This document shows, one piece after another, positions 1 to 64,000 of a stretch of DNA of 64,000 bases. Under the pieces are notes generated by a model that was not told where the DNA came from, searched no databases, and was given only the letters and a program-made list of their open reading frames with translations. The translations under genes were made by a program, and so were the position numbers. The DNA is from a virus. Within the stretch, counting starts at the first letter, position 1. Every line of letters begins with the position of its first letter. The stretch lies in the IMG/VR virus record IMGVR_UViG_3300025727_000008, positions 1 to 64,000 of that record. One strand, written 5' to 3'.

Positions 1-2840
1 ATTTTTAATAAATATGTACTGGAAGGCATATCTTCATCAACAATAGAATTATCTGATTTTATTCTTTTAACTATATTTGAAGGTTTTAATATATCATAAC
101 CATAAGAACCATCAATTTCAAAAGAACCATTATTAGAAGTTAATTTTAAATCTAAATAAGTAAAGGTATTATAAGTAGAATTATATGTAAAGTTTAATCC
201 TTCATTAAAAACCAATCCCTTTTCAGAAGTATTTGTGAAATCTGTAGGTCTTGTTGTTTCAGTTACATTAGTTGCTAACGCTTTAACACCCGAAATAAAT
301 CTAGAAGAAGTATCTAAAGGATTGTAATAATATATGTTAGTATTGTTTGACGAAGAAACATACGCTTTATCCTTTAATATAATTGTAGTAGTTGTGTTAG
401 GGTCAATTCCTGATTGTGTACTACTAGAGTATTCTCCTATTAATTCATAAGACGAATTAAAGAATAACATATATTTTTTAAAAGTAAATGCGCCATCAAT
501 TGTTATACTAGTCGAAACATCTTTTGTAACTGCCCCATCAGAATTAACAGGTGAAGAAAAATTATCTATATGTGGATTTAATGTAGAATAAACTATATCA
601 TCAGTAAAGTTTAGATTTTTATTTACAGTAGTTGTTAATAAATTAGCAATTTCATCTCTACCTGATATAGTATAAGTCATCATACCTGATTCATTTTTAG
701 ACTCTATATCTTCAACATTACCATTGAATACTTCTTCATTTAGAGTATAACTACCATTATAATAATACATTCTTGATATTGGGGTTTTTTGATAATATTG
801 TTTAGTGGAATCTAATATAGTTAGATATTTATGTGTTCTATCACCATAGTTTACTCTCACATCATGCCCTGATTTATTGGTAATAGACAATCTAGCATTA
901 TATAATTTTGTATTTTTAACTTCTACTGTTCGATTCTCTAAAGTTAATCTATCACTTTGGTCATGTCTTACTTCTGTATCTGCTGCGAACTCCACATTTA
1001 ATTTATTATTAGAATATGGAACTACATAACAATCTACACTACTGAAACTATGAACAGTAGAACCACCAACAAATACACTACTGTTTACTGTCTTTCTAGC
1101 ATCTATCGTAAATGTTTGAGTGGTTAATGTATAATTTCTTGTTGATACGGAAGCGATAATATAATGATACCCATCTATTTCTACAATAGTATTATCTGCT
1201 AATATTGAAGCATAATCATATTCACCTGTTAAACCATTTATAGTAATTGTATTAGAACTAGAACTAACGGTATGTTCTATTTTTTTAAGTTTCAATGTAT
1301 CAGAATAAAGACCATTTCTAACTACCATTTTAGAATCTTCTTTAACTTTCAAATGTTGTGTACCACTATTATCTAAAGTAACTACCGTAGCCATTTTACT
1401 CATTTTATTTTTTGGATTATTAACAATGGTATCTAATGTAGTAGGAATTTTATCATTCTTTAATTGTGCAGATTCAAAAGTTATATATTTTATAGCCCCA
1501 TTTAAATTTTCACTATTAGTCCAAACATTACCCGAAAAAGAGTTTGCGTCTGTTAAACTTCTTTTCATTAATGGGAATGCTTTGTTCCAATATAAGGGGT
1601 CAAAATTACTATCATCTTCATCATCTATTAAAGTATTATCAACTAATATAGCATCTAAATTATTTCTTCCTAAATTCTGTATAGTATTATTGTATTTGCT
1701 TTCTGTTTTGAATACTACATTTTGTATTGTTGTTCCTATTCTTAAATTAAAATTAACATTTGTTGCTGCGAGTGGAGTTGAGTGTCTATAAAAATCTAAA
1801 TAAAATCTATGATAAGATGTAACAGTGTATTTCAATTCTACATTTCCTAAATAATTAGTTCCATTAAAAATTGCCATTCCTTCTTGCAATTTATCATAAT
1901 CATCACTAGACACTATAAAATATTTTCCTGTACTGCCTACTTCATATTGTGTTATACTGCCATTAGGAACACCTGCGGTAACAAAATCAGTAGCCACAAT
2001 AACATCGTCATCATCCCAAACTCTAGTAGAAGTTACCGTATATTTTTCATTGTAATCTAATTGGTCTTTTTCCTTTAACCTATCATTGTAAAAATAAAAG
2101 GTAGGAGTATTTACATTACATATTTTATCGTATTTATCTGTTGTAGCAGAATTATCTCCCCTTAAACCATAAGATACCGCTACTAAATCTGTATCTGTTT
2201 TTGCTGCTCCCTTGTATATTTCAAATGTAGTTCCTTTTGGTATATCACCATTATATTTAGGACTAAACTCTACACCATCACCAAATTCATCAAATGAAAC
2301 TATTCTAGTTACTTTAGCAAAGTGTGCATTAACAGAGTCAACTCCCTTACCGCTTGCAGTATCTAATATATCATGGTTTAAAATTATAAAATAATCATAA
2401 TCTTCTATATCTAAACCTACTCTATCAGTAGGAAAGTCCGAACTAGGATGATAAGTTGCTCGCAAGTTAGTAGCAATATTATTAACAGTTTCGTCAGCAA
2501 AATTAGAATCATATATTTTTACTTTGAAAGAAGGAGTTGTTTCTTTGTTTGTAGTGGCTACTATTTTCGTTTGAACTGTACCATCCTTTCTAGGTGCTTT
2601 TCTTATTTCTGTATGAATTATAGAAGAGAATGGGTTAGTATTACTTTCTATTTTATAATCAGTTTCATTTTCTAAACCTGCTGTATATAATGTAGGGTTA
2701 ACTGAAACATTTTTAAATGCCTTTGCTTTATTATTAGTACTGTTTCTATCAGTATAAACATTAGACCCATTGCTAATAGTTATCTCAGTTTCACTAACAC
2801 CTATATTTAATGGAAATAACATTCTACCCGAATAAGACAC
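1..2840 (-). CDS. Large tail-tip/baseplate-region structural protein, truncated by window edge (>940 aa)
   Basis: GTG at 2840 with GGTGA SD at 2846-2850 (MSYSGRMLFPLNIGVSETEI...). Absent from the ORF track, consistent with running off the window. S/T/N-rich and downstream of tail genes. Confidence 0.6.
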   Translation of the reverse strand, partial: MSYSGRMLFPLNIGVSETEITISNGSNVYTDRNSTNNKAKAFKNVSVNPTLYTAGLENETDYKIESNTNPFSSIIHTEIRKAPRKDGTVQTKIVATTNKETTPSFKVKIYDSNFADETVNNIATNLRATYHPSSDFPTDRVGLDIEDYDYFIILNHDILDTASGKGVDSVNAHFAKVTRIVSFDEFGDGVEFSPKYNGDIPKGTTFEIYKGAAKTDTDLVAVSYGLRGDNSATTDKYDKICNVNTPTFYFYNDRLKEKDQLDYNEKYTVTSTRVWDDDDVIVATDFVTAGVPNGSITQYEVGSTGKYFIVSSDDYDKLQEGMAIFNGTNYLGNVELKYTVTSYHRFYLDFYRHSTPLAATNVNFNLRIGTTIQNVVFKTESKYNNTIQNLGRNNLDAILVDNTLIDDEDDSNFDPLYWNKAFPLMKRSLTDANSFSGNVWTNSENLNGAIKYITFESAQLKNDKIPTTLDTIVNNPKNKMSKMATVVTLDNSGTQHLKVKEDSKMVVRNGLYSDTLKLKKIEHTVSSSSNTITINGLTGEYDYASILADNTIVEIDGYHYIIASVSTRNYTLTTQTFTIDARKTVNSSVFVGGSTVHSFSSVDCYVVPYSNNKLNVEFAADTEVRHDQSDRLTLENRTVEVKNTKLYNARLSITNKSGHDVRVNYGDRTHKYLTILDSTKQYYQKTPISRMYYYNGSYTLNEEVFNGNVEDIESKNESGMMTYTISGRDEIANLLTTTVNKNLNFTDDIVYSTLNPHIDNFSSPVNSDGAVTKDVSTSITIDGAFTFKKYMLFFNSSYELIGEYSSSTQSGIDPNTTTTIILKDKAYVSSSNNTNIYYYNPLDTSSRFISGVKALATNVTETTRPTDFTNTSEKGLVFNEGLNFTYNSTYNTFTYLDLKLTSNNGSFEIDGSYGYDILKPSNIVKRIKSDNSIVDEDMPSSTYLLK

Positions 2841-2841
2841 T

Positions 2842-3915
2842 TCACTCACCAAATGTATAATAAAATAAAATATTACTGTAACTAGGAGTTAAAGTATTAA
2901 GTGTTAAACTAGGTTCTTTTCCTTTATGCATGGAGATTTCAAATAATTCTCCCATAAATTGTTCGCTAATTAAAGTACCTTTACCAATTCTAGACTCTCC
3001 ACTATTTGTTGTATTATCAAATTCAAATGCAGGTACAGAAATAGTTTGAGTTTTAATAGATTGATTATTAACATAAAGTTCTATTTCTCCGTTCTTCCTG
3101 TAAGAACATGAAACCTTGTAAATTTCTTCTAAATACATTGCTTCTCTAGGTTGAGAAATATAAATTGATACTCCCGATAAAGAGGAAGAAGAATTAAGTG
3201 TAGTATTTGAGCCGCTTTTACTAATCACTTTTCCTAAACTAACACCACTACTATTGAATATTTCAGTACCGCCACTACTATGCGCTCCTAATTCAGCCAT
3301 TTTAGTAGAATAACTACTACCAAAAGTTAGCGTAGCACCGGAAATAGTAGCGTCAGAAGCCAATTCAGTAAGACTAGTAGTGTGTTTTTGGTAATAACCA
3401 TCTTCATCATAATAACCATGTAAAGTATTAACCGATGTTATAATCGGACTATCACTAGAAATAGTAGTAGTTAATCCTGATGTATTAGTAAAATCAACAC
3501 ATAGTTTATATTCAGCAGGTTGATTATAATTAGTAGTTGTAGTATTTTGTAAATAAAATTTAAAATTATTATTGTGAAATAACATCATTTTATGAGAAAG
3601 GCGATTTGTTATATGATTTGTATAATCCCCTGTACCAAAGTATCTAGAACTTTGAAACCCACTTTCAGTTTCATCTTCGGCAGGACTAGGTGGAGTTTTT
3701 GTTGATGTTTTAGTATCTATATCATCAGAAGCATGACCATTACCATTAACGTCATATGGCGTTATAATTGCTTCAATGGTAAAACTATCAGAGTGATTCC
3801 AGAAGTTGCCTCTAGACGTGCCTGTGCCTACTGTATCGGCATCTAATTTTAAATAACCATCACACATAACAGGAAATACTAATGCTTTAGAATTTCCAAT
3901 ATAAACATTAGCCAT
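2842..3915 (-). CDS. Tail protein with LamG/concanavalin-like jelly-roll features
   Basis: SFTIEAIITP, IELYVNN, RIG...FMGELFEISM are LamG-type motifs; tail-tip position. Confidence 0.6.
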   Translation of the reverse strand: MANVYIGNSKALVFPVMCDGYLKLDADTVGTGTSRGNFWNHSDSFTIEAIITPYDVNGNGHASDDIDTKTSTKTPPSPAEDETESGFQSSRYFGTGDYTNHITNRLSHKMMLFHNNNFKFYLQNTTTTNYNQPAEYKLCVDFTNTSGLTTTISSDSPIITSVNTLHGYYDEDGYYQKHTTSLTELASDATISGATLTFGSSYSTKMAELGAHSSGGTEIFNSSGVSLGKVISKSGSNTTLNSSSSLSGVSIYISQPREAMYLEEIYKVSCSYRKNGEIELYVNNQSIKTQTISVPAFEFDNTTNSGESRIGKGTLISEQFMGELFEISMHKGKEPSLTLNTLTPSYSNILFYYTFGE

Positions 3916-3927
3916 TTTACTACCTCA

Positions 3928-4626
3928 TCAATCAAAGAAATTATCGCCTATTACTTTCGCTTCTTCAAAATCTAAAGTAAATCCAATACTAGGAAATTCA
4001 GTGGCTATTATATTTGTAGTAAATGAACGAACAAAACCAGTTACTCCTGTATGATTTTCAGTTTTTTCAGCAGCCTTAAAAATAGATGATTGGTCATTCA
4101 TAGTATTGCCTGTTCCCATTGTAAAATTATTATCATAGGCTCTGTTCTTCCACGAAAAAGGTATAATTGGTAGTGTTTCTATTGAAGTATTTGCATCAAC
4201 ATTTGTTCTATAATTAAATTCATTATTAACCCTACTAGGATAAAAAAACAAAATTTTACTTATATTTTGGTCATCCTGTAAAGAACTTGAATCAACATAA
4301 GAATGTATTAATTGTGCCAATTCAAATGAAGTCATAACAACCTCTTTTGCATCGGCTGTTCCTGATTGTTTCTTAATAGTCTGCTCAACTAATGTTCCCG
4401 ACAAAGACATAGTTTTGGATGATAACCCCATATCAAATGCTAAATTAAGAGATTCCCCTCTAACTGCACCTGATAATGGAACTCCCATATTTGGAACAGT
4501 TTTAGTAGTCATAATATTTACAGAGTCAACATGCAAAGGAATTCTATTTATTATGGCATCATCACCAATTTCATTCCTTCTAGATAATTCTAACATTACC
4601 ATGTTATTAGGGTCTAGTGCGCTCAA
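3928..4626 (-). CDS. Distal tail / baseplate hub-like protein
   Basis: Immediately after tape measure; beta-rich, ends FTLDFEE; positional inference. Confidence 0.45.
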   Translation of the reverse strand: MSALDPNNMVMLELSRRNEIGDDAIINRIPLHVDSVNIMTTKTVPNMGVPLSGAVRGESLNLAFDMGLSSKTMSLSGTLVEQTIKKQSGTADAKEVVMTSFELAQLIHSYVDSSSLQDDQNISKILFFYPSRVNNEFNYRTNVDANTSIETLPIIPFSWKNRAYDNNFTMGTGNTMNDQSSIFKAAEKTENHTGVTGFVRSFTTNIIATEFPSIGFTLDFEEAKVIGDNFFD

Positions 4627-6248
4627 AAGTTATTCACCACCGAACCGGTTCTATTCATTCTAAGGTTAATTTCTCTAGCAACCTTATTTGCTATATCTCG
4701 TATCTCTGTATCGGAAGCACCAACTCTACCATTAACATTAACATTAATTGTATTACCACCTGAGCCGCCCATCATTCCTTTACTATCTGCATTAGAATGT
4801 ACTCTTGAGCCTCTTGGTAGAGATACTAATTCTGCACCTCTTTCTCCAACTAATTGCATATTAGAATTAACTACCCCGCCTGTACTAAATGGATTAATTG
4901 CCGCTACTAAAATACCTCCTAATGTCCATGCTAGTATAACAGGTAAAGAATAAATAGCAATACCAAGATATGTTAAAGCACCAAGTACTAAACCTATTGA
5001 AATCATTATCCCTGCTATTGTATCTACTGTTGTTGCTCCACCTTCTAATAAAGATTCTAATATTTCTCCTAAAATAGATATAACTGATATAAATGATAAC
5101 CAAACAAGCCCCCCTAATACTTGAAGTGCTAATTTTAGAATATTAGCACCAATTAAAATTATCCCCCCAACAACCATTAAAAAATCACCCTGAACAAACC
5201 CATCGTATAATAAATAGAAAGCACCTACTAAATCACTAATGGTATTCATTATTCCACCTAACACAAAATTAATTTCTTCTTTAATAGTAACCCATGCTTC
5301 TATTAATGGTTCTTTTAATAATTGGAATGCTTTTCTAATAGCAAATAGAGTCAATACAATAATTGCAAACCATTTCATTGCTGTTTTAAAGAAATTCCAC
5401 CCTGATTTAAGATAGCCCTTGAAGTTCTTTCTTATCTTTGTGAAAAAATCAAACAATAGCACTTGTTTTTCAATTACCCCTTTCCTAAACTCAGAAAACT
5501 CCTTTTGTTTATCAAAATATTTTTGCAACCCCTTTCTTCCACTGAGCCAATTAGTAATTTTACCTTCTTTCTTAGGTTTCTTATTTTGTCTTTCTGTAAT
5601 TATGTTATCCATATAACGTTTCTTTTCTAATGTTCCAGCCGCTTCTTCTTTTCTATCCTCAATTTGTTTAAATTGTCTTTCTGTAATTTCTTTGGTGTAA
5701 TTTAATACTTCTTTCATATCATCTAAATTTTTAGTATCAATACCCTTCTCACCAAAAAGAAGATATTCTACTCCATCAAAACCCTTAAAAGAGTTTCTTA
5801 AAGTTTCCACCATATTTTTTGCTTTTTTAAGTCCAGTTGCTCCATCATTCAAACTATTAAAAAAATCCTTATCATATAATTTTTTAAATGGCTTCATTGC
5901 AGTTTCCATTTCTCGTACTTCCAATAAGGCTTCCATTGCCTTCATTGCTTCTTCCGTTGATGCCGTTTGTTTCTTATGATATTCGTTTATTATAGTGAAA
6001 CCTGCTCTAACTTTATTTTGTAATTGCCAAAAAGTAGGAAGAATACCCGAAGCCAATCTACTGATAACACCTAACGCTTTAGAACCTGCTAAAGTATCAA
6101 TAGTCTTTTGAAACCCAGTTTGAGAACCCGACAAAGCCTCCGTTGCCCTTTTTACATCATATAATTTTGCAGTGAATACATTGGCTTCTTTAGCCGCTTC
6201 AATAAAGATAGAGCGAAAGTTATCAATCTCATTGTTATTTGAAACCAT
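4623..6248 (-). CDS. Tail tape measure protein
   Basis: Helical N-terminus, hydrophobic segments, C-terminal FSTGGVV..LVGERGAELVSLPRGSRVHSN typical of TMPs; follows tail chaperone. Confidence 0.85.
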   Translation of the reverse strand: MVSNNNEIDNFRSIFIEAAKEANVFTAKLYDVKRATEALSGSQTGFQKTIDTLAGSKALGVISRLASGILPTFWQLQNKVRAGFTIINEYHKKQTASTEEAMKAMEALLEVREMETAMKPFKKLYDKDFFNSLNDGATGLKKAKNMVETLRNSFKGFDGVEYLLFGEKGIDTKNLDDMKEVLNYTKEITERQFKQIEDRKEEAAGTLEKKRYMDNIITERQNKKPKKEGKITNWLSGRKGLQKYFDKQKEFSEFRKGVIEKQVLLFDFFTKIRKNFKGYLKSGWNFFKTAMKWFAIIVLTLFAIRKAFQLLKEPLIEAWVTIKEEINFVLGGIMNTISDLVGAFYLLYDGFVQGDFLMVVGGIILIGANILKLALQVLGGLVWLSFISVISILGEILESLLEGGATTVDTIAGIMISIGLVLGALTYLGIAIYSLPVILAWTLGGILVAAINPFSTGGVVNSNMQLVGERGAELVSLPRGSRVHSNADSKGMMGGSGGNTINVNVNGRVGASDTEIRDIANKVAREINLRMNRTGSVVNNF

Positions 6249-6252
6249 AATA

Positions 6253-6468
6253 TCACTTCTGTTTCATTTTTTCCATTTCTTCTGCTTCTATTTTCTTAAC
6301 TTCGCCATGTATTTCTAACATTTGTTTTACAAGAATTGCAGGAGTACAGTATGCCTCTAAAGGACTAATACTGAAAGTTGTTGAGTATGTATATATCATT
6401 ATTCGTGAAACAATATTTGGTGGAACTTCTCCACCTTTTAATGCTCTACGAATTAACTTTCGTTTCCC
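6253..6468 (-). CDS. -1 frameshift extension of tail chaperone (gpGT-like)
   Basis: GGGAAAC heptamer at 6468-6462 in X XXY YYZ phase; -1 frame open to TGA at 6255-6253 (RKLIRRALKGGEVPPNIVSRIMIYTYSTTFSISPLEAY...EKMKQK). Confidence 0.8.
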   Translation of the reverse strand, partial: GKRKLIRRALKGGEVPPNIVSRIMIYTYSTTFSISPLEAYCTPAILVKQMLEIHGEVKKIEAEEMEKMKQK

Positions 6469-6833
6469 GTATCATCCCCCATCATATCGGTGAAAGGATT
6501 AGGGAGAATTTCTTTTAATTGTGCGCCAACATAAGGGCTAAGTCGTAGTAAATCAACAGACGATAAAACTGGGTCTGTTTTTTCAACAAAATTTTCAACC
6601 ATGAACTTATACATCTTATTCAAATCTAAATCAAAAGATTGAGTTTTTGAATCAATTTTCATCACGCTTGATAACGCTTGTTCTACCTGTAACCAAGTTG
6701 GTTCTTTAATCCAAACTTGTAGGTATTCATCAGATTCAGGTTCAACCCGTATATGATGGCATTCTGTATTTACTGCGGCAAATAGCCGGCTCTTATCTGT
6801 TATCGCTTTTTTTTCTTCTACCATATTTTCCAC
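6453..6833 (-). CDS. Tail assembly chaperone (gpG-like)
   Basis: Between tail tube and TMP; ends in slippery G GGA AAC. Confidence 0.8.
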   Translation of the reverse strand: MENMVEEKKAITDKSRLFAAVNTECHHIRVEPESDEYLQVWIKEPTWLQVEQALSSVMKIDSKTQSFDLDLNKMYKFMVENFVEKTDPVLSSVDLLRLSPYVGAQLKEILPNPFTDMMGDDTGNES

Positions 6834-6916
6834 CTAACTAATACTAACTAACAAACAAACAAATGTGTTAGTGGAATGTGATAATGAACTATTATTTAAT
6901 TAAATAGTCCTCCGTA

Positions 6917-8452
6917 TTAATGCATTAAAGCCCATTTACCTTTATATTGTGCATTGGATAATGTTCTTGCTGATGCTGTGAATGCTACTTCTATTGCTCC
7001 TTTATCTTCAGGGAATGGGATATCAACAGTACTGAGTATAAAATCTGTTAATGTTAATGTAATAAATTCTTCTGTTTCTTTTGTAAAGTTCACAACAATA
7101 TTACCTGTTGATTCGTTATCCTTTCTCAACTCATCCCATAATGTTGTATCTGTAATTAGTGCCGTCATTGAAACTTCATATGTTCTTTGTGCAGGTATAT
7201 GTTCATTCATAACTTGCCTACTTGTATTTCCAATATATCTTTGAGGGGTTATGTTATTATTAATAGTAATAGAACCTGATTTAATCCTTGCATATGTTTG
7301 ACTGAATACTTCTAAAGCACCGTCTGAAAACATAAATGGATAATTATCAGAATCAGTAACACTAAAGTTTTTCAAACCACTAGGAGTTAGAACTCCATTG
7401 TGAGGAATGTAATTATTAGCGGTATCAGTAACAACATCATATGCCCTTCTAGTAACTAAATCTAAACTTGTTTTTAACTCCATACCTTCTTCAAAATTAA
7501 GAGTCAATGTATTAACTTGGCATCCTGTAAAGATACGAGAAAATATGTTTTCATGTGGGGTCAGATTATCAACGGCAGTGGTTGCAGCCACACCTGCTTT
7601 TCTATAAGATACATCTAACCCAAAAGACGGTAAAGATGCTCCATTGGATTCATCAAAGGTATAGGTTAAAACACTAGTAGTTCCCATTTCATGATAATTG
7701 GCTAAATCACTAATACTAGTAGCAGGTGTAGTATCAGTAGTATTTGTTGAAAGAGGCGGGTATTCAGCACCACCCGCAATTGGAACTCTAACTAAACCTT
7801 GTGAAACATCATTAGCAATGAACTTATTATTAGTCGATGAAGTCCAATCAACAGCATTATTGGTAATTCCTAATCCTGTTACTTTTCCTAAAGCATAATA
7901 CAACCAAGAACCATTATTTAATGATAAATCTAAAGAGCCACCACTAACAGTTTCAGCACCTCTAAATTGTAAAGCAAGATTTCTAGTATTTCCACCCATT
8001 AAAGCCAGTTGTGTAACTGGTGCATCAACGCTTGGTGGAGAAAAGGAATTAACTAACCCTAACCAATTATCAGATAATAGTTTTTGGTTAGTAGTTGAAG
8101 GTGCAATAACAGGCGCACCGAATGATAATAATTTAACATCTACATTTTCTGTACCGATTGCTTCCATATCAGAAACATTTGAATCAAAAGTAAAACTATT
8201 TTCAGTATTTGATGTAACCGTTACATAGTAAACTACTGCGGGAGTAGCAGAATCAGTAACTTTCGCTCTGCATCCAACATATAAATCAGTCAAAAACTTA
8301 AACTTATCACTATCGGCAGTAGCCAAAACTGCAATATTTAAATCGGTATTTCCAGCAGCCCAAGTAACTACCATACTATCAAAATACATATCCATTTCCG
8401 GCACTAATGTAGCCATTGTCCCTGCGCCTACAAATACTTCATTACTTACCAT
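6917..8452 (-). CDS. Major tail tube protein with insertion domains
   Basis: LPSFGLDV, FTGCQVNTLTL, SGSITINNN motifs of siphovirus tube proteins; position before chaperone/TMP; no sheath gene seen. Confidence 0.8.
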   Translation of the reverse strand: MVSNEVFVGAGTMATLVPEMDMYFDSMVVTWAAGNTDLNIAVLATADSDKFKFLTDLYVGCRAKVTDSATPAVVYYVTVTSNTENSFTFDSNVSDMEAIGTENVDVKLLSFGAPVIAPSTTNQKLLSDNWLGLVNSFSPPSVDAPVTQLALMGGNTRNLALQFRGAETVSGGSLDLSLNNGSWLYYALGKVTGLGITNNAVDWTSSTNNKFIANDVSQGLVRVPIAGGAEYPPLSTNTTDTTPATSISDLANYHEMGTTSVLTYTFDESNGASLPSFGLDVSYRKAGVAATTAVDNLTPHENIFSRIFTGCQVNTLTLNFEEGMELKTSLDLVTRRAYDVVTDTANNYIPHNGVLTPSGLKNFSVTDSDNYPFMFSDGALEVFSQTYARIKSGSITINNNITPQRYIGNTSRQVMNEHIPAQRTYEVSMTALITDTTLWDELRKDNESTGNIVVNFTKETEEFITLTLTDFILSTVDIPFPEDKGAIEVAFTASARTLSNAQYKGKWALMH

Positions 8453-8463
8453 TTTTAATCACC

Positions 8464-8991
8464 CTATGTATTACGACCGAACCGCTTCATTTCAACTGAT
8501 AACTTATACCCTAATAGTCTTTTACCCCTATCATTGGCTTCACTTCTACTCATCAATTTTAGTAACTCAGCACTTTCTTCTATTGTTCCTGAAGTACCGC
8601 CACCAACATACACAGTTGGTCGTAAAGAGTTGTGTTCTAAAATGTATCGTGCAATTCTATACAATGCTTGTAGTCTATCTCTAGAAAAAGTAATTGTTGG
8701 GAAATCTCTTCTATGTAAAACCCTCATGTGTAAGGTAAATGTGAAAGTTTCATTTCTAACTGCATAATCTATGGTAGGATATTCAATATTAGCACTCTCT
8801 TCAAAGACAATTATAACTTCTTGTGAATCTACATCTACTCTTCTTCCGGTTTTAGGTTCTATTGAACGAACATCAATAAATTTAGGAGTTACTGCATGAC
8901 TCGATATTATACTACCATTGCTCGTTAAAGTAGAGGCAGTTGCAGCCCAATTATCATTTAATAAACGAATAATAAAAGTTACTTCATCCAT
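8464..8991 (-). CDS. Tail terminator / neck protein
   Basis: Size and position directly upstream of tail tube. Confidence 0.55.
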   Translation of the reverse strand: MDEVTFIIRLLNDNWAATASTLTSNGSIISSHAVTPKFIDVRSIEPKTGRRVDVDSQEVIIVFEESANIEYPTIDYAVRNETFTFTLHMRVLHRRDFPTITFSRDRLQALYRIARYILEHNSLRPTVYVGGGTSGTIEESAELLKLMSRSEANDRGKRLLGYKLSVEMKRFGRNT

Positions 8992-9185
8992 ACACTTAAC
9001 TCCTTTTCAACATCTTTAACCAATTCTTTAGTAAGTATATCTATTGCATTATCTAAAATATTATCTTCAGAAAAACTAATGTCGAAGCCCAATTCAGTTT
9101 CTAATTCTTTAAGAATAAGATTACGTTCTTCTTGTATTCTTATTAATTCTGTTAATCTTTTAGAATAATTTTTCATAATAATCAC
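8979..9185 (-). CDS. Small hypothetical protein in neck module
   Basis: Overlaps both neighbours. Confidence 0.45.
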   Translation of the reverse strand: MIIMKNYSKRLTELIRIQEERNLILKELETELGFDISFSEDNILDNAIDILTKELVKDVEKELSVWMK

Positions 9186-10258
9186 GAAATAAAATGTATT
9201 ATATTCTTTTTCCCATTAATAATATCATTTGCTTCTTCTAATAAAATATCATGTTTAGTTTTTAAATCTATATTAGAACCTGTTTCTGCAATCAATATAG
9301 AATTATCATCATGTCGAATTACTTCTGCCGCAACTAATTTAGTAGTCGCCTCATGTATTCCGGCTGGAACTCTACCATCACCTGCAACATATGTAACTCT
9401 AATAGAATGATTTTGAACATATGGGAATTGTTTATGGAAAAATATCTTTCCTTCATGGTTTATCATCCAATAATCACCCATTCTATTTTGGTCTTGGTTG
9501 TCGGTAAATCCTGTAACCGTACCGAAATTAGAAGTAAGATTACATGCCGAACCATCTTCTCCTAACAGTAGTGAAGATATTATTACATTACCACCATTTT
9601 CTGAATCAACCGTAGCATAAAAGAAATCTGAAATATTTACATTAGAATTACCATTAGCAGTAACAGATTTAGCAGCAACTTCACCTGTAAATTTTGCTGT
9701 CTTATGTGGGAAAACTTCATTGATTGCATCTACTATTTGACTAGCAGTTGTCTTAGTACCAAAATTATCATAAAAATGTGTACTCTCTACTAAATTAAAA
9801 GTATAGGTTCCGACAGTTAATGATATAGTCCAAGCACTAGTTGTTACTGTTGTAGGCAAGGTTAGTTTAGCAGTAGCAGATGCTAAATCTTTATATTCGC
9901 TACCTTGCCAAACTTCTAATCTAACTAACTTTTGAATTCTTGGTTGTGATAATTGGACAAACCCAACATAATCTTTCCATATAGATACAGGATATGCACC
10001 TTGATTCCAACCATCAAAAGAAAAATATTCATCTCTATGTATAATAGGTCTGTATGATTGTCCGATTTTATCGTCTACTTTCTCTTCTGCTCTCTTAATT
10101 AATTTACCTAATTCGGCTCTTGTAGGAGTAGTGGTATCACTAAATGCACTAATTTGTAATAAATTAGAAACGTCAGTGTGAGTAGTATAATGTCCAAAAC
10201 CAATATTATAATTTACATCAATATTTGTGAAATCACTAGGAGAGGAAACTTTTACCAT
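9182..10258 (-). CDS. Head-tail adaptor (gp6/gp15-like) with insertion
   Basis: N-terminal YTTHTDVSNLL...LIKRAEEKVD and C-terminal IRVTYVAG..VPAGIHEATTKLVA pattern. Confidence 0.65.
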   Translation of the reverse strand: MVKVSSPSDFTNIDVNYNIGFGHYTTHTDVSNLLQISAFSDTTTPTRAELGKLIKRAEEKVDDKIGQSYRPIIHRDEYFSFDGWNQGAYPVSIWKDYVGFVQLSQPRIQKLVRLEVWQGSEYKDLASATAKLTLPTTVTTSAWTISLTVGTYTFNLVESTHFYDNFGTKTTASQIVDAINEVFPHKTAKFTGEVAAKSVTANGNSNVNISDFFYATVDSENGGNVIISSLLLGEDGSACNLTSNFGTVTGFTDNQDQNRMGDYWMINHEGKIFFHKQFPYVQNHSIRVTYVAGDGRVPAGIHEATTKLVAAEVIRHDDNSILIAETGSNIDLKTKHDILLEEANDIINGKKNIIHFIS

Positions 10259-10268
10259 AGTATTACAC

Positions 10269-13200
10269 CTACTTACTCCTTGCGAGTAACTTGCTATACT
10301 TATTACTTGCCCTTAGAAATATATCGTTATTTACACTTCTTTGTTGCGCCCTTTCTCTTCTATGTCTTCCTTTTATTTCAGGATTAGGTTCTCGCCTATT
10401 ATTATTTCTATATCCAGTATCAATAAATTGACCGGCTATTTTAAAATCTAATGTCCTAATAGATTCCCATGTACTTCCCTTTTCTAATACTACTGGTATA
10501 TATTCTATCTCTCCTAAATGTCCAGTAAATACTTCTCTCCAATGTTCTTCTGTTTGTTTTATGTTATCCTTACCAGTGAATATAAAGTCAATATAAAAAT
10601 TATAAAACTCAGTAATTATATTTTCTTTTTCACTTGCTATATTAGTATCGCTATTTAAACCTAATAAAGCATATATTGTAAGCCCTTGAAAATCCTTCTT
10701 ATTATCAGTTATCAAGGTAAAATGTCTTGTTATTTTAGCGAAACTTTCAAATATTTTTATTATTTCTTTTCTATCTTCTGGTTTTATCCAAAATAAATGT
10801 TCATATAATTCTATTTCATCTAACATATGTTTAGTAGAAGGCACTTCAGAATTCCTGCTACCTCCCCACAATTCTCCTGCTTGAAATGTACCTGAAGAAT
10901 TAATTGGTACTATAGCATCTATTTTTCTTTGCGTATCTCCTTCATCTCCTGCTTTTATTATTGATTTAAATGTATATTTATTTACATTGTAAGTTTTTCT
11001 AAATGAAACTTTCGTATTTTCTTCGTCAGGAAATTTATATTCCGGCATACTAAGTGCTTGGTCTTTTTTATCCCATTTACTATCTTTTTTATCCTTATTT
11101 TTATATGCATCAGTTATACCATCTATTAAATGTTGCATTTCTTCTTCATTTAAATCCTTTAAATGCATGAAGTCCGTTTGTCCTACATTCCATGCTGTAG
11201 GATTAAATAATTTCTCATAATAATATTGTAAACCGTGGTCATACCAAGCAGGAAATTTTTGTTCTTGTGTACCTAATTTGTACTCTTTCTTAAACCATTT
11301 ATATTCATCTGTCTTTTCAAATTCATTGAATAATTTTTTATTTTCTTTATTACTATATTCCACTTTAATGTCTTTTAACATTGATTTAAAAGCATCATGT
11401 TTCTCTTTATTATTTTTAATATTTATTACATATTGTTTGCCATCATTTTTAAATTCTACTTTATCTTTATCTACTTCATCTTGATTAAAGAACCATTGCA
11501 AATATGGCTTAGATTTATCATCCATAAATAATTTATATGAAGGATAATCATGCTCATAATCTCGGTCTGTATGAATAGTTTCTTTTAAATTATATCCAAA
11601 TATAGAACTCAAATCACGAACCTTATTCCTGCTTAAATATTCCTCTTTCCAGTCAGGATTGTCTGCCATATACTCTTCTGTTGGTGTCCATTTACCATCC
11701 TTTATATCCTCATATGTTGGTGGATAATTCAATGCTTCCAATATATTCTGATACTTTTCATATGCCTTATATAATTTTAAACTACCTACCTCTCCGTCTT
11801 TAAGTATTCGTTGAATATTTATATGCTGTTCAATCTTACCTATTTCTATATCTAAATTACTTAAATCATCAATTAGTAGTTTAAATGCCAAATTTATGGA
11901 AGCAGTTTGACTTTTACTTTCTTTTTGCCAACTATTAGCACTACCACTTGATACAGTTCCTTTAATAAAACTATAAATTAATTCTCTTATTGTTTCGTTA
12001 TCAGGTCGTTTGAAGGGTTCAAATTTTTTATTATTATATTGATAATAAGAATTACCATCAAATATTGTAGTTAAATCTCTTTCAGTATCTATCAGTATAT
12101 CCATTATCTTTCTTACCCTGCCAACATTAGAGTATAATTTTTCTTGTTGTTTTTCATTAAAAATATCTTTTTCTTCACTTCTAGAAACTGTAGTGCCTCG
12201 TTTTAAATAATCCTTAAACGTTCCAATATCCTTTAATGCTTTAACAATCTCAGTATCAATTTTAAAATTTAAAACCATATCTCCTAAATCTAAGTTACCA
12301 TCTTGGGGAGTTATCCTTAACAATATATCTTTTTTAATATCAGATAAACCCCTTTTAGGTTTAATTTCTCCATCCATTATATCTATAATAGTTTCTTTTA
12401 GAGTTTCTTTATCATTAAATCCCTTAATTTCATCATTAATCTTTTTAAATAATTGCACGTCAGATAAGTTTTTACTAGTAGTATTAGTCAATACAGAATA
12501 TAGGTTATATGTATTGTCCTCTTTAAACCGACGTTTGATTTCATCTAATCTTTCTCTATTTATTATTGCCACATCTACTGCAAGGTTCTCCATATTTTTA
12601 TCATTCATATAATCTATATGACCATCTACTTTGGTGTTAATATTAGCCCGTATTTGTTTATCATTTACAAGAACTTTAATTCCCTCTTCATATTCATTTT
12701 TGTCTTTAACTATATTTCTTTGTATTAATAATAATGATGACCTATCCGATATGCCAGTAAGTTGGGGTTCTATTTTAGTTGATTCTTTTTCTTCCTTAAT
12801 AATATTAATAGTTTTAACAATAGATTTTAATAATTGTTTTTCCATTGGTTCTTCATCTTCTTCTATCTTAGTTGATGCTTGTGATTGTTTATATGCCCTA
12901 AATATCTTTTTAAATAATCGTCTTATATCAGTAGGTAGTAACTTGTTATCGTTAAAAAATGTTTTGAATTTATTTTCTACTTTAGTTCCATGTATTTTTT
13001 CAGGTGTTAAACTTTCATCATAATTATCTAATATTCCATTTATTGTTTTAATCTCTACATCGTTAAATTTCCAATCTTTTTTAAATTTATCAAACTCTTT
13101 CATTTCTTTTGTTTTTTCCAACCATTCATATAGATTTTTATTACCATTATATAAATCAGTAATTATATCAAAAATTTCATTTACTTGTATTTCTTTTAAA

Positions 13201-14003
13201 AATGTATCTTTTTCTACAAAATTATAAGGAAAACCCGACTCATCCCAATCACCAAATGGTTTATCAAATACATTTTTAATATAATCTAATATTTTTATTG
13301 TAATAGTTATCTTTTCTTTTTTAATATCTACATATAAATGATTTTCTAATATTTTAGTATTTAAAATAGGTTTTGATGTTTGGATTTTATTCTCAATTTC
13401 CTTTACTACTGTACTTTTATAATCTATTGTAGATTCTCGTATTTCCTTTTCTTCGTTTTTTGTATCTGCTACTGCATCTTTATCACTACTAGTAGATAAT
13501 TCCGTTTCTTCTAATATCTCTTTAAGATTTCCTTTATCAAGCCCTTCTGCTACAGTTTTTTTTCCAATGCGTTTTATTATTCGCGTAGTAAGAATATCAT
13601 CTTCTATATATCCTTCATTATGTAATAATTGTATAATCCCTAATAAAGTAGAGTTTGATAATTTATCCACTACTATTATTTTTAAACAATTTTCAAGTTC
13701 TGTTAAATTTGTTTTAGAAGTTTTACGGTTAGGATATTCTGCTCTTAAATCTTCCAGTTGAACATTTAACAACAGTTGAATTTTATCTTCACTTTGTTCC
13801 ATTTTAGATGTTATGTCTAAAAAACTATCCGAAAAAATATAAGCAGCGTAATCTAAAAAAAGGTTGGGTACATTATCATTAGAAACTATTATGTTATCAT
13901 CTTTTGTTGTATGATTAATTATTTCCCAACCATTAACTATTTCTTCTGTTAATGTAATTGAAGTAGGTAAAGTAGGTATAATTCTCTCAGTAATTTTTAC
14001 CAT
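10269..14003 (-). CDS. Large K/E/D-rich hypothetical protein (possible internal virion protein)
   Basis: 1244 aa ORF with SD; no recognisable motif. Confidence 0.6.
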   Translation of the reverse strand: MVKITERIIPTLPTSITLTEEIVNGWEIINHTTKDDNIIVSNDNVPNLFLDYAAYIFSDSFLDITSKMEQSEDKIQLLLNVQLEDLRAEYPNRKTSKTNLTELENCLKIIVVDKLSNSTLLGIIQLLHNEGYIEDDILTTRIIKRIGKKTVAEGLDKGNLKEILEETELSTSSDKDAVADTKNEEKEIRESTIDYKSTVVKEIENKIQTSKPILNTKILENHLYVDIKKEKITITIKILDYIKNVFDKPFGDWDESGFPYNFVEKDTFLKEIQVNEIFDIITDLYNGNKNLYEWLEKTKEMKEFDKFKKDWKFNDVEIKTINGILDNYDESLTPEKIHGTKVENKFKTFFNDNKLLPTDIRRLFKKIFRAYKQSQASTKIEEDEEPMEKQLLKSIVKTINIIKEEKESTKIEPQLTGISDRSSLLLIQRNIVKDKNEYEEGIKVLVNDKQIRANINTKVDGHIDYMNDKNMENLAVDVAIINRERLDEIKRRFKEDNTYNLYSVLTNTTSKNLSDVQLFKKINDEIKGFNDKETLKETIIDIMDGEIKPKRGLSDIKKDILLRITPQDGNLDLGDMVLNFKIDTEIVKALKDIGTFKDYLKRGTTVSRSEEKDIFNEKQQEKLYSNVGRVRKIMDILIDTERDLTTIFDGNSYYQYNNKKFEPFKRPDNETIRELIYSFIKGTVSSGSANSWQKESKSQTASINLAFKLLIDDLSNLDIEIGKIEQHINIQRILKDGEVGSLKLYKAYEKYQNILEALNYPPTYEDIKDGKWTPTEEYMADNPDWKEEYLSRNKVRDLSSIFGYNLKETIHTDRDYEHDYPSYKLFMDDKSKPYLQWFFNQDEVDKDKVEFKNDGKQYVINIKNNKEKHDAFKSMLKDIKVEYSNKENKKLFNEFEKTDEYKWFKKEYKLGTQEQKFPAWYDHGLQYYYEKLFNPTAWNVGQTDFMHLKDLNEEEMQHLIDGITDAYKNKDKKDSKWDKKDQALSMPEYKFPDEENTKVSFRKTYNVNKYTFKSIIKAGDEGDTQRKIDAIVPINSSGTFQAGELWGGSRNSEVPSTKHMLDEIELYEHLFWIKPEDRKEIIKIFESFAKITRHFTLITDNKKDFQGLTIYALLGLNSDTNIASEKENIITEFYNFYIDFIFTGKDNIKQTEEHWREVFTGHLGEIEYIPVVLEKGSTWESIRTLDFKIAGQFIDTGYRNNNRREPNPEIKGRHRRERAQQRSVNNDIFLRASNKYSKLLARSK

Positions 14004-14016
14004 TCATTAAACCACC

Positions 14017-14751
14017 TTAAGCAAGCCATTTAGCCCAAGCAACTGCTTTGCCTAATCCTTGTGCTAGACCTAAACCGCTCTGTGGTGGGGTGTATGTTGG
14101 CTGACCGGTCTGAGGGTCAATCCAATAAGGATTATTCATACTATCATATCCTTGTGGGGGAATAGGATAACCACTGCCATTTTGTAATGCCATTTGTTGT
14201 TGGTTCATAGTATTATTAAAATTAGTACTCATGTTACCACCTTGTATTTGGCTAGGATTTAAGCCTTGAGGGTTCATACCTTGTTGCTGCATACCCATTT
14301 GTTGCCGCATATCCATTGGTGTTTGAGTTTGAGATTGGGGTTGTGATGGAGATGAGAACCCTTGTGCTTCAAGATATTGTTGTTTAGCCATCCTTCGTTG
14401 CATTACAACTTCACTATTAATAGCAGTAGCCAAAAGATTAGCCATATCTAAATCAATATTTTCTTGAGTAATCCTAGTAAATTCAGTAAGAGCATCTGGA
14501 GATATAACAAGATTACCACTAGAACTTTGATTAAATTCTAACTTAATTAACATTTGGCTAACTGCTCTTTGAACAGTATCTTCAATTAGTTTTTCCATTG
14601 CCTTTAAAAATGATTCACCGTGATATTGAAAGAAATCTTCAACATGATTTTCTTGTAAAGTTAAAAGGTTATTGATTGTTTTAAATTGGGTTTGCTGTTG
14701 CGCCCCCATTTGTGTTGATAAGTTACTATTACTCGTTCCAAATAACCCCAT
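14017..14751 (-). CDS. Q/M-rich low-complexity protein with C-terminal amphipathic helix
   Basis: MGLFG N-terminus, Q-rich tract, GLAQGLGKAVAWAKWLA end; coupled to upstream gene. Confidence 0.7.
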   Translation of the reverse strand: MGLFGTSNSNLSTQMGAQQQTQFKTINNLLTLQENHVEDFFQYHGESFLKAMEKLIEDTVQRAVSQMLIKLEFNQSSSGNLVISPDALTEFTRITQENIDLDMANLLATAINSEVVMQRRMAKQQYLEAQGFSSPSQPQSQTQTPMDMRQQMGMQQQGMNPQGLNPSQIQGGNMSTNFNNTMNQQQMALQNGSGYPIPPQGYDSMNNPYWIDPQTGQPTYTPPQSGLGLAQGLGKAVAWAKWLA

Positions 14752-15437
14752 TACTCAACCACCTCTTCCGTAACAATTGCGACCTTAACGCCATCGGTTA
14801 ATAGAGTTTTGACTCGCTCATTAATACTGTTAGTTTCTATTACTAATCTAAATAATTCTTCTTCTTTAGATTCAATACCCATAGTAGGTGGTTTAATTGT
14901 CCAACCTAATGAAGATAATGATTGCATGTCTGTCTGTTTTAAACTAGTCAATGGGGCAGAAATTAAAGGGTTTAACATTTTAGCAGAAGGAATATATGCA
15001 CTAAAAGAAAGACCATGTTCTTCTGCTAACATTTGTTGTTCTAACATTTCATATTGCTTATGGATTGTTGCGTGTTTATTACAATAAGTTCCCCTCATAG
15101 GATAGCCCCTTCTTACTTTATGTAATGGTAAAGGGGGGCGCATAGAATCTCCTGCTTCCCATATTTTTTGAGAGCCACATACAACACATCTATCTTTAAT
15201 ATTATATTTAAATTTATATGGGAATTTAAGAAATGTTTTTTTCTCAGGCATTAAAACTTTAATTATTTCCTTCAATTGTTTTTTGGGTTTTAAATTTTTA
15301 TATTCATATTGCATTACTGACCCTGCTGCTCTCGCAGTACTAAAAGTATCTAAATATGGGTTTGAAGTAATATGTGCTGATTGTGCGCCTATTAAATTTG
15401 GGGGGTTGAAATTCATTGCCATGTGATATTCTCCCAT
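14751..15437 (-). CDS. Hypothetical protein with Zn-binding CxxC...CxxH and C-terminal coiled coil
   Basis: CVVC and YCNKH motifs; TAATG-coupled to GTPase. Confidence 0.65.
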   Translation of the reverse strand: MGEYHMAMNFNPPNLIGAQSAHITSNPYLDTFSTARAAGSVMQYEYKNLKPKKQLKEIIKVLMPEKKTFLKFPYKFKYNIKDRCVVCGSQKIWEAGDSMRPPLPLHKVRRGYPMRGTYCNKHATIHKQYEMLEQQMLAEEHGLSFSAYIPSAKMLNPLISAPLTSLKQTDMQSLSSLGWTIKPPTMGIESKEEELFRLVIETNSINERVKTLLTDGVKVAIVTEEVVE

Positions 15438-16105
15438 TAGTAATCCTTTATCATTGTTAGGATTCCCCTATATACCATTTCTGAATCTGATTTAGCACTT
15501 ACTATGTATTTATAACAAGGTATTCCTTTATCATTTAACTTTTGCATACCATTTCTAAATGAGTCAAATATTGGATGTTTTTCAATAGATGTATAGTCAT
15601 ATTTATCTTTCCATAAATCATGTTTATTAGCCCATAATCCAACTGCAACAGGGTAATCATGTATTTTCTTTTTTTGTTTTTTTCCTTTGTGGTTCCAATA
15701 AGGAGTACAAATTGTATCAACTAAAAAAGTCCAACATAATTGTTGTTCTATATCATAATGTTTATCCATATGTCTATCATCAATCATAAAAATAATATAT
15801 TTTACTTTTCTAGTTTTCATGTCTTGAACCCATTCATTCCAAAATACTGTTTCACCACCAACATCAGCAGTTTTAATGGTATGAGCATCACCATCTAATT
15901 TTACAAATTTTCTAGATGGTCGTTGTAATCCAACAGTTCTATCTGTAATAGCAGGGATTTCACCTCTAGTTCTTAATTGATGATGTAGAGTAGTTTTACC
16001 TACTTTACTTGCACCATATACTCCAAAAGGAATTGAATGTAATCTTTGATAGATTCTATTCATTCCTTCTACAAATAAAATAGCGAAACCCGCCATCACC
16101 GACAT
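15437..16105 (-). CDS. Ras-superfamily small GTPase, Arf-like
   Basis: G1 GASKVGKT, G2 TVG, G3 DVGG, G4 NKHD, G5 SAK; N-terminal hydrophobic/amphipathic helix. Confidence 0.9.
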   Translation of the reverse strand: MSVMAGFAILFVEGMNRIYQRLHSIPFGVYGASKVGKTTLHHQLRTRGEIPAITDRTVGLQRPSRKFVKLDGDAHTIKTADVGGETVFWNEWVQDMKTRKVKYIIFMIDDRHMDKHYDIEQQLCWTFLVDTICTPYWNHKGKKQKKKIHDYPVAVGLWANKHDLWKDKYDYTSIEKHPIFDSFRNGMQKLNDKGIPCYKYIVSAKSDSEMVYRGILTMIKDY

Positions 16106-16111
16106 TATTAA

Positions 16112-16336
16112 TCACACCAAATGATGCCATAAATTAACAATCCCATTCCATGTAGAAGAATATAAATTATACCCAAATAAAGGTATTGCATGACCTATCA
16201 AAAAACCTATTACTGTTGAGATTATACCCCATAACCAAAACCTCGCTCTAAGAAACCAAATATCAGCAGAGTGCGCTCTTTGCAAATCATATGCTAATGT
16301 GGATTCATCGAACCCCATTAGTATCTCAGATACCAT
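16112..16336 (-). CDS. Small membrane protein
   Basis: Hydrophobic FWLWGIISTVIGFLIGHAIPLF segment. Confidence 0.7.
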   Translation of the reverse strand: MVSEILMGFDESTLAYDLQRAHSADIWFLRARFWLWGIISTVIGFLIGHAIPLFGYNLYSSTWNGIVNLWHHLV

Positions 16337-16343
16337 TTAATCA

Positions 16344-16787
16344 CTACTCGTTAAATCCAGTTAAAAATGTAGGGTTTATTGTATTGCTATCAAATTGCGG
16401 TTGTTGGTTTTGTTGCATTGTAGGTAAGTTAGCATCTCCATACACCGGCTGACCGAAGGTTTGATTGAAACTTCTTAATGATTCTCTAACTCTCTTTCTA
16501 TTATCTTCATCCCTTGCTTTTCTATTCCAATAAGAATCTATTTTTCTTTGTAGCAGGAAATCTTCTATTACATCATTTAACATTAAATCAAATAGTGCTT
16601 TCAATAACATGATACCCCCTACTGTGCATATACCGAATAATACTGCATGGGAAAGTCCTGTGTATGGGAAATCCATACCATATAAAGTATAGAAATAAAT
16701 ATTTGTTCCACTAATTGCACCAACAAATAGTATAGTCATTACTAGTCTTGTATCTGTATCAATACTAGGCAAACACATCAACTCCAT
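16344..16787 (-). CDS. Two-TM membrane protein with basic coiled-coil tail
   Basis: Two hydrophobic helices followed by charged and Q-rich tail. Confidence 0.7.
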   Translation of the reverse strand: MELMCLPSIDTDTRLVMTILFVGAISGTNIYFYTLYGMDFPYTGLSHAVLFGICTVGGIMLLKALFDLMLNDVIEDFLLQRKIDSYWNRKARDEDNRKRVRESLRSFNQTFGQPVYGDANLPTMQQNQQPQFDSNTINPTFLTGFNE

Positions 16788-17056
16788 GTGCAGGAATATG
16801 AGCCACCTGAACCGGATAGTATTGCAGTTATACCTGTTCCCATTGCTCTGTCGTGCATATCAAATTCAATAGTATTATTAGCAGTAAGAATTAATCTAGC
16901 AACTTCATCTGCTGAACCAACAGTAGTGTTATTATGGTCATATAATTTTAATGTTGCAGTTCCAGTAGAACAAAAATGAATGCTGGTCATTTTACATCTA
17001 CCGTCATTCAATACTGCACTAGATGTTTTAACAGGACTACCTGCTGAAACCATCAC
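16778..17056 (-). CDS. Small beta-rich protein (possible capsid decoration)
   Basis: Downstream of MCP; G/S/T-rich. Confidence 0.4.
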   Translation of the reverse strand: MMVSAGSPVKTSSAVLNDGRCKMTSIHFCSTGTATLKLYDHNNTTVGSADEVARLILTANNTIEFDMHDRAMGTGITAILSGSGGSYSCTWS

Positions 17057-17466
17057 TTCACATCCTTAGTGGTTTTCTTCTTAGTAGTGGTTTTCTTAGC
17101 AACGGGTTTCTTTTCTTTTACTGTTTCTTTAGGGACAACAGTTTCAACCACTGCTTCAACCACTGCTTCAACCTGCTTTTTAACAGGAGTTTTTACTTTC
17201 TTAGGAAATAATATATCATTAACATCGCCTTCTACACCTAAATGTCGTCGTATTGCTTTAATTCTATTTTCAGGTAAATTAGCAATATCCTTTTTATCAT
17301 CAACTGTAAAGTCAACTTGGATTGCTTCATCTCCTAAATAAAGTGCTGCGATTCTAGCAGGTACTTCACAAGGGGTTTGTGCTGTAAGAGAATATATTTT
17401 TTCTCCAACCCCTCTAATTTCTAATGCGCCTTCAACTCTATGTGTTTTCAATCTTATTAATGCCAT
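17053..17466 (-). CDS. Hypothetical protein with K/T-rich C-terminal tail
   Basis: Likely start ATG 17466 (MALIRLK) after GGTGA SD, not the longer track start. Confidence 0.6.
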   Translation of the reverse strand: MALIRLKTHRVEGALEIRGVGEKIYSLTAQTPCEVPARIAALYLGDEAIQVDFTVDDKKDIANLPENRIKAIRRHLGVEGDVNDILFPKKVKTPVKKQVEAVVEAVVETVVPKETVKEKKPVAKKTTTKKKTTKDVK

Positions 17467-17487
17467 AATATCACCATTTTTTAAAGG

Positions 17488-17530
17488 GTAGTAACCCCTA
17501 CCCCGATGTTTCGGAGTAGAGGCTACTACT
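17488..17530 (-). terminator. Stem-loop downstream of MCP
   Basis: GTAGTAACCCCTAC...GTAGAGGCTACTAC imperfect inverted repeat right after MCP stop. Confidence 0.45.
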
Positions 17531-17557
17531 TTACATTTCACTTATTATTTAAGTATC

Positions 17558-18961
17558 TCAAGCACTCTTTAGGTTGGTAATCTTACCTTGACCCTTGAAG
17601 AAGGAACAGCATGTTTCGCCCATTGTGCGATACATACCTTGATTTCCAAGTTTACCAACACCGAATGGATTTCCACTAGTAATTCCATCCTCAAAATACT
17701 GAGTAGGCTTCATTACAGATAACCAAAGATGGTCTGTATCAAGAATTAACATATCACTTAACCTGTTGCTTGTTGATTGACCAGTTGACGGCATATCTTT
17801 AGCAGGGATAATTGGTATGTCGTAGTAGGTTGCCACACGGAAACCTACTTCTTGACCCTTTACTCCACGAACACCATTATGGGAAGGAACTATTTCTTTC
17901 CTATCCATAAATCGCTCTTGTGATTGTAGTAAATCAGAAAGTTTCTGTATGGTATCATATCCAGTAATGATAACTTTAGGATTACCACCGTTAGTGCGGA
18001 TTCTACGAATCATATCATTAAGTATGCTTAGAGTTAAAACTCTACAATTACCTGATGTATAATCAGTACCGAAGTCAACTTCTGCGTCTAGGAAAGATGC
18101 AACACCTGTGTAAGTGTAAGCACCTGTTCCGCCGCTAGTATCAACAGTAACAGTTCTAGTTGAACCAAAGATAGTAGTAGCATCAGCAAGTTGTGCTGCT
18201 GTACCATTATTTGTTTGGTTGTGATAGAATACGTCGTCATCAGCCATCTTTGCAAGTTCAGCAGCAGATGATATAATCTTCATTAGAGAAGTATAATTCT
18301 TCTCAATTCCAGTTGTACCGTTCTCTGAATACTTTTCAAGAGGCATAACTAACATCTTGCTTTGTACTTCAGCGTGTAACTTACCCATGTCTTCTCTAAC
18401 GATAGCGCGAATATCTCCGACACCATCATCAATTGCAGCCATTTCCATTCCTAGTTCTGAGAACTCAAATAGATGTGCAATAGTCTTAGGGCTAACATAT
18501 AGTTTAGTATATTCAGGAGCGATTGCTCTGAATCCATCTGCACCACCTAATGCTGCGTTTTCTCCAACACCACCAATTTGGTCTGCTCTAGGTGTTTCTG
18601 CCTGAGCAGAAGTCATTGCTGCTGTTACTGCATTAGTACCAGTTCCGAATGCTGCACTTGAACCACCAATAGGTCGGCTCTTTAGTACTCTCCAACCACT
18701 AGATGTGTAAGGTCGCTTTGCAAGCATTGCAAGAGGGTTAACTTCTTGGTTTAATACTGACCAAACTTTTTGTCCGTATAATAGGTTGTATAAATCTCCT
18801 AATCCTGCTGCACCGGTAAATGCATTAGCACTAGTATCGTGAGGTGTTCCAAATCCACCAACGACTCCACCTGCTTTAAGCAAAGCGTTGCCGCTACCAG
18901 TTCCACCATATCCGTATGTTGCTGCTTCTAAATCTTTCATTGTCTTAATATATCCACTCAT
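17558..18961 (-). CDS. Major capsid protein (HK97 fold)
   Basis: Follows protease/scaffold; LYGQKVWSVLNQE, GGNPKVIITG, YYDIPIIP, QGKITNL pattern of archaeal head-tail virus MCPs. Confidence 0.9.
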   Translation of the reverse strand: MSGYIKTMKDLEAATYGYGGTGSGNALLKAGGVVGGFGTPHDTSANAFTGAAGLGDLYNLLYGQKVWSVLNQEVNPLAMLAKRPYTSSGWRVLKSRPIGGSSAAFGTGTNAVTAAMTSAQAETPRADQIGGVGENAALGGADGFRAIAPEYTKLYVSPKTIAHLFEFSELGMEMAAIDDGVGDIRAIVREDMGKLHAEVQSKMLVMPLEKYSENGTTGIEKNYTSLMKIISSAAELAKMADDDVFYHNQTNNGTAAQLADATTIFGSTRTVTVDTSGGTGAYTYTGVASFLDAEVDFGTDYTSGNCRVLTLSILNDMIRRIRTNGGNPKVIITGYDTIQKLSDLLQSQERFMDRKEIVPSHNGVRGVKGQEVGFRVATYYDIPIIPAKDMPSTGQSTSNRLSDMLILDTDHLWLSVMKPTQYFEDGITSGNPFGVGKLGNQGMYRTMGETCCSFFKGQGKITNLKSA

Positions 18962-18963
18962 AT

Positions 18964-20142
18964 TTAATCACCCCTCACTAGGTTGTGAACGTCATCCCAA
19001 GTCATAGATGCTGCTGCTTCTAAACTTGTAGGTATTCCTTCAGGTAGCGTCATAGACACTTCTGCGCTCTTGCGAATTGTTTCATTTTCTTTTGATAGAG
19101 ATTTGCGTAGTAATACAAACTCTTCTTTTAGTGCTGCTACATCTGTTCGGGCATCGTATGATGCTGATTCATGGTTTGCTTTCTTTACAGAAAGTTCTTC
19201 AGCAAGTCTAGATTCAAAAGTCTTGCTTAGATTATCATAAGCGTATTTTTCCATCTGTTCTGCTTTAAACTGCACATATGCCTTTTCAACATTCTCTGCG
19301 CTTAGGTTAAGAGTACTAAAATCAGAGTCATTTAGACCCTCACTCTTTAGTTCAGAAGGTGCTGCTGTTGGTTTACCGCCGCTAACAACTAATTCTCCTG
19401 CTTCATAATCTCTAGTTGTATCTTCATCTAGAGCCTTCAGTTCTTCCTCTTCTTCTTCAGAATCTCCCTTTTCCATTTCAGGTTCTTCTTCAGTGTCCAT
19501 ATACTGTTCATTCTTCGTTACTTCTTCATTTTCTTGCTCTCCGAGTCCGTTAACTTGTTTCATTAAGTCATTCAACTCTTCAAGTGCTTTTTCTAATTTT
19601 TCACTCATTGTTTTGTCCTCCATTTTTAAAATGTCGAATTTTGCTTCGGGATTAATACCCTTTTCGCAGATAGTTACTTCGTGTAACTCTAATCTGTCTA
19701 TCTCATTGTATTCGCCAAACTCTTCTGATGTTCTTTGTTTCTTAGAAATCGCTTGACCCCCAATACTAAAAGAACGAAGTGTTCCCTTTCTAATACTTCT
19801 TGAAATTTCTTTTGCTTTTTCTATGTCCTCTCTTAACTTAATAACAACATAAAACCCTACATCATCTACACCGGTTTTATGTAAAGTTCCATTAGTATCA
19901 CGATATTTTTCAATAACTTCTCCAACTTGCACATTAGAATGATTAGACATTACATTTCTATATTTCTTCTCACCCATATATTTTACAACTGCTTCATCTA
20001 AAGCACTTAATGTAATTAAATCGTTTTGTTTATCTACTATTTCTATAGAAGCATATCCACCAATAACTAAATTATCAGACTTAAGAATAGTAAATTCATG
20101 ATGAGAATTTGCTTTCAACAAAAGTGTAGGCTGCATCAGCAT
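18964..20142 (-). CDS. Prohead protease fused to scaffold domain
   Basis: IGGYASIEIVDKQND, MSNH, SFSIGG, LHEVTIC..GINPEA; acidic coiled-coil C-half. Confidence 0.9.
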   Translation of the reverse strand: MLMQPTLLLKANSHHEFTILKSDNLVIGGYASIEIVDKQNDLITLSALDEAVVKYMGEKKYRNVMSNHSNVQVGEVIEKYRDTNGTLHKTGVDDVGFYVVIKLREDIEKAKEISRSIRKGTLRSFSIGGQAISKKQRTSEEFGEYNEIDRLELHEVTICEKGINPEAKFDILKMEDKTMSEKLEKALEELNDLMKQVNGLGEQENEEVTKNEQYMDTEEEPEMEKGDSEEEEEELKALDEDTTRDYEAGELVVSGGKPTAAPSELKSEGLNDSDFSTLNLSAENVEKAYVQFKAEQMEKYAYDNLSKTFESRLAEELSVKKANHESASYDARTDVAALKEEFVLLRKSLSKENETIRKSAEVSMTLPEGIPTSLEAAASMTWDDVHNLVRGD

Positions 20143-20174
20143 TATTTTTTAATTTTTAACTTTTACTATATTAA

Positions 20175-22760
20175 CTAATCGCTATTTTTATTAGGAAATT
20201 TTAAATTACTATATTTATCCTCATTAATATTCCATATATTAACATCATCTTCATCCTTTAACATTGATTGTTTCTTACCTGTCCAAGCAATCCATGTTTT
20301 CTTTTCATTTATTGGAACAACTCTTAGATGTAGTCTAGTTTCAAACTTATCTCCTTCTAATTTATATTCATGATAACCGTCTTTTTGAACACCTAATGTT
20401 ACTATCCCCTTATCTATAATTTTACCTTCATTTATATTAGTTGCAACAATAGCAGGATATTTATTAGATTTACCAAATAAATTATAAATATCATCAGTAT
20501 CTTCAATATCTATTAACCATGCTAATCTTTTATTTTTATAATTAATTACAAAATTAATATTACCATCTTCTTGAAGAGAAATATTAAATTTTCCTTGTTT
20601 AGAATCTTCCTTATAGATTATATTTTCATCCACATCTTTTTCTAAAATTTCTTCATTAGAAAAGAATTTATTAGGATGTTTGTAAATGAATGAATCTTGT
20701 TTTTTCATCCAAGACATTAATTTAGATTCTACTGATTTAAATAAACTTTGGAATAAATCAGGGTATTCTTTCTTTACAAATAAAACTATTTTTTCAAATT
20801 CTAATTCATCATTTCCGCTATTTAATATTTCATTTCTTATAGATATTCTTAACTCAGAACGCTTACTTTTTATTAATTGATTTAATTCTTCTTTCCACAA
20901 ATCAATATTATGTAAAGCGTTTTTCTCCATTAAATTATCTCCTTCAAATCCATATAAAGTATAGCCTTCTAAATTTTCTTTTAATATAATTTCAGCAGTT
21001 CCATGTATATCGTCTGTAATATAATATCCCTTTTTTAGTTTTTTAGGTTTTACTAAATCAGACTCTAAACCACTCATAACTCTAAATGGTTTAGGAACAA
21101 CTCCTGAAACTAAACCGCGTATAGCAGATAATGATTTTTTACTTTTAGATGCTAATTTTTCTAATGTTGCGATATTATCAGATTGAGTAACTTCAGGAAC
21201 TTCTATCACTTTAGCGGAATACAAACTAAAACCATTTTTATTTTTAGTAACTTCATCAACTTTAACTCTAACAATACTACCAACATCTACATTGATTTTA
21301 GTGTTTAAAGCCTTACCAACTTCTAAATAATCCTTCCCTTCAAATTCAACAGTTGCATAATTTCTAGCAACTTCTGCTGTAACTGCACCTATACCCATTG
21401 TATAAGAATGTAAATTGCTTTTAGTTTTTCTATCTTTTAGAACTATCACATCTAAGTCAACAAATTTTTTCCATTTAATCCATTTTGGATTTTTTCTATT
21501 TCCAATATAATAGGTAGATTCTATATCTTTAATAACTACTCCTTCAGAAGCAGGTAATTTCATAATATCTTTAGAATACTCTTCTACTTCTTTCTTAGAA
21601 TCTGCAATACGAGTATCTTTTTTAGAAGGAAATGCTAAATTTTCAGAAGAGTGTTGAGCATATTGATATAATAAAATATTAATTCTTTCTCTTAAAGGTT
21701 CTTCTGTTATTTCTTTTCCTTCATGTATCATAATATCAAAAACATGAGCCTTTAGTGTACCTTCAGTTTTTTTATGGAAAACATGAGTAATAGTGTCTGC
21801 TCGTTGTAATGGCTCATCATCTAAGAATAACATTAATTCTGCATCTAAGATACAATCACCAAACTGTTTCTTTTCCATATGTTTAACTTGTTCAGGGCAT
21901 TTTAAAGTAATATCTTTTTGATTAAAAGAATAAATTTTAACTTTATTATCAAACTTATGAATTTGTATTCTCATTCCATCATATTTTTCTTGAACTACAA
22001 ATTCACCTGTTAAACCTTTAATATCATCTAAATCATCTATTTCAAATATCCTATACATTGGTTTATTTGGTTGAATAAAATCTATTCCTGCTTTTGTTAT
22101 ATCTAATTCTAATAATGAATCCCATTGTTCTTCATTATATTTTTCTAAATATATTTTTTCTAATTGTTTAAATGCGTGTTTACATTTAGATTCTATTCTT
22201 CTAGTATCGTCATTTTCATCACCATAATGTTCAATAATATAAATAGGAACATCTTTAGGTTCTAAATCCAAACCCATATATCCTTGAGTAATATTATCAG
22301 GTTGTAAATTATGTGCATTCCAAGATTTATCAGGAATAGGATTAGTATGAGAACGCACTGCATAATGAATAAATGCTAATAACATAGATTCATTTTTCAT
22401 AAATTCTTTGATTACATCATCACCTAATTGTTTTGAAAATGGGTCGCTTACTTTATCAGATTTGAACCTAAGACTTTTAACACCTTCATAAATTTCTTTT
22501 GCTTGTCTAGATTCAGGGTCATATGCTTCTTCTGAAAAAACTATATCTTCTTTCAAATATTTTTTTAATTCTCTAGTAAAATCATCTAAAGAATCAAACT
22601 GATTTCTAACTTCCTTTACTGTTTTTCGCCACTTCTTGTTATAATCAGAAGGGTTTTCTTTAGCAGATAAATAAGAATATCTGACTCTTTCAAAAAAATC
22701 CAATACTCGTTTAGTTAAAGTATCTTTTTCCTTTTCAAAAATAACCCCTGTTTGCGGCAT
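20175..22760 (-). CDS. ATP-dependent DNA ligase with N- and C-terminal extensions (head module)
   Basis: QEKYDG (motif I), ILDAE, VFDI, EGVVIK, WIKWKK; C-terminus DKG..LG..YHEYKLEGDKF resembles LigD phosphoesterase-type fold. Confidence 0.85.
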   Translation of the reverse strand: MPQTGVIFEKEKDTLTKRVLDFFERVRYSYLSAKENPSDYNKKWRKTVKEVRNQFDSLDDFTRELKKYLKEDIVFSEEAYDPESRQAKEIYEGVKSLRFKSDKVSDPFSKQLGDDVIKEFMKNESMLLAFIHYAVRSHTNPIPDKSWNAHNLQPDNITQGYMGLDLEPKDVPIYIIEHYGDENDDTRRIESKCKHAFKQLEKIYLEKYNEEQWDSLLELDITKAGIDFIQPNKPMYRIFEIDDLDDIKGLTGEFVVQEKYDGMRIQIHKFDNKVKIYSFNQKDITLKCPEQVKHMEKKQFGDCILDAELMLFLDDEPLQRADTITHVFHKKTEGTLKAHVFDIMIHEGKEITEEPLRERINILLYQYAQHSSENLAFPSKKDTRIADSKKEVEEYSKDIMKLPASEGVVIKDIESTYYIGNRKNPKWIKWKKFVDLDVIVLKDRKTKSNLHSYTMGIGAVTAEVARNYATVEFEGKDYLEVGKALNTKINVDVGSIVRVKVDEVTKNKNGFSLYSAKVIEVPEVTQSDNIATLEKLASKSKKSLSAIRGLVSGVVPKPFRVMSGLESDLVKPKKLKKGYYITDDIHGTAEIILKENLEGYTLYGFEGDNLMEKNALHNIDLWKEELNQLIKSKRSELRISIRNEILNSGNDELEFEKIVLFVKKEYPDLFQSLFKSVESKLMSWMKKQDSFIYKHPNKFFSNEEILEKDVDENIIYKEDSKQGKFNISLQEDGNINFVINYKNKRLAWLIDIEDTDDIYNLFGKSNKYPAIVATNINEGKIIDKGIVTLGVQKDGYHEYKLEGDKFETRLHLRVVPINEKKTWIAWTGKKQSMLKDEDDVNIWNINEDKYSNLKFPNKNSD

Positions 22761-22770
22761 AATACCTCAC

Positions 22771-22987
22771 TCAGTTAGATTTATTTTCTTTTCCTTCAAT
22801 ATTACTAGTTTGAGGCAATTTAACTTCTTTAGGATTTTCTTTAGGTTTCTCTACCTTAACTTCTTCACCTGTTAATGGTTCTTTAAGTTCTAAAGTTCCT
22901 AAATGTTTAGCCTCTTGAATTACTTCTTTGGCTTTTGCAATCGCTAGTTCTAATATTTTTTCTTCTCTTGTTACTTTTTCCGGCATT
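22771..22987 (-). CDS. Small charged hypothetical protein
   Basis: Likely start MPEKVTREE after GGGGTGA SD. Confidence 0.55.
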
Positions 22988-22991
22988 TTAT

Positions 22992-23231
22992 TCACCCCAT
23001 TGTATTTACTAATTCGTGTATATCTTCCCATTCCATACTCTTTTTTATTGGGCTGCCACTCATAGGAATATTTGTACTGTCCATCATTGGTGAAGGAGAA
23101 TCTACCACTACTAATCCTGATTTCATAAGTAAGTTATCTTTATGATAAACTGCTTCTTCAAGATGTTTCACTTTACTTACTAATTCTTTTAATAATAATA
23201 ACATTTCATTTTCTTCACTCATAAAAACCAT
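22992..23231 (-). CDS. Small scaffold-like protein
   Basis: Coiled coil; C-terminus SMEWEDIHELV resembles scaffold C-terminus SMTWDDVHNLV. Confidence 0.55.
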   Translation of the reverse strand: MVFMSEENEMLLLLKELVSKVKHLEEAVYHKDNLLMKSGLVVVDSPSPMMDSTNIPMSGSPIKKSMEWEDIHELVNTMG

Positions 23232-23294
23232 TCCTTCGATATGCTGCCACTAGTTCTTCTGTTATTAATCTTTTAAGTTCTCTTTTCATATTCA

Positions 23295-23603
23295 TTATTT
23301 ACCATCTCTCGGTTTATATATTTTAGTTCCTATATATTTCGGTTCAGGTAATGTAGGACTTAAAGGATGTTCAGTATTCATTAAACAACTCCCATTATCA
23401 CTAATAGTTACTTCAGGTAAAGAACATTTTAAGTTTTTATTATGACCACATTTGGTAGCCTCACATTTTCTTACTTTACAATCTGATGCAGTAGGTATAA
23501 ACGCAGTTCCTTTTGGTATATATTTTGTTCCGCCACCTGCAATATCACTAATTCTAGAAGCCATTTCTGCATCTTCATTCTTAACTATATCTTTCCAACT
23601 CAT
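23295..23603 (-). CDS. WxxILK-tagged Cys-rich protein
   Basis: MSWKDIVK; C-x4-C-x4-C-x7-C...C cluster. Confidence 0.65.
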   Translation of the reverse strand: MSWKDIVKNEDAEMASRISDIAGGGTKYIPKGTAFIPTASDCKVRKCEATKCGHNKNLKCSLPEVTISDNGSCLMNTEHPLSPTLPEPKYIGTKIYKPRDGK

Positions 23604-23615
23604 TTAATCATCTCC

Positions 23616-24092
23616 TTAATATTCTGCACCATATTGGTTATCTACTTTAACAGGCAGCATTAGTCCATCACCCATTGGTTCTCCCCACATTTCATCATCC
23701 TTTAGTTTGTAATCTATATATGCTGGATGAACTTCACCCATTCCACCTGAAGGAGTTTGTCGCATATTGGTATCTTTCTTACTATTCGTTTCTTCCTTAT
23801 ATTCATCAGATGTATCTACTAAGCCTTGAATTAAGTGAAGCAAAGCACTATTGTAGGATTCTTTAGCATGTTCTAACCTGTTAAATTTCTCATCAATATA
23901 TTTAAAATCTTCTTCTGATAACTTTCCGTCTAATTTTGGAAATCGCTCATATGCTAAATGCTCAAAATCACCCCAATCTAATTTGGAAAAAGGCTCTATT
24001 TCCAAACTTTCTAATTCGTCTGCTATATCTTCTAATTCTTCCGCAATGCTACCTTTATCATTTATCTTTACTATATCTTTCCACCAACTCAT
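23616..24092 (-). CDS. WxxILK-tagged acidic hypothetical protein
   Basis: MSWWKDIVK; GGTGA SD. Confidence 0.65.
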   Translation of the reverse strand: MSWWKDIVKINDKGSIAEELEDIADELESLEIEPFSKLDWGDFEHLAYERFPKLDGKLSEEDFKYIDEKFNRLEHAKESYNSALLHLIQGLVDTSDEYKEETNSKKDTNMRQTPSGGMGEVHPAYIDYKLKDDEMWGEPMGDGLMLPVKVDNQYGAEY

Positions 24093-24124
24093 TTAATCAC
24101 CTTAATTTTGTCGTATCTGCAAAT

Positions 24125-24397
24125 TCAGGTGATTCTGCTGTACCACTCAATTTTCTCCTTTATTAGTATATCTTTTATTGTCTCGGCTTCCTTATCCCAT
24201 TCAACATCTTCAGGATTTGTGTCGCCTTTTGCCAAATCCTCAAACAACCTTTGAATATATTTTAAACTTCCTAGTAAATTATTTACCCGCCCTCCAAGTT
24301 CACGAATTACGGCACTATCAGTTCCCTGTCGTAGGGTTTTATTATTAGGATTTCTCTTATCTGCGTCTTCTTTCTTTATTTCATCTTTCCAAGTCAT
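24125..24397 (-). CDS. WxxILK-tagged hypothetical protein
   Basis: MTWKDEIKK. Confidence 0.6.
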   Translation of the reverse strand: MTWKDEIKKEDADKRNPNNKTLRQGTDSAVIRELGGRVNNLLGSLKYIQRLFEDLAKGDTNPEDVEWDKEAETIKDILIKEKIEWYSRIT

Positions 24398-24720
24398 TCT
24401 AAATCCCCCTTACTCTTAGGATAAACCATATCTCTTAATTGACGATATAGTGTTTCATAATCTTTTCTAAGTTCTGCTGCTGATGATACTATTTCTAAAT
24501 TCCTTTCATCAAAGCCCTCAAACTTTTTTTGTAATTTTTTATCAGATTTAACTAAATCTAATTTACGCATTTCATCTAATAAATCAGATAAATGAGTCAT
24601 CTCTTGACCCATATATTCAGTAGGTTGGGTTTTCTGTAAAAGTTTCTTAAGTTTCTTTTTTTGTTTAGGTTCAACTTTTTCTAAAATTGAAGTAGATTTA
24701 AGTATATTTTTCCAACTCAT
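24394..24720 (-). CDS. WxxILK-tagged hypothetical protein
   Basis: MSWKNILKS. Confidence 0.65.
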   Translation of the reverse strand: MSWKNILKSTSILEKVEPKQKKKLKKLLQKTQPTEYMGQEMTHLSDLLDEMRKLDLVKSDKKLQKKFEGFDERNLEIVSSAAELRKDYETLYRQLRDMVYPKSKGDLE

Positions 24721-24757
24721 ATCTTACCCTTATCCATTCGCTTGTATGTATAGTTTA

Positions 24758-26746
24758 TCAATTTATGTTTTTAAGTTTAGAAATAATTAATTTTTCTAAC
24801 CCGTTATTTTTCATAGATGTTACATATTCATTATAAATATCATCTAATTGCTTTTCAGTAGGGTTTGTTAATTTACTTTGTTTTTCTTTTAGTGTTTTTA
24901 TAAATTCCATATGTTGTATCTGCGCTGGTCTATTTAATTTTAAATCTCTAAGTGTATCAAACCATGAATCAGCCTCATCTTTCAAACTATCTATATTATC
25001 TCCTGTTTGGCTAGCATTTACATCTTTAATTTTCCTCTTCATGCGATGTGTTTCTTCTTTAGTATTATCAGGTAAATCTCCAAACCCTTCACCTAAAGCA
25101 CCAGTACCATTAAATAAATTACTTAATTTTGTTAATTTCTTAACATATTTCTTTTTAAGTTCCTTAATTTTATTTATGTTAGATTTGTTTTCCCGTTCTG
25201 TTATAGATGCGTCAACACGTTCTGTTAATTGTTCTATAGTTAATTTTTCACCTTTTTTACTATTTAAAGTAGTATCAAGCATATCTAAAATTTCTGTTTC
25301 TATTTCAATTATTTCTATATTTAACTTCTCTAGAAGAATATATTTTCCTTTAATTTTCAATGCAGATAAAATACCATTAAGTGCTTTTGATATTTTTTTC
25401 CTTTTACTAACTAATTCTTTAAAATTATCAATAATGGCTAAAGGCTCATTAGGTTTTGAATAACTAATACTATCTTTGAAATCTTCAGTCATTTCATATC
25501 CATCATCATTAATATCTTTTACCCATTGTCGTTTTTGAGGTTTAACTTCTTTAGAGAGTTCGTATAGTTCTTTTATTGATACTCCGTCTAATGGAATGTC
25601 TGCATCTATTAGTGTTATTTCGTTTGATTTATCATTTAAATCTTTTATTGATTCATTTAAATCATCAATTCTAGATTGTTTCATAGGATTTTTAATTTCT
25701 ACCATACAACTAATTATGAGTCTTAATATTTTTAAATTAGATTCAATTTCTAACATAAATTCTTTAAAATCAGGTTTATCCTTTTCAATATCAATACCAT
25801 TATCACCTATTTCATCTTCTAATATTATTATTTTTTTTATTATTTCATATCCAATTAAATCATTATTTTTTTTAAAAAGAAGTGGTAAATGTTCATCTGC
25901 CTCTTTTATTAATTCAATATTATTTGATTCTATAGGTTCAATAAATTCTTCTATAAATTTAATAGTACTTTCATAATCCATATCAAAATATTCAGTTAAC
26001 AATTCTGTTGATTTATCACTTATATATTGATTATCAAATGTAATATCTAATTTATCAAATATAGCATATAATATTTTTTTGGATTTTATAAATCCGAAGT
26101 CTGTTATAATTTTAGAATATCTTTTAGGTATTTTTTCATTATTATTTAAATAACCATTTAATGATTCAGCAAGGCGTTTAATTAATTCATTTTCACTGTT
26201 AGTAGTAGTCTTTCCTGTATTTAATATTTTTTTAAACATTTCAAGGTCTTTATCTGATTTGTGTTTTTTAGGAATACCATAAATCTCTTTTAATCTAAAA
26301 ATTAATCCACTTTTACGCTTTTTCTCTTCTAATAATAAGTTATATGCTTCAGGATATTTATCTTTAGTTATATTTTTTTCAACATCATCTATTGCATTTT
26401 TAAGAATATTTAAAACTTTAAAATCATCTATTTTCCTTGTTCCTGTATCGTCTTTAGGAGTAGTAGTTTGTGTTTTTTCACCCTCTTCAAGTCGTTCCGT
26501 GTCTGTAAATGTTTTATGATGTATATATGTCCACTCACTATTATTAATATCATCCAAATTAAAAATATCTAATTGAGGAACACCATCTAATTGATTATAT
26601 TTATTTTTTACGTCTTTCATATCCCTAATTAAAGTCTTACTTTCCTTTAAATCCATCTCCCTATATTTACGCAAAATTTTTATTATGATTTCCGATAATG
26701 GTTTAAGTTTACGTTCTTTATTTTTTAAAATATCCATAAACGACAT
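24758..26746 (-). CDS. Large coiled-coil hypothetical protein with tag variant
   Basis: MSFMDILK; 662 aa, K/I/E-rich. Confidence 0.65.
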   Translation of the reverse strand: MSFMDILKNKERKLKPLSEIIIKILRKYREMDLKESKTLIRDMKDVKNKYNQLDGVPQLDIFNLDDINNSEWTYIHHKTFTDTERLEEGEKTQTTTPKDDTGTRKIDDFKVLNILKNAIDDVEKNITKDKYPEAYNLLLEEKKRKSGLIFRLKEIYGIPKKHKSDKDLEMFKKILNTGKTTTNSENELIKRLAESLNGYLNNNEKIPKRYSKIITDFGFIKSKKILYAIFDKLDITFDNQYISDKSTELLTEYFDMDYESTIKFIEEFIEPIESNNIELIKEADEHLPLLFKKNNDLIGYEIIKKIIILEDEIGDNGIDIEKDKPDFKEFMLEIESNLKILRLIISCMVEIKNPMKQSRIDDLNESIKDLNDKSNEITLIDADIPLDGVSIKELYELSKEVKPQKRQWVKDINDDGYEMTEDFKDSISYSKPNEPLAIIDNFKELVSKRKKISKALNGILSALKIKGKYILLEKLNIEIIEIETEILDMLDTTLNSKKGEKLTIEQLTERVDASITERENKSNINKIKELKKKYVKKLTKLSNLFNGTGALGEGFGDLPDNTKEETHRMKRKIKDVNASQTGDNIDSLKDEADSWFDTLRDLKLNRPAQIQHMEFIKTLKEKQSKLTNPTEKQLDDIYNEYVTSMKNNGLEKLIISKLKNIN

Positions 26747-26761
26747 TACTATTACCTCTGC

Positions 26762-26992
26762 TTAAAATGGGATATTTTCACTACGCATATTTTTTCTTTT
26801 AGGAGTTATCATAACATCAGGTATGTTACTAGGGGCATCATCTGTTTTATTTTTTAATGTTGTAGATGGGTCTACACCAACTACCGCATAATCCTTACTA
26901 ACAGTAACATTACTTCTCTGTTCCGAACCTTCCTTAATTCTTGCTTGCTTCAATTCTCTTTCTAATTGTCTTACACTTTTTTCTTCACTCAT
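26762..26992 (-). CDS. Small hypothetical protein
   Basis: Coupled to portal stop. Confidence 0.55.
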   Translation of the reverse strand: MSEEKSVRQLERELKQARIKEGSEQRSNVTVSKDYAVVGVDPSTTLKNKTDDAPSNIPDVMITPKRKNMRSENIPF

Positions 26993-26993
26993 T

Positions 26994-28664
26994 TTATCCT
27001 ACTCTCCTTTCTGTTCTTTTATCATTATTTTGATTACCAGCATCTTTAGGTAATCCTGTAAATCTTTTATCAGGGGCAACATTCATTCTAGGTTTGTTTC
27101 TCTTTTTAGGGGGTTCTGATTTTGCTTTTTCTGGAACACCCGCTTCTGCCAAACTAGGTTTATTACCCGCTTCCATCATTTGCCCTAATTGGCTTGCATC
27201 AACATCAGTTCCAGCATAAGGGTCAGGTTTGAAATCATCACCATCTGTTTGGGTTTTACCTTGTTCATCTCCTTCTACTGGTTCGGGTTTAGTATAAATA
27301 AATCCACCTTCATCATCCATTTCTACATCAAACCCTAAATTCTTTATTGAACCTGCAATATTAACTTCCATTTCTCTTAATCGAAGAACAGCAATTTCAT
27401 CTTCTTCTTCAGAAGGTGGTAATTTTAATTCCCAATCAGTAATGCCAAATTCACTAGTCATAAAAGGAAATACATAATTATTCCAAGTTGTTTGTGCCAT
27501 CTCTACTGCGCGATTAGTAACAAGAATTTGCATACCTTCGTTATTTAACCCACCACTAGCAGAAGCATCATTCATAAACACTTTACTAACTCCATAGAAC
27601 CCTGATATTCTATCTCTCAAATCATCTTTAACTGCAATATAATCCATTTCCTTAAGGCTGTCCATAAATCTAACCCATTCAACAGAACCCTTACCACCTT
27701 CAGATTCTATTCCCATTACAGGTATGAAGTGTGGGTCTTGTTCCATCTTCTCTTTAACGCCACGCCAAAAAGATTTCATTGAATCCATATTTCTAGTTTG
27801 AACAGCCAACAATCCCTTCGGCATTCTTGCCTTAGTATATGATGAATTTACATAATTATCCATTGCTATTAAGGTTGTAACATTATTCCATAATGTTATT
27901 ATTGGCGACATACCATATAATCTAGAAGGAGAATATTTACTAAAATGTACTACTTCACCTTTAATGAAATACTGTTCCTCTCCATTTACTCTATTAACAT
28001 AATGAACAGGATATAATTCAGATGCACAAGTTTCACATAACTCAGTTTGATGACTATGTACTCTATCTCTATGTCTTAAACAAATAAATCCACCTTTACC
28101 TCTTTCCCCTAATTCATTAGAATAAATATGCATAGTAACAGGGTCGCCTCTAAATATTTCTTTAATTTTATGCATTCTAATTTTTGAATTATTATCTAAA
28201 TAATATTCTTTAACATTAACTAAATATGCATCATCCATAATATTCAAATCATCTTCTAATTCTTTTAATACATCAATAAATAATTGTTCTGCACCATTAA
28301 CATAACCATCTAAAAAATCTTTAGCATAACTTAATTGTTTAGGTTCAGGTTTAACTAAATTGGTAGAACCGCAATCAACACATTCCTTTACAGGAGTAGA
28401 ATGTTCTTTATCACATTCTGCACACTTTTCTGTAAATTTTCCTTCCCATATATATCCCCGTCTAAATATTTCTTGTTTCAATTGAGTTATACAAGTTCGT
28501 ACTATTGTTGATTGTTGAACTATATGATAAATTATAGGACTAGTTAACATATAGGAATTATCTCTTTCTTGTATTCCTAAATTAAACACCGTTCTATCTG
28601 CGGGTTTAGGTGTAGTATTTCTAAACAAGTTAGTAAATGAAAACTTTCTTTTTTCTTCAACCAT
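26994..28664 (-). CDS. Portal protein with Zn-ribbon insertions
   Basis: YGMSPI, MPKGLL, RISGFYGVS portal motifs; downstream of TerL; CAEC..CVDC and CLRH..CETC inserts. Confidence 0.9.
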   Translation of the reverse strand: MVEEKRKFSFTNLFRNTTPKPADRTVFNLGIQERDNSYMLTSPIIYHIVQQSTIVRTCITQLKQEIFRRGYIWEGKFTEKCAECDKEHSTPVKECVDCGSTNLVKPEPKQLSYAKDFLDGYVNGAEQLFIDVLKELEDDLNIMDDAYLVNVKEYYLDNNSKIRMHKIKEIFRGDPVTMHIYSNELGERGKGGFICLRHRDRVHSHQTELCETCASELYPVHYVNRVNGEEQYFIKGEVVHFSKYSPSRLYGMSPIITLWNNVTTLIAMDNYVNSSYTKARMPKGLLAVQTRNMDSMKSFWRGVKEKMEQDPHFIPVMGIESEGGKGSVEWVRFMDSLKEMDYIAVKDDLRDRISGFYGVSKVFMNDASASGGLNNEGMQILVTNRAVEMAQTTWNNYVFPFMTSEFGITDWELKLPPSEEEDEIAVLRLREMEVNIAGSIKNLGFDVEMDDEGGFIYTKPEPVEGDEQGKTQTDGDDFKPDPYAGTDVDASQLGQMMEAGNKPSLAEAGVPEKAKSEPPKKRNKPRMNVAPDKRFTGLPKDAGNQNNDKRTERRVG

Positions 28665-30001
28665 TAAGCAACAACTCCTTCTAATCTATCCATTTCAAAC
28701 ATCTTACATTTATCATGTAATTTCGCTACCGTAGTAATATCTACCCCATCTTTAGAAAAATCATATCCTACATGGTCTTTATGATTCTCATATTTCATTA
28801 ATTGAAATAATTCTGTCTTTCTATTATTATACCAATCTTCTTTTTTATGTGATTTTTTCATTCGTATTAACTCCAATAAAATATCAGCATTAGACCCCTT
28901 CATTTTGAAGTGCGGTCTACACTTAGTTAGTATTTCAGTCACATCTGCTGCCGAATAAAAATTTAATCTATTAACTGGTCTAGTATCTTGTGGTGATTTT
29001 TGGTCTAAATGTAATCTCCCACATCCTAATGATTTATGCATTTCTAACATGAAAGCCTTACCTCTTTCACCTGTTGCAACTAATCCTACTCTTGGATTGA
29101 ATTTTTTATCCATTGTTATGTAGCCATCAGAATCTATGAAAGCCGCAGTATATGCATAAATATCCTTTTTAATATCATCACTAATTTTATACAAAGCACC
29201 GTTTACATTTGTAACATTACAAGATACTGCCATCTTTGAAATTATACTTGGAGTAGTTTTATTGAATAACGATTTAGGTAATCGTTCATGTATTTGTCTT
29301 GCTGAAATACCAGCATCCTCACTAACAAGTTTAACTATGTTTTGCTTTATAATTTCTTTATCAAATCCCTTGTTAATAGATTTCATATGTTTCTTTATTA
29401 AATGTTTAAATTTTCTTTTGGTTGAAGTCATTTCCTTAGATAAATCACAATATTCTTGATTATATTTCATATCTTTTAGTTCTAATTTTGCTTCCCAATA
29501 TTTACATAATGTATCTACTAATTCTCTTCTAGTAGATTCATCTTGAACATATGATAATTTAATTAAATGTTCTTCACTGCAAGTCATATCTTTAACTACG
29601 GGTTTATATTTACTTATCCAATAAATATCATCTATACTTTTATCTAAATGATTAGAATAACCATCAATTAAATTATCTATTGAATTTGATATTTTTATTT
29701 TATTATCCCCCTTTAAAGTTCTACGATATTTACGCATTTGTTTTATTAATTTAGGTATATCATTTCCTTCAACTTCATATTTTTTTAATTTATAATTCAA
29801 ATGTTTTTTAGCATCTGTTAATGATAATTTAAATTCTTTAGCAAAGATTTTCTCAAGTTGTGTATGGTCTGATAAATTAGAATCAACTAACCAACTTCTT
29901 TTTAACTCATCAGTTATTCTTTTTTGTTCATCTTTAAGACGTTCTTCTTCATCAGCAAGTTCAGCCATTTCTCTCAAGTTTTCGCCTTTTTCACTAACCA
30001 T
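28664..30001 (-). CDS. Protein with helical N-region, HTH-like segment and C-terminal LAGLIDADG domain
   Basis: YTAAFIDSDGYI; LGCGRL; EILTKCRPHFKMK. Confidence 0.75.
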   Translation of the reverse strand: MVSEKGENLREMAELADEEERLKDEQKRITDELKRSWLVDSNLSDHTQLEKIFAKEFKLSLTDAKKHLNYKLKKYEVEGNDIPKLIKQMRKYRRTLKGDNKIKISNSIDNLIDGYSNHLDKSIDDIYWISKYKPVVKDMTCSEEHLIKLSYVQDESTRRELVDTLCKYWEAKLELKDMKYNQEYCDLSKEMTSTKRKFKHLIKKHMKSINKGFDKEIIKQNIVKLVSEDAGISARQIHERLPKSLFNKTTPSIISKMAVSCNVTNVNGALYKISDDIKKDIYAYTAAFIDSDGYITMDKKFNPRVGLVATGERGKAFMLEMHKSLGCGRLHLDQKSPQDTRPVNRLNFYSAADVTEILTKCRPHFKMKGSNADILLELIRMKKSHKKEDWYNNRKTELFQLMKYENHKDHVGYDFSKDGVDITTVAKLHDKCKMFEMDRLEGVVA

Positions 30002-30013
30002 TATATCACCGCC

Positions 30014-31447
30014 CTAAAAGTTCAGTCCTAGCATACCGCCTAAAGAGTTATTCGTAGGAGTAGGAGATTCAAATAACCCCATATCATCTAATAACATAAA
30101 AACATCTTGTGAATTTTGAGTAGCGGCATTGGCTAATGCTAAACTCATAACTAAATCGTCATGTGCGCCAACTCCCTCAAATTTACCTGAATGAGTAATA
30201 GAAAACATAGACAATTCTTCTACTAATAAATTAGTTAATCTCTTACTAGTATTATCACCATAAGGAAAATTGATTTTTCCATTTTCTATGTTCATTTGAA
30301 GGTTCAAAATGATTTCTTGTTTTCTTTTTCTAGTAGTATTGAAATCTGTAACATTCAAATCTGAAATGTTTCTTAATTCTTGAGTAAATGCTTTAGCAAA
30401 GGTATTAGTTTCGTATAGGATTTCTTCAGGTTCAAATATTTTACCAATCAATCTAATTTTATCTATGTTTTCTCTAAACTCAACATTTTTTGCTCTATCA
30501 ACATGAACTACGGTTTTATTCATATGTTCATCTACTTCTAATACAGTAATAACATTATAATCACCATCTGTTGAAATAGCAGGGTCAACCCCAACATAAT
30601 ATTTGTAGCCTTTGTGTTTTCTATGTCCTAATTTAAGAACGTAATCTTTATTTTTACATTTATCTATAAATTGAGGATTAAATAATGCTGTTCCAGTGGA
30701 AATCGGAACACATAGATATTCCCTTGTAAACTTTAAAGAACCAATTTCCTTTTTCCTACGCATAAGGGCATCATAATCCCATCTATCAACCCAAAGTGGT
30801 TCATTTAAGGCATTAAGACATGGATATTTAGTAACAGTATATGCTTCATTATCCTCTAATTGTGCAAAAATATCAGTATAAGTGAAAGGAGTTCCAATCA
30901 TTCTCAACTTAGAAGAATGGTGTAGGGTTGGTATCATATCTCCAAAGAACCAATCAGTTACTTTCTCAATACCTACTAAACTAAATTCTTTCAAAGGGTC
31001 ATCAATAATGATTTCTTGCGGGTGAAGTCCTCTAATTTGAGAACCAACTGAACGCTCTAAAATTGCGTTTCCATTTGTAAGTTGTATATTTCCAATAGCC
31101 CAACCACGACTAGGTTTGTATGGTTTTAATGCTGGAAGATTAAAATATCTATCAATTTCTCGCATGTGAACTAATGTCTGTTTTTGGTTAGATGAAATGT
31201 ATAGCATTTGGAATGGTGGTTCTTGGAATACTAAGTTCCACACAACCCAACTATGCATAAATACAGATTTACCGTGGTCGCGGCTACAAATGATAACTGT
31301 TCTATCTGTTGTTTGCATACTCTCTAACCATTCATGCATATATTCAGGATATAATAATCCCAATACATTTTGGAAAAAATATGGAAAGGAAGTTTTAGAT
31401 AATTCCATATCCATTTGAGTTACAAAATCTAAATTATCCAATTCCAT
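30014..31447 (-). CDS. terL: Terminase large subunit
   Basis: Walker A SRDHGKS, Walker B IIIDD, GTP motif, nuclease GVDPA and HDDLVMSLA. Confidence 0.93.
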   Translation of the reverse strand: MELDNLDFVTQMDMELSKTSFPYFFQNVLGLLYPEYMHEWLESMQTTDRTVIICSRDHGKSVFMHSWVVWNLVFQEPPFQMLYISSNQKQTLVHMREIDRYFNLPALKPYKPSRGWAIGNIQLTNGNAILERSVGSQIRGLHPQEIIIDDPLKEFSLVGIEKVTDWFFGDMIPTLHHSSKLRMIGTPFTYTDIFAQLEDNEAYTVTKYPCLNALNEPLWVDRWDYDALMRRKKEIGSLKFTREYLCVPISTGTALFNPQFIDKCKNKDYVLKLGHRKHKGYKYYVGVDPAISTDGDYNVITVLEVDEHMNKTVVHVDRAKNVEFRENIDKIRLIGKIFEPEEILYETNTFAKAFTQELRNISDLNVTDFNTTRKRKQEIILNLQMNIENGKINFPYGDNTSKRLTNLLVEELSMFSITHSGKFEGVGAHDDLVMSLALANAATQNSQDVFMLLDDMGLFESPTPTNNSLGGMLGLNF

Positions 31448-31448
31448 A

Positions 31449-32039
31449 CTATGTCTCCATAAACATAAACATAGTTGCTTCTAATTCACTCATTGCCTTT
31501 ACAATATTCCAAGCCTTATTCATTGAATTAGGATTCCAAACTAATATTTTATCCCCGCCAATTCTTTTTCTTTCATTTTCAACTACTTCCATTGGTAATC
31601 CTTCAGGAATTTCTTCATCAGTAGGATTTTTAATCCAACCTCTTCTTTGAAATGCAGCAATCCAACCACCATCAGGTATAGTTTTATTATTTATACTACC
31701 TAAAATAGGTTTATCCTTTATCAATTGCATTCTTTTATCTATTAAATTAGAAGAAATTCTTTTTTTTCTATATGGAGTAGCAATAGTGCTTCCGGCTAAA
31801 ACCACATAACTTTTTTTTTCAGACCAACCCGAATAACCCACAATCATATCTCCGTCTAATGCAATTAGATATTTTACATTATCAACAGAATATGGACTTA
31901 AAGTGGGGCGTGTTTTTCTAGGGTTTTTATTTTGAACATATATTTTTTGCCAATTTTCTTCGCGAGATTCTCCCCATTGACTATTCCATAGTTCTAACAT
32001 CTCTGCTTCTGTATATATTTTACTAGGGTATGTTATCAT
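31449..32039 (-). CDS. GNAT-family acetyltransferase
   Basis: YLIALDGDMIVGY, IATPYRKKRISSNL (motif A variant), FQRRGW. Confidence 0.7.
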   Translation of the reverse strand: MITYPSKIYTEAEMLELWNSQWGESREENWQKIYVQNKNPRKTRPTLSPYSVDNVKYLIALDGDMIVGYSGWSEKKSYVVLAGSTIATPYRKKRISSNLIDKRMQLIKDKPILGSINNKTIPDGGWIAAFQRRGWIKNPTDEEIPEGLPMEVVENERKRIGGDKILVWNPNSMNKAWNIVKAMSELEATMFMFMET

Positions 32040-32043
32040 AATA

Positions 32044-34806
32044 TCACCTAAAGTTAGCCTTTAAGAAATATACACTTTCTTTTGGAACACCATGTTTTAC
32101 ACCAATTTCACCTAAAGAATTAATCTCATTAACTATTAAATATATTTCATGGGCAGTTACATCTACATTATAATCATTTTTCATTATTTCAATAGCAGCA
32201 TTAGTATGGTCGAAATTATCTAATTTAGATGTATTATAGTATATTGGTTTACCTAACATTTTTCTAATACTATCATGTGCTTTTAGCATTTTATATTCCA
32301 TAGTTGCTTCAGAATTTTTAAACTCATCTAATGCCTGTACGAAATTAATTATAATATTAGCATTTTTTTGTTTACTTCCACTAAAAGACTGTTCAATACT
32401 TTCTCTATGATTATGTATTTCTTTAACTATCATATAAAATGGGTAATTTTTTCTCTTACTCTTACTACTATCATCATGCCAATTTTCAGGAGTTTTCTTA
32501 GAGTCTGAATTAGGGAAATATCCTTCAGGATTAATATTACTCTTACTATGATACTCAAAATATTCCTCTAACCTTCCATAGTTATCTAATATATTATACA
32601 GATGTGTTCCGAATTCTTCATTAGCATCTGTTAATAATATTTTATCATTTTTATCTAAATCTGCAATTAGTTTAACTAAGTTAATTCCTTCTTTCATCAG
32701 GTCAATAATTTTAGCCATTGTTATATTTTTATTGGGGGTATTTATTTTATTAAGATAATTAGTTACTCTTTTAATATGTCTAGGTTTAAATTTACTATAA
32801 CCTAGTTCTAATGTTTCATCCGACATATAATTTTCAAGTGTTTTTCTTTTAGTAGCACCTCTCAATATACCAAATACTCTCGTTAAATTATTATCTCCTG
32901 TATCTAACGATAATGAATCTTCAAAAGGGGAATATCTACTGTTTATGGGAGTTACAAAATACTCATTAATAATTTCTAATAATGCTTTAAATGTTTTATC
33001 TAGTTTTTTAAGTTGCTCACCTTCAATCATAATTTCATCATCACCAATAGAACCTAAGTTTTCCAATAATGGTGATATTAATGCCTGTACTGCTGTTTTT
33101 TTCTTACGATATTTATCAGTAGTTTTGGTAGGTGCAACAACACCAGTATCATATAACTTAGAAAAAGTAATTAAAAATTCTGCAATCCTATCTGTTTTTA
33201 TCTTTATTTTTCCAACTTCTGTTATAGGAGTTTCAACATATTCATCAACATTTTCTTCTCTACCTTCCTTTACTTGATTATCCATTTTACCCATAAATAA
33301 TGTAGATATGGTAGTCTTAGATAATGGTAAATAATATTCAGACTCATTTAACACAGAAGCAGTTCGGTTTAATTTTTTAACATATTGTAATATTAATGGC
33401 TCTATATCCACATCCATTACTGAATGATATTTATCTGATTCATTAAGTAATAATCTTTCTAATGTTTTCATTTCATCGAATAATACAGGAGTAGGGTCTT
33501 TAAATGCTTTATTTTTAAATTCTAAATAATACAAAGGGTCAACCTTTATTTTTCTCATATCACTTAATGTCTTACCTAAAACAATAATATCTTTTTTAGG
33601 TAATTCTGCTCCTTTTTTCCCACCTTCCACTTCCGCAGTATCAGACACTATATTACCCTCATCATCAAATTGAGCAACACTCTCGTAATGTTGTTCATCA
33701 GGTTCAAATTCATCTTTTATTAAAGGTAATAATTTTTTATTGTTTAAAATCCCCTCAAATAAAACTAAATGTTTTTCATGTTTCATAAAATCATCTAACT
33801 CTTTTGCTTCAAAAGAACTAACATAATTTAAATTATTATCAAGTTCATTACTAACTATATTTTCATTAAATTCTAATAATTTAATAATAATATTTTTAGT
33901 TTCTCCGGTAAATTTTTCTATACCCATATTGTCGATTTCTGTTTTAAATGCCTTAAATTTATTTTGAAAGACCTTGTAATCTTTATTTACTTCTTCCCAA
34001 TACTGATATATGGCCGCTCTATTACTTGCTTTACGAGAATCTAATGTTCCTACCATATCATTAATAGGTAAAAACATTTTTTTATTATCATTTGAATTAT
34101 ATATTTTAAGTTGTTCATAGATAGGTTGCATTGGAGTTTTCTTATGTGGTTCAAGAAGATTAATAAAATCCATATATTTATCTATATCTTTTTTATCTAT
34201 ATCTTTACCTTGTTTGAAATTAACTACATCTATTTTTTGCGTCATGTTTTCAAACACTTTTTTGTAGTTTACAGATTTACCATCAGAATCAACGAACAAA
34301 TTCAATATTTCTTTTATTTTATCATTTTCAGATTGTAACTCATTTTGTCTTTGTCCAGCAGATACTTTACCACTTACCTCTATATCATGTTCTTTTAATA
34401 CATGTTGTATCATTAAACTAACCTTATTTGAAAAATCACTAATATATTCTTCATCTATTCTTTTATTAAGATGGGTATAAGCACCAAATATTTGTTTTGT
34501 AAACTCATTTTTTGTTTGAGTATCATTTGATGTTCTTTCTAGGTTTAATTTTCCATCTTCATTTAATATGTATTCTCTTTTCGGTGTTGAAGGAGAATTT
34601 AAAAAATCATTTAATTTTTCAGGTTTATTAAATATTTTATCAAGAACACTTTTTGTAAATTGTATTTTATCTGATATAGTATTTTCAATAAATTCGGTAT
34701 TTTCTTCATAGAAATTTTTGATAATATATTTCCTAGTTGGTTTATATCCTTCTAACATATACTTAGCAAAAATTTCCTTCTCGTCTTGCCAACTTATTTC
34801 ACTCAT
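32044..34806 (-). CDS. Large hypothetical protein (920 aa)
   Basis: Long ORF, charged composition, no recognised motif. Confidence 0.65.
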   Translation of the reverse strand: MSEISWQDEKEIFAKYMLEGYKPTRKYIIKNFYEENTEFIENTISDKIQFTKSVLDKIFNKPEKLNDFLNSPSTPKREYILNEDGKLNLERTSNDTQTKNEFTKQIFGAYTHLNKRIDEEYISDFSNKVSLMIQHVLKEHDIEVSGKVSAGQRQNELQSENDKIKEILNLFVDSDGKSVNYKKVFENMTQKIDVVNFKQGKDIDKKDIDKYMDFINLLEPHKKTPMQPIYEQLKIYNSNDNKKMFLPINDMVGTLDSRKASNRAAIYQYWEEVNKDYKVFQNKFKAFKTEIDNMGIEKFTGETKNIIIKLLEFNENIVSNELDNNLNYVSSFEAKELDDFMKHEKHLVLFEGILNNKKLLPLIKDEFEPDEQHYESVAQFDDEGNIVSDTAEVEGGKKGAELPKKDIIVLGKTLSDMRKIKVDPLYYLEFKNKAFKDPTPVLFDEMKTLERLLLNESDKYHSVMDVDIEPLILQYVKKLNRTASVLNESEYYLPLSKTTISTLFMGKMDNQVKEGREENVDEYVETPITEVGKIKIKTDRIAEFLITFSKLYDTGVVAPTKTTDKYRKKKTAVQALISPLLENLGSIGDDEIMIEGEQLKKLDKTFKALLEIINEYFVTPINSRYSPFEDSLSLDTGDNNLTRVFGILRGATKRKTLENYMSDETLELGYSKFKPRHIKRVTNYLNKINTPNKNITMAKIIDLMKEGINLVKLIADLDKNDKILLTDANEEFGTHLYNILDNYGRLEEYFEYHSKSNINPEGYFPNSDSKKTPENWHDDSSKSKRKNYPFYMIVKEIHNHRESIEQSFSGSKQKNANIIINFVQALDEFKNSEATMEYKMLKAHDSIRKMLGKPIYYNTSKLDNFDHTNAAIEIMKNDYNVDVTAHEIYLIVNEINSLGEIGVKHGVPKESVYFLKANFR

Positions 34807-34810
34807 ATTA

Positions 34811-37072
34811 TTAACCTCTTATATTATGTTCTTCTGCTAACCAAGTAATTGGTTGAAACTTACGGTTTCCACTTAAAACAACATCTTCATTTATTACATA
34901 TTTTATAGATTCTTGTATTTCATTAAGAAGTGATTTTCTTACATGTTCGTATCTATCTAATAATAAATCACGCATGTCTTTAATAAGAGTTTGTTTATTT
35001 TCATCATCATCTATTTTTTCATTTTTATTTTTATCTAAAATATCCCAAGCACGACGTATTTCATTGTTACCATTTATATTCCCATCTAAACCCTTACTAA
35101 ACATTATAAATTTCCCAAAATTTCTACTTACATTATATTCGATTATTTCTGCTTCGGGAGATGTAAGGGTTTCTTCATCTTCATCCTCAGTATTAAAAAC
35201 CATTTTTTTGAATTTTTGAAGAGTTATTTTATCTGCATTATTTTGAGTTTCAAAATCTATATGTGTCTTAACCATATTGTTAAGTATTGTTTTAAATTTA
35301 TTTATATCCATCAGACTCTCTATTGCCATCCCAATATCAAAAAATTCTAATCCTGTTAATCTTTCTATTTTATTTTCAGTTTCATCATCTACCTTACCTT
35401 CAAATAATAACAAACCTTCTCTTTCATTAGAAGTTAAAGTAGCCCCTAAATATGAATCTTCTAGTTTATTTAATAATTTTTTAACACCCGTTTTAAATCT
35501 CAAATCACTTTCGTTATCTACATGTCTGTCTACCGGAAGTATTGTTGCCATTAAATTCCAAGTATTAGAATTATAATTATTATATTTATTTTGTAATTCA
35601 TCTAATAAGTCGTCGTCTATTTTAGTGTCTGTTTTAAGTTGTTTTGTTTCATGTTTATCAAAATAACTTTTTAACTTAATAAGCAATTTACTTGTTTTAA
35701 TTTTACTTTTAACTTCGGTTAACATCTCATTAAGTAATGGTTCTAGTTGTTCTTTATTTTCATGGTTAAAATAAATATCAAACATATACTTATAGGTATC
35801 ATAATCATCAACAAGAAGTCTAAATGACTTATTAGTACCTTGTAACATTTGCTTTTTATCTGACTTTGTTCCAGTCGTTATAGCCTTTAAAAAATATTCT
35901 ATTGATACCTTTGTTGATGGTTGTTCAATCTCATTTTTACGTCGCCCAGTAATCCTTGTTAATTCTTCCGTACTTTTTTTACCTGCTTTTTTACGCGAAC
36001 TTTTTTCACTTGAATCAAAATCAATATATTCAGCAAACTTCAAAGTTTGAGCCAACTTAGTTCTTTTAATAGCATTATAATTATTAGTTGTTCCATTAGA
36101 AAATATAAATAATTGTTCTTTAGTCATAAATTTAGGAAACCCTGTAAACGCAAATAAACTTCTTTCTTTATTTCCATACGCCCTTTCAGTTTTTGATTTG
36201 CTAGGTAGTTTTAATTTAGGTGGTGGGGCTAACAGGTTCTTACCCGAAAGAGGTTGAGGATTCGCATTAAATCCGAACGTAGACCAATCTATATGTCTAA
36301 ATTTAGATTCTAATGGTTTACCACCTATAGTATATGTTTCATTTATTTTATCATATAATACAGGTTTAGGTGTATCAATATCAAGGTCGAGTTTTTCAGC
36401 CTTAATCTTAATAGCATCTGCAACTTTACCTTCTATCTCCATAAGTATCATAGTTCCATCTTTAATTTCATACCCTAATATTTCAGGATTAGATTTTAAT
36501 TTCTCTATGATTTTTTTCTTATCAATTTTATTATTATTAATTAATCTACCTAATATCACCTGTCTTTGAGTAATTGCATCTTCCGCTAATACTCTTTTTT
36601 TGGTAACTAGTTTTTTCTTATCTCTAAAAATATGTTCACTATAAGAAACCTTACCAGTTAAATATTCAATAAGTTTTTCAATATCATTATTATATAGTTC
36701 CATAATAATACTATGATTATGATTACTATGCATATTTTTCAATTCTATAATCCATTTTATTTTTTCACGATATTTTGAGAATTCTTTCATAGGTAATTTA
36801 ACATGTGAAATTGATATTGGTGGTTCTTTAAAATAATCAACTTCAGGTGGGGCTAACAGTTTCTTATGTAGTATAGTTAAAATTTCTTGAAATTTAGGTT
36901 CAGTCATTTTATCCGAAGGAACAGGGGGTTTACCAGTATGAATATGTTTATCATAAAAATCACTAACTGCATTATTCATTTCTGATTTATTATATCCTAA
37001 TAATGGATATACTAATTTCATTTTAGGCGACATAACTTTCGCTCTATCTTTAAGAATTAATTGCCAACTCAT
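34811..37072 (-). CDS. Large WxxILK-tagged hypothetical protein (753 aa)
   Basis: MSWQLILK. Confidence 0.65.
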   Translation of the reverse strand: MSWQLILKDRAKVMSPKMKLVYPLLGYNKSEMNNAVSDFYDKHIHTGKPPVPSDKMTEPKFQEILTILHKKLLAPPEVDYFKEPPISISHVKLPMKEFSKYREKIKWIIELKNMHSNHNHSIIMELYNNDIEKLIEYLTGKVSYSEHIFRDKKKLVTKKRVLAEDAITQRQVILGRLINNNKIDKKKIIEKLKSNPEILGYEIKDGTMILMEIEGKVADAIKIKAEKLDLDIDTPKPVLYDKINETYTIGGKPLESKFRHIDWSTFGFNANPQPLSGKNLLAPPPKLKLPSKSKTERAYGNKERSLFAFTGFPKFMTKEQLFIFSNGTTNNYNAIKRTKLAQTLKFAEYIDFDSSEKSSRKKAGKKSTEELTRITGRRKNEIEQPSTKVSIEYFLKAITTGTKSDKKQMLQGTNKSFRLLVDDYDTYKYMFDIYFNHENKEQLEPLLNEMLTEVKSKIKTSKLLIKLKSYFDKHETKQLKTDTKIDDDLLDELQNKYNNYNSNTWNLMATILPVDRHVDNESDLRFKTGVKKLLNKLEDSYLGATLTSNEREGLLLFEGKVDDETENKIERLTGLEFFDIGMAIESLMDINKFKTILNNMVKTHIDFETQNNADKITLQKFKKMVFNTEDEDEETLTSPEAEIIEYNVSRNFGKFIMFSKGLDGNINGNNEIRRAWDILDKNKNEKIDDDENKQTLIKDMRDLLLDRYEHVRKSLLNEIQESIKYVINEDVVLSGNRKFQPITWLAEEHNIRG

Positions 37073-37203
37073 ATTAAATCACTACTTTCTAAAATAATTC
37101 TAATATCATTTATGGTTGGATTACCTTTCATTACTTTTATAATTTCATTTAGAGCGTCTGACCTTTTAGCCCCTATGTTTTTAATGGTATCTTCCCAACT
37201 CAT
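37069..37203 (-). CDS. 44-aa WxxILK-tagged protein (not in ORF track)
   Basis: MSWEDTIKNIGAKRSDALNEIIKVMKGNPTINDIRIILESSDLI; ATGA overlaps at both ends. Confidence 0.65.
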   Translation of the reverse strand: MSWEDTIKNIGAKRSDALNEIIKVMKGNPTINDIRIILESSDLI

Positions 37204-37559
37204 TTTGCCTTACCCCCCGTACATTTTTCAAAATTATCTATCATTTTTTCTAGTTCTGCTAATCCCCAAGTGGGAAAGTTACTATCTTTTTGTGGTTTTT
37301 TAACTTCATCTATCATATGCAAAATTGTTCCCACTACCACATCACAAGGCTTTTCTAATATGCTCAGAAAATAATCTTTCATACCGTTAACATCTTCTTC
37401 AAACAACCCCTCTCTAGAATGACCTAATTTTTCAGCGTAATATTCAACTAATTTTTCAATAAACATACTATACTCAGTTTTTAATTGAGAACAACACGAT
37501 TCATACGCATCGAACTTTACATCTAAAATTTGTATTTTTAAAACATCTTGCCAACTCAT
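37200..37559 (-). CDS. WxxILK-tagged hypothetical protein
   Basis: MSWQDVLK. Confidence 0.65.
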   Translation of the reverse strand: MSWQDVLKIQILDVKFDAYESCCSQLKTEYSMFIEKLVEYYAEKLGHSREGLFEEDVNGMKDYFLSILEKPCDVVVGTILHMIDEVKKPQKDSNFPTWGLAELEKMIDNFEKCTGGKAK

Positions 37560-37565
37560 TGTAAC

Positions 37566-37901
37566 TTATCCCTCCAAATTACCATCTAAACTATACAGTA
37601 TTACATCTGATACTGCTACTTCTAATGATATAATCAGTTCTCTTAATTCTTTATCTAATACCCCTGCGTTTCTTACCGCCATCCTATAATCATCATCATG
37701 CTCCATGTCGTAAGGTTCTCCTTTCTCGTCTATTAAATACGGGTTATTTTTATGATGAGCATATTTTTTAGCGTTTAATAAGAACTGTTGAAGTTGTCTA
37801 ATTTCATCAAGAGTCATAGAACCAAAATTAGGGTGAGTTTGCATAAGTTTAACCATAGCATTTACTTCGGGTTTATTCTTTAAGATATTATTCCAACTCA
37901 T
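37566..37901 (-). CDS. WxxILK-tagged hypothetical protein
   Basis: MSWNNILK. Confidence 0.65.
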   Translation of the reverse strand: MSWNNILKNKPEVNAMVKLMQTHPNFGSMTLDEIRQLQQFLLNAKKYAHHKNNPYLIDEKGEPYDMEHDDDYRMAVRNAGVLDKELRELIISLEVAVSDVILYSLDGNLEG

Positions 37902-38308
37902 TGCATCAACTCTATCATTAATCCTTTTTCATCAATTTCTGTAACTTTCAGTTCTGAATTATTCTTCAGTTTATCTGCAACCTTATACAAATGAGGATTC
38001 GTTATTCGACCATAGGCTAACCAAAATGGCCTATATTCTCCTAATACCCCATTAGTGTCCATTAATGCCCCAACTACCATTTTTTCTGCAAACCCTTTTC
38101 TTTGGTAATCAGGATGAATAGAAATATGTAATTCTCTTATCTTTCCATCATTAAATGGCTTCATGTTTTCAAGGCTACTATAATCTTTAGGCCGGTAATG
38201 CAAAATTAGTTTATCTCCGTATTCCTCAAACAAAACATTGTGAAACCAACCATCATCATCTACTGAAATAGGACTAATTTCCGCTTTTAATAACTGTTGC
38301 CAACTCAT
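37898..38308 (-). CDS. WxxILK-tagged GNAT-like acetyltransferase
   Basis: MSWQQLLKA; HISIHPDYQRKGFAEKM is a GNAT acetyl-CoA binding motif A. Confidence 0.7.
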   Translation of the reverse strand: MSWQQLLKAEISPISVDDDGWFHNVLFEEYGDKLILHYRPKDYSSLENMKPFNDGKIRELHISIHPDYQRKGFAEKMVVGALMDTNGVLGEYRPFWLAYGRITNPHLYKVADKLKNNSELKVTEIDEKGLMIELMQ

Positions 38309-38964
38309 TGTAACTTCTCCATTTTACTTCTAACATCTAACCAAACTTCAGGATGGTTTTGTGCTAACACCTCTTTGATAATTTGCATCTGATGAACAAT
38401 AATTGTATCTTGCCTCTTATGTACTAACTTACCTTTGAACTCCATCAAGTATCTCAAACTCTCACGGACTTCTTTAGCCAACTTAGTTAGTGAATCAATA
38501 TGTTTAGCATCCAAATCATCGGAATCAAAAAGCATATCTAACTTAATATCTAATCTAGAAATATTTGCACTCAAGGTATCAACCTCATTTATTTCTTGCA
38601 TAGCAATCATATTTGCAGCAGACTGTTGAACTAAAGGTTGCACATGATTTTTAATATGTCTAACTACTTGGTCAGCAGTACAATTTAACATTAAACCAAC
38701 TTCTTCAGGAGTTATATTTGCACCATGTAATTGCAATTCAATCTCACTTCTATGTTCACTAATACAAATGTTACATCTAGGATTAGAAGAATTAACATAT
38801 CCTTCCATGTGATTTCTTTGATGTCTTGAAGCAGTTCCACTAGACCAATCCATTTGGACATCCAAATCATCAGCAGTAATTATCATATTATCTAATTCAT
38901 CTTCTAGAGTTTGCCTATTATCTAAATTACAAAATACACAACGTTTTCTGGTTATCATTTCCAT
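38305..38964 (-). CDS. Tandem Zn-finger/HTH protein, candidate terminase small subunit
   Basis: Two CxxC...HxxxH repeats (CVFC..HQRNH; CNIC..HIKNH) followed by helical oligomerisation-like region. Confidence 0.55.
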   Translation of the reverse strand: MEMITRKRCVFCNLDNRQTLEDELDNMIITADDLDVQMDWSSGTASRHQRNHMEGYVNSSNPRCNICISEHRSEIELQLHGANITPEEVGLMLNCTADQVVRHIKNHVQPLVQQSAANMIAMQEINEVDTLSANISRLDIKLDMLFDSDDLDAKHIDSLTKLAKEVRESLRYLMEFKGKLVHKRQDTIIVHQMQIIKEVLAQNHPEVWLDVRSKMEKLQ

Positions 38965-39323
38965 AATTCCTCTTCAGGGTAAAGTTCCATAGCCTCTTCT
39001 ATATCTTCTCTAAAGTTTTCAGCGACTTCTAACCAATCAACATCTGATATTGAATCTCCTACTTCATCTCTATCATTAACGGGAGATAATAATTCATCCA
39101 TGAAACCTTTACTTTGAGTCATCATTTCAGGTAACTCTTTTGCTATTGTATTTAATATATCATCTATAACATCTTGTTTAGTCCAGTTGAATTCAAGATA
39201 ACCTTTTACCTTTAATTTAATTAACTGTACTATAGGAAAATAAAGTTCTTCAGTATTCATAACCCATAAATCTGCACTTCTAGTAGCAGTTGCGGTATCT
39301 TTCAATATCTTTTTCCAACTCAT
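38955..39323 (-). CDS. WxxILK-tagged hypothetical protein
   Basis: True start likely ATG 39323 (MSWKKILKD) after GGAG SD. Confidence 0.65.
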   Translation of the reverse strand: MSWKKILKDTATATRSADLWVMNTEELYFPIVQLIKLKVKGYLEFNWTKQDVIDDILNTIAKELPEMMTQSKGFMDELLSPVNDRDEVGDSISDVDWLEVAENFREDIEEAMELYPEEELWK

Positions 39324-39395
39324 CTTAATACTCTCCACAATAAGGACACATAATCCCTGAATAATTATCACTGTTAATATTTATTTTACAACACT

Positions 39396-40562
39396 TTAAC
39401 ATATTAATTCCCTCTTTAAAATATCTCGCCAATCATTAACTTCTACATCATTAGTTTTTTTAGTTTGAGATTTAACTTCCGGTTTATCAAATCTAATAGT
39501 AACAGTATTATGTTTCCTACCTGTTTTTGGTTCAGTAAACTTTCTATTATTTTCCTTCAATAATATTTTTGCCATCTGATTTGCTACCCCTCTAGTTAAT
39601 TTAAAATATCCTCGTTTAAGTGTGAAAAATTCAGGTATTCCTAAATTATTCCTAACTCTATTTTGAAAATCTTTTCTTGTTGGCAATAAATGACTTTTAC
39701 TCTCTATTTCTCGCATAACCTCGCCATATCGAAATGCACCATTTCTACCTGCCATATCAGGTTCAATATATTTACGAACTATTCTCTTAATACTATTAAT
39801 TTCTAATGCTTTTTCAGCCCAACCTGTTTGTCCTTTTTTTCCTAATTTAATAGGATTATCTTTACTTATACCTACACCGTCTTTTAAGGCTTCAATACCT
39901 TCTTCTATGATTTCATGTAAACTTTTAGAACTTGTAATTTTAACCTCACCTTCTCTACCATACATAACTTGCCAAAAAGGTGGTTCGGCTACACCTTTAG
40001 AATAGTCATACCAAGATTCAGGACATGCCGGTGCAGGGTTTAAATCCCTTTTAGGGAATTTTTTCATTTTAATTTTTCTTTTATTTTCATAATTTTTAGT
40101 ACGATAGTGTCCATATACTTCTTCTTCATCTACAACTTTACCACTATCTTCATCTACTTCTTTATCGGTAAAAGAAATATTTCTAGGATTTAAAGGGTTT
40201 TGAGGGCTACTATAAGAATCCATTAAAAGTCTAACTTTATTTAATTTTATTATATCATCTATACCAATATCTTCTCCATCAACAATATTAGTAATAATTC
40301 CTATAATTTCAGAACCACCTTTACCACTAGTATAAGGTGAAGGGGATTTATCACCTTGTAATCTACCAATTAATCCTTGTTGTTTAAACATCTGATAAAG
40401 ACTAATATCATTTTCCATAAATAATGTTTCACCACTTATTTCTGATAACTGTTGTTGCCAATTATCAAACGATTTTCCAAACATTTGGACATTAGCACCA
40501 GTTAATTTAACATCATTTTTTAAGATTATATTTGACGTTCTTTCTAGGTTTCTTTTTGCCAC
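39396..40562 (-). CDS. Hypothetical protein with C-terminal WRDILK motif
   Basis: 388 aa; ends VNDWRDILKRELIC. Confidence 0.65.
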   Translation of the reverse strand: MAKRNLERTSNIILKNDVKLTGANVQMFGKSFDNWQQQLSEISGETLFMENDISLYQMFKQQGLIGRLQGDKSPSPYTSGKGGSEIIGIITNIVDGEDIGIDDIIKLNKVRLLMDSYSSPQNPLNPRNISFTDKEVDEDSGKVVDEEEVYGHYRTKNYENKRKIKMKKFPKRDLNPAPACPESWYDYSKGVAEPPFWQVMYGREGEVKITSSKSLHEIIEEGIEALKDGVGISKDNPIKLGKKGQTGWAEKALEINSIKRIVRKYIEPDMAGRNGAFRYGEVMREIESKSHLLPTRKDFQNRVRNNLGIPEFFTLKRGYFKLTRGVANQMAKILLKENNRKFTEPKTGRKHNTVTIRFDKPEVKSQTKKTNDVEVNDWRDILKRELIC

Positions 40563-40680
40563 GTTTTTTACCCCCTATTGATTTATTATTAAATAAAGAT
40601 GAAGTTCCACTATTACTAGTAGTAACTGCCCCTGCCATTCTTAGTATTGTAAACCATTTAGTGTTAAGAGAAGATGCCAC
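40513..40680 (-). CDS. 55-aa basic protein (not in ORF track)
   Basis: GTG start; MASSLNTKWFTILRMAGAVTTSNSG...GGKKRGKKKPRK; contains tag variant WFTILR. Confidence 0.45.
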   Translation of the reverse strand: MASSLNTKWFTILRMAGAVTTSNSGTSSLFNNKSIGGKKRGKKKPRKNVKYNLKK

Positions 40681-40823
40681 TTATCTAAGCGCAATACTAC
40701 TTGGACTATAACTATTCTTCTTCTCCTTCTATTGCTCTAATAATAGCATACCAGTATTCTTCTTCTTGAGTTAGAATTTTATTATTCTTATCTTTTTTCA
40801 TTTTTATTAAACCAATTTCTATT

Positions 40824-41123
40824 TCACTCCAATCCTTTAAACGAATCTCTTTCTGAAATACCAGCATCATCCATTATATCTTGCAATCTAGCAACAAGAT
40901 ACTCATTTGTGAACACCTGCCAATTACCTTCTTCGGTTTGCATTGCTTCTAATCCACTTTCTAACCAAGTCAACCATCGGTGAGCATCATGTTCTAACTG
41001 TCCTTTCAACTTAGGCAAATACTCTAATCTAAACCTTCTAAGAAAATCCTTTACTTGCGCTACAGTCAATTCATTAGGATTGTAATGGGGTTTTTCCTTT
41101 CTAATTATATTAAACCAATTCAT
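40824..41123 (-). CDS. WxxILK-tagged hypothetical protein
   Basis: MNWFNIIRK. Confidence 0.65.
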   Translation of the reverse strand: MNWFNIIRKEKPHYNPNELTVAQVKDFLRRFRLEYLPKLKGQLEHDAHRWLTWLESGLEAMQTEEGNWQVFTNEYLVARLQDIMDDAGISERDSFKGLE

Positions 41124-41338
41124 TTTAATTGCCTTCTTAACATTGGTTTTTTAAATGTATTATATAATTCCCATAATGGTTCACTTGAATTAAGCCTAGT
41201 TATTTCATCATTCAGTTTTTTCATTCTATAAAGTGCTTGTGCGTCAGATTTAAAATCTTTAACTTTATCTCCTACTTCTGTGTACCATTCAGTATTACCC
41301 GATATGTGTCCTTTCTTAATTTGTTTTTTCCAATCCAT
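41120..41338 (-). CDS. Tagged hypothetical protein
   Basis: Likely start ATG 41338 (MDWKKQIKK) after GGGGG SD. Confidence 0.6.
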   Translation of the reverse strand: MDWKKQIKKGHISGNTEWYTEVGDKVKDFKSDAQALYRMKKLNDEITRLNSSEPLWELYNTFKKPMLRRQLK

Positions 41339-41342
41339 AATA

Positions 41343-41825
41343 TCATTTCCCCCTTGCCATAACTTCAGCACACCTTCTACAATAGTGTAACTCTTTAGGT
41401 GAACCCTTTGAATGTATTTTACCATCTCTTATATATTTTTTAGTGCCTAGAGATACCGGTTTTTTGCATCGAACACAGCGAAATTTACTAAGATTAGAAT
41501 TTGGTTTTTTCTTTTCTTTTCCTTCAGGTCGCCCACTTGCATTAAATCCTTTAATACCATATTGCACTTCACCTTCTTGTGCCATTGATGTTCCTAACCT
41601 AGTTTTTCTCTCTTCGATTAATTTTTTACCTTCAACATTCCTGTTTAGTGGTAAATCTGTTCCTCTTCCCATTGTTCTACTAGTGCCTTTGGGTGCATGA
41701 CCTTCCTCTTCAATAGATTTTACTCTTTCGTTAGGTTTTAATCGTTCACCACCCATTATATCAACAGGTTTCCTGTTCCTATTCTTTCTAGGCCGATTTC
41801 TTTTAATTAAATCAAACCAAGTCAT
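41343..41825 (-). CDS. WxxILK-tagged basic protein with C-terminal Zn finger
   Basis: MTWFDLIK; CVRC...CRRC. Confidence 0.65.
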   Translation of the reverse strand: MTWFDLIKRNRPRKNRNRKPVDIMGGERLKPNERVKSIEEEGHAPKGTSRTMGRGTDLPLNRNVEGKKLIEERKTRLGTSMAQEGEVQYGIKGFNASGRPEGKEKKKPNSNLSKFRCVRCKKPVSLGTKKYIRDGKIHSKGSPKELHYCRRCAEVMARGK

Positions 41826-42088
41826 TTTTTCCCACCTTCTAATATATTCCTACTAACTTGGCAACACAATCTAATCTTTTGTGTACTTTCTAAAAACCAA
41901 AAAGAATCCTTATCCCAATCAAATTTATTCTCAACATGATTACAAAGTTCTCTTCTTCCCATGTTTTGCAAATCACCATCTATACTAACATCAAGAATAT
42001 CACCTTTCGGATGCACTAACTTCTTATCTAACCAAACATAGGTACTACCCATGAATGCAATCAATTTTCTAATTATCCATTGCTTCAT
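41822..42088 (-). CDS. Hypothetical protein
   Basis: GGTGA SD; overlapping neighbours. Confidence 0.6.
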   Translation of the reverse strand: MKQWIIRKLIAFMGSTYVWLDKKLVHPKGDILDVSIDGDLQNMGRRELCNHVENKFDWDKDSFWFLESTQKIRLCCQVSRNILEGGKK

Positions 42089-42786
42089 ACTAAATCACCT
42101 ACTACAATATCATGAATATTATTTGAACTATCTAAATATTGCAATATTAGTTTTACTTTTTCTTCATGCTTGATAACATCGTCATAAAAAATATCTATAG
42201 ATGAAGGAAACAAATATACATTCTCATGCTTTAATTGCCATACTTTATTACTGTAACTACCAGTTTCATCCCACGTTGTTATATTTTCATCGTAAATAGT
42301 CAATGGTCTAATTACCAGTAAGTTATCCATGTGATTTAGTAGTTCATTTAAAGGCTGGTGGAAAATGGAAGTTCTGTTGTTTTCGGAGAGCCATCCATCA
42401 TCTTCTTCTTGCATTGCGTTATACTCTTCCCACATTCTTTCATTCTCTAATTCATTTTCTGTTTTTTCCGGTTCAATCATATGGAGTTTATTATATCTTT
42501 TCGTTATATTATTTTTAGCAATATTAACTATCTTTTTGAATTTTTCATTCAACACATTATGCCCATTAAGAGTTAGACCACGATTACGCTTAATCCAATT
42601 AATAGTTTCTTCCTTAGTTTTCTGAGTTTCAATTGGTTGGCTCTTAGTCCAAGCAGACGGTTGTTCATGATATTTTTTCGGAGTAACATTTCCACCTGAC
42701 TTATTAGGACTTGACTTATTTCTATTCTTCTTTTGAGCATTACTAGGCCACTTCTTTTTTCTTTTTAGAATATCAAACCAAGTCAT
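42085..42786 (-). CDS. WxxILK-tagged hypothetical protein
   Basis: MTWFDILK. Confidence 0.65.
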   Translation of the reverse strand: MTWFDILKRKKKWPSNAQKKNRNKSSPNKSGGNVTPKKYHEQPSAWTKSQPIETQKTKEETINWIKRNRGLTLNGHNVLNEKFKKIVNIAKNNITKRYNKLHMIEPEKTENELENERMWEEYNAMQEEDDGWLSENNRTSIFHQPLNELLNHMDNLLVIRPLTIYDENITTWDETGSYSNKVWQLKHENVYLFPSSIDIFYDDVIKHEEKVKLILQYLDSSNNIHDIVVGDLV

Positions 42787-42790
42787 TTTT

Positions 42791-43219
42791 TCACCCTTTA
42801 TTTTCTATGCCTAATTTAACATTTGGTGTTCCAAACAAACCATCAATAATTCGCCTGTATGGTTTACTAATATAACTATTGTATGCAACAAAATCTATTA
42901 ATTCTTGAACGGAACTAAATTCTGTCTTAGTTAAATATTGTTCTATTTCTTCAGAATCCCACATAAAATGCCCCCCATTAGAAAACGAATTACCATCCAG
43001 TCTTTTGGGAGAACCACGCTCATCATATTTTTTATATTGTAATCCTAATCTAGATGCTGTGTTTTTAATTTCTTCTTCAATTTCATTAGACCAAGAAATA
43101 GGAATATAACCAATTGCCTTTTGTTGATTTGAATTAAACATATTTTCTAATTCTCTTAATTTATTTAGATTGTGTTCTTTATCGAACCTTTCATTCTTTA
43201 AAACACTAAACCAATCCAT
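42791..43219 (-). CDS. WxxILK-tagged hypothetical protein
   Basis: MDWFSVLK; GGTGA SD. Confidence 0.65.
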   Translation of the reverse strand: MDWFSVLKNERFDKEHNLNKLRELENMFNSNQQKAIGYIPISWSNEIEEEIKNTASRLGLQYKKYDERGSPKRLDGNSFSNGGHFMWDSEEIEQYLTKTEFSSVQELIDFVAYNSYISKPYRRIIDGLFGTPNVKLGIENKG

Positions 43220-43361
43220 TTTATCACCAAAGTTGTGGGTACTGAAATGTTTTACCTAATGAAAACTGAAAAATGTGGTGGAATTTATTTAGCACTAGCG
43301 CGATTTTTTTTGTTGGGTAGTAACCATAAACAGTATAAGGATAATAGTAATGTGCCATTTA

Positions 43362-43571
43362 TTATTCCTCGATAAACTTTAGTGTTGTTTGTTTTGAATT
43401 AGGTTTCTGTTCATCAGCACTAATAACTTTAGTTGGTTTAGGTTTACCTTTAAACCATTTACTCGCAGGTTTAGATGATACAGTTGCACCGTCAATTAAT
43501 TCTTCAGGTAGTTTTGTTTGTGTTGTATTCTTTTTATTTTTACTATCTTTGATAATATTAAACCAGTTCAC
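43362..43571 (-). CDS. WxxILK-tagged basic protein
   Basis: GTG start, MNWFNIIK; GGTGA SD. Confidence 0.6.
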   Translation of the reverse strand: MNWFNIIKDSKNKKNTTQTKLPEELIDGATVSSKPASKWFKGKPKPTKVISADEQKPNSKQTTLKFIEE

Positions 43572-43810
43572 AACATCACCAATAGATTAACCCGATACAC
43601 TATCCTTAATTAAATTAGTTATTAATAATAATAAAATAAAAAAAAAATTAAAACGCAAAGCATATGGTTGGATAAATATATTGTTGTCCAACCATATGGT
43701 AGCATTCATTGTTAAATGTGCTACCATACGGGGTTTCGGGGGGAATACTAATGTTTGACGAAGAAGATTGATTAACAAGTTAAGTCTATCATACGGGAGT
43801 ATTCCCCCCA

Positions 43811-43870
43811 ACCATATGGTAATGCACTTTGTACTTATTACCTTATATGTATGGTAATTATACCATTATT
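43811..43870 (+). promoter_or_regulatory. Cassette promoter: palindrome-ACTTTGT-TATA box, leaderless start
   Basis: ACCATATGGT-N5-ACTTTGT-N10-TTATATGT-N20-ATG(43871). Confidence 0.65.
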
Positions 43871-44074
43871 ATGGTAAACTTTACACGAGCGGACTTTCAA
43901 TTACTTGCAGTGTTAGCAATTGATATGAAATTAACAGAAGAACAAAAGAACATATATGTTGCTAATCTAAAACGCACTAATATTAACTTCAATGAAGATA
44001 AATTCAGAAAGGCTATGATGATTGAATATAACAATCGTCATATTGCCGGCGAATTTGCAATAGGTGGGATTTAA
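43871..44074 (+). CDS. Cassette gene, 67 aa hypothetical
   Basis: MVNFTRADFQLLA...NFNEDKFRKA; promoter spacing favours ATG 43871. Confidence 0.65.
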   Translation: MVNFTRADFQLLAVLAIDMKLTEEQKNIYVANLKRTNINFNEDKFRKAMMIEYNNRHIAGEFAIGGI

Positions 44075-44158
44075 ATGAAAGAATGCTATAAATGTGGAAA
44101 AATAATCAGTGATAATAAATATTGTTGTTATTCTTGTATTAAAAGTGAGGCGATATAA
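44075..44158 (+). CDS. 27-aa Zn-finger microprotein
   Basis: MKECYKCGKIISDNKYCCYSCIKSEAI; GGTGGG SD; coupled at both ends. Confidence 0.5.
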   Translation: MKECYKCGKIISDNKYCCYSCIKSEAI

Positions 44159-44705
44159 TGTTTGACGAAGAAGATTAATATAACTCAAACGGGCAAATGC
44201 GAAGACTACTGAGCGAACTTTGTAGGTTAATGAACTCGGCCATAATGGTTTTCTATTGAAATACCATTTGGATAGCCAACCTACCCATTGTAAGTCCCGA
44301 CCTAATAAAATTCCCTTCGGGGTCTTAATAATCACAAAGTTCTCACAACCATATGGTAGCATCAATAAAGATGCGCTACCACATCGGGGGTGAAAATAAG
44401 TGTACGACGACGAAGATTGATTATCCTAACAATACAAGTGTAAGTCCTACCACACCATATGGTTTGGTAACTTTGTGGAAACCCTAATTATAATAAAATT
44501 ATAACAAATTACTAAAAGGGCATCGGGTAGCAGTGACTTTACTATAAAATACGATTAAGGTTCTTGCAATCCGTTCCGGTATGTCGAAGTTTCTAGAATG
44601 TCGGGATAGCGGTCAGGCATAGTGTTTGTGTCTTGCGTCGTGGTTTTTTATATCGTGAAATTAATCACTGTGCGTGTGTATTGCTACTTTCAGCCCTAAA
44701 GGTAA

Positions 44706-44990
44706 TCAGATTACAATGGGAATGGGTGTTAGGGAAAGAAGAAGAGTATTATATTGTTCAATATTATCTTCAGTAATATCACCAAAGGCATTTATTGCAT
44801 CAATGTTTTTCTTCATTATTGTTAGTGCTTTAGTTGCTTCTTCTACTACTTCAGATGCAAAATCACCTCTAAATTTTAAGGACTTAATAATAATCTTATG
44901 TACTGAACCAGATTTAGATTGTGATATTTCTATTTCAAAGGGATAAGACATATTTAATATCTGTTCGGGTGTGTTTGTATGTTCTGCCAT
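44706..44990 (-). CDS. Cassette gene, hypothetical
   Basis: Start ATG 44990 (MAEHTNTP) lies at the same spacing from the palindrome/TATA as 43871. Confidence 0.65.
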   Translation of the reverse strand: MAEHTNTPEQILNMSYPFEIEISQSKSGSVHKIIIKSLKFRGDFASEVVEEATKALTIMKKNIDAINAFGDITEDNIEQYNTLLLSLTPIPIVI

Positions 44991-45080
44991 AATCCAAGCA
45001 TGATAAATATACATATGAGGTAATGATTACAAAGTATCATACCATATGGTTGTGAACTTTGTGAACTCACCCTATATGTG
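44991..45080. promoter_or_regulatory. Divergent promoter centred on spaced palindrome
   Basis: ACAAAGT-N5-ACCATATGGT-N5-ACTTTGT (45029-45062) with TCATATGT (minus) and CTATATGT (plus) boxes either side. Confidence 0.65.
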
Positions 45081-45130
45081 AATATATTCACCCCTCATTG
45101 TGCTGAGGGTAATACCACAGAGAAAGGAAA

Positions 45131-45613
45131 GTGAATAAAATGGCAAAATACACAACAACCGAAATAAGAGATATAATGACGACATGGGTGGATTCTGAAA
45201 AGAACACTACCGGATGGATGAAAGGAGCAGTTGAGGATGCTTGCGCTAATTTAGATGCAGGAGAAATAACTGAATCTGTATTCAGTTCTTCAATTCAAGG
45301 AATGTGCAGACAACTTAAGGAGAATCCACTATCACGACGCGGAACCAATTTCTCATATGATGAAACACGAGAAATTAACCTCGCAGAATGCAAGACCTTT
45401 ACCACAACAATTGAAACAGCATTTAATAAATTAAGCCCAGTGGCTCAAACTTATTACCGAGCAAAGATTTCAGACCAACGCCCAGCAGGAATATACGCCA
45501 ACGGCGCAGATTTAGCCGGATTTATGTACGAAAGATGCGAAGGCGAAGCAAAAATTCAGCAAAAGGCTGATAAAAAGTCAAGCAAAGCAAGTGCGAAAGG
45601 GGGCAATATCTGA
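45131..45613 (+). CDS. Cassette gene, hypothetical (higher GC)
   Basis: 160 aa ORF between palindromes 45041 and 45661. Confidence 0.7.
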   Translation: MNKMAKYTTTEIRDIMTTWVDSEKNTTGWMKGAVEDACANLDAGEITESVFSSSIQGMCRQLKENPLSRRGTNFSYDETREINLAECKTFTTTIETAFNKLSPVAQTYYRAKISDQRPAGIYANGADLAGFMYERCEGEAKIQQKADKKSSKASAKGGNI

Positions 45614-45671
45614 GGTTGTCCCTTCCCTCGGCACACTTGGGGTTTCTCACAAAGTTCCACACCATATGGTT

Positions 45672-45730
45672 GGATAGTATATTCTTAGATTTTTTAAGGA
45701 TAGTATATTCTTAGGATTTTTAAGGATAGG
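45672..45730. repeat. Tandem direct repeat GGATAGTATATTCTTAG(G)ATTTTT(T)AA
   Basis: Two full copies plus a third GGATAG. Confidence 0.85.
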
Positions 45731-45899
45731 AAAAAAAGAGAGGGTACATCGGATGGAAAAGTTGCTTTATATATGAATGGAATGTATATGGATTATAGAT
45801 GATGGGAGAATCCGTTAAAGTGCGTGTTTCTCTATAACATCATATAATGACCACTAACTTAAGGGAAAAACATTTCACTACCTATTTTAATGGTTCATA

Positions 45900-46290
<391 letters not shown>

Positions 46291-46339
46291 ATAAGTAATT
46301 CATATACACCAATGTTACGATATGTAGCATTTTACACTC

Positions 46340-46870
46340 ACACTAGGCGATAGTCCTGTAAATCTATCAAAGAGTTCCCCTTCTTCGGAAAAAGTTCAAT
46401 TTGATAGTATGCGCCGTGAGAACAGGGGTTTTTTACAATAATAAGAACCGAGGAATGGAACTATCCATAGGAATTATCTGACTTAGCGGAAGGATAAGGA
46501 ACATGAGGAATTCCATTCTTCAGAAAAAGATAAAGAAGTTTATATTAGAAACTGAATATGGAAAAGATTAGAATTAGTGTTACATGATTAACATACCTTA
46601 AATGCCTTCGGGAGTTATACGGCAGTTAATCATTATCTGATTCTAGTTTAAGTAAGTATTCTAGTTTTTAAAAAGATGTTTATGCAAGGAAAGGTGTTCC
46701 TTGTGTACTGCGGCCATTAATAAGTAAAAGCATTGTTAATCAAGGAATTTATTTCTTGTGTTTGTTAGTAACATCAGTAGTCAACATCGAATAGTAAAAA
46801 CTAATTAATAACATTTGACTAATGTGATTACATCACCTTCGCGTAAACCGGCATAGCACGTTTTTTCTTT
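46340..46870 (+). ncRNA. Candidate large structured non-coding RNA
   Basis: No ORF; consecutive stems with G-U pairs, UUCG loops, possible pseudoknot, 3' T-run. Confidence 0.45.
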
Positions 46871-47152
46871 CCCCATACCTTTCACAAACACTTTTCAGGT
46901 ATTACCCTGATTTGGGGCTTACTACTTTTTTGCCATTGTAGTAAGTCCCTTCACACTCAACACTCACTAACGATACATATACCAAGTATGGGACAGTATT
47001 ATGCTTAGTGAATACTGAGTTAGGTTTTGAACAAGTAATAAATTGTATTATGCACATTGCCCCAAGCGGTACTGTTCTTAATCCTGTGGTGGGATGAACA
47101 ATTTTCCTAACTATTCACATTCCCAAATAATAATAATAAAAGAGGAAATAAA

Positions 47153-48593
47153 AATGATAATAAAAGGAACAAACGAACAAGAAGAAATATGGAAAGAAAT
47201 GACTTATGGTGATTCACATATGATGGTTTATGCTGGTGCTGGCACTGGTAAGACATTCACAATTGTTGAAGGTGCTGAACATGTAGTTGGTAATAAATGC
47301 TTTTTAGCATTTAACAAGGCAATTGCAACTGAATTAGCAAATAAATTACCTGATGATTGTGAAGCAAAAACATTTCATAGTTTAGGTCTATCATCTATTA
47401 AGATGGTTAAAAGGAATTGTAAAGTTGATAATAAGAAAACCTACAACATAGTAAACAACCTAATGGGTAGGAAGTTCAAATCTACATCACAATTAATTAA
47501 ATTAGTTAGTTTGATTAAATCATCAATGATTGAATGGGATGATAGAGAATCAATTCAAAAAATAATGGATGAATATAATATTGAGTTTGATGGTGTATTA
47601 GAAATGAATAATGCCCTGAAGTATCTCCCTACAATAAAGAACAATTGTATGGATTTATCAATCGTTGATTTTGATGATATGATTTGGCTTCCAGTTGTTA
47701 TGGATTTAAGCGTTAAACATTATGATGTAATATTTGTTGATGAAGCACAAGACTTCAATGAAGTTCAAAGACAATTAATTTTGAAAACCTGTAATGGTGG
47801 TAGGATGATTGTAGTGGGCGACCCAAAGCAAGCCATCTATGGATTTAGAGGTGCAGATAGCGCATCAATGAATTTATTTCAAGACACATTAAATCAATCT
47901 CCTAGAGGGGTAAAAGATTACACTCTAAGTATTACTTGGAGATGCCCTAAATCCGTAGTCAAAGAAGCAAATCGTTTCTTTGGTGATTATACATGTCGAG
48001 AAGATGCTGAAGAAGGAGTAGTTAAAACTAATGCAGATTTTGACCCTAAAGTTGGAGATTTAGTTTTATGTAGAACTAATGCACCTTTGATTCAAAGTTG
48101 CTTCTCATTAATTTCACAAGGAATACCTGCTTATGTATTAGGTAGGGATATTGGTTATAGTTTGAATCTTCTAGTAAAGAAGGTAACAAAGAATATGGAT
48201 ATGTCTATTGCAGAATTTCTACCTTTATTAGAAAAACATGTTTCATATCAAGTTGATGTATTAAAGAAAGCAGACAAAGAGCGATTAGTTCAATCTGTTG
48301 AAGATAAACATCAATGTATAATTTATCTCACTAAAAATGCAAGTAGTGTTCAAGGTATTCTTGATAACATTAAGGCTATATTTGGTGATGGTAAAAAGAG
48401 AGGCGTTGTATTCTCTACTATTCATAAAGCCAAAGGTCTTGAAAGAGATAACATTTGGATATTAAAACCTGAACTTATGCCTCATCCTATGGCAAAGTCA
48501 GCAGCAGATAAGCAGCAAGAAAAGAATCTTTGTTATGTGGCAATCACAAGAGCAAAGAAAACTTTGAATTATGTAGGTGAGAGAATTGGTTAA
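47153..48593 (+). CDS. SF1 UvrD/Rep-like helicase
   Basis: AGAGTGKT, FVDEAQD, VGDPKQAIYGFRGA, STIHKAKGLE, YVAITRAK; start likely ATG 47153 after GAGG. Confidence 0.93.
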
Positions 48594-48741
48594 GTGTGAA
48601 GAATGTAAAGATACAGGTTTAGTAGCAGTGCAACTTCCTGAAGGTGGTTTAGTGGTTGAACCATGTATGCCATGTTCTATGGAAGATTATATTAAATATA
48701 TAGATACATTAGATTTCTATGATAAACATGGAATTAATTAA
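48586..48741 (+). CDS. 51-aa Zn-finger protein (not in ORF track)
   Basis: TTG start after GGTGA; MVKCEECKDTG...EPCMPC. Confidence 0.55.
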   Translation: MVKCEECKDTGLVAVQLPEGGLVVEPCMPCSMEDYIKYIDTLDFYDKHGIN

Positions 48742-48981
48742 TACTTTAAGGATAATTAAGAATTAGTATTATTACATGCGAAATGGTTCTGGTGATAACT
48801 ACTGGTGATAACAATGTTGCTATTGGACACAAAGCAGGATGTAAAAAGTGTGTTTTTAGCCTAAAAACAGTGTTTTTTATGTTGTAAAATTTATGCGAAA
48901 TAAAAAAAGTAGATATTGTGGTAGGGATAGAAGGTTTCATAAAGGAATAAAATGTTTTGATGTATTGCCTTCTCGGTGTGA

Positions 48982-49281
48982 TTGTTAATCATGCCAATAG
49001 AAGATTTTAGTCGTAAACATTATGCAAGATTTACTAATGGAGTAGTGTGTATAGATGATGTTCAAGCATTCACATGGAGTAAATTAAAACCTAATGATGA
49101 GTTAACTAAATTTATCTATCCTTCAACAAGAAAGGGGGATGTGTATAAAATAGTTTTATTCTTAAAAGGTGGACAGAATTTTATCACTGCAACTAGTAGA
49201 AAAAACCTTAAAAAAATAATAACTAGATTTAAGGCTCAAAAAACCCTTTTAGGAGAGGATGAGTTATGGGAAGAGGAATAG
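48982..49281 (+). CDS. Hypothetical protein
   Basis: ORF in operon. Confidence 0.55.
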   Translation: MLIMPIEDFSRKHYARFTNGVVCIDDVQAFTWSKLKPNDELTKFIYPSTRKGDVYKIVLFLKGGQNFITATSRKNLKKIITRFKAQKTLLGEDELWEEE

Positions 49282-49469
49282 TAACTGAAGATATAATAAA
49301 GAACATACAAGCAATGCAATATCATTACAATAAAATGGTTGAAGCATATGAAAAATTACCTACTCTAACGCCAATGAGAAAGGTAATAATAGACGATGCA
49401 TTAATAGTTATAGGAGCAACTATGGATGGAGTTTATAATGAATTAAAAGATTATGGCGAACAAATATGA
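49266..49469 (+). CDS. Hypothetical protein
   Basis: ORF in operon with SD. Confidence 0.5.
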   Translation: MGRGIVTEDIIKNIQAMQYHYNKMVEAYEKLPTLTPMRKVIIDDALIVIGATMDGVYNELKDYGEQI

Positions 49470-49800
49470 GGAAATAAAAATGAATGAAGAAAAAGAAATT
49501 AACCCTTTTATGGGAATGAAAGAACAACACAAATATGAGGTAATAAAAATGTATAATAAAGAAAGAAAAAAATTGAATAAGGAATTAAGAATGAGTGCTG
49601 CTATACCAAAAGGTATGGAAGATTTGAATGAAACTACTTGGAAAAATAAGTATAATAATTGTATAATTACAATTGTAAAAAGAATAGTTACAGATACAGG
49701 TAATGTTTTTTGGTATTCAAATACTGATGAAATATACACTATTAAAGATTTGAATAAACATTGGCATCTTGTTTCTGATACTACCGAAGAAGAGGAATAA
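49453..49800 (+). CDS. Hypothetical protein
   Basis: ORF in operon. Confidence 0.55.
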   Translation: MANKYEEIKMNEEKEINPFMGMKEQHKYEVIKMYNKERKKLNKELRMSAAIPKGMEDLNETTWKNKYNNCIITIVKRIVTDTGNVFWYSNTDEIYTIKDLNKHWHLVSDTTEEEE

Positions 49801-49801
49801 T

Positions 49802-50044
49802 ATGAATAAAGAAAGTAATGTAGAATTTAGAATGGTATCTGATGATGAGATGCCACCAATAGTGATAACTATGAATGAAGATGATAAAGTTAAAGTTGTT
49901 TTAAATCAAAATAATTTAATATGGTTATCTCTACATAGAAAAACAATTGGTGGACTACCTGAAGCACTATATTCAAAACTAGATATGCTTCTTGATGGTT
50001 TTCTACGAGAACAAAGACATAATGAAAGGATTGATTTAGAATGA
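49802..50044 (+). CDS. Hypothetical protein
   Basis: Likely start MNKESNVEF after GAGG. Confidence 0.55.
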   Translation: MNKESNVEFRMVSDDEMPPIVITMNEDDKVKVVLNQNNLIWLSLHRKTIGGLPEALYSKLDMLLDGFLREQRHNERIDLE

Positions 50045-51135
50045 ATGCAGATATATTTGAAGAACAACTTAAAATAAAAAGTAATAATTATCCTAGATTG
50101 ACTGGTAAATTATTAGAATTATCTAATGCTGATAAATATGATGATGCTAAACAGGAATGGAGAATAACAGGTAAAACTTGGGACACTAATAGACATTATA
50201 ATAATCATCCTGATGTTTTATTGGAACTTAATAACCATCCTAGTAATCATAAACATCATTGTTTATGTGGTCATAATATTAGATACCATTTTGAAATAGA
50301 AAACACTACAACTAATGTATTAGAAATAGTAGGTTCTAGTTGTATTAACAATTGGATGGTATTAAGACATATTAATGAGGTATTGAAAATAGATAAGAGA
50401 ACCATTACTGAAAAGATGATTGATGAATGGAAACAAACAGCAGTTCAATCTTTGGTGAAGGATTCATGGTGGGAATTAGATGGTGAAGAGTTTACTAATA
50501 ATTTTAATAATATAAAGGATTTAGATTTAAGAATAAATGTGAAAAAGACAGGAAGGAAATATTGGGATGAAATGTTAAAGGAATACAGACCCCAAACATA
50601 TATTCGCAAATCAAGTAATGGTATATATGGACACCCTGATTATCAAATGGCTTCAATTGTTTGGAGATGGAATCATCCTGATAATAAACGAAGTCAAATA
50701 AATAGTAAGAGGGGATTTCCTAATGAAAGACTAATTAATGATATTGCTCATTTTCTTATTAATATGAATAGAATACTTACTATAATTCAAATTGAAGATA
50801 AAAAGGATTCAGAAAGGTATCAAGAATTAGCATTAATTGATAATGTTATTCGTAATGAAATAATTAAAACTAATGAAAATGATTTAGACCAACATCATTT
50901 TTTGAAGGGATGTGATTATTTTGGTATCAGACCATTCACAGCAGGTGAAGCAAGAAATGCTTGGGAACGACGATTTCTGAGAGATATGAGAAGGGTAGTG
51001 GTTAATATTCAACAGCCTACAGAAAAACAAGCCGATAAACTTATTAATATATTAAATAGAAGAAGTATTACAGAAGAAGGGGCGGTTCTTTCCAACGATG
51101 AATTTGTTAACCCTGACGATACAATGAGGATGTAA
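50041..51135 (+). CDS. Hypothetical protein with CxCGH...GSxC Zn motif
   Basis: HCLCGHNIRYHFEIEN...VGSSCI. Confidence 0.65.
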   Translation: MNADIFEEQLKIKSNNYPRLTGKLLELSNADKYDDAKQEWRITGKTWDTNRHYNNHPDVLLELNNHPSNHKHHCLCGHNIRYHFEIENTTTNVLEIVGSSCINNWMVLRHINEVLKIDKRTITEKMIDEWKQTAVQSLVKDSWWELDGEEFTNNFNNIKDLDLRINVKKTGRKYWDEMLKEYRPQTYIRKSSNGIYGHPDYQMASIVWRWNHPDNKRSQINSKRGFPNERLINDIAHFLINMNRILTIIQIEDKKDSERYQELALIDNVIRNEIIKTNENDLDQHHFLKGCDYFGIRPFTAGEARNAWERRFLRDMRRVVVNIQQPTEKQADKLINILNRRSITEEGAVLSNDEFVNPDDTMRM

Positions 51136-51137
51136 AT

Positions 51138-51401
51138 ATGGCAAAGAAAAATAAGAAAATAGAAGAAGAAGTAACGGAAGAAGAATCAGAAGATGTGGCT
51201 ATGCAAACGCCATTAAATACATTGCAAGAAGATTTCAATCGTCTTTTAGAATATGCTAAGGGGTTAGAAGGAACTCTTCAGTCATTCAGACAGAAGGTTG
51301 ATGTTTACGAAGCAATGCAAATACAACTACTTGGTGATAAGCGCGAGTTAAAATCGTATATTACACAATTAGAAACAGCACAAAGACAAAGTGAGTCTTA
51401 A
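51138..51401 (+). CDS. Coiled-coil protein
   Basis: Heptad pattern. Confidence 0.6.
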   Translation: MAKKNKKIEEEVTEEESEDVAMQTPLNTLQEDFNRLLEYAKGLEGTLQSFRQKVDVYEAMQIQLLGDKRELKSYITQLETAQRQSES

Positions 51402-51425
51402 ACACACAAACATAGAGGAATAAAA

Positions 51426-51641
51426 ATGGTTAAAGAAATGAAATTAAGAATAATGAATGAAACAGGCGACACAAATTTAGTTGTTAACACAACTGAAATG
51501 TGTGAGCAAATAGCAGAACACCCAACACATTGGGTTTATGTTGACGGAGATATGATTTCTAGGGAATCTGTAGTCAATGTAGATTGGAATGAAGTTGAGG
51601 CTGTTAACTTAGTACCAGCACTTGTTGGCGGAAGTCAGTAA
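51426..51641 (+). CDS. Ubiquitin-like (beta-grasp, MoaD/ThiS/SAMP-like) protein with GG-SQ end
   Basis: 71 aa; WVYVDG and VNLVPALVGG match beta-grasp sulfur-carrier/SAMP C-terminal pattern. Confidence 0.7.
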   Translation: MVKEMKLRIMNETGDTNLVVNTTEMCEQIAEHPTHWVYVDGDMISRESVVNVDWNEVEAVNLVPALVGGSQ

Positions 51642-51792
51642 ATCTGTAAATATTAAGTATATCTTACTATAGACTATAGTGTCTATCGGTAATTACTATA
51701 GGTCTAGTCTGACTGTTAGTAATCCCAATAACGGGAGTTGTTATCTAATGGGTGTGAAGCCCATTAAATCTTATTTAAAGGAGAAAAAAAAA

Positions 51793-53715
51793 ATGAATAA
51801 AGAAACTGAATTTGCATCAAAAATAACACACTTTACTAAATACGCTAAACATAAACCCGAATATAATAGAAGAGAAACATGGGAAGAAACTTGTATTAGA
51901 AATCTAATAATGCATCAAAATAAAATAACCACCGAATACACAAATATTAACACTCAAAATTTACTTTTACATAAACTATATGATGTTTATGATAATTATG
52001 TAATTCCAAAACTAATACTACCATCAATGCGCTCTATGCAATTCTCAGGGAGAGCAATAGAACGCTCACCAAATAGAATATACAATTGTGCTTACTTACC
52101 AATAGATAATATTTTATCTTTTTCAGAAACAATGTACCTTCTATTAGGTGGAACAGGTGTAGGTTATTCTGTTCAGCAACATCACATTGAACAATTACCG
52201 ATAATTAAAAAGGCAACATATCCTATGAAGTATATTATTCAAGATACCATTATAGGTTATGCTGATGCAGTAAAGGTTTTAGTTGAATCTAATACAGGAA
52301 TAATAGACTATAACCCTGTTTTTGATTTAAGTGAGATTAGACCTGAAGGAACTTTGTTAAAAACTACTGGTGGTAAATCTCCTGACCCAATGATTCTAAA
52401 AAGATGTTTAGAGAATATTTCTAATGTTTTTAATAGCAAACAAAATGGAGATAAATTAACCCCTTTAGAATCACATGATATTCTTTGTTATATTGCAGAT
52501 GCAGTATTAGCAGGTGGTATTAGGCGTTCAGCAATGATTGCTTTATTTAGTTATGATGATAATGAAATGATTGACTGTAAAAGTGGTGAATGGTGGACTT
52601 TTAATGAACAAAGAGGTATGGCGAATAATTCTGCTGTATTAGATAGGAATGAAGTTACCCAAAGTGATTTTAAGGTTCTATGGAATAAAGTTCAAAATAA
52701 TGGTAGCGGAGAACCTGCATTCTATTTCACTAACGATACAGAATGGGGAACAAATCCCTGCGTAGAAATAAGTTTAAAACCATATAGTTTCTGTAATCTT
52801 TGTGAAGTAAATGTTGCTAATGTTAAAGACCAATTAGATTTAGAAAATAGAATAGATGCGGCTACATTTTTAGGAACTTTACAAGCAACATATACAGATT
52901 TTCATTATTTACGACCTATATGGAAACAAACAACTGAAGAAGATGCATTAATTGGAATATCTATGACGGGTATTGCTAATAATAGAATTAAAGGATTAAA
53001 TTTAATTAACGCTAGTGATTTAGTTAAAGAAAAAAATCAGTATTACTCACAATTAATGAAAATTAATCAAGCGGCAAGAACAACTTGCGTTAAACCTGCT
53101 GGAACAACTAGCCTAATATTAGGCACAAGTAGTGGTATTCATGCATGGCATTCTAAATACTATATTAGAAGAATGAGAATAGGTAAAAAAGAACCTATTT
53201 ATAATTATTTATTAGAGAATATTCCTAAATTAATAGAGTGTGAGATTAAACACAATAAAACTACGGGAGAATCTTATTCTTCAGAACATTCTGCTGTGTT
53301 ATCATTACCTCAAAAAGCACCCTATAAAAATAGCATTGTAAGAGATGATGAATCAGCGTTAGATTTACTTAACCGTATTAAATATATTTCAACTAATTGG
53401 GTAAAGAATGGACATAACAATGGTATTAACACAAATAATGTATCTGCTACTGTTAGTGTGAAACCTAATGAATGGAAAGAAGTTGGTGAATGGATGTGGG
53501 ATAACAGAATTTTATACAATGGTATAGCATTATTACCGTATGATGGTGGTAATTATACACAAGCACCATTTGAAACTATTGATAAGAATAAATTTGAGGA
53601 AATGGTTAATATTATAGAAGATTCTAATTTTAATCTACAAGATATTGTAGAAATAGATGATAATACTAATCTACAATCCGAAATTGCTTGTGCTGGTGGA
53701 ACTTGTGAAATTTAA
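51793..53715 (+). CDS. nrdJ: Class II (adenosylcobalamin-dependent) ribonucleotide reductase
   Basis: LPSMRSM, YNCAY, GGTGVG, TNPCVE, CNLCE, KPAGT, C-terminal CAGGTC; start likely ATG 51793. Confidence 0.92.
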   Translation: MNKETEFASKITHFTKYAKHKPEYNRRETWEETCIRNLIMHQNKITTEYTNINTQNLLLHKLYDVYDNYVIPKLILPSMRSMQFSGRAIERSPNRIYNCAYLPIDNILSFSETMYLLLGGTGVGYSVQQHHIEQLPIIKKATYPMKYIIQDTIIGYADAVKVLVESNTGIIDYNPVFDLSEIRPEGTLLKTTGGKSPDPMILKRCLENISNVFNSKQNGDKLTPLESHDILCYIADAVLAGGIRRSAMIALFSYDDNEMIDCKSGEWWTFNEQRGMANNSAVLDRNEVTQSDFKVLWNKVQNNGSGEPAFYFTNDTEWGTNPCVEISLKPYSFCNLCEVNVANVKDQLDLENRIDAATFLGTLQATYTDFHYLRPIWKQTTEEDALIGISMTGIANNRIKGLNLINASDLVKEKNQYYSQLMKINQAARTTCVKPAGTTSLILGTSSGIHAWHSKYYIRRMRIGKKEPIYNYLLENIPKLIECEIKHNKTTGESYSSEHSAVLSLPQKAPYKNSIVRDDESALDLLNRIKYISTNWVKNGHNNGINTNNVSATVSVKPNEWKEVGEWMWDNRILYNGIALLPYDGGNYTQAPFETIDKNKFEEMVNIIEDSNFNLQDIVEIDDNTNLQSEIACAGGTCEI

Positions 53716-54002
53716 TTTAAAAAATTATCCAATACTGTCCCATACAGAAAAAAATAACTTTTTACTTATTGAAGAAGATATAATAGATATTATAGAAAAT
53801 ACAGAGGGTAAATATATTATTAGAAGTAATTTCAATGCAAGAAAAAAGGGTGAATTATCCCATACTAAATTAATTAAAAATATTGTATATTATGTAATAT
53901 ATGGATATACAATAATAAATACTATAGATGAATTAGAGAATTATATCTACTATTCAATAGATGTTAAAATAAATAATAAAAAAAATAAATGGAGAAATAA
54001 AT

Positions 54003-55316
54003 ATGAAAATAAAAATAGCAATACCAACTGTCGGTGATAGTGGAAACACAACAAATTCTAGTTTTTTGTTTAGAGCAGAAGAAAAGGACAAATTTCTGTT
54101 TAGTAAGTTATACACAAGGGAATATGTTAAACCTAACTATATTTATAAAAGTCGTGGTTTAAATAATCGTGGTGAGAAAGTTATTACTTGTGGTAGAGTA
54201 ACTATAGGAAATAATAACGATGACCCTGTTTTACACACTATATCTACAACTATTAATGATTCGTTATTCCCAACAAAGATTAGAGATACGACAAAATCTA
54301 ATTTTATGAATACTATTACATTTAAATATATTAATGGTTCTATGATGTTATTTTATGGTAGAACTAATAAAAGATATTATATTAATGGTATGTTGATAAA
54401 TAAAGCAGACCTTATTAAAGCAATAAGTAAAATTATATTAAGGGCTTCATTAACTAGATGTAAAAACCAATTATTTCAGTATATGAGAAAAGTAACACTA
54501 TTTCCTCATAATGTTCTTTATGCTTTAGAAAATAGAACACCTTATCATTTTCAACATGAAATGAGAAAAACAGAAGTAGTAATTAATACTAAATTAATTA
54601 ATGAAGAAGAATGTGTATTAGAAATATCTGATGGTATTTGGGGAGCATTAAAAACAAAAGAATTAAGCACTTTTATTGATTATTTTAAATATAATAAGAA
54701 GAGAAGTAAAACATGGAAAGTAGGAATTACTAATGAGTTCTTATGGGAACAATTAATGGGTGAACCACCTTCAAGAACAGAACTATCTAAAATGACGCAG
54801 TGGTTATTACAACATAGAACATCTGATTTAATAGAAGATAGAGCAACTAAATTGTTATTTGATATTTCCGCAGAAAATCCTGCTATTGATTTTGTTCAGT
54901 TTCGTAATCCACAAAATAAAGCATTATTTGTACATGGAAAATATTCTGATTGGGTTATAGTGTATATTGGTAAAGGTATGAAGCGAGGAAGACAAGATGT
55001 AGTAACCTACCAAATTAAAGCCCCTTCTAAAGAGAAAGGTAATTGGCATGGAATGAAACTTTCAGGTAGTATTTGTATTGATAATGTGTCTAGAGGGTCT
55101 AGTATTGGCGACCAATTAGTTGCTAGAGCATTAGCGTTGGTTGATGAAAGAATAGCGGCACACCACCTTTACACGATTAAACCGTTGATAACCCCTGCAT
55201 TAATTAGTGGGGATGTAATTATGCCGAGATTAGATAGAAAGAAATTAAATAGTTGGAATCAATCAAAGGCAAATGAATATACTTTAAAGCAAACACAAAA
55301 GAGGAATGTAAAATGA
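54003..55316 (+). CDS. Hypothetical protein, C-terminal region with possible E2-like catalytic Cys
   Basis: SGSICIDNV resembles E2 GxICLD; family assignment speculative. Confidence 0.45.
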   Translation: MKIKIAIPTVGDSGNTTNSSFLFRAEEKDKFLFSKLYTREYVKPNYIYKSRGLNNRGEKVITCGRVTIGNNNDDPVLHTISTTINDSLFPTKIRDTTKSNFMNTITFKYINGSMMLFYGRTNKRYYINGMLINKADLIKAISKIILRASLTRCKNQLFQYMRKVTLFPHNVLYALENRTPYHFQHEMRKTEVVINTKLINEEECVLEISDGIWGALKTKELSTFIDYFKYNKKRSKTWKVGITNEFLWEQLMGEPPSRTELSKMTQWLLQHRTSDLIEDRATKLLFDISAENPAIDFVQFRNPQNKALFVHGKYSDWVIVYIGKGMKRGRQDVVTYQIKAPSKEKGNWHGMKLSGSICIDNVSRGSSIGDQLVARALALVDERIAAHHLYTIKPLITPALISGDVIMPRLDRKKLNSWNQSKANEYTLKQTQKRNVK

Positions 55317-56233
55317 AATGTTCAGAATGTAATTGTATTACAACTTCCTTTGATGAAAGATTAGGTGAAACTATTTGTAATGATTGCGGTCTGATTTTAT
55401 CAGTAGATATTTTTGAAGAAACAATGAGTGTAATTACAACAACAAAGCAACAAGGTAATATTAAATTTAATAGAAGTGCTGATATTTATACTCTAGGTTC
55501 TGTAATATGGAAGAATGATGTGAAGGTAGGCTACAATAGTAATAACTACAAGTTGTTTCGTGAACAATTAAGGTCAGTTTCTAATCCAACAGAACAAAAG
55601 TTCAAGGTTTCATCCGGTATGTTTTTATCTTATTATAGTGGAAAATCACTACTTCCTGAAGTTTTTTTGAAGTTTAAAATTCTTAAAGAAGAACATATAA
55701 TAAGAGGACTACCTATTGATAATGTAGCCGCAGGTATAGTATATTATGTTCTTAAAGAAAAAAATATTCCTGTTTCATTGAAGGATTTTTCAAAGAAAAG
55801 TAAAATACCCACTAAAAATATAATGAGAACGGCTAAAAAACTAACTAAGAGGTTTGGTAAAGCACATGTATTTAGTGATTTAAATGTAAATGATATAATT
55901 AATCAATTTATAGAAAATTTAAATTCTTTAGAAGGTAAATGTAAGATACCTGATTCTGTTAGAATGGATTGTTACAATTTTATTGAATATATAAAAAGGT
56001 GTTATGATAATTTTAACTTAACATTTACAAGAAACCATATAATAACAGCAATATGGATGGTAGGACAAACACATATTTCACTAAATATAACACAAGATTC
56101 TCTCAAAGAATTATGTAACATAAGCCCATATACTATTAGACATAAAACTGAACAGATTTGTAATAATCTAAATTTAGATAGAAGTAAATTGAAATTATAT
56201 ACTATTGAAAATATTATAAATGGGGTAAGATAA
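55313..56233 (+). CDS. tfb: Transcription initiation factor TFB/TFIIB homolog
   Basis: Zn ribbon CSEC...DERLGETICNDCGLIL; two cyclin-like repeats (IRG..NVAAGIVY; ITQDSL). Confidence 0.85.
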   Translation: MKCSECNCITTSFDERLGETICNDCGLILSVDIFEETMSVITTTKQQGNIKFNRSADIYTLGSVIWKNDVKVGYNSNNYKLFREQLRSVSNPTEQKFKVSSGMFLSYYSGKSLLPEVFLKFKILKEEHIIRGLPIDNVAAGIVYYVLKEKNIPVSLKDFSKKSKIPTKNIMRTAKKLTKRFGKAHVFSDLNVNDIINQFIENLNSLEGKCKIPDSVRMDCYNFIEYIKRCYDNFNLTFTRNHIITAIWMVGQTHISLNITQDSLKELCNISPYTIRHKTEQICNNLNLDRSKLKLYTIENIINGVR

Positions 56234-56234
56234 T

Positions 56235-56381
56235 ATGGGAATAATGAATGAAATAGATATAATGGTTAAAAACCAAGAAAGCCCTGAAGAAATAGCAAAA
56301 GTTATTCTCAGTTCAGGGAATTTTGATGGTAATAGTGATGAAGCATTAAGATGTGCAATAGAAATAATAAAGGAGCAATAA
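56235..56381 (+). CDS. 48-aa hypothetical protein (not in ORF track)
   Basis: MGIMNEIDIMVKNQESPEEIAKVIL...; fills TFB-ThiF gap. Confidence 0.45.
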   Translation: MGIMNEIDIMVKNQESPEEIAKVILSSGNFDGNSDEALRCAIEIIKEQ

Positions 56382-56383
56382 AA

Positions 56384-57025
56384 ATGAAAATAAAAAAATT
56401 AAAACAAAGAAAAATATTGATAATAGGAGCAGGTGGGATAGGTAGTTATCTTGTATCTTTCCTAGAAAGAATTAGTGAGAGAAGACAACCACTTTATCAC
56501 ATTACTATTTATGATGATGATAAAGTAGAAGAAAAGAATTTATCTTATCAGAATTATAATGTAAGTGATGTTGGTAAAACAAAAGTAAGCGTTGTTGGTA
56601 ATTCAGTAGGGATAAAACCTGCTATAATTAATCGAGAAGAATTTCAAGTATTAATATCTAAACAAATGCATGGATATAAAGGTAAATATCCTTATGACCT
56701 TGTAATTTGTTGTGTTGATAATCTTGCTGCTAGAAGATTAATGTATAAAGAAGGACATGGAGAAGATTGTCCTGTAAAATGGTTAGACCTTAGAGCGCAA
56801 GGTAGAAATGCAGTATTGATTTCTTACAAAGTTAATCCTATATTAATACCGGATTTACTTGCCGGTGCAGATGGTTCATTTAGTTGCCAAAATGGAGATT
56901 GGGATGGTTCTGCTAAAGACGTTAATTCAATGCATATTGCAATAGCAGGTATTGGAACTCAATGGATTCAACGATGGTTTAATGATAATAATGATGTTGC
57001 AGATAAAATGGTGGTGCATGTATGA
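56384..57025 (+). CDS. ThiF/MoeB/E1-family adenylyltransferase
   Basis: ILIIGAGGIG, YDDDKVEEKNL, GKTKV, DLVICCVDN; start likely ATG 56384 after AGGAG. Confidence 0.9.
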   Translation: MKIKKLKQRKILIIGAGGIGSYLVSFLERISERRQPLYHITIYDDDKVEEKNLSYQNYNVSDVGKTKVSVVGNSVGIKPAIINREEFQVLISKQMHGYKGKYPYDLVICCVDNLAARRLMYKEGHGEDCPVKWLDLRAQGRNAVLISYKVNPILIPDLLAGADGSFSCQNGDWDGSAKDVNSMHIAIAGIGTQWIQRWFNDNNDVADKMVVHV

Positions 57026-57258
57026 GAGCCGCGTCAAAGGCTCATGTTGAGTATGAAGTGTTAAGATATATTCTTAATAATATAGACTTGTCTGATTTAG
57101 AAGAAAGAATGTGTCCTAAAGATGATGCTAAGTTAGAGTTACTAACTAAGAGATTTAATGATGGTGCAAACGCTATTTCTAAACAGATTAATAATAAGAT
57201 TCAAAGTAGGAAGAATAAACTTCCAAAGAAGCATTCAGCATATGAGGTGAAAGAATGA
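57022..57258 (+). CDS. Hypothetical protein
   Basis: ATGA-coupled to ThiF. Confidence 0.6.
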   Translation: MRAASKAHVEYEVLRYILNNIDLSDLEERMCPKDDAKLELLTKRFNDGANAISKQINNKIQSRKNKLPKKHSAYEVKE

Positions 57259-57545
57259 GTGATGAAAGTGGAATGCTAAAAGAGATGTGCGACGAGTGTG
57301 GTAAGGATTATTCAGGTGACGAGATTCGACGCTGCTCTATCTGCAACACAGCAGTTCACATGAACAGTTGTGGGGATGAGTGGAAGTATGACGAGTCACT
57401 ACATGACGAGCATCACAGAAGCGGTGATGTGTGTTCCCGCTGCGTAACAAACATTATCTTACACCACTTACAACATTTAGGTGAGAGTGAGGATAGACAA
57501 GCCAACTTTACTTGGTGGTTCAACAAAGGAGATGAAGAAGAATGA
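57255..57545 (+). CDS. C4HC3 (PHD/RINGv-like) Zn-finger protein
   Basis: CDEC..CSIC-x4-H-x3-C...CSRC. Confidence 0.6.
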   Translation: MSDESGMLKEMCDECGKDYSGDEIRRCSICNTAVHMNSCGDEWKYDESLHDEHHRSGDVCSRCVTNIILHHLQHLGESEDRQANFTWWFNKGDEEE

Positions 57546-58096
57546 ATGATAAAGAAGAAGATGATAGAATGATTGATGAAAGCAAATACGAAGGACACAC
57601 ACCTGCACCTTGGCGAGTTGAAAACGGAAGCATACACGCAAAAGCCGATTGGTGGTCAGGAGCAGGTGATATGATTTTCTTTTCAAAACGACACGGACAA
57701 GATGCAAACTCACAACTCATGGCAGACGCACCACTTCTCTTAGCAGAAGTCAAGCGGTTGCGTAAGATATTAGGCGATATTGTTGAGACTGAATCTCCGG
57801 AAATATGTTTGGCTTGTAATGGAGTGAATAAAGACCCCGAAACTCACGGATATTGTGAAAACTGCCGAGTGAAATGCGAGATTTGCGGAAATTATTTGGA
57901 TGAAGACACCGAAGGAGAAAATTATGAGAATGAGAATTGTGGGTGTTGTTATGTTGAAGCAGGGATTATCCCCGAATGGATGGGTCATTCCTATTACGCC
58001 AACGATTATCTCAAAGATTTCTCCCCCAAAGTGTTAGAAGAATACGGGTATGATAACCCTTGTGATTGTGGGGATGAGGAAGGTGATGCAGAATGA
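57542..58096 (+). CDS. Phage HTPGPW-type protein with Cys-rich C-terminus
   Basis: HTPAPW...ANSQLMADAPLLL motif common in phage small proteins. Confidence 0.6.
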   Translation: MNDKEEDDRMIDESKYEGHTPAPWRVENGSIHAKADWWSGAGDMIFFSKRHGQDANSQLMADAPLLLAEVKRLRKILGDIVETESPEICLACNGVNKDPETHGYCENCRVKCEICGNYLDEDTEGENYENENCGCCYVEAGIIPEWMGHSYYANDYLKDFSPKVLEEYGYDNPCDCGDEEGDAE

Positions 58097-58353
58097 AGTA
58101 TATTCATTTCAATATATTAGATAGGGTTCTATGTGATGCAGAAGCAGAACCCGTTCCAGAAAAATTGGCAAACACTAGAAGATTGTGTAATGATTGTATT
58201 CAAGTTATATGGAAGGAACAGTATAGTAGAAGTCGATTTTTTCCCCAAGAGTGGGTAGAAAAAGTTGATACACAAACGGAGTTATTACCACCTAAAAAAA
58301 TAAAACCATTAGCGTATTATTTAAAATTAAAGGAAGTACAACTATGGGAGTAA
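58093..58353 (+). CDS. Hypothetical protein
   Basis: GGTGA SD; HxxxxxxxLC...CNDC. Confidence 0.55.
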   Translation: MKYIHFNILDRVLCDAEAEPVPEKLANTRRLCNDCIQVIWKEQYSRSRFFPQEWVEKVDTQTELLPPKKIKPLAYYLKLKEVQLWE

Positions 58354-58541
58354 AAAGATACCGGTATATGGATGGTGAAAAAGGTGATGAACAATACCTA
58401 AAAGCGAAAGATGAGGAATCAGAAGCCGTAACCATGTTTATGCACAATCTAATAGAAAGGGCTGAAATAAAAGCAAGTAAATATAGAAATATTGCTTTAC
58501 TTTCTAATGTCTGTTGGATTTTAGTATATTATTGGTGGTGA
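58344..58541 (+). CDS. Small protein with C-terminal hydrophobic segment
   Basis: IALLSNVCWILVYYWW. Confidence 0.5.
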   Translation: MGVKRYRYMDGEKGDEQYLKAKDEESEAVTMFMHNLIERAEIKASKYRNIALLSNVCWILVYYWW

Positions 58542-58708
58542 AAGTATGAGCAATGACTCAGTAAATAATTGCCCTATTTGTAAAGAACCAATGAAATTAA
58601 TGAAGGGAATATCCCATAAATCCCGTTATGATGACGGTGTTTCAACACAATACCATTATTGTGTTCATTGTAGTGAAGAAAAATGGAAAAACAAGGAGAG
58701 TGAATAAA

Positions 58709-58948
58709 ATGGTAGAAGATACAGATATAGATGATATAATAGAAGAAGATGTAGGGAATATAATGAATGTAATAACAACTGATGGTTATTATATTCAAGC
58801 CCAAGTAGTAAAGGTATCATGCCCTGCTTGTGGTGAGGAATTTTTAGGAACTAAACGCCATGCTGGTGGATTTATTGCAGGTCATATAGCCTTTCATGAA
58901 TTTGAAAATACCCGCGACACAATAGTAGAATCAATGGGGGGAATATAA
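58709..58948 (+). CDS. C2H2-like Zn-finger protein
   Basis: CPACGEEF...HIAFH; likely start MVEDTD. Confidence 0.55.
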   Translation: MVEDTDIDDIIEEDVGNIMNVITTDGYYIQAQVVKVSCPACGEEFLGTKRHAGGFIAGHIAFHEFENTRDTIVESMGGI

Positions 58949-59034
58949 TTGGTTTCGTGGTCGTTTGAAGAAAGAACAATGTTATATGAATTAGATAATG
59001 ATGGACACCTGATGGTAATTAGGAGTGAAATAAA

Positions 59035-59597
59035 ATGAAAGAAAAAATAAAAATAGAAGAAGAAAATAAAGCAATGAAAGATTTTGATTGGAAGAATCAC
59101 ATTAGGGATGTGTATAAAGATATGAATAAAATCAATGAAGGTGGTGTTAATTTTATTAGCCCTTGCCAAGATAGTGAAGTATTTTTAACATCAATTTGGA
59201 ATATGTCTATGGATGTATTAGATGGTATGGAAGTGCAAGTAGTTATTGACGACAAAGATGATTTGTATATCAGTAGTGGTTCAGCATCATTTGTATCTTT
59301 TGAAAATCATGAAGATGAATTAGTAAATGGTGCGCCAATGAGAATACCAATTAAATCATGGATTCATACCCATCCATTTGGTGAGGCTTACCTTAGCGGT
59401 ACAGATTGGAAAACAGTAAAGACATGGCAACCTATTATGAAAAGTGCTATTGTGTTAGGTGATAATCAATACCTTGCGGTGAACATGGATAATGCTAGAT
59501 ACGAAAAGGGAACTTTTTCAGCAAAGAAGGTTTACTATGGATTATTAGAACAAACTAATTTTGGTGATGTAGAACCTATGATGGAAGGTGAAGAATA

Positions 59598-59598
<1 letters not shown>
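59035..59598 (+). CDS. JAB/MPN+ (JAMM) metalloprotease
   Basis: E(VQVV)...WIHTHP-x6-S-x2-D JAMM motif. Confidence 0.88.
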
Positions 59599-59897
<299 letters not shown>

Positions 59898-59983
59898 ATG
59901 ACTACATTAACTGAAGAGAATAGCAGACAAACAACATTAGAAGAATTTGGATTATTTTTATACTTAAAGTTTGGAGATGAAGA

Positions 59984-60439
59984 ATGGTGGTTAGAATGAA
60001 GAAATTTATTGCAATATTATTTGCATCAATTCTATTAGCAGGGTGTTCCATTCCTGACCCTGAAGAAGTATTTGCTGAAGAAAAGGAAGCCCCTAAAGAA
60101 TGGATTAATATTAATGGGTCATTTACTTATTTAATTAATGATATGAATAATTCTACACAAGAAACTATTTGGATAAATGTTAATAGTTCTCATGGTTTAA
60201 TTGAGTTAGATAGTTTCCAATATAATATTACACATCTAAGTTTTGAAGTAGTGAATAATACAGTTTATTTTCATAACTATACATATGTTGTATCGGGTTA
60301 TCTTGAACAAAATAATTTTATGTGGAATATTGGATATGCACCTAATTTTGGTAATGCAAGTTTAATATTTCCAACCTTTCCATTTGATGTAACTATTTAT
60401 TACAATGTTAATTATCGTATATGGAATGGTCAAGAATGA
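59984..60439 (+). CDS. Putative lipoprotein
   Basis: MKKFIAILFASILLAGC lipobox. Confidence 0.75.
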   Translation: MVVRMKKFIAILFASILLAGCSIPDPEEVFAEEKEAPKEWININGSFTYLINDMNNSTQETIWINVNSSHGLIELDSFQYNITHLSFEVVNNTVYFHNYTYVVSGYLEQNNFMWNIGYAPNFGNASLIFPTFPFDVTIYYNVNYRIWNGQE

Positions 60440-60837
60440 ATAAGAAAGCATTGACTGTTCATTTTCCTGCACCATTACCAGCAGAAATACCTTGCCCTAT
60501 TTGTGAAGGCAATAAATGTAAGGTTTGTGATAAAACAGGTAAGATGAAATTAGTAGTAGATGCTAAAGTACCAATACAAAGAAATCTTATTATAAAATAT
60601 ATTTCTAATAATTTAGAACATATAGCAATAGAATTATCTAGACAGTATGGTTTAGTTCCTGAAGTTAATACTGAAGAAATATTTGAGTGTGATGAAGGAA
60701 CAACATATGAAATTGCAAAGATAAGTAGTTTAGGTGGAGTGATATGGATAGCAAGCAGATTAGACAAATTAGAATCTCCTAGATATTTTAATAGTGTTAA
60801 AGAATTAACTCGATTTAAAGAAGGGTGGTTTACATGA
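60436..60837 (+). CDS. Zn-finger protein (CxxCxGxxCxxC)
   Basis: CPICEGNKCKVCDKTG; likely start MNKKAL. Confidence 0.6.
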   Translation: MNKKALTVHFPAPLPAEIPCPICEGNKCKVCDKTGKMKLVVDAKVPIQRNLIIKYISNNLEHIAIELSRQYGLVPEVNTEEIFECDEGTTYEIAKISSLGGVIWIASRLDKLESPRYFNSVKELTRFKEGWFT

Positions 60838-61064
60838 GTGATGATATGGATATAATAGCAAGAGTACCACGAAATGCTACCACTGAACTATTAATCAAAA
60901 CAGGAACTTTTTGGAAAATTGAAGTGGTAGATATTAGATGGTATTCTGATGGTAAACCAACAAGAAAAGGAGTAAGAATAAATATGGATGAATTGCCTAC
61001 TTTAATTAAGGCACTTCAAAAAATTAATAATAAAAATGAGGCAAACAAGGATGAGTCTGAGTAG
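60834..61064 (+). CDS. PC4-family ssDNA-binding protein
   Basis: VDIRWY..GKPTRKGVRINMDEL. Confidence 0.8.
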   Translation: MSDDMDIIARVPRNATTELLIKTGTFWKIEVVDIRWYSDGKPTRKGVRINMDELPTLIKALQKINNKNEANKDESE

Positions 61065-62580
61065 ATTATCAAAAATGTGTGAAGCAATAGAAATAACTAA
61101 TAGTTTCAAAGATAAAATTAAAATTATAGATGAATCGTTGAGTTCATTTTCTAATCCTAAATTAGTGTTAGATATTCTAACTCTAAATTTAGAAACTAAT
61201 TCTATTGGTAATAAACGAGCAATAACTTGGGTTGCTAATGCTTTAGAGTTGTTTGAAGAAGAAGTTAAAAGTCAAGAAGAAATATGGGGAGATATAGGAG
61301 AAGGACTGTATCAATATTTACCTAGTAAAGAAGATAGTAAACTTTCAATTAAAGAAGTTTATTCCTTATTATTATTAGATTGTTCTAGTATTAACAGTAA
61401 TTCATATGTTATTTTTGCTAGTGCAATAAAAGATATGTCTGATTTAGAGATTAAATGGTTTATTAGATATTGGTTAAGGATTCCTAGAAATAGAGTTTCA
61501 TATTCAATTGTTGTTAAGGCAATAAATAAAAGATTTCCTAATAATGATGTAATTAAATTATGTAATATACAACATGTTTCAATAGTATTTTCTTATTTAG
61601 AATCAGGTAGAACACCACCTACTACTATACAAACAGGAATGTTTCTAAAACCATCATTGGCTAAAACTTATAATTCTAATTTACCTTCAGAATATATTTT
61701 AGACATAAAGTATGATGGTAATAGATATCAAATACATAAAGATAATAAAAATGTTATGATTTTTAATAGAAAAGGTAAACTTGTAACTCATCAGTTTCCT
61801 GATGTAGCAGAACAGGTTTCACACTTCAATGCCAATAGTTGTATTTTAGATACTGAAATATATCCCATAATTAAAAATGGTAGTATAGACCCTGCACCAC
61901 ACAAGAAAATGGCGGCAAGGGTACATTCCAAAGATAAACAAGAAGCCTTGCTTAAATGCCCAGTTAAAATGGTAATTTTTGATATTATACAATACATGGG
62001 TGAGTTATTAATTGACGAACCATATAGAATAAGGTTATCACATCTATTGGATTTTCCAATAGAAAATAGAGTATGGAGTTTTGATATAGATACTTCGATT
62101 GAATCAGCATATAACATTGCTATTAATAGAGGATTTGAGGGTATTATGATTAAAGATTTAAATGCCCCATACAAAAGTGGTAGGAGTAATAATATATTGA
62201 AACATAAACCTTCTAGAATAGAATTAGATGTAGTTATTACTTCTGCTGAATATGGTAAAGGTAGAAGGACAGGTGTGTTTAGTTCATTTGGAATTTCAGT
62301 AAAAACTGAAAATGGATATGAAAGTATAGGTAAAGTAGGCACTGGATTATCAGATAGTGATTTGCTACATCTAACAACAGAACTTAAGAAGATAATAGAT
62401 AACTATTCTTCGGATGTGTATTATGTATTACCTAGAATAGTTTTAGAAGTTAGATGTGATTTAATATCACAAGATTCTAATGGTAATTATGGATTAAGGT
62501 TTCCTAGAGTAGAGAGAATTAGAAATGATAAACACCCATATGATTGCAATACTTTAGAAGATGTTAAAAACAATAGGTAA
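61051..62580 (+). CDS. lig: ATP-dependent DNA ligase (archaeal type)
   Basis: DIKYDG, ILDTE, IFDI, EGIMIK, GKVGTG, LRFPR; N-terminal DBD. Confidence 0.93.
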   Translation: MSLSRLSKMCEAIEITNSFKDKIKIIDESLSSFSNPKLVLDILTLNLETNSIGNKRAITWVANALELFEEEVKSQEEIWGDIGEGLYQYLPSKEDSKLSIKEVYSLLLLDCSSINSNSYVIFASAIKDMSDLEIKWFIRYWLRIPRNRVSYSIVVKAINKRFPNNDVIKLCNIQHVSIVFSYLESGRTPPTTIQTGMFLKPSLAKTYNSNLPSEYILDIKYDGNRYQIHKDNKNVMIFNRKGKLVTHQFPDVAEQVSHFNANSCILDTEIYPIIKNGSIDPAPHKKMAARVHSKDKQEALLKCPVKMVIFDIIQYMGELLIDEPYRIRLSHLLDFPIENRVWSFDIDTSIESAYNIAINRGFEGIMIKDLNAPYKSGRSNNILKHKPSRIELDVVITSAEYGKGRRTGVFSSFGISVKTENGYESIGKVGTGLSDSDLLHLTTELKKIIDNYSSDVYYVLPRIVLEVRCDLISQDSNGNYGLRFPRVERIRNDKHPYDCNTLEDVKNNR

Positions 62581-62612
62581 AATATTAATTACCTACAGCC
62601 AAAGGCAAGTAT

Positions 62613-63014
62613 ATGTTAGACCGGAATGTGGTTCTTGGTATTTGTTCAATAATAGCAAAACCCACAGTATCAATTATTAAAGCCGAAAGATATAGTATGG
62701 GATATAGAGTTAAATTATCAATAGTATTTAGAAGCAATGCTGAAAGGTTGTTGGCACTTCAGCGTTGCTTCCTTCAAAACAATATAGAAAGTAAATATAA
62801 AATATCTGAATCAAAAAGTAGACAAAGACCTATTCTGATTATATCTAAGTTAAATGATATATCTAAATTTGTAGAAACATATGATATTGTTTCAGTATCT
62901 TTTAGTGATAATTGGGATATATTTATTAATGTTAAAAAATTAATAGGAGAAAACTCACATAAAACTATGAAGGGTCTTGATGAAATAATAGAATTAAAGG
63001 GGTATTTAATATGA
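62613..63014 (+). CDS. Degenerate LAGLIDADG-fold protein
   Basis: YRVKLSIVF, LIISKLNDI..F, HKTMKGLDEI resemble single-domain LAGLIDADG C-terminus; catalytic helix degenerate. Confidence 0.5.
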   Translation: MLDRNVVLGICSIIAKPTVSIIKAERYSMGYRVKLSIVFRSNAERLLALQRCFLQNNIESKYKISESKSRQRPILIISKLNDISKFVETYDIVSVSFSDNWDIFINVKKLIGENSHKTMKGLDEIIELKGYLI

Positions 63015-63340
63015 AGTGTGTTAGATGTAATCTAAGAAATACTTCATCAAATAAAGACATGTGTAACATGTGTTATCTAAATATATTAGATAATAAACCT
63101 AAAAATAAAGTTGATGATGTAGAGATATTAGAATATCATATTCACAAGGCTCTTTGGGATGGTTGCAACGATTGTGGTTGTAATGATTTTTATTGTGATG
63201 CAGGTATAAAAGAAGAAAAAGAAGTTAAATGGTACATATTAAAAGTTCGATGTCCCAATTGTAATAGTAATTATGAACAAATAATGGAAGTAAGAATAAA
63301 TGAGTTTAATAAAAATAAGCAAAGAACACATGAGCAGTAA
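63011..63340 (+). CDS. Multi-Zn-finger protein
   Basis: CVRC..CNMC, CNDC..CPNC. Confidence 0.6.
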   Translation: MKCVRCNLRNTSSNKDMCNMCYLNILDNKPKNKVDDVEILEYHIHKALWDGCNDCGCNDFYCDAGIKEEKEVKWYILKVRCPNCNSNYEQIMEVRINEFNKNKQRTHEQ

Positions 63341-64000
63341 GCCACTAATAGTTTTAGGCAATACTGCTATGGATAAAATGAAAAGAGCAAGAAGTTTTGT
63401 TTCTGATAGTCCAATAGTAATGTATGCCAATGAGTTTAATATTGTAGACAATTATAGTATTCCTAAAGATAGAGGAATTATAATAGATGAGATGCACTTT
63501 AAACCAAATAATGATTTAATTAAAAAAACTATATTAGAATATGCAGGACAAGTAGTATTGATTTCTGATAGTAAAAAAGCAGTGTTGCCTACAATATATA
63601 ATTTATGTGATATGAAAAGACCAACGGAAAAAATAGATGTGAAAAACATTTCACCAAGAGCAGATGAACCTGTTAATTATGAAGTAGATATGTTCACTTT
63701 AGCAAGAGAATATTTAACTAATAGAGATAGAGATGAAGTTGCATTAAAACTTAAGATAAATACACCAGCAGATAATCAATTATTATCTTGGATTGTTCCT
63801 AATATAAACCCTAACAAAATAGCGTTTATAGATAATAATGTTAAAAGACGCTGGAACAGTTCATATTTTTATGAGTTATTAGCATATTCTCATAATGGTA
63901 AACTAAGTGCTAAGATGGTTATGCCTACCAGAAGGAAATATTCTAAGTTAGGTAGTATCGCTAGTAGATTAGGATTAAGAAGGCATGAAACTTATTTGAT
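63300..64000 (+). CDS. Degenerate AAA+ / clamp-loader (RFC)-like protein, truncated
   Basis: KPLIVLGNTAMDK (degenerate Walker A), GIIIDE (Walker B), VVLIS; runs off window. Confidence 0.5.
   Translation, partial: MSLIKISKEHMSSKPLIVLGNTAMDKMKRARSFVSDSPIVMYANEFNIVDNYSIPKDRGIIIDEMHFKPNNDLIKKTILEYAGQVVLISDSKKAVLPTIYNLCDMKRPTEKIDVKNISPRADEPVNYEVDMFTLAREYLTNRDRDEVALKLKINTPADNQLLSWIVPNINPNKIAFIDNNVKRRWNSSYFYELLAYSHNGKLSAKMVMPTRRKYSKLGSIASRLGLRRHETYL

Follow-up and report, generated by a model that had tools for sequence, protein, structure and literature searches.

What does a complete small GTPase do when an archaeal tailed virus encodes it among its virion genes, directly beside small membrane proteins? 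Magroviruses are among the most abundant surface-ocean viruses (PMC5434244), and the exit of archaeal tailed viruses from cells has been called "still completely uncharacterized" (PMC10791045). We analyzed a 64,000-nucleotide stretch of a magrovirus genome (IMG/VR record IMGVR_UViG_3300025727_000008, positions 1 to 64,000; hereafter the window), in which a reading of the sequence alone had singled out five coupled genes as a candidate system for lysis, egress or membrane remodelling. A membrane role, in either egress or remodelling, is the best reading that we infer for these genes, and the evidence for it is weighed below against other assignments.

The cassette and its place in magrovirus genomes

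The cassette consists of five tightly packed genes at 14017-16787, downstream of the magrovirus capsid gene, and every ORF described in the sequence-only reading was found on the minus strand at the following positions:

TM2_147, 16344..16787, minus strand: membrane protein of 147 aa with two hydrophobic segments
TM1_74, 16112..16336, minus strand: single-pass membrane protein of 74 aa
GTPase, 15437..16105, minus strand: divergent Arf-like small GTPase of 222 aa
Zn228, 14751..15437, minus strand: Cys/His protein of 228 aa, a probable zinc binder
Q244, 14017..14751, minus strand: Gln-rich protein of 244 aa

TM2_147 and the adjoining gene g92 overlap by 10 nt, spacings of 7 nt and 6 nt follow at the TM2_147/TM1_74 and TM1_74/GTPase junctions, and the remaining two junctions both read TAATG, with the start of Zn228 overlapping the GTPase stop by 1 nt and the start of Q244 overlapping the Zn228 stop by 1 nt; another 13 nt separate Q244 from the next gene. 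Together with the protease, capsid and tail genes, the cassette makes up a single gap-free same-strand array. Its proposed location between the major capsid and neck genes was accurate in that it lies downstream of the capsid gene, but two small genes (162 and 92 aa) intervene. RNA-library contigs span parts of two cassette genes at low depth, TM2_147 at 16438-16766 with zero mismatches and Zn228 at 15060-15291; such contigs cannot prove transcription or rank genes, and we drew no conclusion from the gap left by the contigs over much of 14017-16400.

Synteny in relatives had been set beforehand as a test of the proposal, and cassette order was kept in 80/80 close loci. TM1_74 was present in 80/80 of these loci and TM2_147 in 79/80, in the same position wherever it was held. 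Among contigs chosen by the capsid gene alone, the GTPase and the gene order were kept in all 16 of the 16 informative ones. The GTPase is the most conserved gene of the region, with a mean pairwise identity of 0.81, above the capsid protein (0.77), the protease (0.70) and TM2_147 (0.63).

The arrangement described so far is that of group 1. Group 2 magroviruses carry the cassette as an operon of its own, with inner gaps of <=9 nt and outer gaps of about 128 and 106 nt, and from there it is ~7 kb downstream to the large terminase gene and ~20 kb to the capsid gene; the cassette still lies within the same-strand block leading into the terminase, portal and capsid genes, and a run of small genes particular to this group fills the capsid-to-tail slot. 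The block was found relocated in two more distant virus groups, with its internal order kept. Between groups 1 and 2, the GTPase, Cys/His and Gln-rich proteins are detectably homologous: the group-2 gene that immediately follows the GTPase is a homologue of Zn228 (hhalign 94%, E = 1.4e-7), as is its group-3 counterpart, and the next gene along in group 2 is a homologue of Q244 (hhalign 87%, E = 3.9e-6), which also matches a group-3 protein (E = 4.7e-11). For the membrane proteins of groups 1 and 2, homology was not detected (hhalign probability <=2%), so that what links them to the GTPase across groups is their position and type. Upstream of the GTPase, 63-66 of 74-75 group-2 loci encode analogous proteins with one TM segment each, 184 aa and 80 aa long, and a third, 2-TM protein follows, while group 3 carries a homologue of the 184-aa protein upstream of its GTPase. 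Wherever it lies, the cassette adjoins a very large, fast-evolving ORF. Collectively, the five genes are a conserved unit, a self-contained GTPase module.

This relocation bears on the idea that the cassette encodes neck (head-tail connector) proteins. We rejected that assignment because the block changes place between groups, lying ~20 kb from the capsid gene in group 2; no cassette protein matches a PHROGs head, neck or scaffold family.

A broader morphogenetic role is a rival reading. The cassette could assist particle assembly, for instance by anchoring prohead initiation, maturation or head completion at the membrane or by chaperoning these steps, with the GTPase acting as an assembly checkpoint, and there is precedent in phage T4, whose head assembly begins on the membrane with the aid of the membrane protein gp40. 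Such a role would suit a cassette that sits between capsid and tail genes in the gap-free group-1 array, that stays in the block leading to terminase, portal and capsid genes in group 2, that, like core morphogenetic genes, is missing from no informative relative, and that is conserved as strongly as the capsid protein. However, the cassette does not keep a fixed place with respect to the head and neck genes, the PHROGs searches returned none of the expected families, and neither the GTPase nor the Cys/His protein has a homologue in HCTV-1 and HVTV-1, the haloviruses whose capsid proteins are nearest among cultured viruses; this implies that particles of such a type can be built without these two proteins. 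We consider a morphogenesis factor unlikely, if far from negligible.

The group-2 operon also raises the question of whether the cassette serves at the opposite end of the infection cycle. Its AT-rich upstream region means that a promoter of its own is possible, and the large, fast-evolving ORF next to it has the pattern of host-interaction genes; in podoviruses, the genes for ejection proteins that carry membrane segments come right behind the head genes. On this view the cassette proteins would be packaged or expressed early and would target the membrane of the newly infected cell: the membrane proteins might build an ejection channel, the GTPase might redirect a membrane process of the host, or the cassette might exclude superinfecting viruses. 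A GTP switch, however, needs cytoplasmic GTP and partners and is a poor fit for a packaged protein, and the six hydrophobic segments of the tape measure protein could already serve membrane passage. Entry or takeover is, in our judgement, a distinctly unlikely function.

A divergent Arf-like GTPase and its distribution

The central gene encodes a member of the Ras superfamily. The motifs of a complete G1-G5 small GTPase, as claimed from the sequence alone, are all in place and in order, with G1 GASKVGKT at residues 31-38, G2 T57 in RTVG, G3 DVGGE at 81-85, G4 NKHD at 160-163 and G5 SAK at 203-205, and they are invariant in 22 homologues; G1, G3 and G4 are also invariant among 14 distant family members. 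When the family profile was compared with the PDB, 666 Ras-superfamily chains matched at E<=0.01, and the resemblance is therefore not due to chance. The best sequence match was the Asgard ArfR structure 8oun (E = 1.4e-9), which belongs to GerdArfR1 (PDB 8OUN/8OUM; bioRxiv 10.1101/2024.02.28.582541).

The predicted structure points to the same clade. The GTPase model reached a pLDDT of 64 overall, with switch regions below 50. Foldseek returned at least 500 matches with this model and, among the matches listed, all were Ras, Arf/Arl, Rab (Sec4) or G-alpha proteins, while VIA returned 983 chains at Z>=8. After re-ranking by VIA, with rows within 1 Z unit treated as tied, the best 50 neighbours of this pLDDT 64 model were all Arf/Arl/ArfR/G-alpha/SR-beta proteins at Z 11-12.4, and Arf-clade structures superposed with an rmsd of 3.2-4.0 A over about 150-175 residues. 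Family profiles registered the divergence: the window protein had no Pfam match at gathering score and no match to Arf (PF00025) at E<=0.1, its best Pfam match being SRPRB at 21.1 bits against a cut-off of 25, and NCBIfam and PADLOC gave only a sub-threshold small_GTP match and one chance-level row. Over 14 family members, Arf was the best Pfam family, with 5/14 at E<=0.01 (best 1.9e-15), and the member P0176 has PF00025 on record. Profile search, fold neighbours and the Pfam matches of family members thus bear out the original Arf-like label, and we describe the GTPase as a very divergent Arf-like protein, nearest in sequence and modelled fold to Arf/Arl, Asgard ArfR, G-alpha and SR-beta.

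We compared the viral protein with eukaryotic Arf1/Arf6, Arl1/2/3/6/8 and Sar1, with Asgard ArfR, and with the sister groups SR-beta and G-alpha. It shares with the Arf family the Ras-like fold with G1-G5, a predicted N-terminal helix ahead of the G domain and a G3 of the DxGG[Q] type with a Trp shortly after, and like Arl8 and ArfR it has no myristoylation glycine. It differs in being only about 15-20% identical, in a G5 that reads SAK and is Ras-like, in a ~15-residue insert with a polybasic run (KGKKQKKK, 140-147) ahead of G4, in its more hydrophobic N-terminal helix, in the frequent replacement of the catalytic Gln by Glu or Asp, and in belonging to a lineage encoded by viruses only.

Two of these features had been described somewhat differently at the outset. 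The structure model places an N-terminal helix at residues 2-22, as anticipated; however, this helix is hydrophobic as much as amphipathic, beginning with 11 apolar residues followed by a polar-faced half (mean H 0.44, moment 0.32-0.42), and the segment, conserved across all virus groups, is more hydrophobic than a classic amphipathic helix. Likewise, Glu does occupy the position of the catalytic Gln in the window protein, but it is not fixed, the family having E, Q, D and rarely H. DxGG of G3 is retained in both virus groups; the residue that follows is E (42 sequences) or Q (15) in group 1 and Q (43), E (13), D (6) or H (1) in group 2.

The family itself is small, with just 61 representatives among 1.84 billion proteins. 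No cellular relative was found at E<1e-3 among the 1.84 billion representatives, nor did a search from the divergent member P0176 return cellular relatives. The GenBank phage collection held no match to the GTPase or to Zn228, and pattern scans for distant relatives gave no match with P0135 and P0155 in viral contigs or with P0155 in metagenome contigs. Judged by these sequence searches, the GTPase family is virus-specific, with no credible cellular copy. Species-representative genomes gave two matches only, both on contigs of one Maricaulis-labelled MAG, which we read as mis-binned viral contigs and not as a bacterial copy. None of the searchable magrovirus papers mentions a GTPase or describes the cassette.

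Partner proteins and comparison with lysis and vesicle systems

The tape measure protein apart, the late same-strand block of this genome encodes no small membrane proteins other than TM2_147 and TM1_74. Of the two membrane segments first attributed to TM2_147, that at 48-66 is strong (Kyte-Doolittle 2.13), but the second, at 15-33, is weaker (1.56); they are followed by a highly charged helix (about 70-105) and a Gln/Asn-rich tail. TM1_74 has one hydrophobic segment at about 33-56 (hydropathy 1.81) and a conserved polar N-terminal part (DESTLAYDLQRAHSAD). Neither protein belongs to a Pfam, PHROGs, NCBIfam or PADLOC family.

The two genes downstream of the GTPase encode proteins of a different kind. 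Zn228 contains C84-x2-C87 and C119-x2-H122, the latter within the conserved RGTYCxxH motif, and C84, C119 and H122 are invariant in both virus groups, with C87 absent in some group-2 members. The initial description as a Zn/coiled-coil protein was upheld as to the Cys/His residues, which would form a zinc site, but the supposed coiled coil is a single predicted long helix at 120-140, behind the RGTYCxxH motif. Its model has a pLDDT of 58 with both ends poorly modelled, and it gave no Foldseek match at E<=0.001, VIA neighbours of Z<=4.2 that were helical hairpins only, and no Pfam family. Q244 begins with a conserved MGLFGTSN peptide, continues with a helical domain (about 23-130) carrying an ITQENI motif and a stretch at 130-225 rich in Gln, Pro, Gly and Asn (Q 21, P 13, G 10 and N 10 in 96 residues), and ends in the conserved NPYWIDPxTGQxTYTPP...AWAKWLA; its hydrophobic C-terminal tail is conserved in group 1 only. 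No known family was found for Q244 in Pfam or PHROGs, and ESM Atlas look-alikes of Zn228 and Q244 scored <=0.85 with no family attached. Across Pfam, PHROGs, NCBIfam and PADLOC, none of the four partners matched a holin, endolysin, GAP, GEF, coat or ArvB/ArvC family.

Against this background we compared the cassette with the lysis cassettes of phages. As in those, small membrane proteins are encoded together in a movable block within late genes, and TM2_147, with its two hydrophobic segments and highly charged C-terminal part, has the general look, and only that, of a class II holin as summarised in PMC10791045. Unlike holin cassettes, the viral block has no holin family match and no adjacent endolysin or wall-degrading enzyme, and the host here has no murein. 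No lysis cassette is known to contain a GTPase. The sequence-only reading had recognised no holin/endolysin pair, and Pfam and PHROGs searches likewise gave no holin or lysin match for the cassette proteins or scanned neighbours; these covered 36 of the larger window ORFs, late-block membrane proteins included.

A second comparison is offered by the hosts. In Euryarchaeota, the host small GTPase ArvA, which has an N-terminal amphipathic helix and whose gene adjoins that of the Zn-ribbon protein ArvC, drives vesicle formation, and ArvA-ArvB-ArvC (OapABC) is the vesiculating GTPase operon of Haloferax volcanii and other Euryarchaeota (PMC10927574). The viral cassette could be a counterpart of this operon with which the virus makes or takes over membrane vesicles instead of lysing the cell, and such vesicles might be used as decoys, to carry virions or DNA, or for receptor shedding. 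Both encode a small GTPase with an N-terminal helix beside a zinc-type and a further small protein, a resemblance of operon design and not an established membership (PMC10927574), the Arv system acts on the archaeal cytoplasmic membrane, and the host range of ArvA covers Euryarchaeota. However, Pfam matches to ArvB (DUF2073) and ArvC (DUF2072 Zn-ribbon) were absent from the window proteins scanned, the Cys/His and Gln-rich proteins among them, and from 30 partners drawn from three virus groups; two or three small membrane proteins come on top of this design in the viruses, and the viral GTPase lacks a cellular relative in the searches described above. Tailed viruses are not known to exit cells in vesicles. 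We regard a viral counterpart of the ArvABC system as very unlikely.

A possible GTP-switched event at the host membrane

We put it at about an even chance that the five genes constitute one virus-specific, GTPase-switched module acting at the host membrane; the site and time of action are most likely the host cytoplasmic membrane, late in infection. In favour of a link to the membrane we counted the predicted helix at residues 2-22, the KGKKQKKK insert and, in group 1, the two proteins with hydrophobic segments directly upstream; the euryarchaeal ArvA system serves as a precedent. Counted against the membrane reading were the cassette's lack of an S-layer-attacking enzyme and its group-1 position among head genes, which fits a morphogenetic role equally well.

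In the mechanism that we propose, the GTP-bound GTPase would use its N-terminal helix and basic loop to attach to the membrane next to the two viral membrane proteins, and would there recruit or control the Cys/His and Gln-rich partners. GTP hydrolysis, by way of Gln, Glu or Asp and perhaps stimulated by the Cys/His protein, would time or reset the assembly, and this would bring about a membrane event on which the virus depends. Release of progeny by membrane rupture, with the small membrane proteins behaving like holins, would be the most probable form of this event; vesiculation or remodelling of the host membrane may be the alternative. Egress or lysis specifically is a role that we assign only tentatively, below an even chance. 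More doubtful still is the full picture of the cassette as an egress machine, in which a helix-anchored GTPase and two membrane proteins assemble the Cys/His and Gln-rich partners for a GTP-timed rupture or pinching of the membrane.

The cassette nevertheless supplies a concrete, testable candidate for how archaeal tailed viruses exit from cells, and one that is found in every informative relative. If the egress reading is true, the cassette would represent a novel type of lysis system that departs from the holin-endolysin scheme, and no virus of prokaryotes before it would have been found to encode a small-GTPase membrane machine. Arf-type switches are usually discussed for eukaryotes and Asgard archaea; here a separate, strongly constrained lineage occurs in viruses of Euryarchaeota-type hosts, and this bears on how widely such machinery is distributed among prokaryotes.

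The virus and its five-gene cassette

The window is AT-rich (~30% G+C) and its minus strand carries a tailed-virus late block, in which Pfam and PHROGs identified the large terminase, the portal, an ATP-dependent ligase inside the head module, a prohead protease fused to scaffold, an HK97-type capsid protein, the tail tube, the tail chaperone and the tape measure protein; the replication genes on the plus strand include a helicase, ribonucleotide reductase and a second ligase. The possession of two ligases, one of them within the structural module, has been published as a hallmark of magrovirus groups A and B (PMC5434244). Capsid protein matches in the GenBank phage collection were confined to archaeal tailed viruses, namely the Haloarcula viruses HCTV-1 and HVTV-1 and viruses assigned to Methanomassiliicoccales and Methanofastidiosa. 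The virus record is 78.6 kb, with an estimated completeness of 81%. The tape measure protein (541 aa, window 4623-6248, minus strand, with PHROGs tape measure matches) has six hydrophobic segments and its counterpart in group 2, a more distant virus group, has nine; these could serve membrane passage at entry.

The five ORFs that the sequence-only reading had placed at 14017-16787 were recovered with exactly those coordinates. They sit in a continuous run of genes on one strand (ligase, protease, capsid, 162 aa, 92 aa, the five cassette genes, 1244-aa ORF, 358-aa ORF) with spacers from a 10-nt overlap up to 16 nt, and TAATG overlaps occur at both the GTPase/Zn228 and Zn228/Q244 junctions.

The cassette (window 14017-16787, minus strand), in array order
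TM2_147: one strong and one weak hydrophobic segment, then a very charged stretch
TM1_74: a single hydrophobic segment
GTPase (222 aa): G1 GASKVGKT, G2 T57, G3 DVGGE, G4 NKHD and G5 SAK; a predicted hydrophobic/amphipathic N-terminal helix; an insert, KGKKQKKK, ahead of G4
Zn228: Cys/His protein with CxxC and CxxH
Q244 (14017-14751): a region rich in Gln, Pro, Gly and Asn, with both ends conserved

Zn228 residues C84, C119 and H122, inside the motif RGTYCxxH, are invariant in group 1 (the window virus and its close relatives) and group 2; zinc binding is likely but not certain, because C87 is missing from some group-2 members. The Zn228 model is confident for residues ~40-145 only, and a fold search with it returned no PDB match. 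The Q244 N-terminal peptide MGLFG[TN]SN, helical core and Gln-rich character recur in groups 2 and 3 (the latter also a distant group), and the C-terminal NPYWIDP...AWAKWLA is restricted to group 1. Lying at the extreme N-terminus of Q244 and its homologues (for example in L124 and L176) across three virus groups, the peptide is similar to the MGxxx[ST] signal for N-myristoylation in eukaryotes; protein myristoylation is not known in archaea. Thirty partner proteins from the three groups matched no Pfam family, including DUF2072/DUF2073 (ArvC/ArvB), ArfGAP and holin families, and the cassette partners found nothing in PHROGs, NCBIfam or PADLOC either. In one 91.7-kb relative, L003, the Cys/His protein gene is broken by two frame changes into three ORFs (77, 62 and 105 aa; 7093-7779), and the remaining four genes of the cassette are intact; the split could reflect an assembly error or a real pseudogene.

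An Arf-like GTPase family

Taken alone, the window GTPase gave only sub-threshold Pfam scores (SRPRB, MMR_HSR1, Roc, Ras) and a weak PDB match to Rab33B. A 14-member family profile matched 666 Ras-superfamily chains in the PDB, the best being 8oun_A (E = 1.4e-9), an Asgard archaeal Arf-family GTPase (bioRxiv 10.1101/2024.02.28.582541). An AlphaFold model based on 22 sequences reached moderate quality (pLDDT 64, pTM 0.66), with poor switch regions. Foldseek with this model returned at least 500 matches, and among the matches listed all were Ras, Arf/Arl, Rab (Sec4) or G-alpha; after VIA re-alignment the top 50 entries were exclusively Arf, Arl, ArfR, G-alpha or SR-beta (Z 11.0-12.4, rmsd 3.2-4.0 A over ~150-175 residues of the pLDDT 64 model). 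Over the 14 family members, Pfam Arf gave the best E-value (1.9e-15) and was matched by 5. On these sequence-profile, fold and Pfam results we call the protein a Ras-superfamily GTPase of Arf-like type, and we do not file it as an Arf family member because the window protein misses the Pfam threshold. The proposed replacement of the catalytic Gln by Glu holds for the window (DVGGE) but is not fixed, with E in 42 and Q in 15 group-1 sequences, and Q in 43, E in 13, D in 6 and H in 1 of group 2, a spread more in keeping with a functional catalytic site than with an inactive one.

Only 61 of 1.84 billion representative proteins matched the family at E <= 0.001, and the full-length members among them share the same layout. 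A 5.8-billion-protein set yielded 354 matches, the best 120 of which, all from marine samples, share at least 61% identity. One genome per species across 185,579 species gave two matches only, and both belong to one MAG, labelled Maricaulis (contigs NZMJ01000101.1 and NZMJ01000024.1; GTPase identity 76% and 60%). These are two different magrovirus-like contigs; we read them as mis-binned viral contigs, probably a binning error in the public record, and rejected them as evidence of a bacterial gene. No match was found in cultured haloviruses or any other GenBank phage record, and as far as these data go the family is virus-only.

Conservation and relocation of the cassette

The expectation that all five genes would be syntenic was borne out in close relatives. 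Across 80 IMG/VR loci collected via the GTPase (74-90% identity), the order protease, capsid, g162, g92 (the 162-aa and 92-aa genes), TM2, TM1, GTPase, Zn228, Q244, variable slot, g358, g175 (two downstream genes) and tube is kept wherever the contig reaches. To guard against circularity, we chose a second contig set by the capsid gene alone; 16 of 18 carry the GTPase, and the other two stop within ~1.5 kb past the capsid gene. Mean pairwise identity over 61 loci with full copies was 0.81 for the GTPase, 0.77 for capsid, 0.71 for Zn228, 0.70 for protease, 0.69 for Q244, 0.66 for TM1, 0.63 for TM2, 0.50 for g92 and 0.38 for g162; by this measure the GTPase is the region's most constrained gene.

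Group 2 comprises 80 loci on contigs up to 118 kb, with a GTPase 31-35% identical and a capsid protein related to the window's (44-54% identity, C-terminal part). Its six-gene block encodes proteins of 184 aa (one TM) and 80 aa (one TM), the GTPase, and proteins of ~294 aa, ~205 aa and 80 aa (two TM); gaps within it are at most 9 nt, and median gaps of 128 and 106 nt separate it from the genes on either side. In group-2 loci, of which L100 and L108 are examples, the AT-rich upstream gap includes a conserved AT-rich element, TTATAA...TTATAAT, ~150 nt ahead of the block. Behind this element come a GC-rich leader that is likewise conserved (CTTATGTAGCGCACGCGTTGTCGC), then AAGGAG and the start codon, an arrangement that may represent a promoter and structured 5' leader of the cassette operon. 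Profile-profile comparison of groups 1 and 2 paired the GTPases (99.9%), Zn228 with the gene after the GTPase (94%, E = 1.4e-7) and Q244 with the second gene after it (87%, E = 3.9e-6), and found no detectable homology between the membrane proteins (<=2%). The membrane proteins of the two groups agree in position and type. In group 3, whose GTPase is 52-55% identical to P0137, a distant relative of the window GTPase, the order is 1-TM protein, small protein, GTPase, Zn228 homologue and a further protein. One group-3 virus also carries, ~200 nt ahead of its first cassette gene, a complete chaperonin of the thermosome type (Pfam Cpn60_TCP1, E = 5.5e-133; L173 4250-5785).

By sequence comparison, the GTPase, the Cys/His protein and the Gln-rich protein make up the conserved core; this triad always has small membrane proteins alongside and relocates as a block. 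We considered neck proteins as an identity for the five and rejected it: in group 2 the large terminase follows the block at ~7 kb and the capsid gene at ~20 kb, and the position next to the capsid gene on its downstream side is taken by other small genes, then homologues of g358, g175 and tube. Blockwise relocation argues against five neck proteins and for a self-contained module.

A large, rapidly changing gene always adjoins the cassette, and a functional link between the two is possible. The slot right after Q244 is hypervariable, holding in the window a 1244-aa Lys/Glu/Asn/Ile-rich ORF (10269-14003, minus strand) that matches no known family and in relatives unrelated ORFs of 1.3-4 kb (e.g. 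433 aa in L003, 8505-9806); in group 2 the immediate upstream neighbour of the cassette is a giant ORF (2200-2900 aa; e.g. L172 6126-14900).

A proposed role at the host membrane

Four marine metatranscriptome runs, all from one study, include contigs identical to the window, which weakly suggests activity of the virus in those samples. Depth was 20-160 over the protease(-scaffold) and capsid genes (17225-19615), 4-6 over pieces of TM2_147 (16438-16766) and Zn228 (15060-15291), and 2-6 only for genes beyond the capsid gene in the four runs; such contigs neither prove transcription nor rank genes.

The best-supported reading of the cassette is a GTPase-switched module that would act at the host membrane. 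Supporting it are the GTPase type, the predicted N-terminal helix with the basic loop, the adjacent membrane proteins, the gene coupling, and the conservation and mobility of the cassette as a block. The GTPase would dock on the membrane and recruit its cassette partners, with action timed by GTP. The viral cassette follows a plan similar to ArvA/ArvB/ArvC, a euryarchaeal host system in which a small GTPase, encoded next to a Zn-type protein, drives the formation of membrane vesicles (PMC10927574), but its proteins show no match to ArvB or ArvC. Vesicle production, a morphogenetic role, and a role in entry or takeover are less probable alternatives. In the literature searched, no paper ties magroviruses or Caudoviricetes to a small GTPase. 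Lysis cassettes move as units within late regions, which is one reason to favour egress or lysis. That archaeal tailed viruses lyse by an unknown mechanism (PMC10791045) is a second, and the presence in the cassette of the late block's only small membrane proteins, TM2_147 and TM1_74, is a third; egress or lysis is the outcome at the host membrane that we favour.

What the first reader, a model, noticed from the sequence alone, without database searches (positions are those of the whole stretch)
23295..43571. Shared N-terminal 'WxxILK' tag on ~16 unrelated proteins: candidate capsid-targeting/cargo-loading signal
Seen: ORFs of 44-753 aa with no other similarity start MSWKDIVK, MSWWKDIVK, MTWKDEIK, MSWKNILK, MSFMDILK, MSWQLILK, MSWEDTIK, MSWQDVLK, MSWNNILK, MSWQQLLK, MSWKKILK, MNWFNIIR, MDWKKQIK, MTWFDLIK, MTWFDILK, MDWFSVLK, MNWFNIIK. 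The motif also occurs near C-termini (WRDILK in 39396-40562, WNIVKA in the 31449 GNAT). All are in the head-morphogenesis arm and none in the replication arm. Codons vary, so conservation is at peptide level. Known: T4 internal proteins carry a short N-terminal capsid targeting sequence removed by the prohead protease. Inference: this is an analogous modular tag ending in a Lys cleavage site. It would load a variable cargo (acetyltransferases, Zn fingers, large proteins) into the head for delivery into an archaeal host.
Basis: partly seen in the sequence, partly recalled or inferred. Interest (0 to 1): 0.88.

Follow-up and report, generated by a model that had tools for sequence, protein, structure and literature searches.

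The report
Shared docking tag on magrovirus proteins
Seventeen unrelated, fast-changing proteins of this ocean archaeal virus (a magrovirus) start with the same eight-residue peptide, which copies the conserved tail of the virus's own head-scaffold proteins and so probably loads them into the virus head, though neither loading nor cutting has been measured.

Summary
Seventeen minus-strand ORFs between 23295 and 43571 begin M-[STDN]-W-x-x-[IV]-[LIV]-K (one has F for W, one a GTG start). A DNA form of the motif hits 8 times against 0.09 expected. In 80 related contigs about 500 tagged ORFs fall into more than 200 BLAST families, all on the coding strand. Core genes never carry the N-terminal tag.

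Tagged proteins are soluble ORFans with almost no nucleotide homologues among relatives. The same motif closes the C-terminal tails of conserved morphogenesis proteins: the protease-scaffold fusion, a 79-aa scaffold-like protein, a 388-aa protein and the GNAT-position protein. It is therefore a terminal protein-docking peptide, not a translation signal.

Capsid loading by mimicry of the scaffold tail is the best reading (about 0.5). Cleavage after Lys is possible but weakly supported. Codon 2 is frozen as AGT and 87% of tagged genes start ATGA, so part of the conservation lies at the nucleotide level.

No magrovirus paper I read mentions the tag.

The parts
23295..23603 (-). Tagged ORF, 102 aa, MSWKDIVK; body has a DUF1540-like Cys-rich domain
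   Evidence: PSSM 26.4
23616..24092 (-). Tagged ORF, 158 aa, MSWWKDIVK (one-residue-longer spacing)
24125..24397 (-). Tagged ORF, 90 aa, MTWKDEIK
24394..24720 (-). T108: the one tagged protein conserved in all relatives (72 of 72 loci), MSWKNILK. Helical-bundle body, with an indel-rich linker after the tag
24758..26746 (-). Tagged ORF, 662 aa, F variant MSFMDILK. It occupies a conserved position after the portal and c74. It has a second motif, DSWFDTLR, at residue 593
34811..37072 (-). Tagged ORF, 753 aa, MSWQLILK. It occupies a conserved position just upstream of the 920-aa core protein
37069..37203 (-). Tagged ORF, 44 aa, MSWEDTIK; ATGA overlap with the upstream gene
37200..37559 (-). Tagged ORF, 119 aa, MSWQDVLK (highest PSSM score, 27.7)
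37566..37901 (-). Tagged ORF, 111 aa, MSWNNILK
37898..38308 (-). Tagged ORF, 136 aa, MSWQQLLK; sub-threshold GNAT hit
38955..39323 (-). Tagged ORF, 122 aa, MSWKKILK
40824..41123 (-). Tagged ORF, 99 aa, MNWFNIIR (Arg in place of Lys)
41120..41338 (-). Tagged ORF, 72 aa, MDWKKQIK
41343..41825 (-). Tagged ORF, 160 aa, MTWFDLIK; basic, with a C-terminal zinc ribbon
42085..42786 (-). Tagged ORF, 233 aa, MTWFDILK
42791..43219 (-). Tagged ORF, 142 aa, MDWFSVLK
43362..43571 (-). Tagged ORF, 69 aa, GTG start, (M)NWFNIIK
18964..20142 (-). Prohead protease (Pfam S78) fused to a scaffold. Its C-terminal tail SMTWDDVHNL (about 18979-19005) matches the first six tag positions. Conserved [IL]-x-K-[SA] lies about 30 aa upstream, and FDILK|ME lies at the protease/scaffold junction
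22992..23231 (-). c76: 79-aa scaffold-like core protein (long helix, disordered linker, terminal helix). Its tail SMEWEDIHEL (about 23010-23036) is the best internal match to tag positions 1-6 in the genome
39396..40562 (-). c388: conserved 388-aa protein ending NDWRDILKRELIC (motif about 39414-39437), a C-terminal copy of the tag; 25 of 31 orthologues match the strict motif
31449..32039 (-). It has a C-terminal KAWNIVK (about 31497-31511); orthologues end W-x-x-[IL]-[LM]-[RK]R
38305..38964 (-). Zn219: conserved zinc-finger and coiled-coil protein (possible small terminase) whose tail EVWLDVRSKM (about 38320-38343) is a looser relative of the scaffold-type tail
17558..18961 (-). Major capsid protein (SU10_MCP/HK97-type), the most likely receptor. 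Conserved NALLK|[AS] lies at residues 25-30 of its N-arm

Best explanation
M-S-W-x-D-I-L-K is a portable terminal docking peptide. It is a short amphipathic helix (W, I and L on one face) tethered by a flexible, indel-tolerant polar linker to whatever protein follows.

In this magrovirus lineage it is attached to the hypervariable accessory proteins encoded around the terminase and portal genes. It copies the conserved C-terminal tail of the protease-scaffold fusion and of a second, scaffold-like 79-aa protein. In tailed phages and herpesviruses, scaffold C-terminal tails are the element that grips the inside of the procapsid (established knowledge for P22 gp8 and HSV pre-VP22a).

The tagged proteins are therefore inferred to bind the same site, either the capsid protein's inner face or the scaffold core. 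They would be co-assembled into the procapsid and delivered into the host with the DNA, as T4 does with its internal proteins. The prohead protease may trim the tag after Lys, but this is optional to the model.

Shown: the motif, its modularity, its restriction to termini, its resemblance to the tail, the solubility of the cargo, its hypervariability and its restriction to this virus lineage.

Inferred: the receptor, packaging, injection and cleavage.
For: (1) Non-random and peptide-level. The window has 8 hits against 0.09 expected. In 80 relatives there are 488 coding-strand hits and 0 on the opposite strand. Codons for residues 4-8 vary.

(2) Modular. More than 200 unrelated families carry the tag. 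W is invariant and K is present in 93%. Residues 9-18 are polar and Pro-rich. T108 orthologues have indels, or an inserted zinc ribbon, between tag and body. In the AF2 model the T108 body has pLDDT above 85 while the first 10 residues average 60 and are unpacked.

(3) Works at either terminus. Motif density per 1000 positions is 66 at N-termini, 2.3 in the last 16 residues and 0.16 internally. This excludes a translation-start explanation.

(4) Tail mimicry. Scanning 21,819 internal positions of the genome's proteins with tag positions 1-6 ranks the c76 tail first and the scaffold tail fourth. Both lie 12-13 residues from the C-terminus. The tails are conserved in 16 (scaffold) and 58 (c76) distinct relatives, and in a lineage whose TerL is only 35% identical. 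AF2 models c76 as helix, linker, terminal helix, like a small scaffold protein.

(5) Cargo-like properties. 0 of 211 family representatives have a transmembrane segment. 150 representatives give only about 5 Pfam hits. Tagged genes have essentially no nucleotide homologues in more than 300 related loci, whereas core genes have 50-125.

(6) Location. All tags lie in about 20 kb around terminase and portal, on the structural-gene strand, in the window and in 5 complete relatives.

(7) Not a host signal. 596 Gb of prokaryote genomes give 36 scattered single hits, roughly the ~26 I estimate from chance, and none in Poseidoniales. More than 120 stretches in IMG/VR match, and most of the 120 fetched carry homologues of this virus's core genes; the rest are stretches of tagged genes only.
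Against: There is no direct evidence that any tagged protein is in a virion or binds capsid or scaffold.

The tail and the tag differ at the last two positions (H-x against L-K).

Co-variation between tag and tail across lineages does not hold cleanly. Lineages B and C both use A-W-x-h-h-K tags, yet their scaffold tails differ ([AG]-W-R-A-L in B, S-W-x-D-V-H in C).

A probable small-terminase-like protein (Zn219) carries a related tail, which hints at a non-capsid partner.

Seventeen cargo species up to 753 aa is many for a capsid holding a 95-100 kb genome.

The tagged genes at 34.8-43.6 kb are the promoter-proximal genes of the leftward arm, a position where early genes would also sit.

Codon 2 is frozen as AGT and most tagged genes start ATGA, so part of the conservation is at nucleotide level.
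Confidence: 0.5

Rival explanations
1. The peptide docks its bearers onto a different viral hub that is not the capsid interior, for example the portal, the terminase motor or a replication/assembly compartment. Bearers would be recruited to the assembly site without being packaged.
For: Several non-cargo-like core proteins carry related C-terminal tails. These include Zn219, which has the zinc-ribbon, HTH-like and coiled-coil layout of a small terminase. All tags flank terminase and portal. Scaffold proteins of other phages are also known to bind portals (established knowledge).
Against: A dodecameric portal offers few sites for about 17 competing species. The closest sequence match is to scaffold-type tails, whose classical partner is the coat protein.
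Confidence: 0.15
2. The tag binds a host hub protein (chaperonin, proteasome, PCNA-like clamp or a defence protein). It would mark a family of host-takeover or anti-defence proteins that act in the cytoplasm after being made there.
For: The proteins are hypervariable, small, soluble ORFans, typical of arms-race genes. The genes are promoter-proximal in the leftward arm.
Against: This does not explain why the scaffold and c76 tails carry the same motif. No cellular genome shows the tag beyond chance, although that test used only one codon pattern.
Confidence: 0.12
3. The shared start is mainly a nucleotide-level feature. ATGAGTTGG would be kept for translational coupling (ATGA stop-start overlap) and as a short homology patch for cassette exchange. 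The peptide would be a by-product of common descent of the gene starts.
For: Ser codon 2 is AGT in 128 of 128 representatives against 26% background. The other residue-2 variants (AAT, ACT, GAT, GGT) are one-step neighbours of AGT. 178 of 204 families start ATGA, and in 79 of them an upstream frame of at least 40 codons ends on that TGA.
Against: Codons 4-8 vary freely while the residues are kept. The motif recurs at C-termini and in scaffold tails, where no start codon is involved. Lineages B and C keep the W-h-h-K core with different flanks and at internal positions. 24 nt is very short for homologous recombination.
Confidence: 0.1
4. The tag is a recognition or acceptor site for a virus-encoded modifying or degrading enzyme. 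Lys8 could be the acceptor for the virus's ubiquitin-like system, or the tag could be a degron or cleavage site for the prohead protease alone. Either would time the life of accessory proteins.
For: Lys is nearly invariant (93%). The same genome encodes Ubl, E1, E2-like and JAB proteins (note e1-6100717; ThiF confirmed). Hydrophobic-x-Lys sites are conserved at the protease/scaffold junction, about 30 aa before the scaffold tail, and in the capsid protein's N-arm.
Against: Four lineage-B genomes (88-95% complete) that use the related AW-x-h-h-K tag have no ThiF/E1. The scaffold and c76 tails keep W, D and I, but the scaffold tail lacks the Lys. The residue after Lys8 is K/E/N/R rather than the S/A of the conserved candidate cleavage sites.
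Confidence: 0.08

Closest known systems
Capsid targeting sequence (CTS) of phage T4 internal proteins IPI-III and Alt (Rao & Black 2010, PMC3012670)
   Same: A short N-terminal peptide is the only thing shared by a highly diverse, fast-evolving set of small soluble proteins. In T4 it suffices to load them, and foreign proteins, into the prohead core.
   Different: There is no sequence similarity. The protease is of a different family (Pfam S78 here, not T4 gp21). There are 15-17 bearers per genome and more than 200 families in the lineage, against a handful in T4. The motif also works at C-termini and mirrors the scaffold tail. The host is an archaeon. Packaging and cleavage are untested here.
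C-terminal coat-binding tail of scaffolding proteins (P22 gp8; herpesvirus pre-VP22a/UL26), and engineered P22 VLP cargo loading by fusion to that tail (PMC9962691)
   Same: The scaffold ends in a tethered amphipathic helix. Here the tag copies that helix, which is what nanotechnologists do on purpose when they fuse cargo to the P22 scaffold tail. As in herpesviruses, the protease is fused to the scaffold. Candidate release and maturation sites sit at the junction and about 30 aa before the tail.
   Different: Natural cargo proteins carrying a scaffold-tail mimic have not, to my knowledge, been described. Binding of this tail to this capsid protein is inferred and not shown. The tag is N-terminal and only 8 residues long.
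Encapsulin cargo-loading peptides
   Same: A short terminal peptide on diverse cargo docks onto the inner face of an HK97-fold shell. It can sit at either terminus.
   Different: Encapsulins are DNA-free compartments whose peptides have different consensus sequences and usually serve one or a few cargo types per shell. Here the shell is a true virus capsid with portal, terminase and protease.
Shared leader tags found earlier by this scan in other magroviruses (W-x-x-I-L-K and AFDxAWxLLK forms; 49 findings in at least 38 genomes)
   Same: The same W-x-x-I-L-K tag occurs in other lineage-A genomes. The AF-x-x-[AG]-W-x-h-h-K form occurs in the lineage whose TerL is 39% identical to ours, which I re-derived independently.
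   Different: Those are unpublished AI notes, not literature. None of them measured packaging either.

Membership tests
T4-type capsid targeting sequence system | Short N-terminal peptide shared by otherwise unrelated proteins | tested here: met
   17 ORFs in the window and more than 200 families in relatives carry it; the bodies are unrelated.
T4-type capsid targeting sequence system | Bearers are hypervariable between related viruses | tested here: met
   The median number of loci with nucleotide homology is 0-2 for tagged genes (T108 excepted), against 50-125 for core genes.
T4-type capsid targeting sequence system | Sequence relatedness to the T4 CTS, and processing by a T4 gp21-type protease at L/I-x-E | tested here: not met
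   The consensus MSWxDILK ends in Lys, not Glu. The protease is Peptidase_S78 (HK97 type), E = 4.9e-10.
T4-type capsid targeting sequence system | Bearers are present inside virions, and the tag is necessary and sufficient for loading | not testable with these tools
Scaffold-protein C-terminal coat-binding tail | Conserved amphipathic helix at the extreme C-terminus of the scaffold, behind a flexible linker | tested here: met
   The tail [MI]-[ST]-W-x-D-[IV]-H-x-L is conserved in 16 distinct relatives and in lineage C. AF2 models c76 as helix 6-38, linker, helix 68-78.
Scaffold-protein C-terminal coat-binding tail | The tag is sequence-similar to that tail | tested here: met
   Tag PSSM positions 1-6 rank the c76 tail 1st and the scaffold tail 4th of 21,819 internal positions. 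The c76 logo M57/58, W58/58, [DE], I57/58, K33/58 matches the tag at 6 of 8 positions.
Scaffold-protein C-terminal coat-binding tail | The tail or tag binds the major capsid protein | not testable with these tools
Scaffold-protein C-terminal coat-binding tail | Tag and tail co-vary between virus lineages | tested here: inconclusive
   In lineage A both have S before W. In lineage B both have A/G before W. In lineage C the tail has S but the tags have A, and the spacing differs.
Encapsulin cargo-loading peptide | Terminal peptide on cargo plus an HK97-fold shell lacking portal and DNA packaging | tested here: not met
   The shell protein matches SU10_MCP, but the locus encodes TerL, portal, protease and tail genes.
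Secretion or membrane signal peptide | Hydrophobic core or transmembrane segment | tested here: not met
   0 of 211 representatives have a 19-residue window with Kyte-Doolittle hydropathy of 1.7 or more; the 99th percentile is 1.5. The tag has only three hydrophobic residues.
Substrate tag of the virus-encoded ubiquitin-like system | Tag and E1/Ubl cassette co-occur | tested here: not met
   Four lineage-B genomes (88-95% complete) carrying the related tag have no ThiF match, while the window genome has one at 2.7e-20.

The most novel reading that the evidence does not exclude
Magroviruses, among the most abundant archaeal viruses of the surface ocean, load a fast-changing arsenal of hundreds of unrelated protein families into their heads. 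Each protein carries an 8-residue copy of the scaffold's own capsid-binding tail. The injected effector repertoire of an uncultured archaeal virus could then be read directly from sequence, and the tag could be reused as a cargo-loading handle for HK97-fold capsids.
Probability: 0.4. Interest if true: 0.8.

Novelty: new variant of a known kind. Interest (0 to 1): 0.7.

Why it matters
Most magrovirus genes have no known function. This tag sorts 15-25 of them per genome, and more than 200 families in the lineage, into one functional class. It also proposes a concrete, testable partner: the site that holds the scaffold tail.

If the tagged proteins are packaged and injected, this would be the first cargo-delivery system described for an archaeal tailed virus. 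It would be far larger in scale than T4's internal proteins. It would also be a natural example of scaffold-tail mimicry, the trick used to engineer P22 nanocages.

The tagged set would then be a direct catalogue of candidate anti-defence and host-takeover proteins against Poseidoniales, organisms that cannot yet be cultured.

If the partner turns out to be something else, the tag still defines a hub-and-spoke interaction network in these viruses.

Tried and rejected
- Complex prediction (MCP alignment A3 plus tag alignment A2) was unavailable, so there is no result for or against binding.
Distant lineages were reached through the search for related loci instead.
- The search for homologous proteins with TerL returned only close relatives and did not help sample outgroups.
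- A search of the phage collection with TerL found no magrovirus records.
- The search for related loci with the 753-aa tagged protein found no relatives, in keeping with hypervariability.

**Ideas tested and set aside**
- FxILKS and FDILK flanking the protease domain as evidence for tag-like cleavage sites. Both lie inside the Pfam S78 domain model (residues 26-175) and are conserved in lineages with different tags. They are probably strands of the protease fold. I do not count them as support, although FDILK|ME could still be a release site.
- Strict co-variation of tag and scaffold tail across three lineages does not hold.
- A link to the viral ubiquitin-like system is rejected as a general explanation.
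- A host-type signal peptide or membrane anchor is rejected.
- The haloarchaeal relative HVTV-1, the nearest cultured virus with a protease-scaffold fusion, has no such tag and a different scaffold tail. Its virion data therefore cannot be transferred.
- Pfam and PHROGs scans of core neighbours (920-aa, 388-aa, Zn219, c74, c76, c86) gave nothing usable.

Full report
**What the window is.** It is an AT-rich (about 30% GC) tailed archaeal virus. One arm is transcribed leftward (1 to about 43.6 kb) and encodes the structural and morphogenesis genes. These are the capsid protein (17558-18961, Pfam SU10_MCP), a prohead protease fused to a scaffold (18964-20142, Peptidase_S78), a DNA ligase, portal, terminase, and sheath/tape-measure-like genes. 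The other arm is transcribed rightward and encodes replication genes: helicase, class II RNR, TFB, E1/JAB, ligase. The held genome is 78,572 nt and 81% complete.

**Check of the observation.**
- A DNA rendering of M-x-W-x-x-[IV]-[ILV]-K matches 8 times against 0.09 expected, and no shuffle reaches 8.
- Nothing matches on the other strand, in other frames, or in the replication arm of the full genome.
- With the first 12 residues removed, the 17 proteins show no similarity to each other (best E = 0.078).

**The tag in relatives.** Eighty IMG/VR contigs with TerL 78-94% identical carry 488 strict-motif ORFs on the coding strand and none on the opposite strand.
- The roughly 500 tagged genes (513 once GTG/TTG starts are counted) fall into more than 200 BLAST families.
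- The conserved genes (TerL, portal, a 445-aa LAGLIDADG-containing protein, a 920-aa protein, ligase, protease-scaffold) never carry the N-terminal tag.
- The logo from one sequence per family is M100, S64/N12/T9/D5, W100, [E/F/K/Q], D46/E14/N13, I57/V19, L59/I23/V14, K93/R6, followed by a polar, Pro-containing stretch.
- Tagged genes, apart from one conserved 108-aa protein (T108), have essentially no nucleotide homologues in more than 300 related loci. Core genes have homologues in 50-125.
- Five complete 95-99 kb relatives have their tags clustered in about 20 kb on one strand. One displaced cassette sits at a genome end.
- An exact-pattern scan of IMG/VR hit its limit at 120 stretches. Most of these carry homologues of this virus's core genes, and the rest are stretches of tagged genes only.
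- The same pattern in 596 Gb of prokaryote genomes gave 36 scattered single hits, about what I estimate from chance, and none in Poseidoniales.

**What the tagged proteins are.** They are mostly unknowns.
- 150 family representatives gave only about five Pfam hits: a soluble PAP2-like phosphatase and several zinc ribbons.
- In the window, one tagged protein has a DUF1540 domain and one has a sub-threshold GNAT hit.
- None of 211 representatives has a transmembrane segment.
- Net charge ranges from strongly acidic to strongly basic.

**Is it protein-level or DNA-level?** It is both.
- Codons for residues 4-8 vary widely, though not exactly as in the background.
- Ser2 is AGT in 128 of 128 representatives, against 26% of Ser codons elsewhere. 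The alternative residues (AAT, ACT, GAT, GGT) are single-step neighbours of AGT.
- 178 of 204 tagged families start ATGA. In 79 of them an upstream open frame ends on that TGA, which is translational coupling.
- The first nine nucleotides therefore look inherited or constrained as DNA or RNA, while the hydrophobic-Lys half is kept as peptide.

**The key finding: the motif is not confined to N-termini.** Density of W-x-x-h-h-[KR] per 1000 positions is 66 at N-termini, 0.16 internally and 2.3 in the last 16 residues.
- C-terminal copies sit on conserved proteins. These are the 388-aa protein (DW[RK]xI[MLV]K plus 2-4 residues; 25 of 31 orthologues), the protein at the GNAT position upstream of TerL, and two further families.
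- The conserved C-terminal tails of two morphogenesis proteins match the front of the tag. The protease-scaffold ends [MI]-[ST]-W-x-D-[IV]-H-x-L-[AV] in 16 distinct relatives.
- A 79-aa core protein, c76, ends K-M-[DS]-W-x-[DE]-I-[HRN]-K-[MIL]-V-E, with W in 58 of 58, M in 57 of 58 and I in 57 of 58.
- Scanning all 21,819 internal positions of the genome's proteins with tag positions 1-6 ranks the c76 tail first and the scaffold tail fourth. Both lie 12-13 residues from the C-terminus. With positions 3-8, the 388-aa protein's tail ranks first.
- AF2 models c76 as a long helix, a disordered linker and a terminal helix covering the motif. That is the layout of a small scaffolding protein.
- T108 folds as a confident helical bundle whose first ten residues are low-confidence and unpacked. 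Its orthologues have indels, or an inserted zinc ribbon, between tag and body.

**Other lineages.**
- Lineage B (TerL 39% identical, synteny preserved) uses AF-x-x-[AG]-W-x-[VIL]-[VL]-K. This tag is often preceded by a few residues and in one conserved protein sits about 150 residues in. Its scaffold tail reads EF-x-x-[LM]-G-x-x-[LI]-[DE]-[AG]-W-[RK]-A-[LA]-E-x-L-A.
- Lineage C (TerL 35% identical) has few tags, of the A-W-x-L-M-K type. Its scaffold and c76-like tails are almost identical to ours (MSW[ND]DVHRLA, MSWEDIHAMA).
- The tails are therefore ancient and share the spacing W, h(+3), L(+6), A(+7). The tags share W plus a hydrophobic pair plus Lys.
- Tag and tail do not co-vary cleanly between lineages.
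- The cultured halovirus HVTV-1, which also has a protease-scaffold fusion, has neither the tag nor this tail.

**Mechanism.** Occurrence at both termini and in scaffold tails rules out a translation-initiation signal as the main cause. Lack of hydrophobic cores and absence from cellular genomes rule out a host secretion or membrane signal. A link to the virus's ubiquitin-like system fails as a general explanation, because four lineage-B genomes (88-95% complete) with the related tag have no ThiF/E1.

What remains is a short docking helix recognised by a conserved viral partner. The closest matches are scaffold-type tails, and such tails bind the coat protein's inner surface in P22 and herpesviruses (established knowledge). 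The most economical model is therefore that tagged proteins occupy scaffold-tail sites in the procapsid and are packaged. This is functionally equivalent to the T4 capsid-targeting sequence (PMC3012670) and to engineered P22 cargo loading (PMC9962691). I put this at about 0.5. That the motif is a protein-level docking or sorting peptide of some kind I put at about 0.85.

**Cleavage.** Hydrophobic-x-Lys sites are conserved in three places.
- At the protease/scaffold junction: FDILK|ME in lineage A, YTILK|MD in B, FRILK|ED in C.
- About 30 residues before the scaffold tail: [ILF]-x-K|[SA] in all three lineages.
- In the capsid protein's N-arm: NALLK|[AS] in A, TDLLK|A in B.

This resembles the herpesvirus release and maturation sites and suits a Lys-specific S78 protease. 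However, the junction motif lies inside the Pfam protease domain model. The residue after the tag's Lys is K/E/N/R rather than S/A. The scaffold tail has no Lys. I put cleavage of the tag at about 0.3.

**Comparison with what is known, and novelty.** None of the three magrovirus papers I searched mentions an N-terminal motif, leader or scaffold. This scan has flagged the same tag, and the AFDxAWxLLK variant, before: 49 findings in at least 38 genomes. The lead that the tag resembles the scaffold tail came from those notes, and I re-derived and quantified it here.

The system works like T4's CTS. It is not a member of that family, because the sequence differs, the protease family differs, the tag is used at both termini and the scale is much larger. 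I class it as a new variant of a known kind.

**Limits.** Neither binding, packaging nor cleavage could be tested.

Noticed in passing
window 22992-23231 (-): c76, a 79-aa core protein, is modelled as a long helix, a disordered linker and a terminal helix. It shares its tail with the protease-scaffold fusion, so it looks like a second, small scaffolding protein. It is conserved in lineages with TerL only 35% identical.
   Followed up: partly
window 18964-20142 (-), about 30 residues before the C-terminus: [ILF]-x-K-[SA] (here ETIRK|SAEV) is conserved at the same place in three magrovirus lineages although its surroundings vary. It is a candidate maturation site that would free the scaffold from its tail, as in herpesviruses.
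   Followed up: partly
window 28664-30001 (-): A 445-aa protein with a C-terminal LAGLIDADG/HNH-like region lies between TerL and portal in all 81 loci examined. It behaves as a fixed core gene rather than a mobile homing endonuclease.
   Followed up: no
window 38305-38964 (-): The Zn219 protein has two CxxC pairs, an HTH-like stretch, a coiled-coil region and a conserved tail VWLDVRxKM. This layout fits a small terminase subunit, although it lies 7 kb upstream of TerL.
   Followed up: no
start codons of tagged genes, e.g. window 37203, 37559, 38308: Ser at residue 2 is always AGT (128 of 128 families) and never AGC or TCN. 87% of tagged genes begin ATGA. Stop-start coupling explains the A but not the fixed T at the third codon position.
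   Followed up: partly
L022:10322-11119 (+): A tagged 266-aa protein has a soluble, minimal PAP2-type phosphatase domain (KYGRPRP...PSGH...SRVKMGNHYPSD). It is followed by an internal tag-like KWQDILHKKRK and a very basic tail, which looks like a fusion of two tagged genes.
   Followed up: no
L053:16712-17254 and L059:16343-16885 (+): Some T108 orthologues carry a zinc-ribbon domain inserted between the tag and the conserved body. This shows the tag tolerates new domains behind it.
   Followed up: no
L408 (G009:C1) 2718-3740 (-): In one complete relative, a tagged 235-aa gene and its untagged 92-aa partner (homologue of window 41822-42088) lie about 45 kb from the other tags. They sit between the tail-fibre genes and the replication arm, as a displaced cassette.
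   Followed up: partly
window 24758-26746 (-) and positional homologues: The large protein after portal and c74 uses a Phe form of the tag (MSFMDILK, QDFMDILRKKK, MDFLDGLLIR) across several otherwise unrelated families.
   Followed up: partly
L213, L239, L243, L268 (lineage B): A conserved 555-600-aa protein upstream of the 920-aa homologue carries the lineage's tag (GRSxDAFEDAWSLVK) about 150 residues in. In our lineage the protein at that position (34811-37072) has the tag at residue 1.
   Followed up: no
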